Below, one piece after another: positions 1-64,000 of a stretch of DNA of 64,000 nt; position 1 is the first letter of the stretch, and each line of letters opens with the position of its first letter. The notes beneath the pieces are model-generated. The model worked only from the letters and a program-made list of their open reading frames with translations. It searched no databases and was not told the DNA's origin. The DNA is taken from the NCBI GenBank assembly GCA_030599585.1, contig JAUVNS010000004.1, positions 1 through 64,000 of the forward strand. The letters are read 5' to 3'. A program made the position numbers and the translations under genes. This DNA is from Promethearchaeota archaeon (lineage in GTDB: Archaea > Asgardarchaeota > Lokiarchaeia > Sigyniarchaeales > SOKP01).

Positions 1-1
1 A

Positions 2-886
2 GAGAAAAAACATCGTGGTATAGCAGGATTCATTGTACCAACTGATTACGAAGGAGTTAAAACTGGACCTCATATACCAAAATTGGGCCAACGAGCATCT
101 AATACTTGTTCTGTTGTATTAAAAGATGTGAGAATACCTGAAGAAAATGTATTGGCAAAACCAGGTAGAGGATTTACGTTAGCTATGCAAACTTTTCAAA
201 AAACTAGACCTGCTGTTGCTGCGTTTGCTGTAGGGTGTGCAAGGTCAGCTATGGAATATGCTATTGACTACGCTCAGAAAAGAGAGACTTTCGGAAGACC
301 TATAGGAACTTACCAAGGAATTCAGTTTAAATTAGCAGAGATGTATAAAGATATTGAAGCTGCGAGATTATTAACATATAAAGCTGCGTGGGAAGGGGAT
401 CAGGGTTTAGATAGCAATCTTACATCTTCTATGGCAAAAGCTTTTGCCTCAGATGTTGCAATGAGTGTTACCACTGAAGCTATCCAAGTTTTTGGAGGAT
501 ATGGGTATCTTAGGACCTTTCCTGTAGAAAAATTGTTTAGAGACGCAAAATTGTATCAAATCTACGAAGGTACGTCAGAAATACAGAGGATAGTAATTGC
601 TAGGTTTATCATGAAGAAATATCAGCATGCAATGCCTAATCTATTTGAAATTCCACGAGTAGAAATCGAAGTGGAAGAAAAAACTAAAGAAGTAAGCATA
701 AAAATAGATAAAACTAGCGATGAATTAGGTGGAAGATGGAAGTGCGTAATATGTGCTTATGTTTACGACCCTGTTAACGGCGATCCCGATAGTGGAATAG
801 CTCCTGGGACTCCTTTTGAAGATATTCCAGATGATTGGTTTTGTCCGGTTTGTGGAAGCGATAAAACCAAATTTGCAAAAATCTAA
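2..886 (+). CDS. Acyl-CoA dehydrogenase with C-terminal rubredoxin domain (5'-truncated by window edge)
   Basis: Frame is open back to position 2 ([13 protein letters not shown]...LGQRAS). ACAD C-terminal motifs QVFGGYGY and [12 protein letters not shown]-terminal WKCVIC...DDWFCPVCG is a rubredoxin. Confidence 0.93.
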
Positions 887-950
887 ACAAATAAACAATC
901 AATTTTTTACTTTTTTATTTTTATATAACTACACGACTAATTACGAATGG

Positions 951-1793
951 TTATAATTTTTTTAATGGTTCTACAATATCCTCTACATTTGATCTGTTCT
1001 CTGCGAAGAATTGAATCAGTATAACTCCTATCATTCCAATTATAACCATTAGGATAAAAATGCCTTGAATTGTGCTCACAGCAAGAAATAATGAGCATTC
1101 ATTTACTGTTACATGAAGTAAAGCAGTGAGAAGGACACTCTGTGTCTTACTATATAGCCATGTGGCTAAAAATGTGAAAATAATAACCCTAATAGTGTAT
1201 ACTGAGAAATCTAACCAATCTATAGAACCACTCTCAATTAAAAACATTGGAATATGCCATATGGCATGAGGCAAACCAATAATCAGACTCATTTTAATTG
1301 GGCTCTGCCTCTTCTGTAGATGATGTTGAGCAAATCCTCGCCACCCTATCTCTTCTTCATAATTACCTAGTAATAGTCTATTCAAGTAATGAAAAATGAA
1401 GCCTATAAGACCATATGCTGCGATAGTGTTAGGAAATGATTCCCCTAACATAAGCTCAATACTAAGGGGGATCATGTAGATCACGATCGGTATAAGGAAG
1501 GCAAACAAATAATAGATTGGGTTAACCCTCCACTTGAATATTCGGTTAACAAAATCTCGAAGGCCACTTTTTCCATATAGTGTTAATGTGAGAATGAGGC
1601 CAGCAATTCCTGGTCCGAACGCTCCAATCTTTACTAAAATTTCCAAGAAAATAAGAAGAGTTATAGGTGCTAACTCGGGTGCCGCGATATATGGTTCAAT
1701 CAGCAAAATTACTGTGAACCAACATGTCCAAGTTATAATATATGTTAAGAAAAAATACATTAGAACAGGATGCCTACGTACATAAGATTTCAT
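951..1793 (-). CDS. CPBP/Abi (CAAX-type) intramembrane glutamic protease
   Basis: EEEIGWRG, HAIWH and HxxxN motifs, multiple TM segments. ATG at 1793 preferred over the upstream TTG at 1862. Confidence 0.88.
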   Translation of the reverse strand: MKSYVRRHPVLMYFFLTYIITWTCWFTVILLIEPYIAAPELAPITLLIFLEILVKIGAFGPGIAGLILTLTLYGKSGLRDFVNRIFKWRVNPIYYLFAFLIPIVIYMIPLSIELMLGESFPNTIAAYGLIGFIFHYLNRLLLGNYEEEIGWRGFAQHHLQKRQSPIKMSLIIGLPHAIWHIPMFLIESGSIDWLDFSVYTIRVIIFTFLATWLYSKTQSVLLTALLHVTVNECSLFLAVSTIQGIFILMVIIGMIGVILIQFFAENRSNVEDIVEPLKKL

Positions 1794-2007
1794 TAAGATT
1801 TTCACTAAACCCTTTCTTTTTCTTAAATTATTCGTTTTTTTATGCAAAAATAGTAAATCCAATATATAAAATTAACTTGGACCATCTTCTACAAATATTC
1901 AAATCAAGCCTTATATTGTTAGTTTGATATTACAAAATATTGAAAAATTAATTCGCCTTTTCTAAATTATCATTTTTTAAATATTAGAAGGAATTAGGGA
2001 TCATAGG

Positions 2008-3486
2008 ATGTCAGATAGCGCAACTGAAAAAACTGATTTGGGAAGTGTGCCTATGAAGGAAAAATTAGCTTATAGTTTTGCTCAAATGCCAGGTACGTTT
2101 TATGGAGGCGTTATGGGCGTAATACAATCCTTCTATTTTGCATGGATGGGATTGTCAACCATATGGATAACTATAGCACTAATTGTGTATGCGGTTTGGA
2201 ACGTAGTAAACGACCCTATATTTGGTAATATAATAGGAAATACTCGCTATTACAATAAGAAAAGAGGAGAAGTCCAAAGATATATCCCATATATTAAATT
2301 TGGAGCTCCAATTTTTAGTTTATGTTTTGCGTTGGTATTTTTTCCACCAGATGCGTGGAGAGGGCAAACATCTAATCTTACTATTCAAGTTTGGCTTTTT
2401 ATATGGTATCTTGTGAGCCAAATTGCCTATGATACTTTGTTTACATTTGTGTTATGTGCTCATGTAGCACTACTCCCTCAAATGACGTTAAATCAACGAG
2501 AACGAGAAAAAATTCAGCTCATGAGCATTGCTTTTATGTTACCTGCAATTTTATTTGGATTTATTGTTCCAGTTATATACTTAGCAAATCCTTCAACAAC
2601 AACCATTGCTCAATTTCAAATGCTTGTAGTAATTGTCGCAATTTTTGGAATCTTTCCCTATTTAATATTAAGTAAGTATGTACACGAACATAGCGAGCAC
2701 ATTCCTGATAATAAAACCCCCCTACTTAAGTCAATAAAGCTTGCTTTTAAAAATCCATCATTCAGAGTATATGTATTATACGACGGAGTTTCAGTATTAT
2801 TGTTGAATTTAGTAATGGTTAGTTTACCCTTCTACTTGACATGGGTTTTAGGACCAATGGATGGATTTAATATGCTTCTTTTCTGGATTGGACCTATTAT
2901 CTGCTTAATTATTTCAATTCCTATAATATTAAGAATTGCTGCTAAGTTCTCAACAAAAGCTTCAATAACTTATTATCTTGTCGTTTTAAGTGTCGGGGGA
3001 TTTTTTAGCTTCTTTGCAGGGCTTTCAGGTAACTGGGTTCTTGTTTCAATAGGGTTTTCAATAATTATGCTAGGTTTTGCCGGAGACTTTATTCAACATA
3101 ATCCAATGCGCGCCGATACAATTGACTACGATTATTGGAAAATTTCGGGAGAAAGGCGAGAGGGGCTATATTCGGGAGTAGGGCCATTACTCAGTAAACC
3201 CATGATAAGCGTTGCCTTAGCGTTGCCACCAGCATTGATGACTGCTTTTGGTTTAATATATGTGGATATAGAAGGTGGATTATCAGCAACTCAAGGTTTA
3301 GCGGCAGCTTCTTTAAGCGTTAATCTTAGTATGACTCTTCTACCAGGAATTGTATGTTTAATCGGCTTAATTATCTGGGTAAAATTTTATCCTTTAACTG
3401 GAAAGGTTGTAGAGACAATGAAAAAAGAAGTAAGTATTCTACATGAACAGAGAAGAAAAGAATACGAAGAAAAACATCGTAAGTAA
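2008..3486 (+). CDS. MFS transporter, glycoside-pentoside-hexuronide (MelB-like) family
   Basis: About 12 TM segments; WNVVNDPIFG and ADTIDYDY...RREGLY signatures. Confidence 0.85.
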   Translation: MSDSATEKTDLGSVPMKEKLAYSFAQMPGTFYGGVMGVIQSFYFAWMGLSTIWITIALIVYAVWNVVNDPIFGNIIGNTRYYNKKRGEVQRYIPYIKFGAPIFSLCFALVFFPPDAWRGQTSNLTIQVWLFIWYLVSQIAYDTLFTFVLCAHVALLPQMTLNQREREKIQLMSIAFMLPAILFGFIVPVIYLANPSTTTIAQFQMLVVIVAIFGIFPYLILSKYVHEHSEHIPDNKTPLLKSIKLAFKNPSFRVYVLYDGVSVLLLNLVMVSLPFYLTWVLGPMDGFNMLLFWIGPIICLIISIPIILRIAAKFSTKASITYYLVVLSVGGFFSFFAGLSGNWVLVSIGFSIIMLGFAGDFIQHNPMRADTIDYDYWKISGERREGLYSGVGPLLSKPMISVALALPPALMTAFGLIYVDIEGGLSATQGLAAASLSVNLSMTLLPGIVCLIGLIIWVKFYPLTGKVVETMKKEVSILHEQRRKEYEEKHRK

Positions 3487-3487
3487 A

Positions 3488-4039
3488 TTATGTATCCAAT
3501 CTCCTTATTTCTTCAACCGCTTCTAAAAAATTAGAATGAACTAAAGTCGGAATTATTCCCTTATCTTCTAAATCTTGTAAATGTTTCTTTCCGTGTCCAG
3601 TAATCATATAAACTGTTCTACAACCTCCATTAATCCCGAATTGTATATCAGATGGATGGTCACCAATCATCCAAGAAGATTTCAAATCAATATTCCACTG
3701 ATTAGCTATTTCTATTATAAATTTTGGATTTGGTTTTCGACAATCACATTTATCCTCCTTAATATGTGGACACAAAAAGGTTTTTTCAATTTTAATATGG
3801 TTTTCCTCTAATATGGATATTAAATGGTTGTTATATTTGTGGAAGTCTTCTAATGTATAGTAGCCTTTCCCTATACCAGATTGATTGGTCACTATAAAAA
3901 AAAAATACATTTCCTGTATTTGCTTTAAACCCTCAATAACTCCAGGTAATAATTCTAAATCTTCAATTTTATATGAATAATTTTTATCTTCAATCAAAAC
4001 TCCATCTCGATCTAAGATAATCGCTTTTCTTGTGCTCAT
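3488..4039 (-). CDS. gmhB: HAD-IIIA phosphatase, D,D-heptose 1,7-bisphosphate phosphatase-like
   Basis: DRDG, TNQSG, CPH...CDCRKP and IGD motifs. Confidence 0.8.
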   Translation of the reverse strand: MSTRKAIILDRDGVLIEDKNYSYKIEDLELLPGVIEGLKQIQEMYFFFIVTNQSGIGKGYYTLEDFHKYNNHLISILEENHIKIEKTFLCPHIKEDKCDCRKPNPKFIIEIANQWNIDLKSSWMIGDHPSDIQFGINGGCRTVYMITGHGKKHLQDLEDKGIIPTLVHSNFLEAVEEIRRLDT

Positions 4040-4080
4040 ACATATTAGAATTTTTCAAAAAATTAAAGGTTTAATCTTGT

Positions 4081-5442
4081 TTAAAAAAATAAAAAGATTA
4101 CTATTGCTAAGTATCCAATCCCCAAAATAATATGATATATTGCGAATAAGCCTCCCACTTTCAACAATCTTTTATAATTTAGATCTTCAGCACAATACTT
4201 CTTTGAGAGCTCCAAAGTCATCATATCCGCCGCTGAACCTTGAGGTAAGATATTTCCGCCTAAATTAATCCCTAATATAAACGCTATCAATATGGGGATA
4301 GAGGAAAATCCTAAAGGAGGTTCAGTTAAAACTTGTATTATTGGAATGAAAAGAACTGTAACAGGTACGTTGTCAAGCAAACCCGAAAGAACAGAGGTAA
4401 TAATTAATATCATAATACATAATAAAAACAAATTTGAAGGAGTTATAGCCACTACGAAATTCTCCAACAAGTCAATTATCCCTGCTTTTTCAAATGAAAA
4501 GACTAACACAAAAAGGCTGATAAAAAAAAATACTAATTTGAAATCTACTTTCGTTAAATAAAAGGAAATGTCCGGCTTTCTCTTTCCACTAGCACCGAGT
4601 CGTGGATTAATAAACACAAAGAGAACCATACCCAACAAACCAACAAATAAAATATTAGGGATAAAAATGAGTAAAACGAAAAAAATCCCTAATCCAATAA
4701 TATTACGATTAAAAATTTTTGTATCAATTGGATCTTCTAAGATGACTAGTTCATGATCCTCATAATGTTTAATTTCTTGCGGTTCCTCATTCTCTTCACA
4801 ATGTGGAATCCAAATTTTACCGAGATCTTTCTTTAAAACAAATTTATCTAATAAGAAAAGTGTAGATAATGTACCTACAACGAAATACAATCCAAGATTC
4901 ACGAAAAACCATGGTGAAGAAAGAGAAAAATGATTCGCTATTATGATATTCTCTGCAGAGCCAAATGGAGTTAAAGTCGAAGCAAGATTAATACATATTG
5001 TCATTCCTAGAAGTATTGGAGCAGGATTTATTTTCAATTTCTTACTCGTATTAATTATTATCGGTATAAAAATAACCGCTACTGAAATATCTTCTATGAA
5101 GGCAGCACTTAAAGTTGATATGAGGCAAATAACCCAGAAAAACATCCGTGTATTCGTTTTAAACTTAGTTGTAATCTTTCGGGCAATTTCCTGAAATATC
5201 AATTGTTCTTCTAAAATTGCTACAATTGTAAACAAAGAAATTAAGAAAAAAATGACTTCCCAGTCAACTGCGAGAAATATTTCTTCAGTTGAAATTGGAT
5301 CGGGGGATAATAAAAAAGTAGCTGTTGCAGCAACAAGCATACCGACCATTGAATAAAAAAGAAAATCAGTTTCTCGAAATAACGCTATAATTACAACAAT
5401 AAAACAAGCCACTACTATTATCTGGAGGAGTAATAACATCAT
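4081..5442 (-). CDS. ArsB/NhaD/SLC13-type anion permease
   Basis: Hydrophobic; SAFIED, LTPFGSAEN, SGLLDNVP and NLGGN motifs. Confidence 0.8.
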   Translation of the reverse strand: MMLLLLQIIVVACFIVVIIALFRETDFLFYSMVGMLVAATATFLLSPDPISTEEIFLAVDWEVIFFLISLFTIVAILEEQLIFQEIARKITTKFKTNTRMFFWVICLISTLSAAFIEDISVAVIFIPIIINTSKKLKINPAPILLGMTICINLASTLTPFGSAENIIIANHFSLSSPWFFVNLGLYFVVGTLSTLFLLDKFVLKKDLGKIWIPHCEENEEPQEIKHYEDHELVILEDPIDTKIFNRNIIGLGIFFVLLIFIPNILFVGLLGMVLFVFINPRLGASGKRKPDISFYLTKVDFKLVFFFISLFVLVFSFEKAGIIDLLENFVVAITPSNLFLLCIMILIITSVLSGLLDNVPVTVLFIPIIQVLTEPPLGFSSIPILIAFILGINLGGNILPQGSAADMMTLELSKKYCAEDLNYKRLLKVGGLFAIYHIILGIGYLAIVIFLFF

Positions 5443-5509
5443 CTGTATTTTTATATCTTTTAAAATTAAAAAATTAATATAATAAAAAAAAATTTAATAA
5501 TAAAATTAT

Positions 5510-5902
5510 TTATTCTGTACCCTTCCATAAACCATGAAGATTGCAGTATTCCCTAGCGATCAAACCTGTTGGATCAGTAACAACAAAGGTTGCTTTCGGT
5601 TCCATCCCCGGAGCTAACATTTGTCTCTTATAACAGCTATCGTTACAGATTAGCTCAATCCACATAATATAATGCTCTCCAGTCATAGGATGAGGTGTTC
5701 CCATTGAAATACCAACATCAACGGTAACTTTATTTCCTTCAATCGTTATTTTAGGAACGTGCTTTTCGCCCTTCCAATCAGCGGTTTTTTCCTCCATCAA
5801 GTTCATTGCCTGTCCACAACAGATAGTTTCAGGTGCAGCTGGATGAAGGATTTCTATAACTTTTCCGCAAACTTCACATTTATAAACTTCTTTTTGTTTC
5901 AT
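5510..5902 (-). CDS. dfx: Desulfoferrodoxin (2Fe superoxide reductase)
   Basis: CEVCG...CCG desulforedoxin domain; EKHVP, HPM..EHYI and CNLHG. Confidence 0.96.
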   Translation of the reverse strand: MKQKEVYKCEVCGKVIEILHPAAPETICCGQAMNLMEEKTADWKGEKHVPKITIEGNKVTVDVGISMGTPHPMTGEHYIMWIELICNDSCYKRQMLAPGMEPKATFVVTDPTGLIAREYCNLHGLWKGTE

Positions 5903-5930
5903 ATTGCCTTCACTCTTGTTAGTTTAGTTA

Positions 5931-5951
5931 GTAGTTGTTTCTAATAACTAC
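5931..5951. promoter_or_regulatory. Imperfect palindrome GTAGTT-n9-AACTAC upstream of dfx (candidate operator)
   Basis: Inverted repeat about 30 nt upstream of the dfx ATG. Confidence 0.3.
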
Positions 5952-6002
5952 AAGTTTATTATTTAATTATTTTGTTTAAATTTTATAAGACAAATTCTGA
6001 AT

Positions 6003-6587
6003 TTAGAATTCTTCGCATTTCTTTCTGAAATAAGCTCTTGGATGTGAACAGCTTGGACACGTAAAGTCCTCTGGAAGCTCGTTTAACTCAACTTGGTAGC
6101 CGCATTCAAGACATATCCATATTACTTTATCCCCTCGTTTAAAGAAGATATCGTCGCCTACTAATTTTAACAATTTGCCATACCTCTCTGAATGGTGTTT
6201 TTCTGCGGAGGCAATTGCTCTAAATCTCTTAGCGATTTCTGGATGTCCTTCACTTTCTGCGATGTCAGCGAAACCTGGATACATCTCTTTCCATTCGTAA
6301 TCTTCACCAGCAATAGCAGATTTCAGATTTTCTTCTGTGGTTCCATAAGTAGTAGGACCACCAGCTTTTATCTCTAAATCTTCAAATTTTTCGTCCTTCT
6401 TAAGATCCTGGAGCATTTTATAGTTCCAACCACCGTGCTCTCTTTCTTGGTTTGAAGTTTCTTCGAAAATTTTTGATATGAGCATATATCCTTCCTTTTT
6501 AGCAATTTTTGAAAATAAAGTATACCTATTTCGCGCTTGAGATTCTCCCAAGAATGCAGCGAATAAGTTTTCAATTGTTTTTTTCAT
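6003..6587 (-). CDS. rbr: Rubrerythrin
   Basis: GESQARNRY, two ExxH di-iron motifs, C-terminal CLEC...CPSC rubredoxin-like domain. Confidence 0.95.
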
Positions 6588-6762
6588 TATTTCACCTTTT
6601 TTTTCATTTATTTATTGGAATTTCCAGTAAATTGAATGATTTTGAATATATATTTATTACGCGAATTAAAATGTTTTTACTTATAATTTAATGAAATAAT
6701 TGGATAATCTAAAGTAATAAGTAGTTATTGAATAAAAGTATGAAAATTAGTTTATTATTGCT

Positions 6763-9153
6763 TTAATTGTACGTTTTATAGTCTTCTTTTTGTGGTATCA
6801 CAGGGTATCCATTCCGGTGCCAGACCATCATTCCGCCCGTTAAGTTTCTAATGTCTTTAAAACCTCCTCTAGCTAACAATTGAGCCGCCATCATCGAACG
6901 TGATCCGCTATGACAAATCACAACGATTTCATCACCCTTATACTCTTCTAAAGCATTAATATTATGCATTAATTCTCCTAAGGGCATTAATTTTGCGCTT
7001 TTTATGTGTCCAGTTCTTCCATTATACTCTTGTGGTGTTCTTACATCAATCAGTATTTTTGGTGAATCATCTGAATCAAGTCTTTCGAATAACTCGTTAA
7101 CACTTATATTTGATAACGCTGGGGCATCTGGGCTTCTCAATTCTTTTCTCGTTTTTTCCTCAATTTTCACAGGCGCTTCGATTTCTTTAAGAGACACTGG
7201 ACTCTTTTCTAGTGTGGCAACTAATTTACCTTGTTCTTTACCAAGATATAATAAAGTAACGGCTTCATTTAATTCAGCATAAGCTTCAACACTGGCTTTA
7301 AAACCCGGGTCTGTAGAGTATATTCTTAATTTCTTATCTTCTGGCAATTTTTCAAGAGATTTAATGAGAGCATTTAAAGGACCTGGACATGATAAACCAC
7401 ACGCATCTACTTCAATGTAATCGTCTGATACTGTACTTTTCCTTTCAATCATTTCTTCTATAATATCTTCTGAAACTCCACATTCCGCAGCGATTTCTTC
7501 CGTAGTAGCTATTGCTGTTTTATAGAGTTTATATCCTCCCGATAAATTTTTAACGTGATATCCTTTTTGAATTAGTAATCTCGTTGAAAGATAACCCCTG
7601 AAGCCTACTTCACAGATGACATAGATGTTTTTATCTTTAGGTACTTCGTCCAACCTCTTTCTCAGCTCTAGATCGCTTATATTAGTAGCCCCTTTGATGG
7701 TTCCAATTTGATATTCTTCGAGTGTTCGAACGTCAAGGAAAAAGCTATTATTTGCTCGTATCTTCTCGATTTCGTGCCAGTGCCAAATCGGCATATCTCC
7801 TCTAAGCACATTGGATGCAACAAAACCCGCCATATTTACAGGATCTTTAGCAGAGCCGTAGGGAGGCGCATATGTAAGTTCTAACTCCTCTAGATCGAAA
7901 ACAGTTCCATTGAATTTTATTACCGTAGAAATAACATCAATCCTTTTTTCTGTTCCAGACCCTCCAACTGCTTGAGCACCAAGGATTTTTCCGCTTGGAA
8001 CTTCAAATAACAATTTTAAGGTTATAGGCGTTGCTCCAGGGTAATATCCAGCGTGGTTATTAGGATGAATATATATTTTTTCGTAATTAAGATCCAACTG
8101 TGTTAGTTGTTTTTCAGATAAACCTACTGATGAGACTGTTAAATCAAAAACCTTTACAACAGACGCCCCTAAAATACCATTATATTTTGAGTCGCGACCG
8201 GCAATGACATCAGCAACAATTCTTCCTTGTTTATTTGCTGGACCAGCTAACGGTATGGCTATTGGTTGCTTGGTTATAAGGTTTTTTACTTGGACAGCGT
8301 CTCCTACAGCAAATATTGAAGCGTCAGAGGTTTTCATTTGTTCATCGACTACTATATGCCCTCGTGGGCCAATTTCTAAACTAGCATCTTTTGCTAATTG
8401 ATTTTCTGGTTTTACTCCAATTGCCATAATTATCATGTCTGTTTCAATGCTTTTTCCACTTTTAGGAATGACATGGAAGCGATTCTTATCGTCGCACTTA
8501 AAAGAATCAACGGGGTCTTCTAATTGTAAACACACCCCATTTAGCAATAGTTCTTGATGTACAAATTGAGCAATTTCTTTGTCTAAGGGAGCCATCACTT
8601 GATCTAACATTTCCACTATCTTTACTTTGATCCCTTTATGCTTCAAATTTTCTGCCATCTCTAAACCAATAAAGCCTCCACCAATAATAGTTGCGTGTTT
8701 AATACCGTTATTTTCGGTGAATTGTTTTATTTTAACGGAATCAGGAATTGTTCTTAAACTAAATACGGGAACATCATTTATTCCTTCAAATTGCGGCATT
8801 ATCGGAGACGCACCAGGAGAGAGTACTAAATAATCGTATTCGAGCTCATAAAGGTTATCTTTTTCAAGATTTTTAACTGAAACAGTTTTTTTGTTTCTAT
8901 TAATTGAAATTGCTTCATTATTTATTCTAACTTCAATTTTAAACCGATCCCAGAAATCCTCAGGAGTCATAAGTTCCAAAAGGCTTTGATCCTTTATCAC
9001 GTGGCCAATGTAATAAGGTAAACCACAATTAGCAAAGGAAACATATGGTCCTTTTTCAAGAACTATTATTTCTAAGTCTTCTCTTAACCGTCTAAGTCTA
9101 GCTGCGGTTGAGGCTCCACCCGCTACACCTCCAACAATTACTACTTTCTTCAT
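6763..9153 (-). CDS. FAD-dependent CoA-disulfide/persulfide reductase fused to rhodanese, TusA-like and second rhodanese domains
   Basis: GGVAGG, SFANCGLPY, GGGFIG and YAPPY; rhodanese loops CEVGFRG and CHSGSRS; TusA-type DACGLSCPGP. Confidence 0.92.
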   Translation of the reverse strand: MKKVVIVGGVAGGASTAARLRRLREDLEIIVLEKGPYVSFANCGLPYYIGHVIKDQSLLELMTPEDFWDRFKIEVRINNEAISINRNKKTVSVKNLEKDNLYELEYDYLVLSPGASPIMPQFEGINDVPVFSLRTIPDSVKIKQFTENNGIKHATIIGGGFIGLEMAENLKHKGIKVKIVEMLDQVMAPLDKEIAQFVHQELLLNGVCLQLEDPVDSFKCDDKNRFHVIPKSGKSIETDMIIMAIGVKPENQLAKDASLEIGPRGHIVVDEQMKTSDASIFAVGDAVQVKNLITKQPIAIPLAGPANKQGRIVADVIAGRDSKYNGILGASVVKVFDLTVSSVGLSEKQLTQLDLNYEKIYIHPNNHAGYYPGATPITLKLLFEVPSGKILGAQAVGGSGTEKRIDVISTVIKFNGTVFDLEELELTYAPPYGSAKDPVNMAGFVASNVLRGDMPIWHWHEIEKIRANNSFFLDVRTLEEYQIGTIKGATNISDLELRKRLDEVPKDKNIYVICEVGFRGYLSTRLLIQKGYHVKNLSGGYKLYKTAIATTEEIAAECGVSEDIIEEMIERKSTVSDDYIEVDACGLSCPGPLNALIKSLEKLPEDKKLRIYSTDPGFKASVEAYAELNEAVTLLYLGKEQGKLVATLEKSPVSLKEIEAPVKIEEKTRKELRSPDAPALSNISVNELFERLDSDDSPKILIDVRTPQEYNGRTGHIKSAKLMPLGELMHNINALEEYKGDEIVVICHSGSRSMMAAQLLARGGFKDIRNLTGGMMVWHRNGYPVIPQKEDYKTYN

Positions 9154-9183
9154 TTTATATCCTTCTCAAATATTTTTAGTTGT

Positions 9184-9216
9184 GTGATTGTGATGCACAA
9201 TATCACTACTTATAAT
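9184..9216 (-). promoter_or_regulatory. TATA box with downstream palindromic operator
   Basis: Minus-strand GAAAATTATAAG, then ATTGTG-n3-CACAAT (9187-9201) across the predicted TSS. Confidence 0.45.
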
Positions 9217-9370
9217 TTTCAAAATTAATTATTCCATTTAAAGAGCTTTCTTATTATTTATTTATTGATTTAAGAACTAAAAATCACTTTTTCTAAATTT
9301 AATAGTTTAATAGAAAAAGTTATGATTATTTATAATGCTTTTAAAAAATAAGAAAATTTGTAGAAAAAAA

Positions 9371-10174
9371 TTAACCTCTATAATCTAAAATTATAACTAC
9401 ATCCACAAAAAGCTCGTAATTCTCGTCTTCGTCGTTATCGTGAATTACTACCTTTTCAACTTCATCCAGTTCTCCTTTAATTTCTATAAGATCTGATTCG
9501 TGTACTATTTTAACTTCCGAATGCTTTAATTTTTTCCTTAATTCGACATTACCGGGAATAGATTTTGCGGCCGTCACTACAATTACTCTTCCAGTATATT
9601 TTGTTAACTCCAACGCGAGTTCTAAAGATTCATCTCCAGAATCAATTATGATGACTCTTTTTTCTCTAAGTTCCTCCAAATCAGCCGGAACCGCATCGTA
9701 GACACCCTTTCCAAAAAACTTTTCAACTCCTAATATTACTCGAACACCTAGTTGACAAGAAGTTACAATTTCTATTTCTGGGTTCGTGCCTAAGCGGTAA
9801 TTATCAATTGCAGCTTGTAAAGCATCAGCGGCTAGATTAGAACAATGCATTTTAATAGGAGGAAGGCCATTCAATTCGTCAGCTACATCTTGCCTAGATA
9901 TTTTGTAAGCTTCGTCGAGAGTCATTCCTTTTGCCATTTCTGTGATCATTGAGGATGTACTCACTGCGGATCCGCAGCCAAAAGTTTTAAATCGAATATC
10001 CTCAATTATCTCCACGCCTTCATCATTTTTACCAACTTTTATATATATCCACATAAGATCTCCACAAACAGGATTCCCAACTTGACCAATTCCGTCTGCT
10101 TCTTCTATTTCTCCTACATTTCTCGGGTTCTTGAAATGATCTAATACTTTATCAGAATATTGAGTAGATTTCAT
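9371..10174 (-). CDS. iscU: IscU/NifU-N Fe-S scaffold fused to degenerate thioredoxin-reductase NAD(P)H-domain-like module
   Basis: HFKNPRNVG, GNPVCGD, TFGCGSA and LPPIKMHCSNL. C-terminal ~125 aa follows the TrxR pattern (GVEKFFGKGV...RVIIIDSGDESLELALEL...YELFVDVVII). Confidence 0.9.
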   Translation of the reverse strand: MKSTQYSDKVLDHFKNPRNVGEIEEADGIGQVGNPVCGDLMWIYIKVGKNDEGVEIIEDIRFKTFGCGSAVSTSSMITEMAKGMTLDEAYKISRQDVADELNGLPPIKMHCSNLAADALQAAIDNYRLGTNPEIEIVTSCQLGVRVILGVEKFFGKGVYDAVPADLEELREKRVIIIDSGDESLELALELTKYTGRVIVVTAAKSIPGNVELRKKLKHSEVKIVHESDLIEIKGELDEVEKVVIHDNDEDENYELFVDVVIILDYRG

Positions 10175-10176
10175 TT

Positions 10177-11364
10177 TTATTTTACCTCTTCATATTTTTT
10201 TAGTAGATCAGAAGGTGTTAACGGCGACAACTTTCTCAACCTTTTTACCTGATCTGGTAAGACTTCTATAAGGCCGTCAATGTCAGTTTCACGAGTAGTT
10301 CTTCCTAACGAAACTAGTAAACTTCCATGAGCTTCTTCGTGGAGAAGACCCATTGCAATAAGAGTATGGGACGGTTCTAACGTTTTTGAACTACACGCCG
10401 AACCAGTAGCGGCTGCTATATTATGTTCTTTTAAAGTTAATATTAAAGATTCTCCCTCAATATAGTCAAACCGGAAGTGTGCGTTGTGAGGAAGCCTTTC
10501 TTCGGGATGACCGTTTAAATGCGATTTAGGAATTTCTAAAACATTTTTAATGAGCTTGTCTCTTAAAATTTTTAATTTTTCCGATTCTTGGGGTATTTCT
10601 TTTTTTGCGATTTCAGCAGCTTTAGCAAAACCAACTATACCTGGAATATTTTCAGAGCCTGATCTCATCCCCCTCTCTTGACCTCCACCGATTATAATTG
10701 GATTAACGCGAACTCCTTTTTTTAAATAGAGCGCACCAACCCCTCTAGGACCATAGATATCGTTGGATGAGAGCGTTATAAGATCAATTGGAACTTCTTG
10801 AACATCAATAGGAATCATACTTTCGCTAGCTACGGCATCAGTATGAAACAAAACTCCCTTTTCTTGAGCAATTTTGCTAATTTCTGCAGTCGGTTGTAGC
10901 GTTCCAACTTCATTGCTAGCAGTAGATATAGAAATTAAAATAGTCTCGTCAGTAATTAATCTTTCAAGCTTGTCTAATCGGATTTTTCCAAATCTATCGA
11001 CCCCTACCCTGCTAACTCGAAACCCTTCTCTTTCAAGGTATTTTCCGATGTTTAAAATTGAAATGTGTTCTATTTCAGAAATAATAATATGGTTCCCTTT
11101 TTTCTTTAGTCTCCTCGCTGCACCGATTACTCCCAAATTATTAGATTCAGTCGCACCAGAAGTGAATAAGATATCGGATGAATTGGGGGCGTTTATAAAG
11201 TTCGCAACTTTTTCACGCGATTTTTCTAAAATATCTGTAGCAATATCTCCATCGCAATGAAGAGAAGCTGGATTTGCAAATTTTTCGTTAAAGAATAGTG
11301 TCATTTCAGCCATTACTCTAACATCGACAGGCTTTGCTGCTTGGTTATCAAGGTAAATACTCAT
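10177..11364 (-). CDS. iscS: IscS/NifS-family protein with the PLP lysine replaced by Asp
   Basis: IYLDN, FTSGATESNN, HTDAV and GSACSS; SSNDIYGPRG replaces SxHKxYGPKG. Confidence 0.92.
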   Translation of the reverse strand: MSIYLDNQAAKPVDVRVMAEMTLFFNEKFANPASLHCDGDIATDILEKSREKVANFINAPNSSDILFTSGATESNNLGVIGAARRLKKKGNHIIISEIEHISILNIGKYLEREGFRVSRVGVDRFGKIRLDKLERLITDETILISISTASNEVGTLQPTAEISKIAQEKGVLFHTDAVASESMIPIDVQEVPIDLITLSSNDIYGPRGVGALYLKKGVRVNPIIIGGGQERGMRSGSENIPGIVGFAKAAEIAKKEIPQESEKLKILRDKLIKNVLEIPKSHLNGHPEERLPHNAHFRFDYIEGESLILTLKEHNIAAATGSACSSKTLEPSHTLIAMGLLHEEAHGSLLVSLGRTTRETDIDGLIEVLPDQVKRLRKLSPLTPSDLLKKYEEVK

Positions 11365-11399
11365 ATTTTTTCCCTCTAGATATGATATGTCAGTCTTTG

Positions 11400-11651
11400 C
11401 TATTTATTCTTCTTAAAATAAAAAATCAAATCGTCTCCGTCTTTTACGAATTTTACTAGTTCTGTCCCAGTTCGTTTAGCCCATCTCGTTAAATCTTCTT
11501 CTGCGGCAGGATCATCAGCTAAAACCTTAAAAGTTTGACCGATATCCAAACTCTCTGAAAAAGTCCTCACTTCAAATATTGGTTCTGGACAAAATAAACC
11601 TCTCGTATCCAATTCAGCGTCATATTCTATTTCCTTTTTTTCGTCAGCCAT
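11400..11651 (-). CDS. tusA: TusA/SirA-family sulfur carrier
   Basis: LDTRGLFCPEP and VLADDP motifs. Confidence 0.9.
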   Translation of the reverse strand: MADEKKEIEYDAELDTRGLFCPEPIFEVRTFSESLDIGQTFKVLADDPAAEEDLTRWAKRTGTELVKFVKDGDDLIFYFKKNK

Positions 11652-11996
11652 TATATCTACCTTCTTTGATTTATATAAAGATTTTTTGTATTTAGAATTA
11701 ATTTAATTTTAAATTCTCCTAAGAGATGTACTTTCCACAATAAATTAAAATTATTTATTATATTTTAAACAACTTTTTGACATTTAAAATTCGAAAAAAC
11801 AACTTCATATAAAACGACTTTATAATTTATAACCTTCAGAATTGATCATTTTTTTTTATTTTCTTTTAATAACCAAAACTCGTAATTTCTTCAAAAGATC
11901 TTTGTATTGTGTTTAAAAAAAGATTTTTTTAGTAAAAGTGAAATTTTCTTAAATAAATAGGTAAAAAAATTAGATAAAAATTACTTATTTTTGATC

Positions 11997-12632
11997 TTAT
12001 TTTCCAAACGCTTCCTTAATAATCTTTACACCTGAAACTGCATCGTCCGCAAATAAGTCAGCTCCGAGCTTTTTGGCAAGTTCCATGTTCAAAGGGGCTC
12101 CACCAACAATTAATTTTACCGAATCCCTCAGTCCGGCTGCGATTAGAGCTTCGTGAACCACTTTAATTTGTTCAACGGTCATTGTTAACAATGAACTCAA
12201 AGCAACAATGTGAGCTCCAGTCTCCTTTACTTTATCAACAACAGTATTTTCATCCACATCCATACCTAAATCGTAGATTTCAAAACCATTGCTTAATAAT
12301 AACGACCCTAAAATATTTTTGCCGATATCGTGATTGTCACCCTTGACGGTGCCTATGATAATTTTTATCTTATCTTGCGATTGATCTGAAGCAGCTAAAG
12401 CTGGCTGGAGAACTTTAAACGCTTCCTTCATAGTTTCGCCAGCGAGTACGAGTTCAGTAAGATAATATTCCTTTTCTTCGTAACGGCGTCCTACTTCGTC
12501 CATTCCTTTTGTCAAAGCGTTCATAATATCAAAAGGATCCTTTCCATCTGCTTCTAAAGCTTCCTTTACAGCAGCCTCAATATCGTCTACTTCTAATTCA
12601 ATAATCAGTTCTGTTAATTTCTCAAAATCCAT
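11997..12632 (-). CDS. Methyltransferase-cognate corrinoid protein (B12-binding, MtaC/MttC-like)
   Basis: N-terminal cap domain; GDNHDIGKN, ALSSLLT and VGGAP motifs. Confidence 0.92.
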   Translation of the reverse strand: MDFEKLTELIIELEVDDIEAAVKEALEADGKDPFDIMNALTKGMDEVGRRYEEKEYYLTELVLAGETMKEAFKVLQPALAASDQSQDKIKIIIGTVKGDNHDIGKNILGSLLLSNGFEIYDLGMDVDENTVVDKVKETGAHIVALSSLLTMTVEQIKVVHEALIAAGLRDSVKLIVGGAPLNMELAKKLGADLFADDAVSGVKIIKEAFGK

Positions 12633-12739
12633 TTCTGACTTCTCTTTAATCTATGATTTGTAGATATTTAATAATAAAATATCTTACTTAAGATAAATAT
12701 TTTCTAATTTAAGAAAGACAAAAATGTATGATTTCGTGG

Positions 12740-12874
12740 AAAAAAGAAGATAGAGAGTAGCCGGAAATTGACCTCATAATGAGGTAAAGATTTTGGGATA
12801 AAATTTAGATTCCGTACTGTTACCATTTAAATTAGGAAATTAGGGGATATTTATAATTTCTGACTTCCTCTCTA
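12740..12874 (-). ncRNA. Candidate structured small RNA/leader upstream of the corrinoid gene
   Basis: Closing stem 12751-12769/12855-12874, perfect hairpin 12771-12785, TATA at 12903-12896 and U-tract at 12750-12740. Confidence 0.45.
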
Positions 12875-13028
12875 AAATACATATTACCATGGCAATATAT
12901 AAACCTTTGTCTGATTTGTCAATTTCAACCTAATATTTACTTTAAACGTAAAATGATGCCATAAGGTTTTAAATAACTAAGAATTATTGAAAAAAGAATT
13001 ATAAGAAGAATTACTATAAGGATTAAAA

Positions 13029-13772
13029 ATGGAAAATGAATTTATCGAAGAGGCTCCAGATATAGAGGACATCGCGATTTTAAGAGAGATTAAAGAAGAA
13101 AACTTTTTAATCTTGGCAAAAAATTTAGGTAAGGATTATGAAATTGGCGATTTTATAGTGAGAGCAGTCGATGAAGTCTCTTTAGGTATTAAAGAATCCG
13201 CATTTGTTATTATTAAAGGACCATCAGGAGCCGGAAAAACAACTCTGCTAAATTTATTAGGTGGCTTGGATACTCCAAATAGGGGGTCAATATTCTCTAG
13301 TGGAGTCAAGATTAGTAACTTACAAGAGGAATCCCTTGCTACCTTTCGGTTAATAAATTCGGGATTCATATTTCAAAACTACAATCTTATAAGCACTCTT
13401 ACTGCTGAAGAAAACATCATGTTTCCTATGAAGTTAGCTGGAATGAGTTTACAAGAGCAACGAGAAAGGGCGTTAGATCTCTTAAACAAAGTAGGCTTAG
13501 GGGACAGACGAGAACATTTACCCTTCCAGCTATCTGCTGGTGAACAACAGAGGGTTGCGATTGCACGAGCTTTAGCAAACGATCCTCCTATTATTATTGC
13601 AGATGAACCGACAGCAAACTTAGATAAAAAGACGAGCTTATTTATTAGAGATCTCTTTAGCGATATGAAACAAGAGGGTAAAACAATTATAATTGCTACT
13701 CACGACGATTATTTAATAGAACTCGCAAATCGCGTAATAAATTTTGAAGACGGTAAAATAGTAAATGAATAA
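13029..13772 (+). CDS. ABC transporter ATP-binding protein (LolD/MacB-like)
   Basis: GPSGAGKT, LSAGEQQRVAIAR, ADEPT and ATHD. Confidence 0.93.
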   Translation: MENEFIEEAPDIEDIAILREIKEENFLILAKNLGKDYEIGDFIVRAVDEVSLGIKESAFVIIKGPSGAGKTTLLNLLGGLDTPNRGSIFSSGVKISNLQEESLATFRLINSGFIFQNYNLISTLTAEENIMFPMKLAGMSLQEQRERALDLLNKVGLGDRREHLPFQLSAGEQQRVAIARALANDPPIIIADEPTANLDKKTSLFIRDLFSDMKQEGKTIIIATHDDYLIELANRVINFEDGKIVNE

Positions 13773-13819
13773 CCTGCTAATTCGCAAACTAAAAATTAAA
13801 AAAATACGGTGCCGTTAAA

Positions 13820-15733
13820 ATTTCGCTAGATTTTGCCTTAAAAGATTTTTATAGGAAACGCGAGACCACCTTCTCTTATACAATGATGATCGTTTTAGTT
13901 ATAGCGTTCACTGTATTTTTAATTAATTTCACCTCCTCGATAGGTTTTAACAGTTTTATAACCTACGATTATGAAAATTCGTTCTTTTTTTCAGGTGGGA
14001 TTAGCATTATCTTTATTGATTTCACTTCATTAGTGCTTATTCTTGTGCTAATCTTAGCTTTTGTGGTTGTCATTATCGTTAGTATTACTTTGATTATAAC
14101 CAAAAAGCGCGATATAGCGATCATGAAGGCCTTAGGTTCAATCCCTCAGAGATTGTATGGTTTCTACTTGACAGAAGTTTATGTGGTTTTTCTTATTGGT
14201 TTTTTCATTGGAGCTATAATAGGGTTTATTTCATATGTAATTTTCTTCTTTATAGCTTCAATTTTAGGGGCCTTAGCTACCTTTCAAGTTGATGTTATCT
14301 ATCTTCCTATTCTGTTTATATCGTGTTTAGTAGGGATTTATCTGTTTCCTGGAGTCGCGTTAAGGAAATTAGGAATGCAAAACACTATAAAATTATTTTC
14401 TAGAGATATTCCCTCGAACTACGACGCTTCAAAAAAATTAACAACAATTCCAAAGTGGTTAAGTTCAATCGGGTATAATGTAAAAATTTCAGTATTAAAT
14501 ACTCTTAGGAGGAGGGGTGAATTTAAGAGATATTTAATCGTATTTACAATTATCTCTCTTATAATTTTTACTTTAGGGTTAGGAAGTATTGTCCTAAAGA
14601 CGTCTTCCCAAGAATGGATTAAAAAGTCGCAAGGAACAAATATTGTTGCGATTGGTCATAAAGATGTCCTTCAAAACTACACTTTAATGTATGATATGTT
14701 CTCCAATCCGGACATTCTGGTAACACAAGATGATATTGACTTTCTTAACCCCGATTACTTGTTTAATCTTTCTAAAGTTGAAGAATTAACTAATTTTACT
14801 GAAATTGAAAGGGTTGACCAGCGATTAATCAATTTTTTTAACGTTACCGAGCTAGACGGATACCATTTTTTTGAAGATGGAGGTTCTTTGGCAGTTGGTC
14901 AAGATAGAAAAGCAATTATCCCTATAATAGGGTTTAATGCGAGCGAAATCATACAAGATTTTGAGATTGTGGGTGAATACATTGCTGTCGAGGATAATGT
15001 CAATATGATGATAGGAGACGGATTAGGATATAATCTATTTGATTATCCGTTAGATCAAAGCATGCGCATTGAAGAACTTGGAACGGGTCATCCATTCCAC
15101 ATTTCAGCAGTCGTTATAGATAGTTTTTACAGCGGTTCTGCGGGATATGTAGATTTAAGTATTATGCAAGGAGATCTGAACTTTAGTTCGAATGAGATTA
15201 ATCTTCTCTTACTTAAGATAAAATCTAGTGAGTATGCTGACGTAATTGGAGATATTGAGTTGATTATTCAAGCGAATCTAGGAGAAAATTTTAGTTTTGT
15301 CAATTTAAATCAAACTTTTGAGAATAACTATTCCTATCTTGAAATCCTAACTTTTTATCCCCTACTAATTATTATTCTGATGGCGATAATTTCGATTTTC
15401 GCATTGTACAATTATCAAAAAGGCAATATTTTAGAAAAGGCTAAAGATTTCCTAATTATGAGAGCTGTTGGTGCCAAATATAAGTCCATTAAGAAGATTC
15501 TCTTTTTGGAAGCCCTTTACATGATCATCCCGTCCTTGCTGCTAAGTATGGGGATTGGAATGATAATAAACTCTTTAGTATTATTCGATCGCGTTTATTT
15601 ACCCAGCTTATCGTTGCCAATTATTATCGTAGGGTTATTATTTATCGCTTTCCTAGCTTTTAATTATATATCTTTATTTCCAATTCTTTCAAAGATAAAA
15701 AAATTTACTATCAAAGATTTCGATATATGGTAG
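13820..15733 (+). CDS. FtsX/MacB-type ABC permease (probable ATT start at 13820; first ATG 13883)
   Basis: Two FtsX modules (KRDIAIMKALG, KDFLIMRAVGA). Upstream in-frame SLDFALKDFYRK resembles the family N-terminus. Confidence 0.85.
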   Translation: MSLDFALKDFYRKRETTFSYTMMIVLVIAFTVFLINFTSSIGFNSFITYDYENSFFFSGGISIIFIDFTSLVLILVLILAFVVVIIVSITLIITKKRDIAIMKALGSIPQRLYGFYLTEVYVVFLIGFFIGAIIGFISYVIFFFIASILGALATFQVDVIYLPILFISCLVGIYLFPGVALRKLGMQNTIKLFSRDIPSNYDASKKLTTIPKWLSSIGYNVKISVLNTLRRRGEFKRYLIVFTIISLIIFTLGLGSIVLKTSSQEWIKKSQGTNIVAIGHKDVLQNYTLMYDMFSNPDILVTQDDIDFLNPDYLFNLSKVEELTNFTEIERVDQRLINFFNVTELDGYHFFEDGGSLAVGQDRKAIIPIIGFNASEIIQDFEIVGEYIAVEDNVNMMIGDGLGYNLFDYPLDQSMRIEELGTGHPFHISAVVIDSFYSGSAGYVDLSIMQGDLNFSSNEINLLLLKIKSSEYADVIGDIELIIQANLGENFSFVNLNQTFENNYSYLEILTFYPLLIIILMAIISIFALYNYQKGNILEKAKDFLIMRAVGAKYKSIKKILFLEALYMIIPSLLLSMGIGMIINSLVLFDRVYLPSLSLPIIIVGLLFIAFLAFNYISLFPILSKIKKFTIKDFDIW

Positions 15734-15826
15734 ATAATTTTTGTATCAGAAAGAAAAATTTTAAAAAAGTGAAATAGATGAAGTATATATGAACTTATTT
15801 TTTCTAATCTAAACGATCACTAAGAT

Positions 15827-17188
15827 ATGGTAATGACAGAAGAAGAAAAATTACTGAGGAAAATCCAAGATTTACAATATGAATTAGATAAAAAGGAAAT
15901 TCAAATTAATAGTCAGTTAGATAAAATTGATGGTCAAGAAGTAGAGATCATGAAATACGAGCAAATGTTCGACGAAAATGCTCCAAAGAGTAAAATAAAA
16001 AAAGCCAAGGAAGATAAGCTAAACATTGAAATAGACGCAAGAGGACGAGAGATTCGCGAATTGAAGGACCGAATGGGCTTCTTAAGAAAAGAAAAAATAG
16101 ACTTACAGAAGAAATATGAGCTTGAGGTAAAAAAGAATACAGATACTTCTGTTATTAGTGTAGAAGAAATTAGAGAGAAGGAGAAACCACCTTTAAACGT
16201 ATTACTACAAGAGCTACAAGATAAGATTAACAAACAAGAATCGATGATTAGAAGGTTAAAAAGTGGAGAAATAGGGTTAAACGGTAAAGATAGCAGAAAG
16301 GACGAACATAACGCGATTTTAGAAGAAAAAGATAAAAAAATTGAAATACTCACTGATCAAATTGCTACACTTGACGATCGTATTGTTGCACTTAATGATA
16401 ACTTAAGTAAACCCGTTCCCGATATAGAAAAAGACGATAAACCTTCGAGTAATAATATCTCGAAAATTCTCTTAGAAGACCTCCAAAATAACCTAACTAA
16501 AGTAAAAAGACGCAATAACGAGTTAAAAAAGAAATTAGAAAAATATGAAAAGAAAGATAAAAGCAAAAAGGGATCGGAAGAAAATAATCAAGTAATAGAA
16601 TTGCAAAGTATAATTTCTCAATTAACGAGCGAGTTAGAGCATAAGAATAAAATAATTGAAGATAATACCATATCTAGCATTCATACGGAGAGTGAATCGG
16701 ATGCTGACTCACTACATTCCGTTGTAGAAGAATTAAAAAGTAAGCTAAGTAAAGCTAAATCACAAATAGCATCTTTTCAGATTGCTCAAGAACATAGTTT
16801 TAAAAGTCTAGCTCCAGGGGAGAATGAAGGAAAATTAAAAATTCAAAGAGAGATGGCTAGTTTTCTACAAAAACAATTAGCAGAAGCAAACAGCGCTCTA
16901 AAAACAAAAGAGGAAGCAATTATAACAATCAAAACAGAGGCAATAAGGATAAAAAAAAAATACGAAGCGTTAGAAAACCTTATTAAATCGAAAGATCGAG
17001 AAACAAATGAATTAAATACAGAGATTGCGTCGCTTAAAATGCAAATTCAGACTCAAAAACCTACATCGCACTCCATCCATCCTGATGTAAGATTAAGACT
17101 CAAAGAGCTCCAGAGTTTGGTAGACGATTTAAGCAAACAAACGATTCAGCAAAGATTAGAAATCTCTCAATTAAGAAAGAACAAGTAA
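15827..17188 (+). CDS. Long coiled-coil protein of unknown function
   Basis: Heptad E/K/L/Q-rich throughout; no Walker motifs. Confidence 0.75.
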   Translation: MVMTEEEKLLRKIQDLQYELDKKEIQINSQLDKIDGQEVEIMKYEQMFDENAPKSKIKKAKEDKLNIEIDARGREIRELKDRMGFLRKEKIDLQKKYELEVKKNTDTSVISVEEIREKEKPPLNVLLQELQDKINKQESMIRRLKSGEIGLNGKDSRKDEHNAILEEKDKKIEILTDQIATLDDRIVALNDNLSKPVPDIEKDDKPSSNNISKILLEDLQNNLTKVKRRNNELKKKLEKYEKKDKSKKGSEENNQVIELQSIISQLTSELEHKNKIIEDNTISSIHTESESDADSLHSVVEELKSKLSKAKSQIASFQIAQEHSFKSLAPGENEGKLKIQREMASFLQKQLAEANSALKTKEEAIITIKTEAIRIKKKYEALENLIKSKDRETNELNTEIASLKMQIQTQKPTSHSIHPDVRLRLKELQSLVDDLSKQTIQQRLEISQLRKNK

Positions 17189-17193
17189 TAGAA

Positions 17194-18177
17194 ATGGAAA
17201 TTATTATCTTAGGCTCTTCAGCCGCTATACCTGTTCGCGAAAGAAACCTCTCTTCAACCGCTCTTAAGTATAAAAGCGAACTCCTATTATTTGATTGTGG
17301 AGAAGACACCCAAAGAAAGCTTGTCGAAGCTGGTTTGAAGTTCAACAAACCCTTAAAGATATTAATATCACACTTTCATGGGGACCATATAATAGGCCTT
17401 CCGGGATTACTTTTTAGATTCGGTTTAAACCGTAGAACTGCCCCTGTTACTATCTTTGGGCCTGTAAACCTTTTTCTATACCTCTCTGTTCATAGAAAGG
17501 TTCTTGGTCTTAAACCTAATTATCCCATAACTGTAATAGAAATAGATGATAAACAAAACCAACTAATAATTTATGAAAGCTTGGACTCTGAATTACCGAA
17601 AGTAAAATTAAACATAAAGGAAAATACGATATTTGACGGGAGTAAATATGCTCTTAAATATACTTTAGTTGACCATTCAGTTCTAGCTTTTGCATATTCA
17701 TTTATAGAAAAGCCACGAAGTGGCAAGTTTAACCCAGAAAAAGCTAAAGAACTCGGAATTCCTGAGAGTGTTCTCTGGAAAAAGTTACAAGAAGGAGAAT
17801 GTATCGATTATAATGGTACACTAATTGATCCGATAAAGGAAAACATTGTAGCTCCAAAAAGAAAGGGACGAAAAGTGACGTACTCTGGAGATACATCCCC
17901 TTGTAAAAGCTTAATCGAATTAGGAAAAAATTCTGATATTTTAGTCCACGAAGCTACTTTTTCGAAGGAGTTATCAGATATGGCAATCGAAAAAAAGCAC
18001 TCCACTGCTACTGACGCAGCAACTGATGCAAAGAAAATGGGAGCAAAGCAGTTGATATTAACACACATATCCTCCCGCTATAGAGATGATAGTTTACTGA
18101 AATTACTCGAAGAAGCAAAGGAAGTTTTTCCTAACACGTTAATTGCTGAAGATTTAATGAGGGTTGAATTAAAATAA
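17194..18177 (+). CDS. rnz: Ribonuclease Z
   Basis: FDCGE, SHFHGDH, YSGDT, HEAT and LTHIS motifs; exosite arm. Confidence 0.96.
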   Translation: MEIIILGSSAAIPVRERNLSSTALKYKSELLLFDCGEDTQRKLVEAGLKFNKPLKILISHFHGDHIIGLPGLLFRFGLNRRTAPVTIFGPVNLFLYLSVHRKVLGLKPNYPITVIEIDDKQNQLIIYESLDSELPKVKLNIKENTIFDGSKYALKYTLVDHSVLAFAYSFIEKPRSGKFNPEKAKELGIPESVLWKKLQEGECIDYNGTLIDPIKENIVAPKRKGRKVTYSGDTSPCKSLIELGKNSDILVHEATFSKELSDMAIEKKHSTATDAATDAKKMGAKQLILTHISSRYRDDSLLKLLEEAKEVFPNTLIAEDLMRVELK

Positions 18178-18212
18178 GATTTTTAATAAAGAGAAGATAA
18201 AAAAATTTTAGT

Positions 18213-18410
18213 TTAGCCTCCCGCTATATGGGGTAATATAGTTATGGACGAGTCCTTGTTGATGATATCACTTTCACTTGCTTTTTTGCCATCAATAATT
18301 ATCCCAAAGTATTTTCCTTCGAGATTTAGTTCTTTGAGTAAATCGCCGACTGACATTTCCCGTTCGGGAGTAATAGTTTCCACAATTCCAGTTTCTAAAA
18401 GATCTGCTAT
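18213..18410 (-). CDS. ThiS/MoaD/SAMP-type ubiquitin-like protein (not in ORF track)
   Basis: Hand translation ADLLETGIVETITPEREMSVGDLLKELNLEGKYFGIIIDGKK...ITILPHIAGG* ends in GG. Start is ATA 18410 or GTG 18383. Confidence 0.85.
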   Translation of the reverse strand: MADLLETGIVETITPEREMSVGDLLKELNLEGKYFGIIIDGKKASESDIINKDSSITILPHIAGG

Positions 18411-18746
18411 TTGTCGAATAATAATAACCTTTAATATAGTTTTACTAGTTTAAATAAAACCATCTACCTATTTAAAATTAATTCAAGAAATAGATAAGTA
18501 TTGAGAATTTATCCGGTGCAATTTTACAATACCCAAACTGTCTCAATTTGGCATTTAAGTCAAATTAATTAGTTTTTGTAAGCAAAGAATTTCGATTTTT
18601 TTATTATGGGAAAAACCATTATTTTTATGTGTATTTTAATTTTATTGCATAAATTTGACTTTTATTTAAAGGGTTGATCTCAGATTCTTCAAGAGGATTC
18701 ATTTAGCGATTATGGCGATTATCTTAAGAAAGTTAGAGATTTATTA

Positions 18747-20339
18747 ATGGAAATTAATACGCTTGAAGATAAAAAAGAAAAAACCAACCAAAGTCAAAAA
18801 ATTATTAACGATTCTATTATAACAGCTAATGAAATCTCTGAATCTGGAGAATTTTTTGAAGCTGGAGAATTCCTTATCTCAATAGCGGAATTATTAGAAG
18901 GACTTGTTTCTTTTCATTCTGTTAAGTTATACAAGCTAACTATTAAATATTGGAATAACGAAATAAACTCCTTTAAATTGCAAGGGAAACTTCACGAAGT
19001 AGCTGAGATTTTCTTACGGATAGCAGAACTTTACGAAAAATTAGAGGAACCGAAATCTTATAAAAAGAATATCCTAGGAAGTATAGATTATCTGAAGCGA
19101 GAAAGTAAATTGTTAAAGGATTTTAACGAAAGCAGAAAACTCGCTCAAAATTATGAGAATATAGCGGGACTCTACAAAACAAAAGTGATGGATCATAAAA
19201 ACGCAATAAAATATTATCTCAATGTCATTGAAATCGCAAAACAATACTCCTATTTTGAATTGCTCTCGTATTCTTATCAACAAATATCAGAATGTTATCA
19301 AGAACTAGACGAAATTGAAAAATCCAACAGTATAATCTATGATGGTATCGAGTTTTTCTCATCGCTTTTTCAAACTTTTGAAGAAAAAAACGATAATCTG
19401 GGGATATCTCAGATAGCTCAAGTTTTAAAATCTCTTTATCACCTTATCGATGATGAAGAACAGTTTATTATCTACTCTAAAAAGGAAGCTGGTGCTTACA
19501 TAAATTTAGCGGAAAGATTAGAAAAAAGCCAAGAAAACTACTATAAAATTGCTCGATACTATCGGGGTGCTGCTTTATGCTATCAAGAGATTAATAATAA
19601 CCTTATCGAATCTGCTTCCTGTTTTGTTTTAGCAGGGAATTATAATGAAGGGATTTACGAATATAATGAGGCGGCTATAAATTTTTTCAACGCCGCTGTA
19701 ATATTTAAAGAATTAAACAATTTAGAAATGACTTACAAGCATTACGTTAAAGCTGGAGATAACTATTGGAAAAAAAAAAACGTAAATGATTCGACTGAGA
19801 GCTATTTGAATGCTTACGATATTGCTGTAGAGGGTGGCTTAGAATATAATAAATTTGGCATTTTTAATCAAATTGTTAGAGGTTTAAACATAATAGCAAA
19901 AGAAGGGTTAAAAAACAAACAATTTTACACCGCAGCAACCTTAATTATGGAAAGTATCAAATTTTATCAACAATTGGATACCGCCAAGGACTTTCTTGTA
20001 AATGAGATGCTAAAGAATGTCTACAGATATTACTATAAAGCTGCTAATTTGAAAAAAATCGGAAGCTCCCATATAGTACAATCATATGTGATGGCTGCTA
20101 TTTCATCTATCCTTAATGGAAATATTGATAAAGCGCTGGATATCCTTTCAGAGATAGAATTAGAAGGAAATACCGTGAATAAATACAAGGAATTAGTCCA
20201 AATTATTATTGATTGGGTCTCTGAGGGGATAGAGGTTGAATTTGAAAACTTTCCATATGATATAAAAAGAATAATAATAGGTTCTGAAGAAATTGGCTAT
20301 CTTTTAAGGTTCTTTAAAGGATATAGAGTGTATTACTAA
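18747..20339 (+). CDS. All-helical TPR/alpha-SNAP-like repeat protein
   Basis: Repeated AxxY/FxxAAxxY/F helical pairs. Confidence 0.65.
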   Translation: MEINTLEDKKEKTNQSQKIINDSIITANEISESGEFFEAGEFLISIAELLEGLVSFHSVKLYKLTIKYWNNEINSFKLQGKLHEVAEIFLRIAELYEKLEEPKSYKKNILGSIDYLKRESKLLKDFNESRKLAQNYENIAGLYKTKVMDHKNAIKYYLNVIEIAKQYSYFELLSYSYQQISECYQELDEIEKSNSIIYDGIEFFSSLFQTFEEKNDNLGISQIAQVLKSLYHLIDDEEQFIIYSKKEAGAYINLAERLEKSQENYYKIARYYRGAALCYQEINNNLIESASCFVLAGNYNEGIYEYNEAAINFFNAAVIFKELNNLEMTYKHYVKAGDNYWKKKNVNDSTESYLNAYDIAVEGGLEYNKFGIFNQIVRGLNIIAKEGLKNKQFYTAATLIMESIKFYQQLDTAKDFLVNEMLKNVYRYYYKAANLKKIGSSHIVQSYVMAAISSILNGNIDKALDILSEIELEGNTVNKYKELVQIIIDWVSEGIEVEFENFPYDIKRIIIGSEEIGYLLRFFKGYRVYY

Positions 20340-20500
20340 CATTACTAACTAAATTTTTAACTAGAAACAATATAAATAAATAGATCATCGTTTATTCTAT
20401 TTATAAGACCTTAATATCGTACGATCGCTTATTAGTCTGGCATACTATGATGTTTTGGATATAAAACTCTCAAATTCTAACATTTTATTAGGTTTTTAAA

Positions 20501-21679
20501 ATGAGAAAACAATTAAAAGCAATACTAATAATTATTCCACTATTAATCGCTGTAGCTGTTTCTCTAACCATTATACTACCGTATTTTAAGCAACCATCGC
20601 AACCTCCTACTTCTAAAGGATTAGTTTATATTTATGTTGATTCATCGATTTACAATGGATTAACTTCTGAGATACAACAATATGAGACTGATGTAAATAA
20701 TCAAGGATATAGTACCAAGGTAATCAATTGGACATCAAGTAATGTGGCAATGTTAAAACTTAACTTAACTAATGCTTATCCTCTTGGTTTGGAAGGTGCG
20801 GTTCTAATCGGTGACTTACCTTATGTTATGGCAAGACATTTGGATATTGCGTGGGGTAAACATTGGAATTATCCTTGTGATTTATATCTTATGGATTTAG
20901 ATGGGCAATGGTCTGATACAGTTATTCCTAATGGGATATTTGATATAGATCAAAATGAACACACAAATGGAACTGGTGATTGGACTCCAGAAATATGGAT
21001 TGCACGAATCAGCCCTAGTTCTATCGGAGTTACGGGATTCAATTACACAGCAGCTTATAAAAATTATTTTGAACGCAATTTTAATCTAAGGCATGGTATT
21101 ACTAATAGATCTCATAAAGCTTTACTATACATAGATGACGATTGGTCAAGTTATAAGGATGAATGGTTAAGCAATTTTACAGCATATACCGGTAGCGAGG
21201 TCGATTGTTATTGGAACGATCCAACTACAACAGCAGCAAACTATATGAATAATATATCTACAGTTAATTACGAATTTGTCCATTTGCTTGTTCATTCATG
21301 GCCAACTCAGCATCTATTTGGACCTCCTTCCGCTCTTGGATCTGAAGGTGTTTTAACGTATAAAAATGTATATGGAAACAGTACTTTGCCTTTATTTTAT
21401 AATTTATTCGCATGTTTTTCATGTAATTATACCCAAGTTAACAATACTGGAACTTATTATCTGTTTTCAGATAATACTTTAACAGTCATTGGGAGTTCGA
21501 GAGATGGTGGTATGGATTTATATCAACCCTTCTACGATAATTTAAACCAAGGAGCAATAATAGGCGATGCTTTTGTAACGTGGTTTCATAATCCTGAAAT
21601 TGTTAAGTGGAATAAGGAATTATTATATTACGGAATGACTATCTTGGGAGATCCTCTTCTTACGATATATATGACGTAA
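20501..21679 (+). CDS. Membrane-anchored C25 (gingipain-like) cysteine peptidase
   Basis: N-terminal TM; VLIGDLP, DLYLMDLDG, PEIWIARI, HS...AC dyad and C-terminal LGDP. Confidence 0.7.
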   Translation: MRKQLKAILIIIPLLIAVAVSLTIILPYFKQPSQPPTSKGLVYIYVDSSIYNGLTSEIQQYETDVNNQGYSTKVINWTSSNVAMLKLNLTNAYPLGLEGAVLIGDLPYVMARHLDIAWGKHWNYPCDLYLMDLDGQWSDTVIPNGIFDIDQNEHTNGTGDWTPEIWIARISPSSIGVTGFNYTAAYKNYFERNFNLRHGITNRSHKALLYIDDDWSSYKDEWLSNFTAYTGSEVDCYWNDPTTTAANYMNNISTVNYEFVHLLVHSWPTQHLFGPPSALGSEGVLTYKNVYGNSTLPLFYNLFACFSCNYTQVNNTGTYYLFSDNTLTVIGSSRDGGMDLYQPFYDNLNQGAIIGDAFVTWFHNPEIVKWNKELLYYGMTILGDPLLTIYMT

Positions 21680-21778
21680 TTTCAGCTTCAAATTAGTAAG
21701 ATTTTATTAATTTTTTTCAATTTTTTTTTTCTCAAGTGCCTTCAAACTTTTTTTATCTCTCTTCATGTATTTTAATAA

Positions 21779-22435
21779 ATGGAAAAAAAAAAGAAGATAA
21801 TTTTAAGTTTTGACTTAGATAATACACTAATCAATAACAGAGAGGGAATCGTAAATTCATTTAATTACGCTCTTAAAAAATATAAAATCCCTACTCTTGA
21901 ACGAATAGAAATCGAAAAAATGATTGGTACGCCTTTAGAGGACATGTTTGAAAAGGTTTCTAATGTCAATCCAAAAAAACTATCTTCAGCTTTTCGTGAA
22001 TATTACAGAGAAAAAGGTATATATCAAAGCAGCTTATTACCTGGCGTTAGAGAAAAATTAGAAGAATTTAAACAACACTTTTTTACTTTAGGCGTAATAA
22101 CCTCAAAAAGGCAAGGACTGGCAATTCAAATTACAAAGATTTTAGGTATTTTTAAGTGCTTTGAATATGTCATAGGGGAAAGCGAACACATAAAAAGTAA
22201 GTTAGATCTAAACTTAAAAAAACACTTACAAAATAAATATAGCGAATATAATTTCGTGATTATTGGGGATCATCCTAAAGATTTGGCTCTTGCTGAAAAT
22301 ATTGGTGCACCATTCATAGGTGTGTTGACAGGAAACCATTCTGCTGAAGAATTAAGACGTGGAAATGCCCCAAAAATACTAATAATGGAAAGTGTTAAAG
22401 ATTTGTTTCCAAACCTGATTTATTCTTTGTTTTAA
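21779..22435 (+). CDS. HAD-family hydrolase (phosphoglycolate phosphatase-like)
   Basis: FDLDNTL, ITSK and IGDHPKD motifs. Confidence 0.85.
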   Translation: MEKKKKIILSFDLDNTLINNREGIVNSFNYALKKYKIPTLERIEIEKMIGTPLEDMFEKVSNVNPKKLSSAFREYYREKGIYQSSLLPGVREKLEEFKQHFFTLGVITSKRQGLAIQITKILGIFKCFEYVIGESEHIKSKLDLNLKKHLQNKYSEYNFVIIGDHPKDLALAENIGAPFIGVLTGNHSAEELRRGNAPKILIMESVKDLFPNLIYSLF

Positions 22436-22480
22436 AAAATAATAAAGTAAAGCTATAAAAAAAGTAAAAAAGAAAAATAA

Positions 22481-23935
22481 CTACTCCTTTAAATCTTCGT
22501 AGGTTTTCATAAATTCTTCAGGCTTCCATAGCTCTGTCATATATTTACCAATTCCGGAGCTATCTCGGGGTCCAACTACAACGTAAGCATCGGCTTCGTC
22601 TTCTAAAGCCCCACTTAAACGTGCGGCCATACCGGGTATAATTAATATACGATGATCTACTTTATCGAAGGCACCAAATTCTTTTGTTGCTTCGGCGATA
22701 CTACCTGCTGAAAATTGCCCACCAGCTACAGCCGATTCAATACCGATACCCTCTGAATCAACAACTAAGAGCCATGCGTCTACGTTTGCTCCTTTTATAT
22801 CAATTTCCACCGGGATCTTTGTCAATCGATAATTTGAAGTTACAAAAATAGGAGCCATTTTACCAGGTTCTCCTATTTGAAAACAACCAGGATCTGTTGT
22901 TGGATAAATTCGAGGATCGCTAAAAACACTCTGCCTTAAGGTCATGATTGCTAGCAATGCCCAAATATCTTCTTTCCTCTTACCACTGTGGAGAACAATT
23001 AAACTTGTGTCTATAGATTCCATAATCGCTGCCATAATGATTTCTTGGTATTGATGCTCCCAAAGCTTCTTATCGTCGTCAGTCTTAACTTGACTCCAAT
23101 ACGCTGCGGGAACTCCCATGACCGGGAAACCTGCGTTCACATTTCCCTTATCAATTGCGGAAACTCTCAATCTCATTATGTTGTCGTAAGTTAAGGCTAC
23201 ATTTCCGGGACCAAAAACGGTCATAGCGTCTAAAATTATATCCTTTACACCAAGCTTTTGTAGGGTGGCACTTAAAGACATAAGTTCATCTAAATCATTT
23301 GAGACGGCAACAACAGGCAAATTATTTTCAACTGCAAATTTTCCTACTTTTTCCCACGTATCTTTTGTTGCAGCATAAAGTAGAGGTCTTAATTCTTTAA
23401 TTTCAGCAGCAGCAACGAGTAATATATCTGGATTCAAACAAGCTAACATAACGGGAAGATTAGATGTCTCTGTAAGTTTCTTCGCAGCGAGTTTGTATTG
23501 ATCGGCGTCTCCAGATACGCATCTTAACGCGATTCCATTAATTTGTAGTACATCTCCCATCCTTTCCAGAACAAGATCTGTTAAATACTTAACAACTTCT
23601 TCCAAATCTGGATCGTCATCAGCTACCTCCATGAAAATACCAGTTTCGTTGTAATATGTTAATTGATGCCGATTAAGAATCTCTTCTCCACCAATTATAC
23701 ATTTACGGTCACCCACTCCAATTTCCACAGACTTTTGTGGAGGAGTAACAAGTGCAATTAATTTAGCTCGCTTCTTCGCCTGTTTAGGATCCTGCATTAA
23801 ATGAGTGCAATCTTGAACTACGACCTTCCTTTCGAGCAAATCTGTGCCAAATGCCATACAAGTATCTCTACCACATTCTTGACAATTACTCTTATCTAAA
23901 AGAGCATAAATTTCTAACGGGCTGGGTCTGGCCAT
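22481..23935 (-). CDS. cdhE: Acetyl-CoA decarbonylase/synthase gamma subunit (corrinoid Fe-S protein large subunit)
   Basis: N-terminal CQECGRDTCMAF...C 4Fe-4S motif; IGGEE, VTSNY, HRILIIPG and VGPRDSS. Confidence 0.92.
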   Translation of the reverse strand: MARPSPLEIYALLDKSNCQECGRDTCMAFGTDLLERKVVVQDCTHLMQDPKQAKKRAKLIALVTPPQKSVEIGVGDRKCIIGGEEILNRHQLTYYNETGIFMEVADDDPDLEEVVKYLTDLVLERMGDVLQINGIALRCVSGDADQYKLAAKKLTETSNLPVMLACLNPDILLVAAAEIKELRPLLYAATKDTWEKVGKFAVENNLPVVAVSNDLDELMSLSATLQKLGVKDIILDAMTVFGPGNVALTYDNIMRLRVSAIDKGNVNAGFPVMGVPAAYWSQVKTDDDKKLWEHQYQEIIMAAIMESIDTSLIVLHSGKRKEDIWALLAIMTLRQSVFSDPRIYPTTDPGCFQIGEPGKMAPIFVTSNYRLTKIPVEIDIKGANVDAWLLVVDSEGIGIESAVAGGQFSAGSIAEATKEFGAFDKVDHRILIIPGMAARLSGALEDEADAYVVVGPRDSSGIGKYMTELWKPEEFMKTYEDLKE

Positions 23936-24131
23936 TTTAATTTCTCCTAAATTCTAATTAGTCTTTTTTTAAATAATTATTAATTATTTTTTTATAGTTA
24001 GTGTAGTAGGTTTTACATTAAAAATTTGTTTTTTTTCAAAATTTGATGTGTTAAGAATGAATGTCAAATATTTAATCGTTTTCAAGAAATTTAATAGAAT
24101 CAATTATTTGATTATAATAATTTTTTGTTCG

Positions 24132-25241
24132 CTACTTTTTAGTTTTAATTTCAAGTTTACGCTTTAAGATTTTATTATATAAATCATCCATTGTGGGGGG
24201 TGGATCAATCTCTTTATCTTTTTTCGTGAGTTGGATTGCCTCTTCAGGACAGGTTGGAACACAATTGCCACAACCGATACATTTTTTTTTATTTATTTTA
24301 GAGATTTCTTTAACAAGTTTAATTGCTTCCATCTGACAACGATCTATGCATGTACCACATCCAGAACATAATTCAGAATCCACTTCTGCAAAAAAATTAG
24401 CCGAAAAAAATTGAACTGGTCTGGGAAATTTTTTGGTACCAGCTAAAACCGGGCAGCAACATCCACAACAGCTGCATATAAAATGAGGTTTGAGAGAATT
24501 TCCTGCTTGAAGAACTAATCCATCCTCTTCGTTTTTACGTTGTATTTTGAGAGCTTCTTCCCTTGAAATTTCTCTCCCCCACCCCTGATCAATATACATG
24601 TGAGCCATTGGTCCAAATGTCATACATACTTCACGTCGATCTGTTACCTTACAAGGATTTCCTAAAAGATCAGTAGCCTGGCGACAAATACAATTTACCA
24701 CCGCAAATGGCTCTTCAACTTCTTCGATAATCGTTTTAAGATCGTCATATGTAGAGATGTGATGTTCTAGTGTAATACTTTTTTCTACTGGCACAGTTCG
24801 AAATTGGGAAATTTTGGTGCCAAACATTTCTAAGCCAAGTTTTATTCCAAGATATTTGTGAAATTTATCTAAAAAATCTTTATTAAGCCTATTAACTTGG
24901 AATTCGTACATTCCAATCACGAACTGAGCATTACTATAATATTTCTTACCTTCTTCTTTCTTAAAATGAATAACTCCTTTTTTAATCATGTTATCTAAAT
25001 GGGATTCCAATTCTTCAATTGATAATCCGAGATCTTTCGTACGCTCATAAATTGTATTTAATGGTTCAAGATTCTTAGACCAAGAAAAATTTAATTTTGT
25101 AGCAATCCTTGCTTCTTCTACGGTGAAGAAATATCTCAAAAGATCCATTTCCACTCCAGATTTAGTAGAAGGATATCCTATAGGAAAGGAATCAAGATGT
25201 TCTTTCAGTTCTTCATATATAATTAATTCGTCTAATGTCAT
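24132..25241 (-). CDS. Multi Fe-S protein with C-terminal 2x[4Fe-4S] ferredoxin domain
   Basis: CICR, CSCCGCCC and two CxxCxxCxxxC motifs. Confidence 0.85.
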   Translation of the reverse strand: MTLDELIIYEELKEHLDSFPIGYPSTKSGVEMDLLRYFFTVEEARIATKLNFSWSKNLEPLNTIYERTKDLGLSIEELESHLDNMIKKGVIHFKKEEGKKYYSNAQFVIGMYEFQVNRLNKDFLDKFHKYLGIKLGLEMFGTKISQFRTVPVEKSITLEHHISTYDDLKTIIEEVEEPFAVVNCICRQATDLLGNPCKVTDRREVCMTFGPMAHMYIDQGWGREISREEALKIQRKNEEDGLVLQAGNSLKPHFICSCCGCCCPVLAGTKKFPRPVQFFSANFFAEVDSELCSGCGTCIDRCQMEAIKLVKEISKINKKKCIGCGNCVPTCPEEAIQLTKKDKEIDPPPTMDDLYNKILKRKLEIKTKK

Positions 25242-25387
25242 TTTTTAACCTATAGATATGTTATTTGGAATTTCATGTGAAATTTTGATATTTAAATTAA
25301 GACAAAGTTATATTTAAAAATGATCTAATGATTGAATTGCAAAATTACCTAAACAATTGTCATATAATTTATTAAAGGAAAATGGTA

Positions 25388-26767
25388 TCAATTTTTCATC
25401 AACTTTAGAGGAATTAATGATAACATTGCCAAAAACCCTACAACAATAAATAGTGCCTCAATTTGAATAAAAGCAGAAAAATATGTTCCCAAGGGAATAA
25501 ATATCACACAACTAAGTGCATACGACATTTTCAAGCACTGAAATGTAAAAGTTTTATACTTTCCATTATTAGAAATCGTTATCATCAACGAAGTATAATT
25601 TAACATCATTACACCAGCAATAAGCTGAATAACTCCTTGGATAATCATCAAAAATAAAAAGTCTGACATCGCCATAAGAAAAGTTAAAACAGCATATAAT
25701 CCAACGGTGATAGCGATAATTCTTTTTCGATTAGAGAACTTTAAAGCATATAACACTTCATCCTGATTGTTATTTTGAAGATCTGGTTTCAAGTGTTTTG
25801 TAGTCATAAATTCGTTAATTTTATTATTTTCTCTGTTTGAAATTCGCTGTCCTATTATCCAACCTCCAATATTGAGTAAGATCAAAACAATATATAATAA
25901 TGAGTAAATATTAAACCCTTCTTCTCCGTATTTTGTTAAAACCCAAGACGAAAAAGGAAATTGATAAAGTTTATCACTCCAAATCAATAAATACGATAGA
26001 AATAATAAAATCAGATTTAATGTATTATTTCCCCCTAAACTTATAGTATCCCCCTCAGGTTGCTCGATACTTTTTTCCACGGATGGATTATTAGTTGTTT
26101 CTCGCAAAAGAACGGTTGATAAGATTATTGGAAGAGAAAATAAGAAACCAATAAAGAAAAAACCATTCCATTGATTTACATTAAAGAGGTCGCTTACAGT
26201 GAAGAGAAACAAAACCGAAGGGATAAAAGATCCTACATTCGACGAGATATTTATTGCTGCTAAATTACCATCCTTTACTCCTTCGCTACTGGAATGATCA
26301 ATTATCATTTTTGAAACGCCAACTTTAATAAATTCCTGCGCTAAAAGGTTCAAAGCTAAGAAAAGACCGAAAATGCCTAAATTACTTCCGTTTAATACGG
26401 AAAATAAGAAACTAACCAAGAATAATATACTAGATGAAATTAAAATTAATTTTTTATTTTTGGTGTACCTATCAAATACATACCCTAAAACAGGTCCGGA
26501 AAACATCACAAAATACACAAATACTTGAATAAAAGCTAATTGACTAGTATCAACATTCAATATGTTTAATAAATAGACTGGAACATAAATTACCAAGAAG
26601 ATTCGAATCACGCTAATAGCAAAATAGAGAAAGAAAAATCCAAAGTAGTTGGATTTCTTAACGCTCCTTTTTTCGCTCTCCTTAAATAGCCTGAAAATCC
26701 AATTGTCTTTAAACTCTGATTTTCCTATTGATTTATTCGCTGTGGCTGTATTTTTGTATTTTAGCAT
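25388..26767 (-). CDS. MFS transporter
   Basis: About 12 TM segments; motif A-like GYVFDRY.KNK. Confidence 0.75.
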   Translation of the reverse strand: MLKYKNTATANKSIGKSEFKDNWIFRLFKESEKRSVKKSNYFGFFFLYFAISVIRIFLVIYVPVYLLNILNVDTSQLAFIQVFVYFVMFSGPVLGYVFDRYTKNKKLILISSSILFLVSFLFSVLNGSNLGIFGLFLALNLLAQEFIKVGVSKMIIDHSSSEGVKDGNLAAINISSNVGSFIPSVLFLFTVSDLFNVNQWNGFFFIGFLFSLPIILSTVLLRETTNNPSVEKSIEQPEGDTISLGGNNTLNLILLFLSYLLIWSDKLYQFPFSSWVLTKYGEEGFNIYSLLYIVLILLNIGGWIIGQRISNRENNKINEFMTTKHLKPDLQNNNQDEVLYALKFSNRKRIIAITVGLYAVLTFLMAMSDFLFLMIIQGVIQLIAGVMMLNYTSLMITISNNGKYKTFTFQCLKMSYALSCVIFIPLGTYFSAFIQIEALFIVVGFLAMLSLIPLKLMKN

Positions 26768-26935
26768 TTTAATTTTACCAACTCGAGAAATGCAATTTAT
26801 TTTTCTATTTATTCGTTTTCAAACTTTTAAACTCCACAGTTAATATAATTCTGAAGTATTTTCGGATTTTAACAGGCATTAGCATTAGGAGAGTTATAAA
26901 AATTCTTTCAATGGTAAAGCTATTGCGCCATTTTT

Positions 26936-27000
26936 AAAAAAAAAGGAAATATATTCTTCCCGTTTAAGGTTATTAATAACCTTATATACGGGAGAAATAT
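26936..27000 (-). terminator. Long hairpin followed by U9 tract
   Basis: Imperfect 50-nt inverted repeat (26951-27000) with perfect 20-nt palindromic core TAAGGTTATTAATAACCTTA; minus-strand T9 at 26944-26936. Confidence 0.55.
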
Positions 27001-27030
27001 TTATGGTGCTATACCGTGTTCTCCAGGCAT
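27001..27030 (-). CDS. Candidate 9-aa leader/micro-peptide MPGEHGIAP
   Basis: ATG preceded by SD-like GAGGTAAGG and TATA TTTAAATA (27084-27077); stop abuts the hairpin. Confidence 0.4.
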   Translation of the reverse strand: MPGEHGIAP

Positions 27031-27312
27031 TTTAGCCTTACCTCAACTGATTTTGATAAAATATTATCTGACTTTTGTATTTAAACCCGTTATCTTCAAC
27101 CAACGAGTTCTATTAACACAATACTCTCTCACAATCTTTATTCAACAATAGATATAAAAACATAGAGAAAAATGTGTAAGATAAGCGTGGATTTTTTATA
27201 CTTACATGACCGATTAATCATTAAATCTAAAAATTTATGGCATAAAAAAGTATTTAAATTCTTACGCTAAATAAATTCATAATTCTAACTTGTTATCTAT
27301 AAAATTGAATAT

Positions 27313-30300
27313 ATGACAAAATTAAATATCGATTTTTTAATAAAAACTCCAATCAAAACTATCCTAGAAAAGATTGACTACTTTTTTCGGAAACTTCTTC
27401 GAGAAATTGAATCCTATCTCCAAATAGAGGTATTTTACCCTAAAATCAGCATAATTTTGAAAAATGAAGAATCAAGTTCAGGTGCGGTAGATAACTTATT
27501 TTCGATAGGAGTTGAGAGATCATATAACAATGATATTCTTAGTATTAAAATATCTTCAGATTTTTTTCAATATATCCAATTTATTATGCTTCGTGAAGCC
27601 TATAAATGTTTTATTCCTCAGCTCGACAATCAGATGAAAATGATTGAAATCTTCATAAACCAAAAAGTTACTATTGATCTTAAAAAATTAGCCTCTTTGA
27701 AAGAATGGAACGCAAAAGCAACTGATAAACTAGTAGATTACGAGTTCATATCAGCGCAAAGCGATCGTTTAGAGAACTTTTTAAAGCAAGAGAGCACAGG
27801 AAGCGTTGACAGTCCTTTTAAATTCTTTTTTAAGTATATCAGAAAAAACATCCAAATCATTACTGAACAACAAGCTGGTTTCTACGACATATTGTATGAA
27901 AAATACCATTTAATCTCCTCGAAATCTTTATATAACGACGATATAATAGAAACTATCAGAGTTCTCAGTAAAATTTTCAATAGAGTTCAGTATTATACTG
28001 CAATGCTGGATTATCAGCATTATTTTACGACTTTCAAAGAAAATGGATTCATTCGGACGGATCTAAGTCTGAACAAATTCACCGAAAACATGCAAAGAAT
28101 TAAAAATTATAGCTCTATATCCCCGAACTATAAAGTAAATTGGTCCGCATTGAATCTTTACTCTATTAATTGTTTTTTGAAGTTCAATCCAGTTTTAAAT
28201 CGGTCAAAAATACGCCAAATCGTTAAAGAGCTACCTTTCTTCCTTCTTATTAAAGAATGTAGAACAAATTTCGGATTAGAAATCGACGGGTTTTTTGTCG
28301 TACCAAAAATATATTTTAACGATGTAAAGAGGTTTCTTGAGAAACTCGAAGAAAATGGGTACATCCTTCAAACCAGATTGACTATTGTTGAAAAAATTGA
28401 AATTTTAGTTAACGCAAATTATCTACGAGAGTATCATGACAAAAAAACCATAGTTAATAAAAAGAATAAATTATACGACAAAAAGTACGAATTACATCGT
28501 GTTATAGATTATGGACAAAGGGAATATAACGAGGAAGTAACGCTTCTCGATTGGCTAATAATCGATAGAATTCGATACGTATCGCTAACAGGGTTTAATT
28601 TCGAAAGAAGGGCGGGAACTATTAAGTTATTAAAGACTGATCTTATTAACGAAATTATAAGTCAAAGGAAATTTATTACGGACTTAAAAACAAATTTGAC
28701 AATCATTCATACGTCGTTAGAACTCAGGAACAATTTTCTAGAGTTTTTAAAAACAAATGAATCCTTTGGATTCTTTTACATCAAAAATATGCTTAACGAT
28801 TATATTACTACTTTTCGCTTAATTAAAGATATTTTAATTAAAAACCCTTCTATTACCAGTGTCTTCACATTTCGTGATTATTTTATAACACAAGGAGTAT
28901 CAAATTCAATCGAAAATAACATTACCTTTAAAAACCCAACAATTAAAAAGGCGATTTTTAGCCAATTCCTACCTTTATATTTTAAATCAAGGGAGAATTT
29001 AGAGGAAGAAATTAGCAAGTATACCAGTTTCTTTAACATAATTAATTCTTGCTACGATTTGAAGATTTTTAACTTAAAGTCTATGCACACGATAGCAAAA
29101 AATAAATCGCTACTAAACACGATTTTCAAATCAAAAGAACAGAAATTAAGAAACACTTACGAAAATTACAAGCTCTCAGAGATAAATTACCAAACCATTG
29201 AAAAAAAATTAGAAAATTACCTAAATCACGATCCTCCCGTTATAAAACCTAATTTAATTGATAACATCGTTCCGTCGAATTTCCAAGTTTTTATCATGCT
29301 CTTAAAAAACAATTTAAAAACTATCGAGAATCTTGAAAAAGTCTCTTATATTTCAAAAAAAACGACGATCGTATGGAGTAATAATATTCTCTATGTTGGA
29401 TTTTTTATTCCTTACCTAAATAGCGAAGAAAAAAGCTCCTTGATATCAATACTCACCGATATCTTTCAAGATAATTTAATTAGCATTAAAAGATATTTGT
29501 GGAGCTATGTTATTAAAGCATTTTCACGTAAAGATTTTTTCGATTTAGAACAGAAAGAGTTTTTTTATACAAAGGACCTGTTTGAACAGTATTTCTTAAA
29601 CGTGTGGAGTATCCTTGGTGAAGCGCAAAAACCACTTCCAGAAATCCCTAATTCCGCTTTAACTAAATTTTGGCCAAAAGAGGATGACCTCCCCACCTTA
29701 ATTAAATCTGTGGAAGACCGCATTAAAAATGAGCGCGTTGATTTAAACATAGATAATTTACGCAACTTAGTTGAATTAAATAAGCTTTTGAAAGACAAAA
29801 TTCTAGATCTAGAAGGGTTTAAAACATCCTACGAAAAATCGTTTTTCAAAAATTACGTTAAATCAATTAATTTCATACCATCGTTTCAACGGTTCGGGAT
29901 GAGCCAATACTCGCTATACTTTTATCCCACAGATATCAACAAGATTGATTTTAAGCTTTTATTGAACAACTCCTTCCAATCGATTAGCTATCCCGCACAG
30001 ATCGATAACTCTAATTCGTTTTTAATCCGATATATCTCTCCTTATCACAACCCTGGTGTATCTACATATTTGAATTGGCTTACTAAATCTAAAAAAATCG
30101 TTAGAGAATATTGTCTATTTTTCGTGAAAAAAATGTATCAGGTATTCCATTTCAATTACAACTTGAGTCCCGAAGGGTGGGATTTCGACCCAAATAGATT
30201 CAAAATTTACTTTCAAAATATATTGTTTAATCCCGATTATAAAGTTCAAATTCCGGAATTAAAGGAGTTTAACGTTGGCGATTTAACTGGTGCAAATTAT

Positions 30301-30930
30301 CTTGGACCCAATTCTGCTGAATTTAAAGCACTATCTAGTGTATATAACTGGAAATCGTTAGATATTAAAACTTACATGACAAAGCGGTATTTTACTATTC
30401 AAGCAAGTATAATAGAATTGTTAAAGAGAGGATTAATTCAGCCCTTTATTTCTCTAAAGAATTTAGATTTAGTGGAAGAGATTACTATCATTTTGCCAGA
30501 TGTTAAAAAAGAACATAACGAGTCAATTCTTAAAATTTTTAGCTTTTTCAATATAGGGCTCATCTTTGAAATGGAAGGAGAATATTATATTCATGGATTT
30601 GAGGAGGTAGTGAAATTCGAAAATGGTATAATGATTAAACTATATTTCCCCGATTGCCAAATAGATGAATTCGAGAAATTGTTCGACCTGCTTTTTGAAT
30701 ATATGGAAATTGACCACTATCTAATCTTAAATGATCTAGTTGATGGAGAGGATTTAATAAAATCCACATTCGAGGGATTGAAATTTTTAGAGAAATACAA
30801 CCCTTTAACCAACCTAATTTGGAACGATAAGGACAAGAGATGGCGAAACCATAAATTGTTCAACGAGAATTTTGAACCGGTATATCCTGATTTATTTTAT
30901 GGAAAAAAGAATTATGATTTAGATTCATAA
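27313..30930 (+). CDS. Large hypothetical protein, possibly with repeated Lrp/AsnC-like (wHTH-RAM) modules
   Basis: 1205-aa uninterrupted ORF; three linker-like segments reminiscent of Lrp. The domain call is tentative. Confidence 0.6.
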   Translation: MTKLNIDFLIKTPIKTILEKIDYFFRKLLREIESYLQIEVFYPKISIILKNEESSSGAVDNLFSIGVERSYNNDILSIKISSDFFQYIQFIMLREAYKCFIPQLDNQMKMIEIFINQKVTIDLKKLASLKEWNAKATDKLVDYEFISAQSDRLENFLKQESTGSVDSPFKFFFKYIRKNIQIITEQQAGFYDILYEKYHLISSKSLYNDDIIETIRVLSKIFNRVQYYTAMLDYQHYFTTFKENGFIRTDLSLNKFTENMQRIKNYSSISPNYKVNWSALNLYSINCFLKFNPVLNRSKIRQIVKELPFFLLIKECRTNFGLEIDGFFVVPKIYFNDVKRFLEKLEENGYILQTRLTIVEKIEILVNANYLREYHDKKTIVNKKNKLYDKKYELHRVIDYGQREYNEEVTLLDWLIIDRIRYVSLTGFNFERRAGTIKLLKTDLINEIISQRKFITDLKTNLTIIHTSLELRNNFLEFLKTNESFGFFYIKNMLNDYITTFRLIKDILIKNPSITSVFTFRDYFITQGVSNSIENNITFKNPTIKKAIFSQFLPLYFKSRENLEEEISKYTSFFNIINSCYDLKIFNLKSMHTIAKNKSLLNTIFKSKEQKLRNTYENYKLSEINYQTIEKKLENYLNHDPPVIKPNLIDNIVPSNFQVFIMLLKNNLKTIENLEKVSYISKKTTIVWSNNILYVGFFIPYLNSEEKSSLISILTDIFQDNLISIKRYLWSYVIKAFSRKDFFDLEQKEFFYTKDLFEQYFLNVWSILGEAQKPLPEIPNSALTKFWPKEDDLPTLIKSVEDRIKNERVDLNIDNLRNLVELNKLLKDKILDLEGFKTSYEKSFFKNYVKSINFIPSFQRFGMSQYSLYFYPTDINKIDFKLLLNNSFQSISYPAQIDNSNSFLIRYISPYHNPGVSTYLNWLTKSKKIVREYCLFFVKKMYQVFHFNYNLSPEGWDFDPNRFKIYFQNILFNPDYKVQIPELKEFNVGDLTGANYLGPNSAEFKALSSVYNWKSLDIKTYMTKRYFTIQASIIELLKRGLIQPFISLKNLDLVEEITIILPDVKKEHNESILKIFSFFNIGLIFEMEGEYYIHGFEEVVKFENGIMIKLYFPDCQIDEFEKLFDLLFEYMEIDHYLILNDLVDGEDLIKSTFEGLKFLEKYNPLTNLIWNDKDKRWRNHKLFNENFEPVYPDLFYGKKNYDLDS

Positions 30931-31051
30931 TATTCCAAGTTACAATTTGGTTTTATTCGAAAACACTGAGACAAACTTGTAAAAGCTTAAACCAATCTAA
31001 AATTTCAAAAATAATAAATCGGTTGATATTTTTTCTTACATGATTACTTAA

Positions 31052-32479
31052 ATGCCAGTCAAAGATCTCGATTTTGAAAATTTCGATACCTTGTTCCATC
31101 CCATCAATATCGCTTTTATCGGAGCCAGTGAGAAATCTGCCTTTGGAGCGATGTTGTATTTATCAGCGTTTAAAACTTCTAAATGGAAAGACACTTTCTA
31201 TCCAGTAAATCCAAAATATGATAAAATTCTCGATTGGAAGTGTTACAAATCAGTCCTAGATATTGTAGATCATATATACACTGCGTATATATCCGTAAAA
31301 ACTAAATACATTCCCCAAGTTTTAAAAGAATGCGTAGAAAAAGAAATTCCTTGGGTAGTTGTATTCGCATCTGGTTTCTCTGAAACGGGGGATCCAGCGG
31401 GGTTAAAATTAGAAAAAGAATTAAAGCAAATTATAGCAAAATCCAATACGAGAGTGATCGGGCCAAATTGTTTAGGACCATATAACGCAGCTGAAGGTAT
31501 GGCATTTTCTTTCAGCGCAAAAACGAATAGCCCAGGACAAGTCTCTTTTATGTCTCAATCTGGAGGGCATATGAGTCAGTTAATCGATATAGGATATAAA
31601 AGAGATATTAGGTTTAGGTATGGTGTTTCATTTGGTAACCAAATCGATCTGAATTGCGTTGACTTCCTAAAACACTATCAGAAAGATTCCATAACTCAAG
31701 TAATCGCAGCCTATCTAGAGTCGTTCGGTTCTGCTACGGGTCACGAATTCTTTTTAGCGCTGGGAAAAACTACAAAAAGCAAACCAGTTATTATATGGAA
31801 AGGAGGTTATACTGAAGATGGCTCGAGAGCAGCGTTTTCCCATACTGGCGCAATAGCAAGTGATTTAAGATTGTGGCATTCAATGGCCAAGCAAACTGGT
31901 GCAACTATAGTCAGAGATAACGAAGAATTTTGGAACACTATAAAGACATTTGAATTATTATATCCAAAATATATCCCTCATGGGAGAAATATAGGAATTA
32001 TCACTCCTGGCGGCGGTTCTAGCGTGAATACAACCGATCTATTCAATTTTCACAATTTAAAAATTCCGGAATTAACTTTAGATTCTCAAAAGAAACTTAG
32101 CGAAATCCTTCCATATGAAAACGTAAATGTGAAGAATCCTGTGGACTTAGGGGCACTGGGTTTTGTTCTAGAAGTATTTGTAAATTCTATTAAGGTTGTC
32201 GTAAACGATCCAAACATTGATATTATCGTGATTCCTTTATGGCCACATTTTATCTATAATCATGTTTTCAGGCAGATGATTAAAATCCAAAAATCAACAA
32301 AGAAACCATTTATGTTTTGTTTACCTAGCATTGCTGACTCATCGGAGCTTGCAAACAAATTTTCTGCGGTCAAAAAAACACTTCACAATGAAAGGGTTTT
32401 GTACTTTTTCTCGTTAAGAGACGCAGCAAAAAGTATATCTCTATACTGCGATTATATTGAGTTTTTAAACTCCCGTTAG
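31052..32479 (+). CDS. NDP-forming acyl-CoA synthetase alpha subunit (CoA-binding)
   Basis: IGAS, IGPNCLG, SQSGG, phospho-His AFSHTG and NPVDL. Confidence 0.88.
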   Translation: MPVKDLDFENFDTLFHPINIAFIGASEKSAFGAMLYLSAFKTSKWKDTFYPVNPKYDKILDWKCYKSVLDIVDHIYTAYISVKTKYIPQVLKECVEKEIPWVVVFASGFSETGDPAGLKLEKELKQIIAKSNTRVIGPNCLGPYNAAEGMAFSFSAKTNSPGQVSFMSQSGGHMSQLIDIGYKRDIRFRYGVSFGNQIDLNCVDFLKHYQKDSITQVIAAYLESFGSATGHEFFLALGKTTKSKPVIIWKGGYTEDGSRAAFSHTGAIASDLRLWHSMAKQTGATIVRDNEEFWNTIKTFELLYPKYIPHGRNIGIITPGGGSSVNTTDLFNFHNLKIPELTLDSQKKLSEILPYENVNVKNPVDLGALGFVLEVFVNSIKVVVNDPNIDIIVIPLWPHFIYNHVFRQMIKIQKSTKKPFMFCLPSIADSSELANKFSAVKKTLHNERVLYFFSLRDAAKSISLYCDYIEFLNSR

Positions 32480-32511
32480 TGTAAAAATTCAGAATAAGGA
32501 TTTTTGGCCAT

Positions 32512-32883
32512 TCAAACTTTCTTCATCATTTCTTTTAGATACGCCTTCATAAAATATCTTTCCATGCTGCAATAATCCAACTTCTGGGCATTTGTTAATT
32601 CCTCGTTATTTAGTAGAAATGAGTGGACATTTACTATTTTACCATAACACTTAGTGAGTTTGTGGTCCACACAGTTTTCATTTAGTGTAAACTTATATTT
32701 TTTCTCAAAAATAGGTAAAACAGCAACGCTACTATCATCAGTATTGTCAAGGATTTCAATGGAATAATTAATACCAGCTTTACCCGAACTCAATTTGATC
32801 ACTTTAATCTAAAATTTTATGTTATTAAACCGCTTGTTTTTTGAAACTGATGTGTTGTTTCTAATTTTGTCGGAAATTTTCAT
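32512..32883 (-). pseudogene. Small hypothetical gene with in-frame TAG (or 96-aa CDS from GTG 32802)
   Basis: ATG 32883 gives 24 codons, TAG at 32811-32809, then the frame continues into the 96-aa ORF. Confidence 0.4.
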
Positions 32884-33094
32884 AAATGCATACTAAAATG
32901 TCTAATTTAGAGGCTTAATAGACCTATAATCTCAATTTTGCATATATTATTGTTTTACTTATATTAAACTCTCAGTGAACTACATGTTAACAGATTAATA
33001 ACTGCAAACTGAAATTTAAAATAATAGTGGAAGCATTAAAATAAAATAAAAAGAACAACAATTAATTATAACAAATTAGAGATGAGTACATTTC

Positions 33095-34105
33095 ATGAAA
33101 TTTATAGCTGGATTGAAGGGAGTGTTTAAAAAACCGTTATACATTTTTATAATTAGTGTTTTTACGCTTACATGGATACTAATTATAGTTAATTCATACT
33201 ATTCTAGCGTATTTTTAGGATTATCTGTACTACTATTAGGTGGAAGCTTATTATATTTCGCGATGATTCTCTTTCTAATTTCAATTATTAAACCTATTGA
33301 CCAGCTAAAAGGATGGTTTGTATTCATTATATATCTATTTTCGGTATTATCAACCTTTGTTTTAAACCGTATAGTGTTTATTATAACCTCAGAATTGTTT
33401 TTCGTTATCCCTCTTATGATAAACCAGTTCTTCACTGCCTACTTTGCATTTAAAATTTGCATGGATTCTTCTACAAAAGTAGACGATTATCTATATAAAA
33501 AGAAGAAAAGTCGAATAGTAACGCGGTTAATAGAATTTAGTGTTTTTCTTTTGATAAACTTGTGGCTTTCAAGGATTACCTTGATATTTTTCAGCAATAC
33601 ATCCACTCCATTATTTTTTATAGTATTCCGAATGCTTCAAGTCATGTTTTGGGTAAATGTGGGTTTAATGGTAATCGTAGTTATTCGCCTGATTATCACT
33701 AAAAAGTTTTCGGCTTATATTTCACTATTTTTCTTGTTAACTCTATCTTACGCGTTATATATTCTTATTGATTATCTCTATGGTGCTTACTTTAGTTCTG
33801 GATCAGGGGATCCAATATATGTGTTAATCTCCTTTTTCGTTGATTGGTTCTTGTTTTTGTATATATTAGGAACAGTCTACTCAAAAATTGATTATATTCA
33901 AGCCAAACTAAAATTCCTTAAAGTAGACACAATCGCACTCTTTCTTATTATTATGAAAATTTATGTGCAGGTTTCCAAAATCGTCCCTAAAGTTGTTTTA
34001 GAAGAGATACAAATTCTACAAGCAGGAGGACTGTTCGCAATCTTCGTTTTCTTCAATCTACTCTTTGGAATTCATTCAATTTTAGCTCATAAACAGAAAA
34101 AATAA
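33095..34105 (+). CDS. Multi-pass membrane protein of unknown function
   Basis: About 10 hydrophobic segments. Confidence 0.75.
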   Translation: MKFIAGLKGVFKKPLYIFIISVFTLTWILIIVNSYYSSVFLGLSVLLLGGSLLYFAMILFLISIIKPIDQLKGWFVFIIYLFSVLSTFVLNRIVFIITSELFFVIPLMINQFFTAYFAFKICMDSSTKVDDYLYKKKKSRIVTRLIEFSVFLLINLWLSRITLIFFSNTSTPLFFIVFRMLQVMFWVNVGLMVIVVIRLIITKKFSAYISLFFLLTLSYALYILIDYLYGAYFSSGSGDPIYVLISFFVDWFLFLYILGTVYSKIDYIQAKLKFLKVDTIALFLIIMKIYVQVSKIVPKVVLEEIQILQAGGLFAIFVFFNLLFGIHSILAHKQKK

Positions 34106-34123
34106 AAATAAAAAAAAAATAAA

Positions 34124-34633
34124 CTAGTACATTTCAGTCTTAGTAAATAAAAGTGCGAAACATCCGTAAAATACTCCGTTTATCGCGGCACTTATACTCA
34201 CCGTGATTAAAAATATAACGGCAGCCGCTGGAGGAATACCTAAAGCAACAGGGTTAATGAATGCCAACACCCCTAAAGCTGTAGAACTGATTAAACAAGT
34301 TATCATCCATCCACCGAAACTTGCTCCTTTACTTCCACCAGTGCGACCCGCTACGATAGACGCTACAAATGGCGTTACAATAAACCCAATGGTTTGAATC
34401 AAAGTAGCATCAAACGTTCCGAAAGCGATCTTCCCATACAATGCAAATATTTCGGTACTGGGCACGTCAATAATAGGCCCGAAGAAGATTAACAATATTA
34501 TTAATGGATTGCTAGTAATACTGCTGAACAGTAAATTTAAATTACCACTAATAGTTTCTGATATGATGATAAATAAGAAGTTCAAGCCAACGTACGCGAG
34601 TAAGCTAAATCCGAGAGCTTTTCCAAGTCCCAA
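34124..34633 (-). CDS. Small membrane protein of unknown function
   Basis: 4-5 hydrophobic helices; TTG start after AGGTTGA. Confidence 0.7.
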   Translation of the reverse strand: MGLGKALGFSLLAYVGLNFLFIIISETISGNLNLLFSSITSNPLIILLIFFGPIIDVPSTEIFALYGKIAFGTFDATLIQTIGFIVTPFVASIVAGRTGGSKGASFGGWMITCLISSTALGVLAFINPVALGIPPAAAVIFLITVSISAAINGVFYGCFALLFTKTEMY

Positions 34634-34770
34634 CTATAATCAACCTTTTTATAAATTTGTGTTTACTATTTAATTAATTAATACTATGTATACAATACAA
34701 AAGAAAGGCTATTTAAATTTATTTGACTTAAAAATTAAATATCATATTATACTAAATCTTCAAAATTTAA

Positions 34771-35847
34771 ATGTTTAAAATCTCTATTTGTAATGAGATG
34801 GAAATGAGAGAAAAGCAAACTAAAAATAAATTTCTTCTTGGTAAACTGAAGCATAAGTTCCTACAGAAAATGTTAAGTGAATTTGTGTCTACCACTCATT
34901 TAAAAGACGATAGAGTTGTTGTAGGTTCGCAGATTGGAGAAGATGCCGCTGTCATAGACATGGGCGATAAATATCTAGTCGCAAAAACAGATCCAATAAC
35001 ATTTGTAACTGACGAAATCGGATATTACGCCGTTAATGTAAATGTCAACGATGTAGTATGCACGGGGGCTACTCCAAAATGGTTCCAATCAACTATTCTA
35101 TTACCTGCTAAACGTACTGATGAGGATTTAATCGAATCAATTTTTAGGAATATCCATGATACGTGTAAATCCTTAGGAATAACTGTGATTGGAGGTCACA
35201 CCGAGATTACAGCTGGTCTTGATAGGCCTATAGTGGTAGGGTCTTTGCTTGGCGAAGTTGATAAAGAAAAATTAGTATTATCCTCTGGGGCTAAAGAAGA
35301 TGATTTGATAATCCTAACCAAGGGAATTTTTATTGAGGGTACTAGTATTATAGCTCGAGAAAAAGAGAATTTCTTAAAAGAGAAAGGATATAGTAGTCAA
35401 TTTATTGAAAAGTGTAAAAATTACCTCTACGATCCCGGGATTAGCATATTTAAAGAAGCCGTTGTATCGAATAACAATTTTACAGTAACATCAATGCACG
35501 ACATAACCGAAGGAGGTTTATTCTGTGGTATCGCTGAAACTGCGATTGCTTCAAAACTAGGAGTATTTATTAATAAAAGCAAAATTAATGTCTTACCAGA
35601 GCCGAGCGAATTGAGTAAAATTTTTAACATTGACCCCTATAGTACAATATCTTCCGGGTCTCTACTAATCTCAATTAATCCCGAAATCGCTAGAGATTTA
35701 ATTAATTTGTTAGCTAAGAATGGGGTTGCGTCAGAAGCGATCGGAAAATTTACAAAGGATGAAGGTAAATATCTCATAGTAGATGGGAATAATAGTGAAA
35801 AGACTATGATTTACACTGAAGTAGACGAAATAACCAAAATAGTTTAA
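34771..35847 (+). CDS. AIR synthase-related protein (PurM/HypE/ThiL superfamily)
   Basis: IGEDAAV, KTDP, NVND, IGGHTE and MHDITEGGL. Confidence 0.85.
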   Translation: MFKISICNEMEMREKQTKNKFLLGKLKHKFLQKMLSEFVSTTHLKDDRVVVGSQIGEDAAVIDMGDKYLVAKTDPITFVTDEIGYYAVNVNVNDVVCTGATPKWFQSTILLPAKRTDEDLIESIFRNIHDTCKSLGITVIGGHTEITAGLDRPIVVGSLLGEVDKEKLVLSSGAKEDDLIILTKGIFIEGTSIIAREKENFLKEKGYSSQFIEKCKNYLYDPGISIFKEAVVSNNNFTVTSMHDITEGGLFCGIAETAIASKLGVFINKSKINVLPEPSELSKIFNIDPYSTISSGSLLISINPEIARDLINLLAKNGVASEAIGKFTKDEGKYLIVDGNNSEKTMIYTEVDEITKIV

Positions 35848-36023
35848 ATTTCTTACCACCTAAAAAACTTCTTAAGTAGACGGAATCACGTAATTATTTA
35901 AATACCAAGATTTTTATTTCTGTATTTTCACCTATTTTATGTAACACGGGTATTTTATAATTTTATATTAAGGGTTGTAAGGAATTTATTTGTCTATCAT
36001 AATAATTTAAAATTTGATTAATC

Positions 36024-37943
36024 GTGGTTAATAAAGAATTACGGACTATTCTTAAATCCATTGGGGAGCATTCCAAGGGAAAAGATTTAACCATGAAATT
36101 GAATTCGCATGTTTTTTTTGAAATTCTCGAAGCCAAAACTATTGTTTTTGACAAATTTAAAGAAAAAATTAACAAAGATTGGAAAAAATTTAAACTAAAG
36201 AATCAAAATCGAGTAATTAAAAAAACCTATAGTTCTTTCTTTTTTCAACATTTCGACGAACTTCTTACATTTTACTTACAAACCTTCTGTGGATACGATA
36301 CTAACTCTTTAAAGTTAATAGTAAAAGAGAAGATATCTGACAATAATTTATTTTTAGAGTATAGTTACAATCTATCTCCCGAAGAAAAGGAAGTTTATAG
36401 TGAGTTTGCTCGGGATTTTAAGGATGTTGTTAATGGAGTTACCACCCCATCTGGCTATCTCTACTTAATAATTGCGATACTTGGGATAATACTGAGGAAG
36501 CTATTAGATGAGAAATTTTACATCGTTTTAGATGGCGTAGTATTAAAGAATGGTGAAGAAAACGCTCTGAATTTCTTAATCGTTATCAAAAATAGCAAAG
36601 ACGAATTATTCGATAACTACTATTATATGTATTTATATTATTTTTTAAAATACTTTAAAGAGGTTCCTGAGCAATATTTTACTAAATTATTAGCTGGGAG
36701 GGAAAAGGTTTACCAAATAGCTCTTGACGAATATTCTAACGCTAAAGAGTCCCTCGTTGATCTAATGTATTACTTTTATAAGAAATGTAACCTGTTAGGA
36801 AACTTTTCACCACTATTGGATTTCCTAAACTTTGTATGCTCGCGAGTAGAAGATTCGGTGTTTCCGAAGCTAGATATTATCAGAAAAGAATTCTTACGGA
36901 ATTTTGATTATACTGACGAAAAAAAGAACGCTCTATTGCGAATATTTGATTTTATAGACAAAAAATCTACGTTGTATAGTACATTTCAAGCAAACAATTT
37001 GCCATCACAACATTCTCAATTTAATCTATTTCTCCTCTATACAAAATATTATTTTGGAAGTGGGAGTTTGGAAGCTTTAGAAGTGAGTGATCTCTTATTT
37101 TTACCGGATGAATTCAAAATAAAATTAAATAATTTTAATTCTAAAACGGAAAATGTAATCAATGCTAACACTATTAACGAAGTTCAAGAATTTTTAGATA
37201 CTCTCTCGATTATGACGAACATCGAGAACCCAGATATATTTTTTAAGAAAATATTTAACAAGGAAATCTCAGAGCTTAATTACGATTTCTTTAAAGCGTT
37301 TTTGCTTAGTTTAAATTCGAGTATCTCGCGTTTGATTGGGCTTGAAAATAAGACCTTAGAAGAAGATCCAAATAACGAATTATTAAATTTTAAAATCGTA
37401 GTGGATCACGTTTGTCGAATGCTCTACACCCTTATCGACAAAATCTTTCTCAGAAGACTTCCAAGTCAAGCGTCCAAAAACTTTATCGACCCAAGAAGTA
37501 GGTATGTTGGCAAAAATATCGCTTTGAGGGTATTAGAGTTATTTATTTTTAGTGATTTGAATGTTTCAGATGATGTTTGGCCTGATTACATTATATCGAT
37601 GAATAAAGACGTTTTATTAAAGGATTTAGAAAATTTCGAAGTTGAGATACCTGAAAAATATTTCTATCGATATGAAGATATCGCAAGATTTGTTGTTACA
37701 TTTAATTTTCAGTCCCCAAAAGGACAGATACTATTCGAAGAGTGGTTAATCACGGGACTTATTACTCCAATTATCAGTTTTACATCGAAAATTCGTAATT
37801 TGATAAAAAACGATGAAAATAAAACAGAGATATGTAAGATATTAAGAAACTACTTTATTGATGACGATGTACACATAGAAAATCTACAAGATATCGACTA
37901 TGTTTGCCAACAACTCGCAGATTTTTGGGAAAGTGCTGATTAG
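36024..37943 (+). CDS. Hypothetical protein (639 aa, helical)
   Basis: Long ORF, no recognised motif. Confidence 0.7.
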   Translation: MVNKELRTILKSIGEHSKGKDLTMKLNSHVFFEILEAKTIVFDKFKEKINKDWKKFKLKNQNRVIKKTYSSFFFQHFDELLTFYLQTFCGYDTNSLKLIVKEKISDNNLFLEYSYNLSPEEKEVYSEFARDFKDVVNGVTTPSGYLYLIIAILGIILRKLLDEKFYIVLDGVVLKNGEENALNFLIVIKNSKDELFDNYYYMYLYYFLKYFKEVPEQYFTKLLAGREKVYQIALDEYSNAKESLVDLMYYFYKKCNLLGNFSPLLDFLNFVCSRVEDSVFPKLDIIRKEFLRNFDYTDEKKNALLRIFDFIDKKSTLYSTFQANNLPSQHSQFNLFLLYTKYYFGSGSLEALEVSDLLFLPDEFKIKLNNFNSKTENVINANTINEVQEFLDTLSIMTNIENPDIFFKKIFNKEISELNYDFFKAFLLSLNSSISRLIGLENKTLEEDPNNELLNFKIVVDHVCRMLYTLIDKIFLRRLPSQASKNFIDPRSRYVGKNIALRVLELFIFSDLNVSDDVWPDYIISMNKDVLLKDLENFEVEIPEKYFYRYEDIARFVVTFNFQSPKGQILFEEWLITGLITPIISFTSKIRNLIKNDENKTEICKILRNYFIDDDVHIENLQDIDYVCQQLADFWESAD

Positions 37944-37955
37944 CTCTATTAGCTT

Positions 37956-38459
37956 TTAAGGTATATTAAAAATTTTAGTAAATCTTTCAAAATTTTGTTG
38001 TATACTAAAAATCGGTGTTTGATCTTCTCTTTCCTTGCTGATTTTATTTAGAGCGATTAATCCGGATATCAATTTAACGTTTTTGTTTAATTGGACTTCA
38101 ATATCCTTGAACTCTTTTACGCATAAAATGGTAGGGTAGGATGCATCTCTAAAACCCTCAATAATTATAAGGTCAACTTTAAACGGGCTTTTGTTAAGCC
38201 AGTCTATTAAAGCATCTAAGCTGATTTTTTTATTGAGATAAATAGCGTTTTGATTAAACTTATTTTTACTAACAGAAAAAACAGCACCAGCTTCAGAAAA
38301 TTTAAAGGAATCTTTTCCTTCTTCGTCTATTCTATGTTCATGAATGTATTTAACAACACTAACTTCAAGGTTAAGTTCGGTTTTAAATTTCTTGATAAGA
38401 AATTCAATAATATGAGTCTTACCAGATCCAGAATAACCAATCACACTAATAACTTGCAT
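37956..38459 (-). CDS. mobB: Molybdopterin-guanine dinucleotide biosynthesis protein B
   Basis: GYSGSGKT, D.EGKDS and DLIIIEGF. Confidence 0.88.
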   Translation of the reverse strand: MQVISVIGYSGSGKTHIIEFLIKKFKTELNLEVSVVKYIHEHRIDEEGKDSFKFSEAGAVFSVSKNKFNQNAIYLNKKISLDALIDWLNKSPFKVDLIIIEGFRDASYPTILCVKEFKDIEVQLNKNVKLISGLIALNKISKEREDQTPIFSIQQNFERFTKIFNIP

Positions 38460-38485
38460 TATTAATCACAGATTCTAAGAGCTTG

Positions 38486-38557
38486 AAAAATACTAGAGAT
38501 TTAATATAATCATTAATATCTAAAAAATACTAGAGATTTAATATAATCATTAATATC
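38486..38557. repeat. Perfect 35-bp direct repeat x2 (period 37) in a divergent promoter
   Basis: AAAAATACTAGAGATTTAATATAATCATTAATATC at 38486-38520 and 38523-38557. Confidence 0.95.
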
Positions 38558-38573
38558 AAAATTTTAGGGAATT

Positions 38574-40580
38574 ATGCCAAAAATGAGCGAAATCATAGTA
38601 TTTGATGCAAATTTCTTTATTTGTATGAACTCGATTAGAGCTAAAAATTTGCTCGGGAACCTCGATAGCGTTGCGTCTGATTTAGGTTTTGAGTATTATA
38701 TTAGCACGGTTGTATTTGATGAAATTAAAGCACCCCATACCTTCCGCGAAAAATTCCAGAAAATCATACATGTTGAGGAAATAACTGATTCTGAGATAAA
38801 AGCTGTTAAAACTAAACTTAGTTCTCAAGGCATTCGGTTTCCTGCTCAAGATCCTGATTTATCTTTGCTCTCATTATCGCAGAAATTGCTCGATAAAAAA
38901 AATAATCGACCTATTCATATTAATATGGTGTCTGACGACTTTAAGCTAGCTAAAAACGCTAATTTATACTTTCGCGGCAAAATCAATATTCTTTCACTTT
39001 CTAGTTTTTTACTAAAAATTCACAGAACGATTTCCAATAAACAGTTACGGAGCTATTTTAAAAATTTATGGAAAAAGAGTTTAAACTACACTTTATCGTA
39101 TATGATAGAGCGTTCCAAAATTTACCCTGCTGAAGAAAAGATAACATGGTTAATAGAGAAGGCAATAAGCGTAACACAAGACTCTATTTTAACTCAAGAC
39201 GCACATTATATTGATAGCCAGAAAGGTCCCGTAAAATTTGAAATAGGGGCAAGCAAATACGAACAAGAAATAGCAATATGCGAGAAATATATTGAAGACC
39301 ATAATATAGCAAATAGCGAAGAAGAGTTAATAGCGGGGATATTAAATTTCCTTGAAAACTTAAAGATATCTCGTGAATATGTAAAGCAAGCTCGTAAAGC
39401 AATTGAAAAACACGATTCTAAGAATGCGGTAAAATATTTAAAGAAAGGTAATGGTTTCTTGATTTCACTATTGCAGATTGCTTCCGGTCAACTAACAAAT
39501 TTAAAAGATTATGATATCGTTGAAAAATTAATCTGTAGCGAGATTTCGAAGATGGAATTCCTAAGAGCCTTTATATTAATTTCTTTAGGGAGGGTTAATA
39601 ATGCTATAGACTCTTTAGAAAGAGCTGCTTTATTTTCTACAATAATCCATAATCACCAAACATGCTTAACTTTAAATTATGTAAAAGCCTTAATCCTGCT
39701 ATTTCATGGGCTATACAACAACGCGATTATGGCTTATAATTTTACAGAGGAGCTTGCTGATATATATAACGACGAAAGGCTTAAACTTAAGTGTGCGATT
39801 GGAAAATCTATTGCTATCTATATTAAAGGAGATGATAGCGAGACTGCTATGGCGATTATGGATGAAATTGCTAACATGGATATGGAAAAGAATTTCCTTG
39901 ATACCATTATTGTTTTTAGTGAACTGGGTGATTATTTCTTAGCTTTAGGGCACTCACAATTGGCTGCGAATCTTTACAACGAGGCTTTAGAAATTAGCAT
40001 TGATTATAAATTAAAAATTAGAAGCGATATATTAATAGAAAAATTAAAACGAGCTTATATTGCTACGGTCCTCAATGGATATTCAACTGAAGATATTATG
40101 GTTGATAAATTAGATCTTTTGCTGAATAAGGCTTATTCGGTAAAAGATGTTGAAAAATACAATGAGCAAATCAAGAAAATCTCAAGTTTTAACATTCTAT
40201 TTTATACGCCCTTTCCTTACATTTCTGGGAAAAAAAAGATTGTCCCTTTTACCAAACTTCCTAAAGAACTCCAAGAAGATTACTTAGAAGTAGTCCATTT
40301 TGAGAAGCTAAAAAGCACTAAGACCTCAAAATATCTTTTCATTGTCTCTCATTATGAATTGGGATTGTTAGGCGTCATTCTCAAAACTGATGAAAACATT
40401 TTGGGAATCGCTGAGAATTATTCTCTTAAATTTAAGCCTACATCTAGGCTCAAAATATACAATCCTAGCGAAGTATTGAGAGACACCTATTTAATTAGAG
40501 CGATTATCGAAGTTGTGAAAATAAATGAATGCGAGATCATTTACTCTTTACCTTCGTTCTTTAAAGCCCTGAATATATAA
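38574..40580 (+). CDS. PIN-domain protein with TPR-like helical repeats
   Basis: PIN acidic tetrad in VFDAN, FDEI, DPDL and VSDD; TPR-like LGRVNNAIDSLERA and LGHSQLAANLYNEA. Confidence 0.75.
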   Translation: MPKMSEIIVFDANFFICMNSIRAKNLLGNLDSVASDLGFEYYISTVVFDEIKAPHTFREKFQKIIHVEEITDSEIKAVKTKLSSQGIRFPAQDPDLSLLSLSQKLLDKKNNRPIHINMVSDDFKLAKNANLYFRGKINILSLSSFLLKIHRTISNKQLRSYFKNLWKKSLNYTLSYMIERSKIYPAEEKITWLIEKAISVTQDSILTQDAHYIDSQKGPVKFEIGASKYEQEIAICEKYIEDHNIANSEEELIAGILNFLENLKISREYVKQARKAIEKHDSKNAVKYLKKGNGFLISLLQIASGQLTNLKDYDIVEKLICSEISKMEFLRAFILISLGRVNNAIDSLERAALFSTIIHNHQTCLTLNYVKALILLFHGLYNNAIMAYNFTEELADIYNDERLKLKCAIGKSIAIYIKGDDSETAMAIMDEIANMDMEKNFLDTIIVFSELGDYFLALGHSQLAANLYNEALEISIDYKLKIRSDILIEKLKRAYIATVLNGYSTEDIMVDKLDLLLNKAYSVKDVEKYNEQIKKISSFNILFYTPFPYISGKKKIVPFTKLPKELQEDYLEVVHFEKLKSTKTSKYLFIVSHYELGLLGVILKTDENILGIAENYSLKFKPTSRLKIYNPSEVLRDTYLIRAIIEVVKINECEIIYSLPSFFKALNI

Positions 40581-40601
40581 TTTAAAGCTCTGAATATCTA
40601 A
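40560..40601 (+). repeat. Tandem 21-bp duplication of the gene 3' end (FKALNI* twice)
   Basis: TTTAAAGCCCTGAATATATAA followed by TTTAAAGCTCTGAATATCTAA. Confidence 0.9.
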
Positions 40602-40732
40602 TTTGAGTGTATTGAAGAAGAATGGGTTATTGGTTATTCAAAAAATTTTCTAATTAGGTCAAGATTACCGAATATGCGTTGTTGTTTTATAAACTGGTAA
40701 TTACTTTGAAGTAAATAAGGAGGAAGTGGTTA

Positions 40733-41143
40733 ATGGCTAAGAAGAAGAGTAGCAAAAGTAGTAGTAATGATAACAAAAAATGTGCAAATTGTGGTAAACT
40801 CGTTAAGTCCTATTCCTATGGGTATTACTGTAGCTCATGTGCAGAAGAAATTTGGGATCGGGGTTTTGACTCAACAACACAGCATGCCGAGGAGTTATAT
40901 GAACAAGACTTGAAAGAAAATAAGGAGATCAATAAAAAAATCAATAAAGGCAATATTAGTTATAATATCGTTCGAAATTTGATCGGATATAAGTCAGGAA
41001 CTTTTCGCTGTTCAAAATGTAATAAATTAAGACTGGAATGGATTCATTTCCCTAATTCACCCATCAAAGACGAGAAACTTCGATTATTGCTTAAAACACC
41101 CTGTCGTAAATGTAAGGTGGTGGGTTTTTTAAATTTTTCTTGA
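40733..41143 (+). CDS. Small double zinc-finger protein
   Basis: CANC/CSSC and CSKC/CRKC pairs; strong SD AGGAGG. Confidence 0.7.
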   Translation: MAKKKSSKSSSNDNKKCANCGKLVKSYSYGYYCSSCAEEIWDRGFDSTTQHAEELYEQDLKENKEINKKINKGNISYNIVRNLIGYKSGTFRCSKCNKLRLEWIHFPNSPIKDEKLRLLLKTPCRKCKVVGFLNFS

Positions 41144-41401
41144 AGCTTTACTCCGTTGAGAAACTTGATGACTATGAACAGCGCAACTTATACAGTAATA
41201 TTTTTTCGTACTTGCAGACATAATAATCGTCCCAGTCTTCTTTAATTCGCTGAACATGCGCCCGTCAACCAAATTGGTTCGTTGCGTTACTGCCTTAGCC
41301 TTACTCCGTGGAACCCTTCGTCCACATTTACTGCATTGAACCGTCTTATAACTTCCCTTACTTGAGCCGGTTTTACCGCCACTTCTTCTCTTCTTAGGAA
41401 T
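41129..41401 (-). CDS. rps26e: 30S ribosomal protein eS26 (ATT start; not in ORF track)
   Basis: Hand translation (M)PKKRRSGGKTGSSKGSYKTVQCSKCGRRVPRSKAK...YYCISCAVHSHQVSQRS. Confidence 0.95.
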   Translation of the reverse strand: MPKKRRSGGKTGSSKGSYKTVQCSKCGRRVPRSKAKAVTQRTNLVDGRMFSELKKTGTIIMSASTKKYYCISCAVHSHQVSQRSKASRKI

Positions 41402-41537
41402 TAATAATCAGCTTTTTTCTATAAGTAATTGTGTTCTATTTCTAAGACTTTGAATAATGCAAACCTTAAAAAATTTTTCTTCCCTTAGGAGCTTAGCAAG
41501 TATTAATTCTCTTAGGGTTTTCTTTCAAAAAAAGTAG

Positions 41538-42221
41538 TTATTTTTTATCGTGCGTTTCAATCTTACTTATTTCTTTAAAAGAAAATACTAATCTTTGTGC
41601 TATTGTCAAAATTAGTAGTCCTGTAAAGATTATCGTGAATATCGGGAAAAAAAGTTCGAAAGGAGCTCCATAAAATAGGTTGGATAAGAAAAAAATCCAA
41701 AATTCTGCAATAAAGGCAAACCATAAAATGATTAATCTTTCAGCTCTTTCCATAAAGCCCACGCCTTTCATCACAATTCCCTCATTTTCCGCTCTGGAGC
41801 GAATATAAGAAATCATAATAATTAAGAATAGTATCGTATATCCAATTATATAATTAAAATATCCCCCTATTATTAATCCAAAGACTATAATGGCATCAGA
41901 AAGGCGATCTAAGTTCGAATCTAAAAATGCTCCTGAATTGGAAATTTTCTGAGTCATCCGGGCTACTTCTCCATCGAACACATCAAAAGCACCCGCCCAA
42001 AACATAAAAAATGGGACGATCCAAGCTATAGGAAAGGGAAAATGTAACCCTCCTAATGAGAGTAAAATAGCAACCGCTATTGAACAGAAGAAGCCACTAA
42101 ATGAAAGTATATTTGGAGTAAATCCCCATTTAACTAACATTTTAGCCGGGAGCTCGACAAATATTTCTAAAATTCTTCTCTGATTGCTCCTTTTATCAGT
42201 GGCTTGTTCAATTTTGCTCAA
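41538..42221 (-). CDS. CDP-alcohol phosphatidyltransferase (archaetidylinositol-phosphate synthase-like)
   Basis: TPN, DVFDGEVAR...GAFLDSNLDRLSD, SYIRSRAE and MERAER. Confidence 0.9.
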   Translation of the reverse strand: MSKIEQATDKRSNQRRILEIFVELPAKMLVKWGFTPNILSFSGFFCSIAVAILLSLGGLHFPFPIAWIVPFFMFWAGAFDVFDGEVARMTQKISNSGAFLDSNLDRLSDAIIVFGLIIGGYFNYIIGYTILFLIIMISYIRSRAENEGIVMKGVGFMERAERLIILWFAFIAEFWIFFLSNLFYGAPFELFFPIFTIIFTGLLILTIAQRLVFSFKEISKIETHDKK

Positions 42222-42285
42222 TATTTAATCCTAATTATGTTTTGACGATAATACAATTTAAAAGTACTCTAAAATAAAAAATTTA

Positions 42286-42885
42286 TCATACTAATAATTG
42301 CAGATTTATTTTAATTAATCGAATCGTAGAAGATGCTAAATATGAGCGATTTCCAAGACTTATCTCTACCAAATTCAACTTTTTCAATTCTTTATCGTTT
42401 AGAAGATCACCACTTTGATCTCCTAGAATAAACAGCAAATTATCCTTTGAACTCAGTTCCTCAAAAATTTCTTTAAAATCCATTCCATCCTCATTTAATA
42501 CAAATGCTTTATATTTTTTTTCGACGAAATTTTTAATAGCGTCAATAATATCTAATTTTGAGTATTTTATTGAGTCTAATGGCGTTTCAGGATGCTTTTC
42601 TTCTTTTTTCGTTTTTTTGATAAATTCTACAAAGAAATCCGTTAGAAGAATTTCGTTTTTTGGGAAACTTTCATCATTGAACAGATCAGAGTCAAAGACA
42701 AACGTTCCATACTTATCCAGAAAAATCCATATTTGAATATTTTTTTCAAGATCTGTGTCAATTGTAAGCGCTGATAAAATACATCTTGAGATTACGTCAA
42801 GTCTTCCAGATGATCCGGGGATATCTTTAATCGTATACCTGCTAATGTTAGCTGTAGAAGATTTTATGAAGAAAATTAAGTTCAT
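42286..42885 (-). CDS. trmY: tRNA pseudouridine-54 N1-methyltransferase (SPOUT)
   Basis: DIPGSSGRLDVISRC, FILGD and ISLG..SYLAS. Confidence 0.8.
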   Translation of the reverse strand: MNLIFFIKSSTANISRYTIKDIPGSSGRLDVISRCILSALTIDTDLEKNIQIWIFLDKYGTFVFDSDLFNDESFPKNEILLTDFFVEFIKKTKKEEKHPETPLDSIKYSKLDIIDAIKNFVEKKYKAFVLNEDGMDFKEIFEELSSKDNLLFILGDQSGDLLNDKELKKLNLVEISLGNRSYLASSTIRLIKINLQLLV

Positions 42886-42994
42886 TAATTTAAGATGAAA
42901 CTATTTGATTTAAATTGGTATTATAAACCTGAGAGTATACCATATGAATAAATTTTTTGTTTTTCAGAAGTGAAGTCTCCTCTGAAATTACAGT

Positions 42995-43303
42995 TTATTC
43001 TAATTTTTTTTTCTTAAAGCGTGTAATTAGATAAAATGTGCCCATCAATACTGTTATTGAAAGAACAACGCCGACGATTCCAGCAACATAATCGTTAGTA
43101 ATCCAACTTAAGAAAGGAATCCAGGGAGAAAACAAATTTTCAAGCCATTCTTCACCATAATAATCTATTAAAACTCTTTCTAACCCATCAGGATTTTCAG
43201 AGAGAAATCCAATTGTAAAACCTACCGCTATAACAGACATTAGAGCAATGACTATTATTAAAATTGTGATTAAAGGCCATTTATTTCTTTTTATTATGCT
43301 CAT
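42995..43303 (-). CDS. PDGLE-domain component of Co/Ni ECF transporter
   Basis: SENPDGLE between two TM helices, directly after cbiM. Confidence 0.88.
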   Translation of the reverse strand: MSIIKRNKWPLITILIIVIALMSVIAVGFTIGFLSENPDGLERVLIDYYGEEWLENLFSPWIPFLSWITNDYVAGIVGVVLSITVLMGTFYLITRFKKKKLE

Positions 43304-43305
43304 TT

Positions 43306-43977
43306 TTATTTCACCTTCAGTATTGATTCAGTTGTAATAAAATCAGGCTTAGTTTTATAAATATAAAACACAATAAGAGCAGAGATTATTGCTTCACCAA
43401 TTCCTATTAGGATATGCCAAAAAACCATAGCCGGAACTGCAATTTCAATTGGAATTGTGCCACTAATACCAATTTCAATGCCACATATGAAAGAAGCTAA
43501 CACTATCGATATATAAGATCCAATAGCGGTTGCGATTGTAACTTTTAATTCCTTTTTCAGTGATGTTTTATTAAAAAGCCTTACAAGCAACAACACTATA
43601 TAGAATCCTACAATACCACATATTATCCCCATATTAAAGGCATTCGGCCCTAAAGCAGTAATTCCTCCGTCCCCAAAAAGGCTTTGAATAACTAAGATTA
43701 AAAACAATACAATAACGGACGCCCAAGGACCAAGTATAATGGCTACTAGAGTACCTCCAACCAAATGGCCAGAAGTTCCTCCTGGAACAGGGTAATTAAC
43801 AAATTGAAACGCAAAAATAATTGCTGCCAATACTCCAATGTAGGGGATCATCTTTTCAGAATCTTCTTTTTCAAACATTTTGCCCATTCTAAAATATCCT
43901 AGAATCATAATCGCAATTGTAACAACCCAGAGCACGATAGTTGTTATAGGGTCTAATAATCCATCAGGTAGATGCAT
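43306..43977 (-). CDS. cbiM: Co/Ni ECF transporter S component
   Basis: MHLPDG N-terminus, GGTSGH and GDGG. Confidence 0.92.
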   Translation of the reverse strand: MHLPDGLLDPITTIVLWVVTIAIMILGYFRMGKMFEKEDSEKMIPYIGVLAAIIFAFQFVNYPVPGGTSGHLVGGTLVAIILGPWASVIVLFLILVIQSLFGDGGITALGPNAFNMGIICGIVGFYIVLLLVRLFNKTSLKKELKVTIATAIGSYISIVLASFICGIEIGISGTIPIEIAVPAMVFWHILIGIGEAIISALIVFYIYKTKPDFITTESILKVK

Positions 43978-44017
43978 TTTTTCTTTACCAATATTTTATT
44001 ATCGATTAATTTTTTTG

Positions 44018-44040
44018 GTATGAATAATATTTTATCATAA
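44018..44040. promoter_or_regulatory. Candidate metal-responsive operator GTATGA-n11-TCATAA
   Basis: Half-sites resemble the NikR GTATGA/TCATAC site but the spacer is shorter. Confidence 0.25.
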
Positions 44041-44175
44041 TTTAGTATTATTTATAAACGATATGATAATTTTATAATTTAATATGAAGTATCAATTTGG
44101 AGCCATTTGAGTTTCATAGAAGGAATATTCTAATGAGTTTCGTTAAATAATAGAAAGCTAAGGAGATAAAATAAA

Positions 44176-44979
44176 TTGGATATAGAATTACCTTTCAAAC
44201 ATGAAGATGAGAAAAATTTCTTAAATAAGATTCATCCTTTAATTCGATTCATTCTTCCGTTTATCTTAGTTGTACCCTTTCTTATTATAAACGATGTTTA
44301 TTTAGTAATTACGATTATTATTTTTGTTATATTTTTCAATTTAGTGTTTCGCCTACATCTATTAAATATTTTTTCAAAACTTAAAGCGTTAATTCCATTT
44401 ATACTTCTTATTACAATTTTTGTTCCTTTTTATGTTGGAAACACCGTACTCTTTCAATTAAACATTGGAATTCCACTAAATATTTATGTGGAAGGATTAG
44501 CTTATGCCTTAACTCTATTTTTTCGAATTATTGGGGCGGCGTTTGTATTCTTAACCTTTCTAACATCTTTAACTTATTCTGAATTTATTGAAGCATTAAC
44601 TAAATTAAGAGCAATTCCCTCATTTTTTGTAGGTAGTATTATTATCATGCTTCATTACATCCCAATTCTCGCAAAATCTAATAAAAAAGTACTAGAAGCA
44701 CAGGATTTAAGAGGAAAAAACTTTACATCGTATTGGCAAAGGCTTAAAACTCACGGGTTCATAATGGGAAAGAATGTAGTACACAATATGGAAAGAAGCG
44801 AAAAACTATACGAGAGTTTAAAAATGAGGGGATTTTCTGGTAAAATTACCTTTTCTTCAAAGAAGGTAAAATTAGCGGATATACTAATAGTAATGATATT
44901 TGTGTTTATTATGATTTCATTCATCTATTTTATCAATCTAGAACAGATATACATGGGGGTTTTTCAATTATTAGTCTAA
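44176..44979 (+). CDS. cbiQ: ECF transporter transmembrane (T) component
   Basis: KIHP, AQDLRG and SLKMRGF motifs. Confidence 0.88.
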   Translation: MDIELPFKHEDEKNFLNKIHPLIRFILPFILVVPFLIINDVYLVITIIIFVIFFNLVFRLHLLNIFSKLKALIPFILLITIFVPFYVGNTVLFQLNIGIPLNIYVEGLAYALTLFFRIIGAAFVFLTFLTSLTYSEFIEALTKLRAIPSFFVGSIIIMLHYIPILAKSNKKVLEAQDLRGKNFTSYWQRLKTHGFIMGKNVVHNMERSEKLYESLKMRGFSGKITFSSKKVKLADILIVMIFVFIMISFIYFINLEQIYMGVFQLLV

Positions 44980-45719
44980 TAGAAGTGGAAAAAATAAATT
45001 TTGAGTACAATTCAAGTTTTTCTCTTAACGATTTATCTTTAACCATAAAAGAAAATTCGATCTACGCTTTAACAGGGAATAACGGGTCTGGTAAAACTAC
45101 GTTTCTCAGGTTATTAGTTGGTTTACTAAAACCTAAATCTGGAACTATTAAAATTTTCAACGAACTCCTGACTAGAGATAAACAACAACTCTGGAGACTT
45201 AGACAAAAAATCGGATTTTTATTCCAAAACCCAGATGATCAATTATTTGCCCCAACTATAGGAGAGGATGTAGGTTTTGGAGCAAGAAATCTTGGACTTG
45301 AAGAGCCTGAAGTGAACAAGAGAGTTGAATGGGCGCTCGAAGCTGTTAATTTATCGCAATATACTAAAAGTTCTCCGTACGATTTATCCTGGGGACAGAA
45401 AAAACGAGCTGCTTTAGCAGGACTATTAGTAATGAAGCCTAAACTATTAATATTAGACGAACCCTTCGCAAATCTTGATTTTAAATCAATTTATAACCAC
45501 CTACAAATTTTTAAAACCCTTAAAAAAGAGCAAAAGATGACAATTTTATTTACTACTCACAATCTTTTTTTTATAGAACATTGGGCAGATAAAATGCTTG
45601 TATTAAACGATGGAAGGGCTATATTTGAAGGTCTTCCTAAGGATGGATTAAACCTTCCCAAAATCAAGCAATTATTGGGGTCGTATAACGAACTCTTAAC
45701 TCTTATCAACCAAAAGTAA
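44970..45719 (+). CDS. cbiO: ECF transporter ATPase (probable ATT start 44970; GTG 44985 in track)
   Basis: GNNGSGKT, FQNPDDQLF, LSWGQKKR and LDEP; upstream in-frame SLIE completes the first strand. Confidence 0.92.
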   Translation: MSLIEVEKINFEYNSSFSLNDLSLTIKENSIYALTGNNGSGKTTFLRLLVGLLKPKSGTIKIFNELLTRDKQQLWRLRQKIGFLFQNPDDQLFAPTIGEDVGFGARNLGLEEPEVNKRVEWALEAVNLSQYTKSSPYDLSWGQKKRAALAGLLVMKPKLLILDEPFANLDFKSIYNHLQIFKTLKKEQKMTILFTTHNLFFIEHWADKMLVLNDGRAIFEGLPKDGLNLPKIKQLLGSYNELLTLINQK

Positions 45720-45776
45720 TTTAGTTTTCCACTAAAATTGAATAAATTTTTTAATTTGTTCTTTTTATTATTACTT

Positions 45777-46093
45777 GGGAAAAACGATGATGGAACATTA
45801 GCATATTCGAGGACGTTTATGATAACCCGTGATTAAACGTGCAAAATAACTGCTTACATCCTAAGTTTATTAATCAAAACTTACTGCGTCAAAAATGGGC
45901 TCTTAATCAAGCTTTGGTATAACCTTGCGATGAGATTGGAGTCAGACCCAGCACGCAGATAGATTATGCCCCAAAAAGGCAAAGAAATTACCGCCTAACA
46001 CGAGAGAATATATTTGATGTTTATGGTATGACCATAAGATGATAAATATGTGTTAGTGTTTTAGGCAACAATACTTGCTGATTTTTTTGCCCC
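45777..46093 (+). ncRNA. Unclassified ~315-nt structured RNA candidate
   Basis: Basal stem plus five helical arms, G-U pairs favouring the + strand, TATA-like 45748-45755, U-rich 3' end, no ORF of 60 aa or more. Confidence 0.6.
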
Positions 46094-46137
46094 TTTTCTT
46101 TTAAGATATGATTCTGAGCCTCAGAGACCTCACGGGT

Positions 46138-46617
46138 CTATAAAAGACTTATCGAATCTGAGCTGAATAGCTCTTTTAATTCTTTATTCATTTCGCTTTG
46201 ATCTTCTTGTTGAAGATAGTTATTAAGAACCGAAGCAATTTTTTGTGAGTATTTGTTCATGATTGCTCTCACGAGTCCTATTTGAATATTTTTATCGGTT
46301 GCAATACATAAGATACCCTTCCCGACTTTTAGCGAAAAGATCATCCCTTTAAAATATTCAGTTATTTGTAAATGTATCTTTCCATACCCTAAGATATATC
46401 CTTGTTCCTCGCCAGCCGTAAATACAGCTCCTCCAATCGCACCTATTTTTTCAACAGAAATGTCTTCTTCGGTAGGAGACTTTAATATGAATTTTGATTC
46501 GCTCATTATAGTTATCCCCGTATCATCTATGATTATAGCATATTTCAAGCCGGGCGTGCTATGAATAATTTCCTTAAGTATTTTCTTTAATATGCGTTCA
46601 TCATTAGAATAACTCAA
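46138..46617 (-). CDS. Roadblock/LC7 (MglB/LAMTOR-like) protein
   Basis: TPGLKYAIIIDDTGITI, IGAIGGAVF...LGYG and IQIGLVR. Confidence 0.88.
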   Translation of the reverse strand: MSYSNDERILKKILKEIIHSTPGLKYAIIIDDTGITIMSESKFILKSPTEEDISVEKIGAIGGAVFTAGEEQGYILGYGKIHLQITEYFKGMIFSLKVGKGILCIATDKNIQIGLVRAIMNKYSQKIASVLNNYLQQEDQSEMNKELKELFSSDSISLL

Positions 46618-46782
46618 TAACCTTCAATACACCTTCTTTTTGAGCGATAATTCTTTTTCTTGAGTGCGTTTTTTATTTTAAAAAGAATTTATTTAAAGTA
46701 AACTCACTCACTTTAATATAAAAATAAAAATTAATCTATAAAAACTTAATTCACTCGAAATAGTTTTATGTTGCGCAACGAA

Positions 46783-47139
46783 TTAAAATAACTCTTGCGA
46801 CCTAATCAAAGTTTTTAAGGGTTTTACTCTGTTTTTATTATTTTTCGATTTTTCGAGTAAAATAAATAGTTTAAAGTTTTTCCCTTTGTCTATATCGAAT
46901 TTTAATTGGACCAGATTTGGATCATTTATTACTTCTTTATTCTCCTTATTCTTCGAGATTGCCCACAATGCTAATTTGTTCTCGTGAATCCAAAGCCGTT
47001 TTGAGATATTTGCGCCTATTGTAAATCCATTTCTATCAGTGATAACGCCCGCAACAAAGTTAGGAAAGTTTATTTTAATCTTATGTAAAAAATAATTAAC
47101 TTCCATTTGATTTATCAATCTAACATTTTCCTGTTTCAT
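46783..47139 (-). CDS. Divergent roadblock-like protein
   Basis: FPNFVAGVITDRNGFTIGA matches the roadblock N-terminal pattern; ATG 47139 preferred. Confidence 0.55.
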   Translation of the reverse strand: MKQENVRLINQMEVNYFLHKIKINFPNFVAGVITDRNGFTIGANISKRLWIHENKLALWAISKNKENKEVINDPNLVQLKFDIDKGKNFKLFILLEKSKNNKNRVKPLKTLIRSQELF

Positions 47140-47304
47140 ACCAAATAACCTATCAAAATCAATTGATTTATAGATAAAAAGTGAAAAAAACAATTGAAAA
47201 AAACGTGTGATATCACGATATCATTCATGTTCAATTAAAAACAATTCACAAAGAAAAATCGCAATTAGTCAAAAGAAAAAGGGTCCTTCTTGGTATTACA
47301 TATT

Positions 47305-48276
47305 TTATCTTTCTTTTCCTTTAATTCCCAGATCCAGATTCTCTACTAACTCGTTAAACCTATTACGAACCGTTACCTCTGTGACTTGAGACGTCTTAGC
47401 TATTGCGCGTTGCGTCCTCCTCTCCTTAGTTATGATGCTCGCGGCATAAATAGCTGCGGCACACACTCCAGTTGGACCACGTCCAGAGGTAAGACCTCTT
47501 AGTTCAGCCATCTTGATTACTTTTTTTGCTATCTTCAGACACTCAGTGGACAATTCAAGTTCTGAAACAAAGCGAGTAAGAAAATCTAAGGGTTTAGTGG
47601 GATTTAAGTTTAGTTCTAACTCCTTTGAGATAAATCGATAAGATCGCCCTATCTCTTTTTTGTTAACACGAGCAACTTCAGCAATTTCATTTAAAGTGCG
47701 TGGTACTTTATACATTCTGCATGCAGCATATAAACTTGCAGCCGCAACTCCTTCGATACTTCTCCCCCGAATTAAGTGAGCTTCAACTGCATCTCTATAA
47801 ATCTTAGCTGAACACTCGCGGAGGTTTTTCTGAAGATCGAGACTTGACGACATTCTATCTAACTCACTTAACGCAAAGGTTAAGTTTCTTTCGGTGGCAT
47901 CTGAAACTCTAATTCGGGATTGCCACTTTCGCAAACGATATATCTGTCCTCTGATTTTGGCTGAGATCTCTTTACCAAAGATATCTTTGTTCTTCCAATC
48001 AATCATAGTGCTCAAGCCTTTGTCGTGGATCATCAACGTCATAGGAGCACCAGTTCTTGTTCTTTTCTTTCTTTGATCTGAGTCAAAAGCACGCCATTCT
48101 GGACCTTGGTCTATGTGTTTTTCAGAGTGAACTAATCCACATTTTTCACAAACTAATAAGCCTCTATTTGCATCAAATAAAATATTTTTACCGCATTCAG
48201 TACAATTATCTTGACTTAACACTGTATTTTTTTCTACGGTTGCATCGCTATGATTCCAACTTGAAATAAATAACAC
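47305..48276 (-). CDS. tfb: Transcription initiation factor IIB (start GTG 48276 or ATT 48267)
   Basis: CTECG...CEKCG Zn ribbon, GPEWRAF, HDKGLST and cyclin repeats. Confidence 0.97.
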
Positions 48277-48313
48277 CTATTAATATCTTTTTATAATGGA
48301 AATTAGAGAAAAC

Positions 48314-48565
48314 TTATCTCATTTTAGCATAAAAATTGTCATTCGGGTTAAATTCCTTCTTTGGAGAAATTTTCATCGAAATGAATGGTAGTTCTTCTGG
48401 ACCAAAGATCTCTACAATTTTTCCTATCTCGTCAAATTCTTCAGTAAAAACGGGTCTATTAGTTATTTTTTCTAAACTTTTGTTCCACTTTGTCGTTCTA
48501 AAAATCTGATGTTTTTTCGATTTTCCGAGATAGAACAGATTTAATTTATTATATTTTTGCGTAAC
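48314..48565 (-). CDS. gar1: H/ACA RNP protein Gar1/Naf1 family (not in ORF track; start codon uncertain)
   Basis: Hand translation ...PVFTEEFDEIGKIVEIFGPEELPFISMK...; usual archaeal position upstream of tfb. Confidence 0.8.
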   Translation of the reverse strand, partial: VTQKYNKLNLFYLGKSKKHQIFRTTKWNKSLEKITNRPVFTEEFDEIGKIVEIFGPEELPFISMKISPKKEFNPNDNFYAKMR

Positions 48566-48743
48566 AACGACCCTAACTAATTTTAAAACTTAGAATAGTG
48601 AATTGGTGGTTAATATTTAAATATACCCTTTATTTAAAAAGGAATATTTTAGTGTATGGTTTAGCAGTAGTGAGAATTGCTAGGTTAATTTGTGCGAATA
48701 AGAATGATAGAAAAATTCTTGGTGATCATTCTGATTTTGAAAC

Positions 48744-49844
48744 CTAAATATAGCGTTTTTGAAGGTGATATTTCGCAAGACAATCGCACGAATAATCCTT
48801 ATCACGTCTTATTAAATGGTTAATGTCTTGAGTTAAAACAAAATTTCTTAAAGATTTTATCATAACTTCATTGCATTCTCTTTTTAAACAATTATGAATT
48901 CCTCGTTTAGAACCTGCGCCCGAAGGAGACGATATGATCCTCACTTCTTTTAGTATTTCTCTTTCGTGACATGCTTTGACAATGCATTTGAACAAAGAAT
49001 AGAACCAGGGAGGACGGTATCTCTTCTGATAAAATAAATACTCAATTAGTGTATTTTTTTGGATATTGAGTGGATTAATTGAAATAGTATTTACCTTTAG
49101 TTCTGCTAATTTAAAAATAGAACTAACGCAATCGTCGATAGCTGTTTGCTCATTTAGAAATGGAGGCTTAAACAGCAAGTATGCTCTCACGCCTATATCA
49201 TTTTTTTTGCAAAGACGAATCGCTTCTAAAAAATCTTTAAAAAATAAACCTTTATTTATGTAGGTATTTCTAATGTGGTCATTAACCGTTTCCAAACCGA
49301 TTGCTACTTCTATATATATGTCTAAAGAACTTCTCATTTTTATTAATTTTTCTTGGGTGATAAAATCCACTCGAGACTCTATAACGAGCTCTTTAATCTT
49401 CGGTATCTCTGTTATTTTTTTGTATATATAATCACGAGTACTTTCAGTAATTTCATCGTCATCAAAGAAGCTCCCGGAATTATAAATTTTTAACACAAAA
49501 TCTTCCTGCTCTTCAATAATCTCCGTGAATTTTTGTTGAAAGGCGTAATCAATTTGGTTTTTTATATGTGCTTGATCGATTTTTTCAAAAGTAGAATCTT
49601 GGACATATCCACACATAGAACATCCACCATCAGGACCTAGAGCCCAACTACAGCCTTTAGTTCTTAATATAATCGTGAATTCCTTTCCCTTTTTCTTTAG
49701 TAAACGATCTTCTTTTATCCAGAAGCTTATTGGTTTATCTAATTGTTTTTCATCGTATTTATGTTTCTGTTTAATAGCCTTTGATCTAAATTTCTTTATT
49801 TTTTCAACGATGAGGTTGTTATCGCTATATTTTTTCGTAGACAT
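48744..49844 (-). CDS. Archaeosine biosynthesis radical SAM protein RaSEA
   Basis: GCSWALGPDGGCSMC, KIYNSGSFFD, AYLLFKPPFL and YRPPW; overlaps arcS. Confidence 0.9.
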   Translation of the reverse strand: MSTKKYSDNNLIVEKIKKFRSKAIKQKHKYDEKQLDKPISFWIKEDRLLKKKGKEFTIILRTKGCSWALGPDGGCSMCGYVQDSTFEKIDQAHIKNQIDYAFQQKFTEIIEEQEDFVLKIYNSGSFFDDDEITESTRDYIYKKITEIPKIKELVIESRVDFITQEKLIKMRSSLDIYIEVAIGLETVNDHIRNTYINKGLFFKDFLEAIRLCKKNDIGVRAYLLFKPPFLNEQTAIDDCVSSIFKLAELKVNTISINPLNIQKNTLIEYLFYQKRYRPPWFYSLFKCIVKACHEREILKEVRIISSPSGAGSKRGIHNCLKRECNEVMIKSLRNFVLTQDINHLIRRDKDYSCDCLAKYHLQKRYI

Positions 49845-51912
49845 TTATGATTTTCCCTGTTTTTGAATTTTTTATATAATTAGATCCAACGATTAAGCTT
49901 CCTAATCCTATAATTTTTTCTTTAGTTTTATCAAAAATCACTACAACATCTTTTGGAACGAGGCTTGGACTAAAACTAACTATCCCTGGGCGAAATAAGG
50001 TATTTCCATTAATTTTTTGACCATCAAAAACAATATAATTCGAATTTTCGCTAAAAGGCAACATTCTATTTGCCCCTTTAAGATTTAATTCTATTTGTCC
50101 AGAATTAACATTAAATTTTCCAAGTTTTTCTCGAGTTAACAAGTCGCTTATTTCTATTTGATGACTTCTTTTGTTTCTCCACGTTTTAATTCCATTGTAA
50201 AATATTTTGTTGCCTGTATTAAGTCCAAATTGATAATCAATAATTTTAAAAAACTTACGAGTTAAAGTTTTTAGGAAGTTTTTATTTTCAGGAATAACAT
50301 CACCTATACTGTATGAATCTTTAAGTTCGCTTATTTTCTCCTCTAGAGAAAGCAAAGATTCATTGCTCGTAAGATTTTTCTTAACCTCAGTAAAGTAGAT
50401 TTTATTCTTTATTTTTGAACGAGCGTTTTCAATAATTTTAAAGTATCCTGAATCTTTTACGTGACACAATATAGGTATCCTCTCGTCAAACTTTTCCAAA
50501 AGGGAGATAAGCATATCTGAAGCAATAGCAATTTCTTCGTTATCCCATTCCCCGGTAACAGAAATATCATACGAATTCACGGGATATATATCTTCTAGTT
50601 GTCTTGGAATAGCCCCTAAAGGAGATGTTAAAATGATTTCTTGGAAATCAGGAAAATCACGATACTTCCTTATTACGGTATGAAATTTTTGATGAGATCT
50701 TGACTCAGAGTATGGTTTCTTCGCAGAACATGGTAGTATAATGATCAACTTTGTCCATGATTCAGGCGTGAATCTTTTAATCAATCTCTCCCGAAACCCT
50801 TGGAAATCTTGTCTATTATACGATAATGCTCCATGACAATTAATAACTTTATTTGTTTGAGTTAATGGGGTTTCATATTTCAAAATGTTGAAATATTGGT
50901 TATCAAGCACTCTCAATGTAGAAATTATATTCATGTCGTCAAATGAGGATTTTTCAATAAAACCCCGGAAATCTTCCATTCTCAGATACAATTTGATTTT
51001 ATTCATGTAAGTGAATGCTGAGATAATATTGTGAAGAGTTAGTTGTTCTGTTTTTTCAGAAGAATATTTGTCAGTTAGACTATGCTTTAAATTCCTCTTA
51101 CAAATCGTACATGGGCACGGAAAATACTTAATCTTATAAATTGGAAGTAGATATTCGATTGTATCGTAGAAATTTTCAGCAGATAAATATAATAAGTAAG
51201 AACTATCGATTAGGTCGATTCCTAAGTATACCAAGATCGGATAAAATTTCGGAATAATTCTCCCCGAAACCATTAATACTAAATTATTATCGAGCTCTTG
51301 TTTGATTTTAAATATGACTTTTAATATGTTCCTGAAATTACTAAAATTGTCAAAGATATCTACTAAATTTATTATTCTAACATTTTTATTGTTCTTAATT
51401 AGAGGAATGTATAGATCAAATAGTTCATAATAATCATAAATTTTAACAGATAAACCAAAATCTAAATTGCTATGTTGTTGTAAGATCTGATTAGATTCTT
51501 CTATAAAAATCTTAATTTCCTCTTCAGCAAATTCTTTATTTATAACTGTTGTTGGAATATTGAATGGAATGGAAGGGATAATGTTGTCTTCTGTAAAAAT
51601 GTCAATATTAGAAGTTAATATTCCCTTAAAAGATTCCATTGAACCATTATGCGTATAGATAAAGCCAGTCTTTTTAAATTTGTCTCGTAAGAATCCAATT
51701 TTCAAATAGAAGTCTTTTAAAATTAAAAAAATCTCATGATCTTCAAATTCCTCAAGAAAATTTAAATCGTTCATTAAACTTTTTTTCATCGGAATAATTA
51801 TGTTTGGGGTTGAAATAAACCTTTTAGATTCTTTCGAACAGACAATTCTGCCTATTCTTGAAAACCCTACACCTTTTGTAATTAATTCAAAAAAATAATT
51901 CATACTTTCCAA
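49825..51912 (-). CDS. arcS: Archaeosine synthase subunit alpha (TgtA2)
   Basis: TGT-like N-terminus with CPC..C, LPCSAKKPYS.SRSH, TSPLG.IPR and C-terminal PUA domain. Confidence 0.88.
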   Translation of the reverse strand: MESMNYFFELITKGVGFSRIGRIVCSKESKRFISTPNIIIPMKKSLMNDLNFLEEFEDHEIFLILKDFYLKIGFLRDKFKKTGFIYTHNGSMESFKGILTSNIDIFTEDNIIPSIPFNIPTTVINKEFAEEEIKIFIEESNQILQQHSNLDFGLSVKIYDYYELFDLYIPLIKNNKNVRIINLVDIFDNFSNFRNILKVIFKIKQELDNNLVLMVSGRIIPKFYPILVYLGIDLIDSSYLLYLSAENFYDTIEYLLPIYKIKYFPCPCTICKRNLKHSLTDKYSSEKTEQLTLHNIISAFTYMNKIKLYLRMEDFRGFIEKSSFDDMNIISTLRVLDNQYFNILKYETPLTQTNKVINCHGALSYNRQDFQGFRERLIKRFTPESWTKLIIILPCSAKKPYSESRSHQKFHTVIRKYRDFPDFQEIILTSPLGAIPRQLEDIYPVNSYDISVTGEWDNEEIAIASDMLISLLEKFDERIPILCHVKDSGYFKIIENARSKIKNKIYFTEVKKNLTSNESLLSLEEKISELKDSYSIGDVIPENKNFLKTLTRKFFKIIDYQFGLNTGNKIFYNGIKTWRNKRSHQIEISDLLTREKLGKFNVNSGQIELNLKGANRMLPFSENSNYIVFDGQKINGNTLFRPGIVSFSPSLVPKDVVVIFDKTKEKIIGLGSLIVGSNYIKNSKTGKIINVYEKI

Positions 51913-52024
51913 TTAGAAGTATTATCCTTTTGTAATTAAATTAATTTATTTCGCCATTTTAAAACAAATCCGCAATCTAGCTTTGCTTATCATACGATCA
52001 ACAAGTTAATTAAGGAAAGTAGCT

Positions 52025-52612
52025 TTAACAAGGTTCAACTTTATAATCTCCTCGTTTATACATTTCAAATAAGATTTCAGCTTCATGAATTGCGTCATCC
52101 ACTGCTCTATGTTTTTCAATATAGCTCGTATTAGGGAATATATTATCCCAGGCTTCTTGCATTTTTGGATTTTTATAACCTCCTCTTGAACGCATAATTT
52201 TACATACCTCTTTAGCAACTGCCATAATATCTGGGATATCCTTTTTTATAATAAAGCCTCTAGATTCCATATATCCAAAATCAAATGCTGTGTTATACGC
52301 AGTTAATGAATATTGATCTAAAATTTCTTGAATTTGTTTTTTAACATGGTTTAAACTAGGTGCGTCCTCAATATCTTCGAATTTCAAATCAGAGTTATTG
52401 AAAATCCAAGCGTTTCTGTGCGATTCTCCAAAAGGTAATTCTTTTACCAACGAATCAAATAATATTCGAGTTGTTCCAGTTACTAAATCAAGCTCAACAA
52501 TACCTATCTCAATTATACACCCTTCTTTTTTGATTTTAGTTGTTTCTATATCAATAACAGCAATTTTTTTAGAATTAGGCTTTTTAACAAAGTCATTAAT
52601 ATCTCGAAAAAT
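52025..52612 (-). CDS. DEDDh 3'-5' exonuclease (probable ATT start 52612)
   Basis: ExoI IDIETT lies upstream of the track's TTG; AYNTAFD and HRAVDDA; SD GGGAGGAG 6 nt before ATT. Confidence 0.9.
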   Translation of the reverse strand: MFRDINDFVKKPNSKKIAVIDIETTKIKKEGCIIEIGIVELDLVTGTTRILFDSLVKELPFGESHRNAWIFNNSDLKFEDIEDAPSLNHVKKQIQEILDQYSLTAYNTAFDFGYMESRGFIIKKDIPDIMAVAKEVCKIMRSRGGYKNPKMQEAWDNIFPNTSYIEKHRAVDDAIHEAEILFEMYKRGDYKVEPC

Positions 52613-52753
52613 ATGAAACTCCTCCCAAAGATATGATTTTTTTTAATCTATACTATTGATATTAATCTTAATAAAAAAAATGTAATTGAAATGAAATATA
52701 AATCATTAGAGAGTGATTACTAAAGCGATTTTGATCTAAAACTTACACACGAT

Positions 52754-53725
52754 CTAATAAATAACAAAATTTGTATAAGTCTTAAGTTCATCTAGAACAA
52801 AACTGGTAAAAGTATCCTCAATTTCATCGGATTGATATAAAATTTTTATGAATTCTGCGTAATCATCGACCTTTTTTACACGAACTATCGCAAATAAACC
52901 ATGTTGTTCCCCTATCCTGAAAAGATCGGTTATAAAGCTATTTTTTTCTAAATTTAAGGCAATTTCATTATACCTTGAAGGATCCTTGGGTTTAATTCTT
53001 ACGAGATATTTACCTCTAAATCCAATTTTTTTAGGACAAAAGTTAAGCGTATAATTAAGAATTACGTTATTTTTTTCAAGCTTTTTAATTCTGTTATGAA
53101 TTGTAGATTGGGAGATTTCTTGTAAAAAATCTTTGTACTTCTCTTTAATTATATCTTTAATCTCGTATGTCGAGATTGGTTTTATACTCTGGTTTTCTTG
53201 CATTATTTTTAAGATTACATAATCGATGCTATCAATTTCGAAATTGGGATCAATTTTATTGACATTTAACTCAATTCCATTAGTTTTGAACACTTTAATT
53301 GTCTCAATTATTTGGTATTTCTTAAAATATGATTGAGCCATTATTGTATCTATTATACTTAAAACCTGGTAATACTCCTCAGATGAATGAAAAATGAGTA
53401 AAGCAAATAGAGAATATTCCCCTAAAACTCCATCAAGAATTTTTAATTGAGAGATTTTTAACAAATTTTCCAAAAGTTCTGGTTCGTTAGGGTTGGTTTT
53501 AATCTCTAGCAATACATACTTTAAATTAATGGGAAGAATATTCGGATTAATATTGATTGTGAAATTACTAATTATTTTTTGACCCCTCAGAATATCAAGT
53601 TTATTCTGGTAAGTTTGTCTAGAGAGACCCAACGCGCGGGAATTTTTCGATATTACAAACTTGGTTTTACCTGTTAGATTTTTAATGAAGTGGTGGGCCT
53701 CCACTAAATATTTACTATTCTGCAT
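52754..53725 (-). CDS. Tandem (double) Lrp/AsnC-family transcriptional regulator
   Basis: Two HTH-RAM units (LGLSRQTYQNKL; ISQSTIHNRIKKLE); divergent from ahcY. Confidence 0.82.
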   Translation of the reverse strand: MQNSKYLVEAHHFIKNLTGKTKFVISKNSRALGLSRQTYQNKLDILRGQKIISNFTININPNILPINLKYVLLEIKTNPNEPELLENLLKISQLKILDGVLGEYSLFALLIFHSSEEYYQVLSIIDTIMAQSYFKKYQIIETIKVFKTNGIELNVNKIDPNFEIDSIDYVILKIMQENQSIKPISTYEIKDIIKEKYKDFLQEISQSTIHNRIKKLEKNNVILNYTLNFCPKKIGFRGKYLVRIKPKDPSRYNEIALNLEKNSFITDLFRIGEQHGLFAIVRVKKVDDYAEFIKILYQSDEIEDTFTSFVLDELKTYTNFVIY

Positions 53726-53864
53726 AATATAACAATTTTGCACTTTTCTTCGGTAATATTAATTAAATGTTAAATAGATTTTAATTAAACTTTTGCCTTT
53801 AACCAAAAAAAGATTTATTAATTAATTAAAATTTATCTTCTTACAAAAAAGAAAATGATTTATT

Positions 53865-55133
53865 ATGGTAAATTATAAAGTTGCAGATGAAAACTTAGCT
53901 GGAAAAGGCAAAGAAGCGATATACATCGCTGAATCTAGAATGCCTGTTTCTGCTATAACAATTCGAGAACGATTCGCTAAGGAAAGACCTTTAGAAGGAA
54001 TCACAATTGCGGGCTGTCTTCATATCACAAAAGAAACTGCAAATCTTGCCAGAACTTTAAAGGCAGGAGGCGCCGATGTTTGGTTATGTGGAAGTAATCC
54101 CCTATCAACTCAAGATGATGTAGCGGCAGCTATGGTTAAAGAAGGAATTAATACATTTGCGTGGCATGGTAATACCGATGAGGAATTTTACTGGTGTATT
54201 CGAGAGTGTTTAAAAGCTAAACCAAATATCCTTATTGATGATGGTGCTGATATGATCGTTACAGCACATAAAGAATTTCCTGAACTAATTACGGATGGTG
54301 TAATAATCGGATGTCAAGAAGAAACTACTACAGGGGTAAAAAGATTCAGAGCAATGGATGCCGCTGGCGATCTAAAAGTCCCATTATTTCCTGTAAATGA
54401 TGCCCGATGTAAAAATCAATTCGATAACGAGTTAGGTACAGGACAAGGAATTGTTGCTGCCATCTATGGGATGCACGTACTTTTCGCAGGAAAAAATGTA
54501 GTAATAGCGGGATATGGCCATTGTTCTTCAGGAATGGCCCTTAGAGCACGAGGTTTGGGTGCCAATGTTACAGTGACTGAAATTGATCCGATAAAAGCTC
54601 TTCAAGCTAAATTTGCTGGTTTTAATGTTATGCCTATAGAAACAGCATTGCCTTATGCGGATATTATCTTAACTGCTACGGGTTGTAAGCACGTAATATT
54701 ACCTACCAAAGAGAATTTTGACGCTTTAAAGGATGGCGTCATTTTAGGCAATTTAGGACATTTCGACATTGAGATCCCAACCAAGGAGATTTATGAGTAT
54801 GCTAAGGAAATCAAACCTATAAGAAGTGATGTAGAAGAAATCACCTTTCCTGATGGCAAAAGAATATATCTGCTTGCTAAAGGAAGACTGGCTAATTTAG
54901 TTCTTTCTGAAGGTCACCCTGCAGAAGTCATGGATATGTCATTTGGCTTACAATCTCTCATGTCTGAATACATCGTTAAAAACAAAGATTCATTGAAACC
55001 TGGAATGGTAGAGGTTCCCGTTGAAATTGACGATAGAGTTGGATTCTTGAAACTTCAAGCAATGGGTATAGAAATAGATAAGCTCAATGAAGAACAATAT
55101 AACTACATCCACGGCTACGAACAAGGAACTTAA
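53865..55133 (+). CDS. ahcY: Adenosylhomocysteinase
   Basis: GSNPLSTQD, EETTTGV, GRLANL and GHPAEVMDMSF. Confidence 0.97.
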   Translation: MVNYKVADENLAGKGKEAIYIAESRMPVSAITIRERFAKERPLEGITIAGCLHITKETANLARTLKAGGADVWLCGSNPLSTQDDVAAAMVKEGINTFAWHGNTDEEFYWCIRECLKAKPNILIDDGADMIVTAHKEFPELITDGVIIGCQEETTTGVKRFRAMDAAGDLKVPLFPVNDARCKNQFDNELGTGQGIVAAIYGMHVLFAGKNVVIAGYGHCSSGMALRARGLGANVTVTEIDPIKALQAKFAGFNVMPIETALPYADIILTATGCKHVILPTKENFDALKDGVILGNLGHFDIEIPTKEIYEYAKEIKPIRSDVEEITFPDGKRIYLLAKGRLANLVLSEGHPAEVMDMSFGLQSLMSEYIVKNKDSLKPGMVEVPVEIDDRVGFLKLQAMGIEIDKLNEEQYNYIHGYEQGT

Positions 55134-55202
55134 AAACGCTCTAAATTTTAATATTTTTTAAAAACTTTTCAATTTTTCTTATTTCTTTTATTATTCTATT
55201 GT

Positions 55203-56243
55203 TCAGGCTTTAGGATTCAAAATATCACTAGCTGAAGCATCGTTGTAGATTTCTTTTGCCAAATTTTTTAATCCCTCTAAACCAATAGGTTCTTCTTTAA
55301 GTCTATTAGACTCCCATATTTTTTCATTTTTAAACTCGCTTTTAATCTCAACTAAATATCGCTGCTGAATTGAGGAAATTTGACCACAAAAGTCGCACTT
55401 CTTCGCATGTTTCTTAGGAATTATCATGTTGATATGAATGGCATCAAGGTTAATATATCTATTTGTTAAATCTCTTGCTCGTTTGACTTCTTCAAAGCTT
55501 GGTTTCTCAGCAATTGAAACTAGTCTTAATGATCCTACGGTATGGATCAATTCTGAGATTCTCTCACCACGGTTCTCCAAAGCAACCATCATATTAAAAA
55601 TATCTTTACCTAGTTCTTTTCTTTTTTCGTAATCATCATCAAAAGGTTTAAAAAGTTGTCTAAACATCTTTGAAAAATTCTGCATCGCCCCTTTAATAGA
55701 ATTATAGAAATTTAATGAATATTTTAGGACAACTTTGACCTGATCCTCTGGGATTTCAAAAAGAGTGATCATGTTAGCAGTCGGAGGAAAATCAGCTATA
55801 ATGATATCAAATTGTAAATCTTGAGAATTATTGTCCTCTGCATCTAAGATTTTTTGAAAAAACATGGCATTTTTTAAAGCCAAGGGTATAGAATCTGAAG
55901 TAAAAGTAGTATCAATAAATTCCTCAATTTGTGGGATTCTACCAACTAAAGGCATCTGCTTCATAAGAGTTTTCATCTTATTAACTAAATCCTTAGTATA
56001 AATTTCAGCGTATACATTTGCATCGGGTTCAATCGCCCACAAATTACTCGTAATAGGTGTAATTGTGTTTCCTATATCTTTTGATAGGAGATCTGATAAA
56101 TTATGAGCCATATCAAAAGAAATGAGAAGCAACTTCTTTTCTGGTAATAAATCCGATAATAATACTGCAGTCGCAGCACTTATGCTGCTTTTCCCGACTC
56201 CACCTTTCCCACCTAAAACTAATATTTTCTCTATCATTGCCAA
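55203..56243 (-). CDS. ArsA/Get3 (TRC40)-family ATPase
   Basis: GGKGGVGKSS, DMAHNLSD, DFPPTAN, CDFC and EPIGLEGL. Confidence 0.88.
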   Translation of the reverse strand: MAMIEKILVLGGKGGVGKSSISAATAVLLSDLLPEKKLLLISFDMAHNLSDLLSKDIGNTITPITSNLWAIEPDANVYAEIYTKDLVNKMKTLMKQMPLVGRIPQIEEFIDTTFTSDSIPLALKNAMFFQKILDAEDNNSQDLQFDIIIADFPPTANMITLFEIPEDQVKVVLKYSLNFYNSIKGAMQNFSKMFRQLFKPFDDDYEKRKELGKDIFNMMVALENRGERISELIHTVGSLRLVSIAEKPSFEEVKRARDLTNRYINLDAIHINMIIPKKHAKKCDFCGQISSIQQRYLVEIKSEFKNEKIWESNRLKEEPIGLEGLKNLAKEIYNDASASDILNPKA

Positions 56244-56342
56244 TAATAAGATTTGTTGTTATTCAAAATTAGAAATTAAATATCATAAATAATGATATTT
56301 ATTTAATCCATAATTCAAGAATTTTAGTAATTCGACATCAAA

Positions 56343-56525
56343 TTATTGATTATTTTTAGGGAAAAAAACTAACCTCCCAGAAATAGAGGGTTGGTCAGCA
56401 TTCTTATTTTCCTCGAAATAAAAATAAAATCTCCCAATATCAGTATTGATTCGGTATTTCGTTCTTTTTTTTGCATTTTTTGCAAAAATTTCCCTTACTA
56501 GTTTTCCGTTCCAGTAAAGACTCAT
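56343..56525 (-). CDS. Small hypothetical protein (frame open upstream to about 56636)
   Basis: 60-aa ORF upstream of arsA; no motif. Confidence 0.35.
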   Translation of the reverse strand: MSLYWNGKLVREIFAKNAKKRTKYRINTDIGRFYFYFEENKNADQPSISGRLVFFPKNNQ

Positions 56526-56739
56526 GCAAGTAAAATTATAATCATGAAATAAAAAATCACATTTTATGGAGATAATATAACTATGAAGGTCAATTCTTAT
56601 TTTATTCTTAAATTGACAAAAGATAAATCTAATAAATTATTCTTATAAACTAGTCATCAATAAAATTTTGATTATTTATTACAAATTAAATTTCCAATTC
56701 ATATTATTACATTAAAATATTAATCGAATAAGTAAATTT

Positions 56740-56781
56740 TTCAATAAATATCGTAAATTATTCAATAAATATCGTAAATTA
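56740..56781. repeat. Perfect 21-bp tandem repeat x2 in an extremely AT-rich intergenic region
   Basis: TTCAATAAATATCGTAAATTA at 56740-56760 and 56761-56781. Confidence 0.93.
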
Positions 56782-57061
56782 AACAAATTAATCAAGTAAA
56801 TCAATCAAAAAAAAAAATCAATCAAAGAATTAAATTAAAATTATTATTCAAACTTATAACGATATACAGGAAGTATACCTAATTCAAGCTTAATAAAGGT
56901 AAACAAAACAATTCCAAAAGATTAAGTATTCAAGATCTTGGTTAGAAATAATCAATTTAACCGTAGGTCTTATCCATTAGTTGGATTTTACTTCTTTTTA
57001 TAAGTTTATAATTAATTTTGATTCTTTGATAAAATCAAATATTAAAAAGAAAAAAGGAGTG

Positions 57062-58240
57062 ATGAAAATTACATCTAATACTGTAGATTTTACTACTAAA
57101 TATGTTATAGAAGCCAAGTTCAAAATTAAAGGTGTCGTTGCACAATCAGACATAGTGGGAGCAGTTTTTGGACAAACCGAGGGATTGCTCTTAGACTTGG
57201 ATTTACGTGATCTTCAAAAATCTGGACGAATCGGGAGAATTGAAGTTGATAACGAATCTAAGGATGGGATATCTGAAGGAATTATTAAAATCCCCTCTAG
57301 CCTAACTCGTAAAGAGACTGCTCTGTTAGCTGCGACTGTAGAAACAGTTTCTCGCGTAGGTCCTTGTGAGGCTGAAATTGAATTAATAGATATCCGAGAT
57401 GTCAGAGAATCTAAACGTAAACAAATTATTGAGCGTGCTGCAGAATTATTAAGAAAATGGGATGAGAATTCTTTAGAATCGAGCGAGATCGAAGAAAAAA
57501 TCGACGCAGGTATTAAACTTGGAGAAATAACATCTTGGGGTCCGGAGAACTTACCCGCAGGTCCCAATGTTGATTCTAGCCAAGAATTAATAATCGTTGA
57601 AGGTCGAGCAGATGTATTAAACCTCTTACGAATCGGAGTTAAAAATACCATTGCAACCCAAGGCACACACGTACCAAAATCTGTTGTAAAATTAATTAAG
57701 ACTAAAAAACCTGTGATAGCGTTCTTAGATGGAGATCGTGGGGGCACCATTATATTGAATGAATTAATGCAACGAGCAAAAGTTGATTTTGTAGCTAGAG
57801 CACCTGAAGGCTTAGAAGTTGAGGAACTTACTCGTAAACAAATGATTAAAGCTCTTCAGAACAAGAAACCCGCAAGGGATAAAAAAACATCATATAGCAA
57901 AGCGAAAAAGGAAGATGCTGGAAAAGGCACTTTGTTGGAAAAATTGCTTAAGAAGTTAAAAGTAAAAAATCAGAAAGCGTTAATCGATAGTCTCGAGAAA
58001 ATTGAGCCCGGATATAGTATAGGATTTAATAAGAGTATGGAGAAACTATTTGAACTCCCAGTGGGAGAAGTCTTTGCAAAAATTAATGAGTTTAAAGATA
58101 CTCAATTTCTAGTAATATACGGAATTCTCTCTAAACGATTGATCTCACTAATAGTAAAGATGAAAGTAAAATTTATCGCATGCAAGAACAAAGAGGAAGA
58201 ATTACGAGTACCAGATCAGGTCGCAGTTTATTACTTTTAA
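57062..58240 (+). CDS. dnaG: Archaeal DnaG (exosome-associated, TOPRIM)
   Basis: GAVFGQTEGL, QKSGRIGRI, VEGRADV and FLDGDRGG. Start is ATG 57062 or ATT 57068, not TTG 56981. Confidence 0.95.
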   Translation: MKITSNTVDFTTKYVIEAKFKIKGVVAQSDIVGAVFGQTEGLLLDLDLRDLQKSGRIGRIEVDNESKDGISEGIIKIPSSLTRKETALLAATVETVSRVGPCEAEIELIDIRDVRESKRKQIIERAAELLRKWDENSLESSEIEEKIDAGIKLGEITSWGPENLPAGPNVDSSQELIIVEGRADVLNLLRIGVKNTIATQGTHVPKSVVKLIKTKKPVIAFLDGDRGGTIILNELMQRAKVDFVARAPEGLEVEELTRKQMIKALQNKKPARDKKTSYSKAKKEDAGKGTLLEKLLKKLKVKNQKALIDSLEKIEPGYSIGFNKSMEKLFELPVGEVFAKINEFKDTQFLVIYGILSKRLISLIVKMKVKFIACKNKEEELRVPDQVAVYYF

Positions 58241-58297
58241 ACCTAAAAAGTTTTTTACTACTTTTTTTTAATAATTAATAATCCTAATAATTAAGTG

Positions 58298-58729
58298 TTA
58301 AATCTGGTTGCAATTAACTGTAATAGGTAACCCATCTGCTATTGAGCTTGTTACTATACAATTTTCCTTAAATTCTTTTACGCATTTATTAATTCTTTCC
58401 TTTGTAGTATTTTCCTTTACAGTAAAATTCATCTCAACATCCACATTAACTAATTTCAAACGTTTTTTAGGACCGATATGAGATAATTTACCATCAACTA
58501 ACACGTTACATGCATTTAATTCTATGTTCATTTTTTGAAGACAATAGATAAATGTTGTTCCTAAACAGCCTCCAATACCAACTAATAAATATTCTACTGC
58601 GCTTGGTCCTAGATTTGTTCCATGAAAAGAGGCAGGCTCATCAACATTAAAATCATTGAAATTTCTTACAGAAGCTTTGAAATGAAGGTCTTTATTATAG
58701 GCTAAGGTTACTTTCATAAAACTCAACAA
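58298..58729 (-). CDS. OsmC/Ohr-family protein
   Basis: VDEP...G...GPSAVE...GGC and C-terminal CIV..SI. Confidence 0.85.
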   Translation of the reverse strand: MLSFMKVTLAYNKDLHFKASVRNFNDFNVDEPASFHGTNLGPSAVEYLLVGIGGCLGTTFIYCLQKMNIELNACNVLVDGKLSHIGPKKRLKLVNVDVEMNFTVKENTTKERINKCVKEFKENCIVTSSIADGLPITVNCNQI

Positions 58730-58776
58730 TAAAAACTATTTTAATTAAAGATGAAAAGAAGTTTAATTTTAAAACT

Positions 58777-59028
58777 CTAACGAATTCCTAAAAGACCATT
58801 TATCAAAGTCCAGATAAGTTGAATCACGTAAGATAGAACTCCTAACACTAATATTCCAATAGCACATATCTTAAACACTAAGAAGTAATCTTTCCTTCCT
58901 GGTTTATTAGCAATTTTGATAATTCTTTTCGAATTTTGAAAAAAGACGCCTATGCGCTCGTAAAGGGATAATTTCCCCTTTTTATCGTATTTTGAATATT
59001 GATCATATTTAGGATAATTATTTGACAC
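58777..59028 (-). CDS. secE: Protein translocase SecE/Sec61-gamma
   Basis: RIIKIANKP...Y...KICAIG plus C-terminal TM; follows ftsY. Confidence 0.9.
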   Translation of the reverse strand: MSNNYPKYDQYSKYDKKGKLSLYERIGVFFQNSKRIIKIANKPGRKDYFLVFKICAIGILVLGVLSYVIQLIWTLINGLLGIR

Positions 59029-59085
59029 AAATAGATTAAAAATAAATATTTAAAAAATTTAACTATTAGTTTGGTAATTCGTTTT

Positions 59086-59988
59086 CTAATCTTCCTTAAT
59101 GCCTAGTATATTAGAAATGAATACTTGAATGTTGAAGGGTTCTAGATCGTCATAACCTTGTCCGATACCCACGAAGAGAATTGGTTTTTTAGTTTCGTAT
59201 GAAATTGATAATGCAGATCCTCCCTTCGCATCAGCATCAAATTTAGTTAGGATGTTAGCGTCGATTCCTACACTTTTATTGAATTCTTTTGCTTGGGTTA
59301 ACGCGTCATTACCCGCAAGACTATCGCCAATAAACAAAATTAGATCCGGCTCAGCCACCTTCACAATTTTTTGCATTTCTCTCATCAAATTCTTATTACT
59401 AACTTGTCTCCCTGCAGTGTCTACTAAAACGACATCAACATTTTTTGCTTCTGCGTGTTGAATCGCATCGAACGCAACGCTCGCAGGATCAGATTTGTAT
59501 GCGTGTTTAATAACTCTAATTCCAACATTTTGCATATGGTAGGATAGTTGTTCTAAAGCACCAGCTCTAAAAGTATCTGCTGCTGCTGCTACAGAAGATA
59601 TATCATTCTTTTTTAGATAATGAGCTATTTTTGCAATCGTTGTAGTTTTGCCAGTTCCATTAACTCCTAGAAAACACATAACATAAGGTTTATTTTGCTT
59701 GTTAACATTCCTAATCTCATCAATTAAATTGATCTCTCTTTCTGGAGTTAAAATTTCTTTAACTACTTCTCTTAAAATATCAAAAAGAAACTTTTTTTTT
59801 GATGTTAAACGACTTATTTGTTCACCTTTCAGAGATTCACTAACTTTTTGGCAAAGGGCATCAGCAGTTTCTATGGCTACATCATTACTGATTAAAAGTA
59901 AATTAAGTTCTTTTAATGTGCTTTCTAAATTATCGGATGTCAGTGTTTTTTTAACAAAAGTAGAGAAAATATTACCTAATTTTTTCAT
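59086..59988 (-). CDS. ftsY: SRP receptor FtsY
   Basis: GVNGTGKTTT, DTFRAGA, DTAGR and TKFDADAKGG. Confidence 0.96.
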   Translation of the reverse strand: MKKLGNIFSTFVKKTLTSDNLESTLKELNLLLISNDVAIETADALCQKVSESLKGEQISRLTSKKKFLFDILREVVKEILTPEREINLIDEIRNVNKQNKPYVMCFLGVNGTGKTTTIAKIAHYLKKNDISSVAAAADTFRAGALEQLSYHMQNVGIRVIKHAYKSDPASVAFDAIQHAEAKNVDVVLVDTAGRQVSNKNLMREMQKIVKVAEPDLILFIGDSLAGNDALTQAKEFNKSVGIDANILTKFDADAKGGSALSISYETKKPILFVGIGQGYDDLEPFNIQVFISNILGIKED

Positions 59989-60020
59989 CGATTTAATCAC
60001 AAAAAAGAGTTTACCATAAA

Positions 60021-60437
60021 TTACTGTTGACTCATCCTGTTTTGAAGCATTTGATTCATTCCTTGAAGATTCATATCTAAGGCAAAGATTCTTTCCTTGA
60101 GAAATTTTAATTGGTTATTGTGTTGCTCAATAAGTTTATTTAAAAATTCAATGGCTTCTTCCACAGTTTTTTCAATAACCGTATCTTGATTTACAGACAC
60201 AAGAACATTTTTGGTATCTTTAATCGTTGCTTTTATGCTTGCCAATCCTCCAATGGGGATTAGTATTTCGTCGTTTTCGTTAACGCCCTCGAGAAGACTA
60301 TCCAAAGTTCGTTTAGTATTAAAAAGATTTCCAAGAGAAGCATTTACAATTTCGAATTGACCTTGAAACACATCTCTCTGTTCTTTAAGATATCTAAACT
60401 GATTTACTTGTTGTTCAAAATTTTGGTTATTTTCCAT
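60021..60437 (-). CDS. pfdA: Prefoldin alpha subunit
   Basis: EILIPIGG double beta-hairpin, EKTVEEAIEFL and conserved gene order. Confidence 0.9.
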   Translation of the reverse strand: MENNQNFEQQVNQFRYLKEQRDVFQGQFEIVNASLGNLFNTKRTLDSLLEGVNENDEILIPIGGLASIKATIKDTKNVLVSVNQDTVIEKTVEEAIEFLNKLIEQHNNQLKFLKERIFALDMNLQGMNQMLQNRMSQQ

Positions 60438-60464
60438 ACAAATCAACTTTTTTTTAAAAATTAT

Positions 60465-60698
60465 CTATTTAGATAATTCTCGTATTAGATAATCTTGAGC
60501 TTCGTCAGGAGATATTACTTTTATTTCTTTAATTTTAATTTGTCTTCTTAAAATACCTATCGAGGTAATTTGAGTTAAAGCTTTTTCTAAGGCATCTTTC
60601 TCCTTTAAAGCTCGAACCTCCTTCCGAAATAAATATTTTCTGAACTTCTTATTATAAGTTCCTATGATCCTAAAAATCTTAATTTCACTTTCTGACAT
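60465..60698 (-). CDS. rpl18a: 50S ribosomal protein eL20 (L18a/LX)
   Basis: KIFRIIG...FRKEVRAL...ALEK...RRQIKI; lies between eif6 and pfdA. Confidence 0.88.
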   Translation of the reverse strand: MSESEIKIFRIIGTYNKKFRKYLFRKEVRALKEKDALEKALTQITSIGILRRQIKIKEIKVISPDEAQDYLIRELSK

Positions 60699-60805
60699 AA
60701 GTTAACACTTCCAATACATCAACGAAGTTGAACATGATAATAATTTTAAAAATATTAAATTTTGCTTTTTTAATAGGACTAAAGATAACTTTTGGATAGT
60801 AAGAT

Positions 60806-61486
60806 TTATAACATTAACACATTAGTTAAACGCATCATTTCAGGACCCGTGCATTGATGACCAAAGATGCCACTTCGATCGTTGACAACCGCACCTGAAG
60901 AGAGATAGGGTATACCTCTGTTTACAGTAGATACATCTGTTTCATTGACTTTTAAAATATCGGTAATTATTTCGATCTCGTCGTCGGTTGTTAATGGATG
61001 CACTAGACAGCCTTTATTGTTAGCAACTGAAATCGATCCGGGAAGATTCATATCTACGTATTCATAAACTATAGTTTCAACCTTTAAAATATCTTCAATT
61101 ACGTTCTTGTACTCCTTTAAGAAAGAAGAGATTATCGCACCTTTATCATTACATAATATTAAATTACCAAATGCATTATCTTTAGATTTAAGAACTCCTA
61201 TTTGATAATCACTGTTTAAATTGGTTGTGTACGTCTTTAAATTTTGAAGTTCTTCCTCTCTAATTATGTGTGGAACGATTATTCCATTTTTATTACTTGC
61301 TGTGTATACTCCTATTAAGCTGGAATTATTAATCGAAATAGGAAAAAAAGGTTCCTTGAATGCGCTTTTAATTTTTTCAATTGCTGGTGCGATTAGAGTA
61401 GGAGGGTATAAGCCATAAAGGTTATTTACAGCTAAGTAAACACCTACCGAATTCCCTCCAAAAACCTGATACTTTAAAATCGTCAT
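60806..61486 (-). CDS. eif6: Translation initiation factor aIF6
   Basis: GNLILCND, NNKGCLVHP, TVNRG and TGPEM. Confidence 0.95.
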   Translation of the reverse strand: MTILKYQVFGGNSVGVYLAVNNLYGLYPPTLIAPAIEKIKSAFKEPFFPISINNSSLIGVYTASNKNGIIVPHIIREEELQNLKTYTTNLNSDYQIGVLKSKDNAFGNLILCNDKGAIISSFLKEYKNVIEDILKVETIVYEYVDMNLPGSISVANNKGCLVHPLTTDDEIEIITDILKVNETDVSTVNRGIPYLSSGAVVNDRSGIFGHQCTGPEMMRLTNVLML

Positions 61487-61776
61487 TTAACAAAACTAAC
61501 TTATATTTTATGTGTTGGATAAAGTTTCAAATCATAAATATTTTATTAAAAATGCGTAGGATTAATAGGTCTACTACAAACCATTTAGAATTTTTATTCT
61601 TAACAATTCTCCTCCCAAAGCTTAAGACAATCCTGATTTGTAAGGACTCTCCATTTTAATGTGTGAACAAATATGTAATTGCCTTTTTCTTTTTTAAAAC
61701 ACGTTGGCCATAACCTTACTAAGGTAAATGGCATTTTCGTAAACCTTTATAAGTGAGTTAATAACAATTATGAATT

Positions 61777-64000
61777 ATGATAAATTGGATTATAGCACTC
61801 TTTTACTTTTTAGAAGAGCTAGGTTTTTTGAAAATTGAAGACATGATCACAAAGAATCTTCCTATATTATTGATTTGCCGTGGCTTCTATTGTCTCACCT
61901 ATGTTCTTAAATATTACAAGAGTCGTAGCGGAATTCCAAACGATGCAAATTCTCTATTTGCTCAAAAAGAAGTCAGCTATTTTATCCTAAAACAAGCAAT
62001 ATTAATCCTCTTTGGAACGATATACTTACCTTTTGCTATTTTCATATCATTCTATTCATTAATGGCGAGCGGGAACTACATTAAAATTGTAGCTGAAAAT
62101 AGAGGAAACAAGTATTTAGCTTTAATAGGAAAACTAATCAATGTTACATCACCTTTATTTGGAATTCTTTGGTATACTTTCATCTCCCTGGATTATTACT
62201 CTATTGCCGCTATAGGTGTAAGTATTGCTGCATTTTTACATTACGGACTAAAAATTTCGTCGTTATCTACAGAAAAGTTGTTAGAAAAGTATCAGAGAAG
62301 GCGTATAGCGAAAGTACCTAAAGTTCTCCAATATATTCTAATTATTTTTCTAATAGCCTTTCCATCAACAGTGATTATAGGTACTGGGGTCTATAAAGTT
62401 CAAGAAAAACAAACTTTTATGGTTCCAATGCGAGACGATATTAATCTCGCTACAGATGTTTATTTTGCTCCTGGTTCCTTTGGAGCTCCTCGTCCGGTAA
62501 TTTTGATAAGAACTCCTTACGATAAATCTGGTTGGGCACAGGAGTTATATTCTCCTATATATTTACTTCAAGATTACCATTTAGTTATTCAGGATTTAAG
62601 GGGCACCCACGATTCTGAAGGGGGAAATGATTTTCTTTTATTTGTTAATTCGTATAATGATGGTGTTGATACAATCGAGTGGTTGATGAATCAAAGCTGG
62701 TGTAATAAAAAGATCGCAAGTGCTGGCGTTTCGGCTCTATGTCTTAACCAATACTATTACGCTGGAATGGGTCCCGAAGGGCTTCTTGCTCAACAGCTCT
62801 GGTTTGGAACCCCTGAAATGTTTGATCACGCAATTTTTCAAGGATCCTATCATAAATCCTCGGTTGAAACGTGGATAAAGAGCACATCCCCATCAAATTG
62901 GGAGTTTCAAGTAGACACGCTTTTTTCTAAAACAATTCCAAAAAATGATATACTCTACAATTCAACCTCGCTTTCAATTCCAATTGGACCGCATTATTCT
63001 AATGTTTCTGTCTATGGAATTCATGTTGGTGGTTGGTATGATCATTTTTTACAAGGAACACTTGATGGTTACATCGGTTACGACGATTTTGGAACTACTA
63101 GAGCACAAGGACATCAAAAATTAGTAATGGGTCCATGGACACATGGTTCGATTTATGGTGGGCAACAGGGAGAGCTATTATATCCTGATAATTCTAATGG
63201 ATTTGATTTATTACTCGATTGGGAAGCCGAGATTTTCGACGAAGCATTGTTAGGTATTCCCGCGGATTGGACTGGAGCGAGAGTTGCATATTATCTAATG
63301 GGTGATGTCGACGTTGCCTCTGAAGATTGGAATTATTGGAGATATGCATACGATTGGCCATTAGATCATATAGATGATGCGTGGTATTTCACTGCGGATG
63401 GAGGATTAAGTAAAACATCTGCTGGCTTAGTAAACAAAAATTTTTCTTATTCATATGATCCTCGACATGTCGTTCCAAATTTAGGAGGCCAAAATCAACC
63501 GTTCGATTTAGCAGGTCCCATGGATCAAAGATCGATAGAAAGTCGATCTGATGTATTGGTATTTGAGAGTTCTGTATTAACTGAAACGGTGGAGACCGTG
63601 GGAAGAATATGGGGCAATTTATTCGTTTCATCAAATTGTACGGACACAGATTTCACTATAAAGTTGACGGATGTATACCCCGATGGGCGATCAATGTTAG
63701 TTACTGATGGATCCTTAACTGTTAGATATAGATACAATTATACATCTGAAGTTTTTATGTCAGGAAATCAAAACGATGTTTATGAATTATTGATTGATTG
63801 TTGGTCATCAGCTTATTCTTTCGCACCAGGACACAAGATTAGAATTGTAATTTCGAGTTCTAATTATCCACGTTTTGCTGCAAATCCTAATACTGGAGCT
63901 CCATTAGCCAGAGAATATCTGATCTCAAATATAGCAAATAATACGCTTCTTGTAGGGCCACTATACAATTCAAGCATCATCTTACCCAGATTAGTTAATA
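61777..64000 (+). CDS. CocE/NonD-family serine hydrolase with N-terminal membrane region (3'-truncated; not in ORF track)
   Basis: Frame 1 read by hand: VPMRDDINLATDVY, RTPY, QDLRG, GVSALC, GGWYD, GPWTHG, DTDF..KL.DVYPDG and SSNYPRF. Confidence 0.9.
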   Translation, partial: MINWIIALFYFLEELGFLKIEDMITKNLPILLICRGFYCLTYVLKYYKSRSGIPNDANSLFAQKEVSYFILKQAILILFGTIYLPFAIFISFYSLMASGNYIKIVAENRGNKYLALIGKLINVTSPLFGILWYTFISLDYYSIAAIGVSIAAFLHYGLKISSLSTEKLLEKYQRRRIAKVPKVLQYILIIFLIAFPSTVIIGTGVYKVQEKQTFMVPMRDDINLATDVYFAPGSFGAPRPVILIRTPYDKSGWAQELYSPIYLLQDYHLVIQDLRGTHDSEGGNDFLLFVNSYNDGVDTIEWLMNQSWCNKKIASAGVSALCLNQYYYAGMGPEGLLAQQLWFGTPEMFDHAIFQGSYHKSSVETWIKSTSPSNWEFQVDTLFSKTIPKNDILYNSTSLSIPIGPHYSNVSVYGIHVGGWYDHFLQGTLDGYIGYDDFGTTRAQGHQKLVMGPWTHGSIYGGQQGELLYPDNSNGFDLLLDWEAEIFDEALLGIPADWTGARVAYYLMGDVDVASEDWNYWRYAYDWPLDHIDDAWYFTADGGLSKTSAGLVNKNFSYSYDPRHVVPNLGGQNQPFDLAGPMDQRSIESRSDVLVFESSVLTETVETVGRIWGNLFVSSNCTDTDFTIKLTDVYPDGRSMLVTDGSLTVRYRYNYTSEVFMSGNQNDVYELLIDCWSSAYSFAPGHKIRIVISSSNYPRFAANPNTGAPLAREYLISNIANNTLLVGPLYNSSIILPRLVN

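Follow-up and report, generated by a model that had tools for sequence, protein, structure and literature searches.

The window, which is the whole 64,000-nucleotide stretch of Lokiarchaeial DNA analyzed here, carries six co-oriented genes between positions 5510 and 11651; all six, listed earlier in a sequence-only reading, were found as minus-strand open reading frames, and the domain calls made for them are all upheld. The first, tusA (11400..11651; 83 aa; PF01206, E value of 2.5e-19), has Cys21 in a CPEP motif (residues 21-24) and opens a conserved cassette. It is followed by an Asp-type, MisS-like iscS (10177..11364; 395 aa; PF00266 at 3e-74), with an SSND motif that places Asp202 at the position of the PLP Lys and with a loop cysteine, Cys324, in GSACSS, and by an iscU fusion (9371..10174; 267 aa) comprised of a NifU_N domain (residues 5-127; 7e-47), a flexible linker (residues 133-144), and a thioredoxin reductase (TrxR) NADPH-type domain (residues ~145-267). 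A real gap of 218 bp (9154-9370) separates this gene from the next. Two oligo-T runs that read as terminator-like on the minus strand (9343..9370, made up of 9370-9364 and 9348-9343) stand immediately 3' of the iscU stop codon, and on the same strand a promoter-like block of the following gene (9187..9242) comprises a TTTAAAT box at 9242-9236, AAGTAGTGAT at 9211-9202, and the perfect palindrome ATTGTG-n3-CACAAT at 9201-9187, which occurs once in the whole window. Beyond the gap are a CoADR/persulfide reductase gene (6763..9153; 796 aa), whose CoADR-Rhd-TusA-Rhd product has Pyr_redox_2, dimerization, rhodanese, TusA, and second rhodanese domains; rbr (6003..6587), encoding the peroxidase rubrerythrin (NCBIfam equivalog NF045767, 225 bits, above the cut-off of 200); and dfx (5510..5902), encoding desulfoferrodoxin, a 2Fe superoxide reductase with both of its domains present (PF06397 and PF01880).

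The closest PDB match of the window IscS is Archaeoglobus fulgidus IscS2 (4EB5; E value of 1e-130, residues 4-382), which indicates full-length homology to the class V aminotransferases of the IscS/NifS family. Its SSNDIYGP sequence is that of 4EB5 and aligns with SSNKIYGP of the D199K variant 4R5F, placing an aspartate at the Schiff-base lysine position. The A. fulgidus protein is without desulfurase activity and gives a cysteine ligand to the cluster on IscU (PMC7585200; PMC13066941); by analogy, the window IscS would be unable to make persulfide from cysteine, the loss of PLP and of activity being known for the A. fulgidus protein alone. The SAC loop motif is present in all of the approximately 80 IscS sequences aligned, SSND and SAC occur together in every sampled locus, and the flanks of the mobile-loop cysteine (SAC..K.LEPSH) are strongly conserved.

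The cassette of tusA, Asp-type iscS, and iscU is conserved among Asgard archaea, Bathyarchaeia, Archaeoglobi, methanogen lineages, and several bacterial phyla. In a set of 118 loci, tusA lies upstream of Asp-type iscS in 85/90 cases (94%) and iscU downstream in 86/89, with intergenic gaps that are short (6-36 bp) or replaced by overlaps; dsrE is present in 49/90 cassette loci, and about half are without it. The cysteine of the TusA CPxP motif is invariant in 96/96 cassette TusA sequences, as are the DsrE cysteine of the cassette loci and the IscS loop cysteine. Against a profile of cassette TusA sequences, the window TusA scores 139 bits, whereas none of the genome's four further stand-alone TusA genes exceeds 46 bits. 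The earlier proposal that an Asp-type IscS retaining its loop cysteine is tied to TusA and IscU has gained from the comparison, the linkage, which often takes in DsrE, being both tight and very wide. As read from sequence, this combination fits a putative carrier-fed, desulfurase-independent route.

Across 38 sequences, the IscU ligands C37, D39, C67, H110, and C111 do not vary, and the domain matches 7C8M at 1e-50. An AF2 model of the fusion (pLDDT of 84) retrieved with Foldseek IscU structures and then TrxR NADPH domains (E value of ~1e-10, rmsd of 2.1-2.4 Å over ~125 residues). In the alignment, the TrxR motif CAxC (CAIC) is replaced by AVPA, GGGD by DSGD, and HRR by TAA; no cysteine is conserved in the fusion domain, and the FAD-binding domain is absent, the match being limited to TrxR residues ~126-240 with no sequence to spare. 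The description of the fusion as TrxR-like therefore holds for the fold of the NADPH domain and overstates the rest, since every catalytic motif has been lost. A reductase function for the domain was considered and rejected, CxxC, the glycine motif, HRR, and the FAD domain all being missing. Identity of the domain is 54-97% inside the Lokiarchaeial family f1, to which the six-gene arrangements discussed below belong, and 44-54% in farther Asgard groups; it was found in 0/4 Archaeoglobi and 0/13 Bathyarchaeia. The IscS partners of fusion-type IscU form one clade with 99% support, and the expected co-occurrence of the lysine-to-aspartate IscS with the IscU fusion was confirmed, the fusion always being paired with an Asp-type IscS.

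Elsewhere in the window genome, the cassette-type dsrE is found on another contig (C20:391640-391975), to which it has moved away, and a normal Lys-type IscS-IscU pair is also encoded. No SufB was found in this genome, so the two IscS-IscU sets probably constitute the entire Fe-S assembly machinery of this Lokiarchaeon. SufS is present in Thorarchaeia. Independence from cysteine, which had been suggested for the system, does not extend to the organism, given the Lys-type pair; moreover, the TusA persulfide could come from the Lys-type IscS here or from SufS in Thorarchaeia, in which case the route would still depend on cysteine.

From the observed gene content, residues, fold, and linkage statistics, we infer a sulfur relay and a role in stress. 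The three genes tusA, iscS, and iscU (unit A) would form a minimal ISC-type, MIS-like Fe-S assembly cassette, in which TusA Cys21 would carry sulfane sulfur as a persulfide with the help of the DsrE encoded elsewhere in the genome. The sulfur would pass to the mobile-loop Cys324 of the IscS dimer and be handed to the three-cysteine site of IscU, where the IscS cysteine would then complete the ligation of the cluster as its fourth ligand, an arrangement seen in the A. fulgidus IscS-IscU structure. The stripped TrxR-type domain would be a docking or regulatory module rather than a reductase, and its partner might be the supplier of the two electrons.

A. fulgidus IscS-IscU is reported to work with a cysteine ligand only, so that in sulfidic habitats free sulfide might be enough and the relay unnecessary. 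Asp-type IscS-IscU might accordingly use free sulfide directly, with IscS as structural partner and ligand and with TusA and DsrE buffering or removing sulfane sulfur, regulating, or exporting sulfur to thiolation targets. The A. fulgidus IscS is described solely as a ligand donor (PMC7585200), MIS and SMS are able to use sulfide according to a 2026 review (PMC13066941), the habitat of the window organism is apparently sediment (its best run match is a sediment metagenome), and half of the cassettes can do without dsrE. An IscS unable to make persulfide, however, would have nothing to pass to TusA, yet tusA is linked across phyla by genes that overlap or nearly do so, and the loop cysteine with its conserved surroundings would hardly be needed for a mere ligand. 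We regard direct use of sulfide as unlikely.

The proposed tie between the cassette and genes for redox and oxygen stress was found to be loose but real: 8/39 genomes outside f1, or about six lineages, have rbr and/or dfx no more than 10 kb from the cassette, where about 1.2 would be expected (Poisson P = 0.0015, counted by lineages), the 40 test genomes having been picked with one positive case already known and the assignments following MAG labels and binning as given. A Stahlbacteria contig has the order rbr, Hrb, flavodiiron-like, rbr, dfx, rbr, tusA, dsrE, iscS, iscU, and rbr-dfx is immediately 3' of iscU in loci L088 and L163. Stahlbacteria-like bacteria and Mnemosynella have the stress genes upstream of the cassette, Zod_Metabat.733, L088, L163, and Promethearchaeum have them downstream, and in a Thermococci MAG they flank it; these differing arrangements point to independent events.

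Such recurrence bears on the reading that the cassette and the stress genes are functionally unrelated, their adjacency being inherited synteny in one Lokiarchaeial family and coincidence in the other cases. In its favor, the syntenic block includes unrelated genes, no operator motif common to the promoters of the cassette and the stress genes was found, and rbr and dfx were near the cassette in 0/11 Thorarchaeial loci, were 50 kb away in "Ca. Lokiarchaeum ossiferum," and were absent from the neighborhood in most lineages. The excess over expectation and the independent arrangements weigh against it, as does the genome itself, in which the window locus holds the sole dfx and the main rbr, the single further rbr copy being 35% identical. 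We consider a complete lack of relation improbable. The placement of the cassette by oxygen-defense genes in many anaerobes suggests instead that it would build or rebuild clusters upon damage by oxygen or reactive sulfur.

The reductase matches CoADR-RHD (3ICR) end to end over residues 1-548 at 1e-186, as well as Npsr (3NTA) and the CoA-persulfide reductase 8A56 (3e-148). It has flavoprotein and dimerization domains, a single redox cysteine in SFxxCGLPY, and a rhodanese domain with an active cysteine; Cys43 (in SFANCGLPYY), Cys514, Cys589, and Cys747 do not vary among 110 Asgard orthologs. Asgard MAGs commonly encode this four-domain form, under no more specific annotation than FAD-dependent oxidoreductase. 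Its relatives are persulfide reductases with a possible antioxidant role (PMC7969121), and we propose that the 796-aa protein is a predicted NAD(P)H persulfide/polysulfide reductase that would relay sulfur between its own domains.

Whether this enzyme works with the cassette was addressed by comparing neighborhoods, and here the earlier expectation of conservation was met for the cassette and failed for the full gene order, which is confined to part of f1. Genera g1 and g12 of that family are the only ones in which all six genes were seen in order (15/40 loci fetched), and the reductase follows the cassette in 21/40, in three genera (g1, g12, and, with the reductase alone, g11). No reductase was found beside the cassette in f1 genera g2, g7, g10, and g13, in other sampled Asgard families (including Hel and Thor), or in any sampled non-Asgard archaeon, and the downstream genes in Thor, Hel, and other families are unrelated. 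Where the six-gene order is kept, flanking genes for a B12-binding protein, CitMHS, and HAD are equally syntenic. Across nine relatives, the first T-run (9370-9364) is invariant, and alignment of nine intergenic regions showed conservation of the TTTAAAT box and the AAGTAGTG block; in g12 the gap holds an opposite-strand CCG/HdrD-like gene. The conserved T-run and promoter box would argue against co-transcription across 9154-9370.

One integrated pathway, in which the reductase, through its rhodanese and TusA domains, takes up polysulfide or persulfide and passes sulfur to the free TusA and IscS Cys324 and then to IscU under the protection of Rbr and SOR, has on its side the co-orientation of all six genes, the four invariant sulfur-carrying cysteines, the order kept in g1 and g12 (reductase only in g11), and two deltaproteobacterial MAGs with a CoADR-like flavoprotein directly upstream of tusA, but it is very doubtful in view of the restricted synteny, which unrelated flanks share, the signals and inserted gene in the gap, and known relatives of the reductase that turn persulfides into sulfide without donation (PMC7969121). 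Because the order is limited to three f1 genera, the gap carries those signals, and g12 has the insertion, neither the six genes as one conserved system nor the polysulfide route through two rhodanese domains and an internal TusA domain to IscS, both put forward from the sequence, has comparative support. We incline, with modest confidence, toward two neighboring units rather than one operon, the cassette (unit A) and a separately promoted defense set of NAD(P)H persulfide/polysulfide reductase, peroxidase, and superoxide reductase (unit B), which would be allied in function and not mechanically coupled.

The sulfur and electron sources of minimal archaeal Fe-S systems are a standing question, and MIS, the least studied system, is described in the 2026 review as being without accessory components and having an unknown electron donor (PMC13066941). 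The near-universal link of a lysine-less IscS with two persulfide carriers points to specific proteins that may donate the sulfur. As the same link is found in the cultured "Ca. Lokiarchaeum ossiferum" and in Archaeoglobi related to the A. fulgidus complex of known structure, the idea is testable at the bench. The repeated occurrence of the cassette beside rubrerythrin and superoxide reductase suggests that a phenotype might be sought under oxygen or reactive-sulfur stress. In its broadest form, our proposal is speculative and rather unlikely: tusA-(dsrE)-iscS(Asp)-iscU may be a stress-time Fe-S assembly and repair system of anaerobes, playing the part that SUF has in aerobes and fed by TusA/DsrE sulfane sulfur rather than cysteine, with the TrxR domain recruiting the missing electron donor and the fused form having been exchanged by Asgard archaea with at least five bacterial phyla. 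The Fe-S machinery of a Lokiarchaeon is also relevant to that of the archaeal ancestor of eukaryotes.

Among known systems, A. fulgidus IscS2-IscU (AF0564 and its IscU partner; 4EB5, 4EB7, and 4HVK; MIS, or MisS/MisU) has the same SSNDIYGP with Asp for the PLP Lys, and both share the loop cysteine and an adjoining IscU with the full ligand set. In the Archaeoglobi loci (L079, L102, L126, and L160), tusA is likewise immediately upstream, whereas the window IscU has a C-terminal stripped TrxR-type domain that the Archaeoglobi and Bathyarchaeia lack. The TusA/DsrE link falls outside MIS as described in the literature consulted, where the system has no extra components. The E. coli IscS-TusA-TusBCD (DsrEFH-like) system and the DsrE3/TusA relays of sulfur oxidizers employ the same carrier families and active-site cysteines, and DsrE-type proteins and TusA hand sulfur to one another in a described cascade (PMC11094781). 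In E. coli, however, sulfur flows from a Lys-type IscS to TusA; any flow in the window cassette would have to be reversed, since its IscS would be unable to generate persulfide. The cassette DsrE is a single protein of ~120 aa, and its sole NCBIfam match (DsrE2) is far under the cut-off. The fusion domain shares the NADPH-binding-domain fold of low-molecular-weight thioredoxin reductase (4A5L, 3F8D, and 2Q7V) but is without the FAD domain, CxxC, and HRR and has a degenerate glycine motif (GxGxxA). The reductase has Cys43 and the rhodanese Cys514 in common with CoADR-RHD and Npsr (3ICR, 3NTA, and 6PFZ) and E. faecalis CoAPR (8A56), to which it adds the TusA domain (Cys589) and the second rhodanese (Cys747). 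Set against the Rbr/desulfoferrodoxin oxygen-defense operons of anaerobes, rbr and dfx are ordinary, full-length, and in themselves unremarkable genes; what distinguishes them is their recurrent position beside the Asp-type cassette.

The 5510-11651 region carries six minus-strand open reading frames whose coordinates agree exactly with those of the sequence-only reading, and Pfam, NCBIfam, and PDB searches upheld the domain calls for all six. The genome, metagenome-assembled, is Lokiarchaeial (Promethearchaeota), and its closest relatives bear the same labels. They encode TusA (83 aa, with Cys21 within CPEP); an IscS of 395 aa that has SSND at the Schiff-base position, with Asp202 for lysine, and keeps the mobile-loop Cys324 (GSACSS); an IscU of 267 aa, complete in its cluster ligands and extended at its C terminus; a flavoprotein of 796 aa in which a CoADR core is followed by rhodanese, TusA, and second rhodanese domains; a rubrerythrin; and a two-domain desulfoferrodoxin. 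Elsewhere in the genome there is neither a dfx gene nor a four-domain reductase, and of two rbr genes the better lies here. Upstream lie genes for a B12-binding protein and an ABC transporter, and downstream those for a CitMHS transporter, a HAD hydrolase, an MFS transporter, and an acyl-CoA dehydrogenase fused to rubredoxin. Rubredoxin is the usual electron source for rubrerythrin and desulfoferrodoxin; the C-terminal part of the dehydrogenase with its rubredoxin domain occupies window positions 2-886, 5 kb from rbr and dfx. The six genes had been read as a single system, and the best-supported picture is instead one of two adjacent units: a cassette of tusA, iscS with aspartate at the Schiff-base lysine position (Asp type), and fused iscU, followed by the reductase, rbr, and dfx.

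The domain fused to IscU is present in 214 of 400 genomes of the phylum, and we mapped the genes of the window onto 40 neighborhoods of 10 to 20 kb collected around it. The cassette proved to be conserved across Asgard archaea: iscS precedes the fused iscU in all but two loci, where it is displaced or was not found, and tusA stands before iscS wherever upstream DNA is present. A gene of about 120 aa between tusA and iscS, found in 21 of the 40 loci, encodes a DsrE-family sulfur carrier (PF02635). This slot is empty in the genome of the window, which has a dsrE orthologue on another contig (C20:391640-391975, equivalent to L172:5641-5976; 212 bits against the cassette DsrE profile). The relocated gene stands alone between genes for a PIN-domain protein and an AAA ATPase. 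The pairing of the lysine-to-aspartate change with the IscU fusion, which the sequence-only reading had singled out for checking, was without exception in this sample, since all 36 complete IscS genes carry both SSND and the loop cysteine.

A scan for DNA that codes for SSNDIYGP..GVG, covering a single genome of each prokaryotic species, gave at least 119 loci. The matches listed include several Asgard groups, among them the cultured “Ca. Lokiarchaeum ossiferum”; Bathyarchaeia, Archaeoglobi, Hadarchaeum, Methanocellales, Methanomassiliicoccales, Methanophagales, Thermoplasmata, Hydrothermarchaeales, and a Thermococci metagenome-assembled genome (MAG); and genomes labeled Actinomycetota, Coriobacteriia, Deltaproteobacteria, Thermodesulfobacteriota, Stahlbacteria, Acidobacteriota, and other bacteria. 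Labels of MAGs are used as deposited, and some, such as those reading “Odin,” “Hod,” and “Thor” inside the Lokiarchaeial clade, are clearly unreliable; family f31 was taken as Thorarchaeia because its genome G319 is CP070761. All open reading frames of the listed loci were searched with profiles built from the Asgard genes, using loci with enough flanking DNA as denominators. Among these matches, tusA lies co-oriented upstream in 85 of 90 loci, dsrE is present in 49 of 90, and iscU follows directly in 86 of 89, with the fused domain in 52 of 89. The fusion occurs in Asgard archaea and in most of the bacterial cassettes, but none of the 13 Bathyarchaeia and 4 Archaeoglobi loci among those listed has it. 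Across cassettes, TusA and DsrE keep their active-site cysteines without exception. In the Thermococci-labeled MAG (L140:715-3654), a rubrerythrin-like gene follows the Asp-type iscS in place of iscU, and a gene for a 189-aa TusA-domain protein and a second rubrerythrin-like gene lie upstream.

The best solved relative of the window IscS is Archaeoglobus fulgidus IscS2 (4EB5; E value, 1e-130), in which SSNDIYGP is identical; the engineered D199K variant of that enzyme (4R5F) pinpoints the residue at stake. In the alignment of cassette IscS sequences the loop motif SAC..K.LEPSH is kept everywhere, with variants such as GSACA and ASACT that retain the cysteine. A quick maximum-likelihood tree, in which just three Lys-type sequences (ordinary IscS) represent the outgroup side, unites the IscS proteins paired with fused IscU in a single clade (99% support) and groups the Lys-type sequences as a clade of their own, a topology compatible with a single origin of the Asp type. 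Bacterial sequences are nested among Asgard ones in this tree, which suggests that the cassette has moved as a whole between archaea and bacteria. Cassettes with fused IscU lie on long contigs of bacterial MAGs from several phyla (L054, L064, L069, L113, L114, L121, L132, L136, L138, and others). Several Asp-type iscS genes are split or contain in-frame stops (loci L065, L164, and L170 in Bathyarchaeia MAGs; genomes G416, G419, and G428), which could reflect assembly error, decay, or recoding.

An AlphaFold model of the IscU fusion built from 38 orthologues (mean pLDDT, 84) has two domains separated by a disordered linker at residues 133 to 144. In Foldseek searches the first domain matched IscU structures, and the second matched the NADPH domain of low-molecular-weight thioredoxin reductases, with a root mean square deviation of 2.1 to 2.4 Å over about 125 residues. 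The label “thioredoxin reductase-like” that the extension had been given holds for the fold but not for the chemistry: in a residue-by-residue alignment with the Entamoeba enzyme all catalytic motifs are gone, the two redox cysteines being alanines, GGGD having become DSGD, and HRR having become TAA, and the FAD domain is absent. The orthologue alignment contains no conserved cysteine within the fused domain; its conserved positions are structural ones and an acidic stretch near the C terminus (D248, E249, Y253, and D258). Identities of 54 to 97% within the family and 44 to 54% in more distant Asgard groups make it clear from the alignments that the domain is under constraint. It is rare outside the fusion, with only 29 clusters (50% identity) at an E value of 1e-10 among 1.8 billion representatives, after which the next matches are ordinary thioredoxin reductases. 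Because the motifs have been lost while the fold is conserved and constrained, the domain is best described, from model and alignment, as a retained fold with a new, predicted noncatalytic job.

Conservation did not extend to the second half of the six-gene system. Of the 40 Asgard neighborhoods, 21 have the CoADR-rhodanese-TusA-rhodanese gene behind the cassette, all of them in three genera (g1, g11, and g12) of one family. Four other genera of the family lack it at this position, as do the remaining Asgard families in the sample, which include Helarchaeales-like ones and Thorarchaeia. Where it does follow the cassette, unrelated flanking genes are equally kept, so the association is one of block synteny. 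In other lineages the genes after iscU are unrelated to it, encoding a GNAT protein, DNA methylases, a DUF166 protein, or an epimerase. Two features of the 218-bp gap ahead of the reductase gene are conserved among relatives: the iscU stop codon is immediately followed by a T run, and a TTTAAAT box lies 82 nt upstream of the reductase start codon, with the conserved sequence AAGTAGTGAT and a palindrome after it. At window positions 9187-9211 this perfect palindrome, ATTGTG-n3-CACAAT, adjoins AAGTAGTGAT in what is likely the 5′ leader of the reductase gene and could serve as an operator. Because no further copy of the palindrome precedes tusA, rbr, or dfx, nothing points to a shared operator. 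Genus g12 has an opposite-strand CCG/4Fe-4S (HdrD-like) gene within the gap; at L018:8856-9989, at L045:8839-9990, and in other g12 genomes the product, of 377 to 383 aa, has two CCG domains and a 4Fe-4S dicluster domain. Two runs labeled metatranscriptomic, probably DNA and not counted here as evidence, contained only contigs from relatives at 85 to 95% identity, with one piece over dfx-rbr, one over iscS-tusA, and none bridging 9038-9251. Over its first 548 residues the reductase clearly belongs to the CoADR-RHD/Npsr/CoA-persulfide-reductase group, and none of its four sulfur-handling cysteines varies among 110 Asgard orthologues.

What survives of the claimed tie to redox stress is a loose association of the cassette with oxygen defense, seen in several arrangements that differ from that of the window. 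On a contig of a “Ca. Stahlbacteria” MAG (JAUVZL010000006.1; L059:907-7570), ten co-oriented genes with short gaps encode, in order, rubrerythrin, a flavin reductase-rubredoxin, a flavodiiron-like protein, rubrerythrin, desulfoferrodoxin, rubrerythrin, TusA, DsrE, Asp-type IscS, and fused IscU; genes for heavy-metal-associated domains flank the run on both sides. Two Lokiarchaeial MAGs have rbr-dfx directly behind iscU without the reductase; rbr closely precedes tusA in a Helarchaeales-family genome, as does a gene for a CoADR-like flavoprotein in two deltaproteobacterial MAGs. We located the cassette and all rubrerythrin-family and desulfoferrodoxin genes in 40 genomes outside the family of the window, 39 of them usable. 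In this set, which was chosen with one positive (the Stahlbacteria contig) already known, rbr and/or dfx lay within 10 kb of the cassette in 8 of 39 genomes from about six lineages (a Stahlbacteria-like trio, bacterium Zod_Metabat.733, Archaeoglobi JdFR-42, “Ca. Mnemosynella,” a Thermococci MAG, and Promethearchaeum sp.), versus about 1.2 expected under random placement (Poisson P of 0.0015 counting lineages). With the three-genome clade of the Stahlbacteria contig removed, 5 positives in 36 genomes versus an estimated 1.1 or so expected are still unlikely to have arisen by chance. No such link was found in Thorarchaeia, and in “Ca. Lokiarchaeum ossiferum” the cassette and rbr/dfx are 50 kb apart.

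The term “cysteine-independent,” applied earlier to the whole system, can at most describe the cassette and not the cell. The genome of the window encodes a second IscS, of the Lys type (SAAAHKIYGP; contig C10:29568-30758), and an unfused IscU of about 120 aa (C10:25809-26171), separated by genes for a MobA-like protein and a beta-CASP nuclease and with no tusA nearby. No SufB/SufD match was found in this genome, whose estimated completeness is 100%, and Fe-S assembly in it seems to depend on just two IscS-IscU sets. By exact DNA motif, the Lys-type IscS occurs in 104 of 134 genomes of the window's family versus 3 of 89 Thorarchaeia. That rarity does not mean that Thorarchaeia have no desulfurase, because the five good Thorarchaeial genomes checked carry SufS (HKMCGP) and SufB. 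Some predicted working desulfurase is therefore present in every genome looked at. The Lys-type enzyme may load TusA in trans, in which case the sulfur carried by the cassette would come from cysteine after all.

The most economical mechanism that we can propose from these sequences treats the first unit as an Asp-type IscS-IscU (MIS-like) assembly cassette that would have recruited persulfide carriers. TusA-persulfide, with DsrE, would hand sulfur to Cys324 of IscS, which would deliver it to IscU, while the stripped thioredoxin reductase domain would serve as a docking or regulatory module. The second unit would combine a persulfide reductase with defense against peroxide and superoxide. The repeated siting of the cassette beside oxygen defense genes in unrelated anaerobes suggests that it works while clusters are being damaged.

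Garcia et al. reportedly defined the MIS and SMS systems in 2022. In the literature searched, which did not include that defining paper, we found no account of a link between Asp-type IscS and TusA/DsrE, of the IscU fusion, or of siting beside oxygen defense genes, and a 2026 review presents MIS without extra components. Other parts of the arrangement are familiar. CoADR-RHD enzymes, rubrerythrin, and desulfoferrodoxin are already known; characterized relatives of the reductase convert persulfides and polysulfides to sulfide, for which a protective role has been proposed (PMC7969121), and Asp-type IscS is likewise known from A. fulgidus and as IscS1 of M. acetivorans (PMC7585200).

Follow-up and report, generated by a model that had tools for sequence, protein, structure and literature searches.

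Background

Archaeal start codons are given in reviews as AUG, GUG and UUG (PMC7531240). In bacteria, infC, the gene encoding IF3, has an AUU or AUA start, as does pcnB of E. coli, and in Deinococcus four genes with near-cognate starts have been described, among them dnaA (ATC), rpsL (CTG) and infC, two of the four being proven by proteomics (PMC2830850). Within the Asgard archaea, an ATT start of the atubA gene of Kariarchaeaceae (Heimdallarchaeia) was inferred from structure, alignment and the spacing of the ribosome-binding site, and was termed 'rare' (PMC13394414). In Haloferax, near-cognate codons made up about 30% of the putative alternative sites in harringtonine profiling, and were set aside as possible false positives (PMC7261190). 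GUG and UUG starts are known to be offset by a stronger Shine-Dalgarno (SD) sequence; ancestral AUG starts were found to have switched to AUU in 1 of 61,358 cases, a count from annotations that rarely allow AUU (PMC5622118). In addition, eIF1 autoregulates its own synthesis via a poor start context (PMC6237735).

In the Lokiarchaeia archaeon studied here and in its family, ATT, ATA, ATC or ACG very probably replace ATG, GTG or TTG as start codon in a few percent of the genes. Among the affected genes are very probably those encoding TFB (a transcription factor), aIF1 (which proofreads start codons) and ribosomal proteins. As in infC and pcnB, initiation at ATH codons (ATT, ATC or ATA) appears to be SD-led and the gene of a fidelity factor has a weak codon, IF3 there and aIF1 here; infC and pcnB are however single regulated genes, whereas here about 3–4% of the genes of an archaeon with aIF1 and aIF2 would be concerned, and autoregulation is a proposal. 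Deinococcus likewise has near-cognate starts in several conserved information-processing genes, but it is a bacterium with four such genes and proteomics for two, compared to an estimated 100–150 genes predicted here from sequence. The atubA gene, like several genes below, is an Asgard gene shortened by annotation, although it is a single gene and carries no lineage-wide claim. The pairing of weak codon and strong SD is that of the GUG/UUG study, here with switches between ATG and ATH that recur inside single genes. The sites in Haloferax also place archaeal ribosomes at near-cognate codons, yet not at the main starts of conserved genes. Animal mitochondria initiate at ATN codons with a modified tRNA-Met on leaderless mRNA; all ATN codons can start in both systems, but here initiation appears SD-led, the organism is free-living and internal ATA encodes isoleucine. 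The proposal for aIF1 resembles eIF1 as a fidelity factor that controls its own synthesis. No lineage-wide report of near-cognate starts in Asgard archaea was found in the literature searched, whose coverage excludes most subscription journals.

Near-cognate start codons in the window

The window, i.e. the whole stretch of DNA that was analysed, consists of 64,000 nt of a 4.85 Mb assembly with 32% GC and contains 52 genes in the gene model made for this analysis. Its uS8 matches Promethearchaeota (Lokiarchaeia) records with identities of up to 95%. Seven near-cognate codons named in an initial annotation were each found at their coordinate, opening a frame of the respective family. The tally of codons at the orthologous methionine backs the starts of eS26, FtsX, CbiO, DEDDh and TFB. 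We assign a probability of about 0.88 to the reading that the near-cognate codons are real translation initiation sites. With the exception of DnaG in this genome, the near-cognate codon occupies the orthologous Met position and a usable canonical start is lacking.

The gene for ribosomal protein eS26 (41129-41401, minus strand) has an ATT start at 41399..41401 behind an SD-like GCTGAT with an in-frame TGA inside; the first canonical codon follows 43 codons after the ATT. The start column of 50 loci across the order consists of ATT (22), ATG (20), TTG (5), GTG (2) and CTG (1), located behind a conserved GGTGA/GCTGA motif. In solved eS26 structures from archaea and eukaryotes, Met1 falls on the position of this ATT (no close Asgard chain was among the PDB matches). 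The DEDDh exonuclease gene (52025-52612, minus strand) has an ATT start at 52610..52612, preceded by GGGAGGAG. Three close orthologues carry ATA at the start and a fourth carries ATT directly after TAA, while the first canonical codon lies 54 codons downstream, past the DIE catalytic motif. The FtsX-type permease gene (13820-15733, plus strand) has its ATT start at 13820..13822, with GGTG at 13808-13811 and the first canonical codon 21 codons downstream; its column (30 loci) holds ATG 22, ATT 4, ATA 2 and GTG 2. The CbiO/ECF ATPase gene (44970-45719, plus strand) has an ATT start at 44970..44972 with an SD energy of -9.9 kcal/mol, a neighbouring alternative ATT at 44967, and the first canonical codon 5 codons downstream. 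In its column, 27 of 29 loci have ATT (3 of these one codon upstream), one has ATG and one CTG. A gene with SNAP/TPR repeats (18684-20339, plus strand), absent from the earlier list, has an ATT start at 18684..18686; the nine orthologues listed have ATT or ATC, in several cases with a stop directly before.

For two further genes the start codon differs from the one expected. The ThiS/ubiquitin-like gene (18213-18419, minus strand) had been assigned ATA at 18410; the orthologous column is instead formed by the ATT at 18417..18419, three codons upstream, with an SD energy of -3.8 kcal/mol versus -0.3 at 18410. The 30 loci of this column have ATA (10), ATG (8), ATT (7), GTG (3), TTG (1) and CTG (1). 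Gar1 (48314-48562, minus strand) had been regarded as a forced non-AUG case. There is indeed no canonical codon before its core, but the codon at the column position is a probable ACG start (48560..48562), not one of the ATT type. Its column consists of TTG (25 of 30 loci), ATG (3), GTG (1) and ACG (1), the latter in this genome only. The contig of sequencing run X1 agrees with the ACG, whereas contigs of runs X3 and X6, from other studies, are one base short at this site, so that the ACG may be strain-specific. It is probably a recent start, functionally the least secure of the window set and uncertain in this genome.

Several other candidates in the window were set aside as having ordinary starts (CbiQ, CDP-alcohol transferase, FtsY and RNase Z); likewise rejected were a roadblock gene at 46138, which has a conserved TTG, and a gene at 46783, which has an ATG start.

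The genes for TFB and DnaG have a canonical codon inside the SD. TFB (47305-48267, minus strand) has an ATT start at 48265..48267, with an in-frame GTG at 48276 that is part of the SD; DnaG (57068-58240, plus strand) has a probable ATT start at 57068..57070, with GTG-ATG in frame at 57059/57062, likewise inside the SD. Both ATT codons had been termed compatible starts: the codons are present and their columns consist of ATH, but the canonical codons in frame had gone unmentioned, and DnaG is ambiguous. For these two genes only, the embedded GTG or ATG, two to three codons upstream, could itself be the start. Public gene calls start TFB at the GTG and DnaG at the ATG, and in three close relatives an ATG immediately precedes the ATT of DnaG. 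Against such starts, 15 of 30 TFB loci carry an in-frame stop in the gap between SD and ATH, two codons ahead of the latter, and in one DnaG locus the ATH comes directly after a TAG. Moreover, the embedded codons are themselves preceded by hardly any SD (-1.5 kcal/mol for TFB; for DnaG -3.1, versus -10.3 for the ATT). The columns hold ATT 23, ATC 5, ATA 1 and TTG 1 for TFB (30 loci) and ATT 23 and ATA 1 for DnaG (24 family loci). We consider the embedded start improbable overall and, taken singly, highly improbable for TFB; for DnaG in this genome, where the start is not forced because of the ATG two codons upstream, it is the less likely choice but has a real chance.

Start columns, sequencing errors and decay

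The named codons share a column with ATG, GTG or TTG of other loci. Since the same column recurs in 4–50 relatives per gene, often directly behind an in-frame stop, both assembly error and decay are dismissed. Only NTG, ATN and ACG occur in the start columns of eS26 (50/50), uS14 (78/78), uS8 (81/81), TFB (30/30) and the ubiquitin-like gene (30/30). All 29 Leu or Val codons in the columns of eS26, uS14, uS8 and the ubiquitin-like gene end in G, compared to 10–17% in internal Ile-rich columns, and the column is therefore not that of a hydrophobic residue. ATT is more uniform at the starts of eS26, CbiO and DnaG than in internal invariant Ile columns (commonest codon 36–79%). This may indicate that the third base of the start codon is under selection, but the signal is inflated by kinship, and uS8 and uS14 starts prefer ATA. 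Starts further upstream are ruled out by in-frame stops.

We note that the first downstream canonical codon might be the start, or the genes might be decaying or mis-assembled. The assembly has a listed contamination of 8.9%, and the ACG of Gar1 is confined to this genome at a site where other strains differ by one base. Identical near-cognate codons, however, recur across dozens of independent assemblies, and the protein sequence encoded from the ATT up to the first canonical codon is conserved. A downstream start would cost eS26 half its length and the DEDDh exonuclease its first catalytic motif. For all genes but Gar1, orthologue conservation already contradicts this reading, and we regard it as scarcely credible. 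As a check of the reads, Logan contigs of run X1 are identical over the eS26, CbiO, TFB, Gar1 and DEDDh sites; X1 is probably the source sample and hence not independent. For the DEDDh site, one contig from another sample (X2) matches as well.

An ATG could also be created by RNA editing, or an upstream one be brought to the gene when a bulge-helix-bulge mini-intron is spliced out. Intron-like inserts are present in protein genes of the lineage, namely uS3 in this genome and dnaG in 17 relatives. Yet the eS26, Gar1 and DEDDh sites have no ATG in the 60 nt upstream and no conserved hairpin; ATG, GTG, TTG and ATH replace each other at one spot with fixed SD spacing; and editing would require several different chemistries. 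The chance that such processing supplies the start codons is very small.

Frequency and Shine-Dalgarno sequences

The frequency of near-cognate starts was estimated in two ways. Without reference genomes, the first canonical codon lies more than 12 codons into the coding signal in 335 of 3542 genes. In 69 of these, an SD match of at least 5 nt is followed by a near-cognate codon, versus 35.5 ± 4.6 in shuffled sequences (maximum 48 in 200 shuffles). By homology, 278 conserved genes were matched to sequence of four relatives (790 kb in total); after hand curation 8 forced and 3 SD-masked cases remained, corresponding to 3–4% (rough 95% range 1.5–7%). The automatic lists of forced cases contained many false ones, caused by BLAST extending into upstream noise, and were curated by eye. 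The window is richer in near-cognate starts than the genome: the initial annotation had counted up to 8 of about 55 genes, which holds for the window itself (8–9 of 52) but not genome-wide. Its description of the starts as mostly AUU is likewise true of the window, while elsewhere ATA and ATC are about equally common.

Near-cognate starts have a ribosome-binding site at the spacing of ATG genes. SD matches are enriched before in-frame ATT, with a peak at spacing 6, the same as for ATG. In all six families compared, near-cognate copies show stronger anti-SD pairing than their ATG orthologues (mean -2.7 kcal/mol); the permutation test of SD strength overstates significance, as related genomes are not independent. 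With regard to leaderless initiation, an SD is present and stronger than in the ATG copies, and several near-cognate genes lie within operons. A first codon-by-codon SD screen yielded only ATG, TTG, GTG, CTG and ACG, as ATH was swamped by the SDs of nearby ATGs, and has been superseded. An off-frame control inflates Ile codons; relative to in-frame composition the excess of ATT is 1.4–2.4-fold, and the in-gene shuffle is preferred.

Of the genes starting with ATG, only about 16% are preceded by an SD match of at least 5 nt, which agrees with the literature, according to which SDs are not prevalent in Lokiarchaea (PMC7531240).

Distribution across Asgard lineages

In the ribosomal-protein genes of the spc/S10 clusters, a non-canonical start is forced for 85 of the 1266 genes at 80 close loci (uS14 45, uL15 19, uS8 14), compared to 3 of 613 in other Asgard archaea (40 loci from 20 families). 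This contrast is carried mainly by three genes, sensitivity is lower in GC-richer genomes, and a few counts may represent intron-split genes; PF00181 is a poor probe. AT richness alone is insufficient as an explanation, as a family with 34% GC has 0 of 99 forced cases; the sister family f2 has 0 of 36. Scattered cases occur outside the family, namely an ATT start of eS26 in three genomes (G032, G030 and G004), a case in uS3 (family f18), and ATA or CTG starts of aIF1 in four families (f11, f17, f6 and f9). On a tree of 77 genomes, canonical and near-cognate codons have switched at least 4 times in uS14, at least 4 times in uS8 and at least 5 times in uL15, and large clades retain ATH in these genes while the third base drifts. 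Judged by orthologue columns, start-codon stringency appears lower in the family than in other Asgard groups, yet not lost. The columns and the family contrast in ribosomal-protein clusters bear out the earlier suggestion that relaxed start-codon selection is a property of the lineage. The comparison thus supports well that near-cognate initiation is real, concentrated in the family and affects about 3–4% of the genes.

Initiation machinery and proposed mechanism

The components of initiation look ordinary for the most part. The 16S tail (anti-SD) is standard. The initiator tRNA gene is interrupted by an intron at 37/38 and has a CAU anticodon, A1:U72 and three G-C pairs; it was missed by ARAGORN and recovered by pattern search. 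The gene shows none of the changes in anticodon or identity elements that would suggest mitochondrial-type ATN initiation, modifications being invisible in DNA. Genes for aIF1, aIF1A and the alpha, beta and gamma subunits of aIF2 are all present. The aIF1 gene itself starts with ATT (9 of 11 family loci), ATC (1) or ATA (1). In 10 of the 11 loci a TGA lies three codons upstream; in the remaining locus the only earlier candidate is a GTG embedded in the SD. This conserved ATH start points to an aIF1 that still discriminates.

Initiation might be real but due to a changed machine, either an initiator tRNA whose C34 is modified or whose position 37 has lost its modification, or weakened aIF1 or aIF2. 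The family's aIF1 and aIF2-gamma have the lowest Pfam scores in the phylum, aIF1 has substitutions next to helix 1 and the basic loop, and an extra helix-hairpin-helix domain is found at the N-terminus of aIF2-gamma. However, low Pfam scores may reflect a long branch, the aIF1 positions equivalent to R31/Y32/K34 of P. abyssi are K/W/K as in most Asgard archaea, and one anticodon modification cannot account for CTG and ACG plus all three ATH codons. The aIF1 substitutions and the long aIF2-gamma also occur in f2, where 0 of 36 ribosomal-protein genes were forced cases; aIF2-gamma length was rejected as a cause, since it does not track the near-cognate trait. The sequences do not demonstrate the altered aIF1/aIF2 proofreading proposed earlier: the basic-loop residues of aIF1 are kept and the GTPase core of aIF2-gamma looks normal. 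We consider a changed machine unlikely.

The mechanism that we favour, with moderate confidence, combines SD anchoring, a normal initiator tRNA and a tolerance set by aIF1. The SD site would pair with the ordinary 16S tail and thereby anchor the small subunit with the near-cognate codon in the P site. Ordinary Met-tRNAi (CAU) would pair with two of the three bases, the mismatch being the third base for ATT, ATA and ATC and the second base for ACG, and the protein would presumably begin with methionine. The lower efficiency expected of the weaker codon would be offset by the stronger SD. It is known that aIF1 destabilises complexes on non-AUG mRNA (PMC6237735). By feedback on its own ATH-started gene, in a loop similar to that of infC, aIF1 may set the tolerance, and this loop would govern how well all near-cognate genes initiate. 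The elements on which the mechanism draws are observed: the position of the codons, their conservation and SD dependence, the ordinary tRNAi and anti-SD, the ATH start of aIF1 and the concentration in the family.

Consequences for annotation and biology

As the initial annotation had anticipated, gene callers miss or truncate such genes. Public calls from the contig are shortened for CbiO (244 aa, from an internal GTG), the DEDDh exonuclease (141 aa, without the first catalytic motif), FtsX (616 aa) and the SNAP gene (530 aa); the eS26, ubiquitin-like and Gar1 forms were looked up in a public protein collection and not found. Truncated or missing genes in public protein sets distort statements on which Asgard proteins are present or absent, the completeness judged from markers, and the constructs used for expression.

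It would be unusual for essential genes of a free-living prokaryote to start routinely at ATH, ACG and CTG. Such starts would provide a natural test system, near the root of the eukaryotes, for the role of aIF1 in setting start-codon fidelity. More tentatively, the genes may form a regulon of about 100–150 members, rich in ribosomal and transcription factors, whose output is adjusted through the stringency of start-codon choice, and aIF1 would close the loop. If true, such a regulon would extend infC-type control to the scale of a genome, in a prokaryote closely related to the eukaryotes.

Initiation factors

The gene for translation initiation factor aIF1 in the genome holding the window (G000) is located at G000:C3:26012-26362 (locus L084). 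Its start codon is ATT, and the first 25 codons after the stop contain no ATG, GTG or TTG. Nearby on the same contig lie the 3' end of the 16S rRNA, a second TFB, aIF2-beta and the initiator tRNA. A third TFB paralogue is found at G000:C15:40772-41650, on a contig of 28.9% GC; the listed contamination of the assembly is 8.9%. The aIF2-gamma of G000 (G000:C9:122722-124314, locus L437) carries a helix-hairpin-helix domain and a linker at its N-terminus and comprises 530 aa, compared to about 410-430 aa in most Asgard. For this factor, open frames of >500 aa are also found in many genomes of family f1, as well as in both genomes of f2, the sister family of the window's family, and both of f25.

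Further start codons and upstream regions

Ribosomal protein uS8 (G000:C28:4135-4521, locus L081) starts with ATA, preceded by a strong SD; in two relatives the start is ACG. Three genes in the window (41538-42224, 44170-44979 and 46138-46623) have conserved TTG starts. Among 278 paired genes, the nearest canonical start is TTG in 36 and GTG in 10. For a plus-strand gene near 13529 in locus L082 and its orthologues in loci L101-L180, the automatically picked column reads ACC, ACT, CTT or GTT in 8 loci. A strong SD precedes this column, which probably reflects a one-codon offset from an ATH (ATT, ATA or ATC). SecE (window 58777-59049) probably starts with GTG. The bases 5' of this start are unusually conserved among relatives, and perhaps constitute a promoter or RNA element common to SecE and the adjoining gene.

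Intron-like inserts and tRNA genes

The dnaG genes of 17 family relatives (loci L222-L238) contain an insert of 29-40 nt, all at one site (approximately window position 57175), which disrupts the reading frame within the Gly-Gln-Thr-Glu codons; the window's own dnaG lacks it. Several of these inserts fold into a short helix flanked by two 3-nt bulges, resembling a tRNA-type (BHB) intron. The only copy of uS3 seen in G000 (G000:C11 near 38150, minus strand, locus L082) carries a hairpin-forming insert of 30 nt that includes two stops and is probably a mini-intron; an interruption of similar type is found in uS8 of three relatives (G049, G055 and G040). The initiator tRNA of G000 has an intron at 37/38, and ARAGORN at default settings identifies only 17 tRNAs in the whole genome. 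The intron agrees with the heavy interruption of Asgard tRNAs (bioRxiv 10.64898/2026.10.13.758758).

What the first reader, a model, noticed from the sequence alone, without database searches (positions are those of the whole stretch)
45777..46093. Unannotated ~315-nt multibranch RNA between cbiO and the roadblock gene
Seen: the 420-bp gap between convergent genes has no ORF of 60 aa or more but is dense in complementary segments. Outer GGGAAAAA/TTTTTTGCCC; basal TTAGCATATT (45798-807)/AATACTTGCTGA (46070-81). Arm 1: ACGTTTA/TAAACGT (45813-40). Arm 2: TAAGTTT/AAACTTA (45862-83). Arm 3: nested CTGCGT/ACGCAG, TGGG/CCCA and CTCTTAATC/GATTGGAG (45884-958). Arm 4: TGCC/GGCA (45967-81). Arm 5: GCCTAA/TTAGGC, ATATATTTG/TAAATATGT and TTTATGGT/ACCATAAG (45993-46066). 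Several G-U pairs work only on the + strand. A TATA-like TTTTTAAT lies about 22 nt before the first G and a U-rich tract follows. A box C-like ATGATG (45787) and box D CTGA (46078) sit at the ends, and UGAU/UGAU tandem-GA motifs occur in arms 1 and 5 (possible L7Ae sites). The segment GCATATT-CGAGG-ACGTTT...CCCG...AAACGT-GCAAAATAACT-GC echoes the bacterial tmRNA PK1/resume region, but no tRNA-like domain is present. Inference: a free-standing large ncRNA that does not match the SRP or RNase P consensus I can recall, possibly a new Asgard RNA class or an unusually long C/D-type RNA.
Basis: partly seen in the sequence, partly recalled or inferred. Interest (0 to 1): 0.82.

Follow-up and report, generated by a model that had tools for sequence, protein, structure and literature searches.

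The report
Clamped three-hairpin H/ACA guide RNA
The gap between two genes holds a real, conserved 305-base RNA gene that most likely tells the cell's pseudouridine-making enzyme which uridines to convert in the working core of the large ribosomal RNA; it is a distant copy of a known archaeal guide RNA, with extra closing helices that I found described in no paper.

Summary
The RNA is real, but it is not a new class, not tmRNA-like and not a C/D RNA. Window 45777-~46085(+) is essentially single-copy in 119 of 131 same-family genomes and is found in 14 families of the phylum. It has strong covariation and a conserved TATA box. It folds into three hairpins, each with an apical K-turn or K-loop, an internal pocket and an ACA/AUA box 15-16 nt downstream: a box H/ACA guide. 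The pockets pair with this genome's own 23S rRNA at E. coli-equivalent U2496, U2554 (rival U2586) and U1915/U1917. Distant copies hit Rfam HgcG/Pab40 (best E 4e-11, below cut-off), and our model hits HgcG-type loci of other archaea, so this is the Pab40/Pf7/Afu-4 orthologue. Cbf5, Nop10, Gar1 and L7Ae are encoded. Unlike Pab40, each ACA box lies inside an extra closing helix, and the first of these helices carries a fourth K-turn. Expression and modification were not tested. The scan has found this family before in other genomes and has read this same stretch as H/ACA in another window.

The parts
45741..45754 (+). A-rich BRE-like element plus TATA box, ending 23 nt before the first G
   Evidence: conserved in the 30-sequence alignment; function inferred
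45777..46085 (+). Three-hairpin box H/ACA guide RNA gene (HgcG/Pab40 orthologue); ends predicted, not mapped
45782..45794 (+).
   Evidence: (helices 1-2, 99-100% paired, 3 two-sided changes)
45801..45853 (+). Hairpin 1: lower stem, pocket arms 45807-12 and 45841-44, 10-layer upper stem, K-loop 45820-33; predicted target 23S U2743 (E. coli 2496)
45856..45858 (+). ACA box 1, 15 nt from the pocket; invariant in 27 homologues
45859..45868 (+). 3' strand of the basal K-turn (CUGA-like in 23 of 27 homologues; CUAA here)
45871..45876 (+). 5' strand of the helix closing hairpin 2 (pairs with 45962-66)
   Evidence: (helix 5)
45884..45958 (+). Hairpin 2: covarying lower stem, pocket arms 45894-900 and 45943-52, variant K-turn (45908-12/45927-34); predicted target 23S U2832 (E. 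coli 2554, A-loop), rival U2864 (E. coli 2586)
45959..45961 (+). ANA box 2 (AUA here; ACA, AUA or AAA in homologues)
45962..45966 (+). 3' strand of the helix closing hairpin 2
45978..45983 (+). 5' strand of the helix closing hairpin 3 (pairs with 46074-79); both strands lost together in four homologues
   Evidence: (helix 10)
45993..46066 (+). Hairpin 3: lower stem, pocket arms 46002-06 and 46052-55, upper stem with K-turn; predicted targets 23S U2171/U2173 (E. coli 1915/1917, helix 69)
46068..46070 (+). ACA box 3, 16 nt from the pocket; invariant in 27 homologues
46074..46079 (+). 3' strand of the helix closing hairpin 3; a compensatory change is present in this genome
46082..46102 (+). U-rich tract, likely terminator; sequence not conserved
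   Evidence: function inferred
44985..45719 (+). Flanking ECF-type ABC ATPase (cbiO-like); neighbour, not part of the RNA
46138..46617 (-). Flanking roadblock-like gene (weak Pfam PF08923 match, E 0.008); neighbour
48314..48538 (-). gar1, an H/ACA RNP protein gene 2.2 kb away, upstream of tfb
   Evidence: (PF04410, E 2e-6, just under the curated cut-off)

Best explanation
A separately transcribed three-motif box H/ACA guide RNA, the orthologue of Pab40/Pf7/Afu-4 (Rfam HgcG). Each hairpin binds L7Ae at its apical K-turn or K-loop and Cbf5-Nop10-Gar1 at its lower stem and ANA box. The two pocket arms pair with 23S rRNA on either side of a uridine, which Cbf5 converts to pseudouridine. Hairpin 1 targets U2496 (peptidyl transferase centre), hairpin 3 targets U1915 and probably also U1917 (helix 69), and hairpin 2 targets U2554 (A-loop) and/or U2586 (E. 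coli numbering). The three extra helices, one holding a fourth K-turn, most likely clamp each motif into a separately folding unit and protect the RNA ends. Shown here: conservation, fold, boxes, spacing, complementarity, family link and protein genes. Inferred: transcription, protein binding, modification, and the role of the clamps.
For: Covariation: 94.8% of cells paired, 20 of 64 pairs with two-sided changes, 0/500 shuffles, slid controls 35-42%. RNAalifold, given no structure, finds the hairpins and two of the three closing helices. Pocket arms are 99-100% conserved, against 74-84% for adjacent stems. In fixed registers the best site in all 16S+23S is the named one: 6+4, 7+3 and 5+4 Watson-Crick pairs, matched by 1/500, 1/300 and 1/300 shuffled guides. 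ANA boxes lie 15, 16 and 16 nt from the pockets, inside the 14-16 nt rule, and the 5' strands of the upper stems give about 10 layers to the G.A pair (rules in PMC4652768, PMC7075261). Distant copies hit HgcG at E 4e-11, 9e-6, 1.5e-4 and 7e-3. Both models hit the same loci in G157 and G252, and our model hits HgcG-type loci outside the phylum down to E 3e-14. Pab40 motif 1 modifies P. abyssi U2588 and motif 3 modifies U2016 in helix 69; motif 2 of Afu4/Pf7 was proposed for positions equal to P. abyssi 2647 or 2678 (PMC2377435). With an inferred offset of 92 these are E. coli 2496, 2555 and 2586. In family f12 the hairpin 3 arm and helix 69 change together. Cbf5 (E 6e-130), Nop10, L7Ae and Gar1 are encoded.
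Against: This locus itself is not hit by the HgcG model; the link is transitive and below the gathering score. Hairpin 2 leaves three target bases unpaired and hairpin 3 leaves five; precedents exist (Pab19, three unpaired, PMC2377435; sR-h45 SL2, four unpaired, PMC7075261), but five is beyond them. The lower stem of hairpin 1 is only 4-5 pairs here. The gap sizes used in the shuffle tests for hairpins 2 and 3 were chosen after seeing the match. Hairpin 2 prefers its own genome's helix 92 in five families but not in four others. It is untested whether Cbf5 can bind an ACA box flanked by a helix.
Confidence: 0.9

Rival explanations
1. The RNA acts mainly, or also, as a ribosome-assembly chaperone. 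It holds helix 69, the helix 89 junction and helix 92 open during large-subunit maturation, and hairpins 2 and 3 bind without modifying.
For: Hairpins 2 and 3 pair across both strands of rRNA hairpins with non-standard gaps. The arms stay invariant even where E. coli 2586 is C (G017, G019) and where 2555 is A. Yeast snR10, which guides the equivalent of U2554, has a second role in processing (PMC8307265).
Against: All the boxes and spacings needed for catalysis are kept. Hairpin 1 is a textbook guide, and the Pyrococcus motifs 1 and 3 are active in vitro (PMC2377435).
Confidence: 0.06
2. A composite C/D-H/ACA RNA: the basal K-turn is a working box C/D that recruits Nop5 and fibrillarin and guides 2'-O-methylation, as in eukaryotic composite scaRNAs or Pab21.
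For: The basal K-turn reads like box C and box D in most same-genus copies (CUGA in 23 of 27) and is kept in many families. Pab21 joins an H/ACA and a C/D motif in one transcript (PMC2377435).
Against: The bases upstream of the D-like box are the lower stem and ACA box of hairpin 1, vary at two positions and have no rRNA antisense above 6 nt. The box letters drift in distant copies while the K-turn geometry holds. There is no second C'/D' pair.
Confidence: 0.03
3. A new RNA class or a tmRNA-derived RNA.
For: No Rfam hit at this locus.
Against: Transitive and reciprocal HgcG hits; three rRNA-matching pockets; no tmRNA and no SmpB found; indels break every reading frame.
Confidence: 0.01

Closest known systems
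HgcG / Pab40 / Pf7 / Pho40 / Afu-4, three-motif box H/ACA sRNA (Rfam RF00064; PMC2377435)
   Same: Three hairpins in the same order, K-turn or K-loop caps, ANA boxes, the same pocket arms in motif 1, a related 3' arm in motif 2, the same 3' arm in motif 3, and the same predicted target regions.
   Different: Each motif sits inside an extra helix below its ANA box, and the first helix has a fourth K-turn; neither is in the Rfam consensus nor, beyond chance, in the copies from the Archaeoglobaceae-containing phylum. The 5' arm of motif 3 leaves five target bases unpaired, where most copies of that phylum use a plain UN register. The 5' arm of motif 2 fits helix 92 better than U2586. AT-rich, and not detected by the HgcG model.
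Haloferax volcanii sR-h45, stem-loop 2 (PMC7075261)
   Same: Guides both helix 69 uridines through an unpaired UNUN and needs its ACA box; hairpin 3 has the same kind of register.
   Different: sR-h45 has two stem-loops, leaves four rather than five bases unpaired, and its other target is a different site.
Yeast snR46, snR10 and snR191 (PMC8307265)
   Same: They guide 25S pseudouridines 2865, 2923 and 2258/2260, the positions equivalent to E. coli 2496, 2554 and 1915/1917 (offset taken from Um2921 = Um2552 and from the table's E. coli marks; partly from memory).
   Different: Three separate two-hairpin snoRNAs with H and ACA boxes and no K-turns. Same targets does not show descent; no sequence link was tested.
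Composite C/D-H/ACA RNAs (Pab21; vertebrate U85-type scaRNAs, layout from memory)
   Same: An H/ACA hairpin next to or enclosed by a box C/D-like K-turn.
   Different: No methylation guide sequence and no second C/D pair here.

Membership tests
Archaeal box H/ACA guide RNA | Hairpin with lower stem, internal pocket and upper stem | tested here: met
   covariation in all three hairpins
Archaeal box H/ACA guide RNA | K-turn or K-loop with tandem G.A pairs about 10 layers above the pocket | tested here: met
   read from the alignment and coordinates; hairpin 2 has a variant A.A or U.A at the second position
Archaeal box H/ACA guide RNA | ANA box 14-16 nt 3' of the pocket | tested here: met
   15, 16 and 16 nt; boxes invariant in 27 homologues
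Archaeal box H/ACA guide RNA | Bipartite complementarity around a target U in rRNA | tested here: met
   10, 10 and 9 Watson-Crick pairs at 23S U2743, U2832 and U2171; shuffles 1/500, 1/300, 1/300; gaps of hairpins 2 and 3 are non-standard
Archaeal box H/ACA guide RNA | Cbf5, Nop10, Gar1 and L7Ae encoded by the host | tested here: met
   (Gar1 and L7Ae fall just under their curated cut-offs)
Archaeal box H/ACA guide RNA | Expressed, bound by Cbf5, and directs pseudouridine formation | not testable with these tools
HgcG/Pab40 (RF00064) | Score above the Rfam gathering cut-off (77 bits) | tested here: not met
   no hit at this locus; best copies in the phylum score 50-52 bits. Filed as a divergent orthologue, not as an Rfam member
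HgcG/Pab40 (RF00064) | Three motifs in the same order with the same pocket arms and target regions | tested here: met
   P. abyssi to E. coli offset of 92 inferred, not aligned
HgcG/Pab40 (RF00064) | Significant sequence-structure similarity through intermediates, in both directions | tested here: met
   HgcG to phylum copies E 4e-13 to 7e-3; our model to outside HgcG-type loci E 3e-14 to 2e-4
Box C/D sRNA | Conserved terminal C and D boxes plus C'/D' | tested here: not met
   tail CUGA in 15 of 27; the C-like box pairs with an internal K-turn strand
Box C/D sRNA | 10-12 nt antisense guide upstream of D or D' | tested here: not met
   longest perfect match to rRNA 6 nt; tRNAs not tested
tmRNA | tRNA-like domain, tag reading frame, SmpB partner | tested here: not met
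RNase P RNA / SRP RNA | Match to the family model | tested here: not met
   no hit here; RNase P RNA lies on contig C7 and an SRP RNA match (below cut-off) on C22

The most novel reading that the evidence does not exclude
The clamps and the fourth K-turn are functional rather than merely stabilising. They build a distinct RNP in which one RNA grips helix 69, the peptidyl transferase junction and the A-loop together as an assembly scaffold, or in which the basal K-turn recruits C/D proteins, foreshadowing eukaryotic dual-function snoRNAs and composite scaRNAs.
Probability: 0.12. Interest if true: 0.75.

Novelty: new variant of a known kind. Interest (0 to 1): 0.42.

Why it matters
One RNA appears to cover sites that yeast splits among snR46, snR10 and snR191, which bears on how eukaryotic snoRNAs arose. 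The clamped layout departs from the usual picture of an ACA box in a free tail or hinge and helps explain why Rfam misses the family; our model recovers it across the phylum. The mechanism itself is well known, and the scan has reported this family several times, so the surprise is moderate.

Tried and rejected
Rfam scans of the locus and window gave nothing, and HgcG against this genome missed the locus. tmRNA, RNase P RNA, SRP RNA and C/D readings were rejected. A SECIS reading was considered and dropped: the tandem-GA cores sit in guide hairpins and the upstream gene ends at an ordinary stop. A cis-regulatory element of the cbi operon is unlikely: the RNA lies downstream, has its own TATA box, and distant copies have other neighbours (cbiO within the fetched flank in 22 of 30 close loci and in none of the distant ones). 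A 16S match of the hairpin 2 3' arm at position 319-325 was rejected because those guide bases vary among homologues. A loose pattern search in five closed genomes was at chance level, though it led to the G044 copy, which was confirmed at E 2e-11. The automatic clamp test failed to parse most hairpin 1 and 2 copies, so only its hairpin 3 result is used; hairpin 1 was retested by motif. The hairpin 1 line used an arm shifted by one base and was redone. A DNA alignment was not accepted as a genome query. Literature searches for H/ACA RNAs in Asgard archaea found nothing relevant; the library is incomplete.

Full report
Observation. The 418-bp gap between the cbiO-like gene (ends 45719) and the roadblock-like gene (ends 46138, minus strand) has no open frame above 41 codons. 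The + strand of 45777-46093 folds at z -2.83 and the minus strand at z -1.27. Rfam has no hit in the element. A DNA search finds it in 29 of 36 same-genus genomes at 69-93% identity, with matches ending near 46085. The alignment shows a conserved TATA element upstream, a conserved start at 45777 and unconserved sequence after 46082. So the element is real.

Structure. There are three hairpins (45801-853, 45884-958, 45993-46066), each with a lower stem, an internal pocket, an upper stem capped by a K-loop or K-turn, and an ANA box just 3' of it (45856, 45959, 46068). On 27 homologues the model has 94.8% of cells paired and 20 pairs with two-sided changes; 0 of 500 shuffles reach this, and slid controls give 35-42%. 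RNAalifold independently finds the three hairpins' lower stems and the helices closing hairpins 1 and 2. Arm 4 can pair but does not covary.

Targets. The pocket arms are 99-100% conserved while adjacent stems are 74-84% conserved, as expected of guides. Against this genome's own rRNAs, hairpin 1 pairs 6+4 around 23S U2743 with the standard two unpaired bases and a 15-nt spacing; 1 of 500 shuffled guides does as well. Hairpin 2 pairs 7+3 around U2832 with three unpaired bases (1/300), and hairpin 3 pairs 5+4 around U2171 with five unpaired bases that include U2173 (1/300). The gaps for hairpins 2 and 3 were chosen after seeing the match, so those two figures are optimistic. Alignment to E. coli 23S gives 2496, 2554 and 1915/1917. 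Haloferax sR-h45 modifies both helix 69 uridines through an unpaired UNUN (PMC7075261), and Pab19 works with three unpaired bases (PMC2377435). In family f12, helix 69 and the hairpin 3 arm change together.

Hairpin 2 is not settled. Its 3' arm also pairs over 8 bases (one G.U) upstream of U2864 (E. coli 2586) at a 14-nt spacing that is kept in nearly all copies, but the 5' arm then has a G.A mismatch. For U2554: the guide ranks its own genome's helix 92 first or second of eight variants in families f1, f8, f9, f17 and f18; the G042 copy is a standard two-unpaired-base guide for it; and G017 and G019 have C at 2586 yet keep the guide. Against: no such preference in f10, f12, f21 and f32. My estimate is about 0.4 for U2554 alone, 0.2 for U2586 alone, 0.3 for both and 0.1 for neither.

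Family. A covariance model of the genus alignment finds a copy, nearly always single, in 119 of 131 same-family genomes, in 4 of 14 in the next family, and in ten further families of the phylum; two more families are added through HgcG hits that our model confirms. Distant copies hit Rfam HgcG (Pab40) at E 4e-11 to 7e-3, all below the 77-bit cut-off. Our model in turn hits HgcG-type loci from other phyla at up to E 3e-14. The HgcG consensus has the same motif 1 arms. Pab40 motif 1 modifies P. abyssi U2588 and motif 3 modifies U2016 in helix 69; for motif 2 of Afu4/Pf7, positions equal to P. abyssi 2647 and 2678 were proposed (PMC2377435). An offset of 92, inferred from the paper's statement that Pab35 covers the RluE, RluC and RluB sites and from my recall of those E. 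coli positions, maps these to 2496, 2555 and 2586. The RNA is therefore best read as the Pab40/Pf7/Afu-4 orthologue. Cbf5, Nop10, L7Ae and Gar1 are all encoded, gar1 within the window. Yeast modifies the equivalent sites with snR46, snR10 and snR191 (PMC8307265).

What differs. Each ANA box sits in an internal loop closed by a further helix. The first is a complete K-turn (45782-94 with 45859-68), found in 11 of 12 same-family copies (2.0 expected by shuffling) and 13 of 21 other copies in the phylum (0.8 expected), but in 0 of 4 f10 copies and 2 of 15 copies from the Archaeoglobaceae-containing phylum (0.6 expected; one of the two was anchored on promoter sequence). The helix closing hairpin 3 passes p 0.05 in 17 of 31 copies, against 0 of 3 in f10 and 0 of 28 outside. 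In this genus it shows one compensatory change and is lost on both strands together in four genomes. In the model-fitted alignment of 40 further copies nearly all clamp pairs show two-sided changes (that alignment leans towards the structure). Similar clamps are visible by eye in three Thermoproteota copies, so they are not unique to this phylum. Reviews describe archaeal guides as one to three hairpins each followed by an ACA box, with no such helices mentioned in the passages I read (PMC7991803, PMC7075261), and my searches found no description. Because the clamps are absent in f10 and one is lost within the genus, they are not needed for guiding. The most likely role is to fold each motif separately and shield the ends, with L7Ae on the 5' K-turn; this is inference.

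Verdict. A real, widespread RNA that Rfam does not detect at this locus, working like and related to HgcG/Pab40, with a clamped layout: a new variant of a known kind. Expression and modification remain untested. I reached this reading before consulting earlier notes. They are not independent support.

Noticed in passing
L050 (G029:C17:42378-42458, minus strand): A second, partial and degenerate copy holding hairpin 3 only, about 500 nt from the full copy; its tail resembles the clamp-less clade rather than its neighbour.
   Followed up: partly
L128 and L131 (23S of G017, G019): E. coli-equivalent U2586 is C in these two genomes; their guides (L026, L029) belong to the four that have lost the helix closing hairpin 3.
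   Followed up: partly
window 48314-48538 (-) and 44985-45719 (+): gar1 has no ATG/GTG/TTG start in frame, and the cbiO-like ORF as listed starts close to its Walker A motif; earlier notes report ATT starts for such genes in relatives.
   Followed up: no
L033 (G000:C3:65805-69172): The 23S rRNA match spans 3368 nt against a 2987-position model, with an inserted hairpin just before helix 92; other genomes of the phylum carry insertions at several nearby places. Expansion segments or introns.
   Followed up: no
L073, L113, L118: Two-hairpin versions: family f31 lacks hairpin 2; family f25 has a different first hairpin plus hairpin 3, upstream of a tRNA-like gene.
   Followed up: no
L080, L081, L105, L107, L109 (family f10): Clamp-less copies, several followed closely by a tRNA gene; in some, hairpin 3 has no clear ACA box.
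   Followed up: partly
L159, L163, L167 (Thermoproteota): Two-hairpin or single-hairpin HgcG-like RNAs with long closing helices below the ACA boxes, and the same helix 69 arm as here in hairpin 3.
   Followed up: partly
L140, L141, L149 (family f12 23S): The A-loop lacks U at the E. coli 2554 position (C instead), an unusual change in a nearly universal loop.
   Followed up: no
window 47305-51912 (-): Same-strand block of a tRNA-guanine transglycosylase-like gene (named from memory and earlier notes), a radical SAM gene, gar1 and tfb, linking RNA-modification genes near the guide RNA.
   Followed up: no
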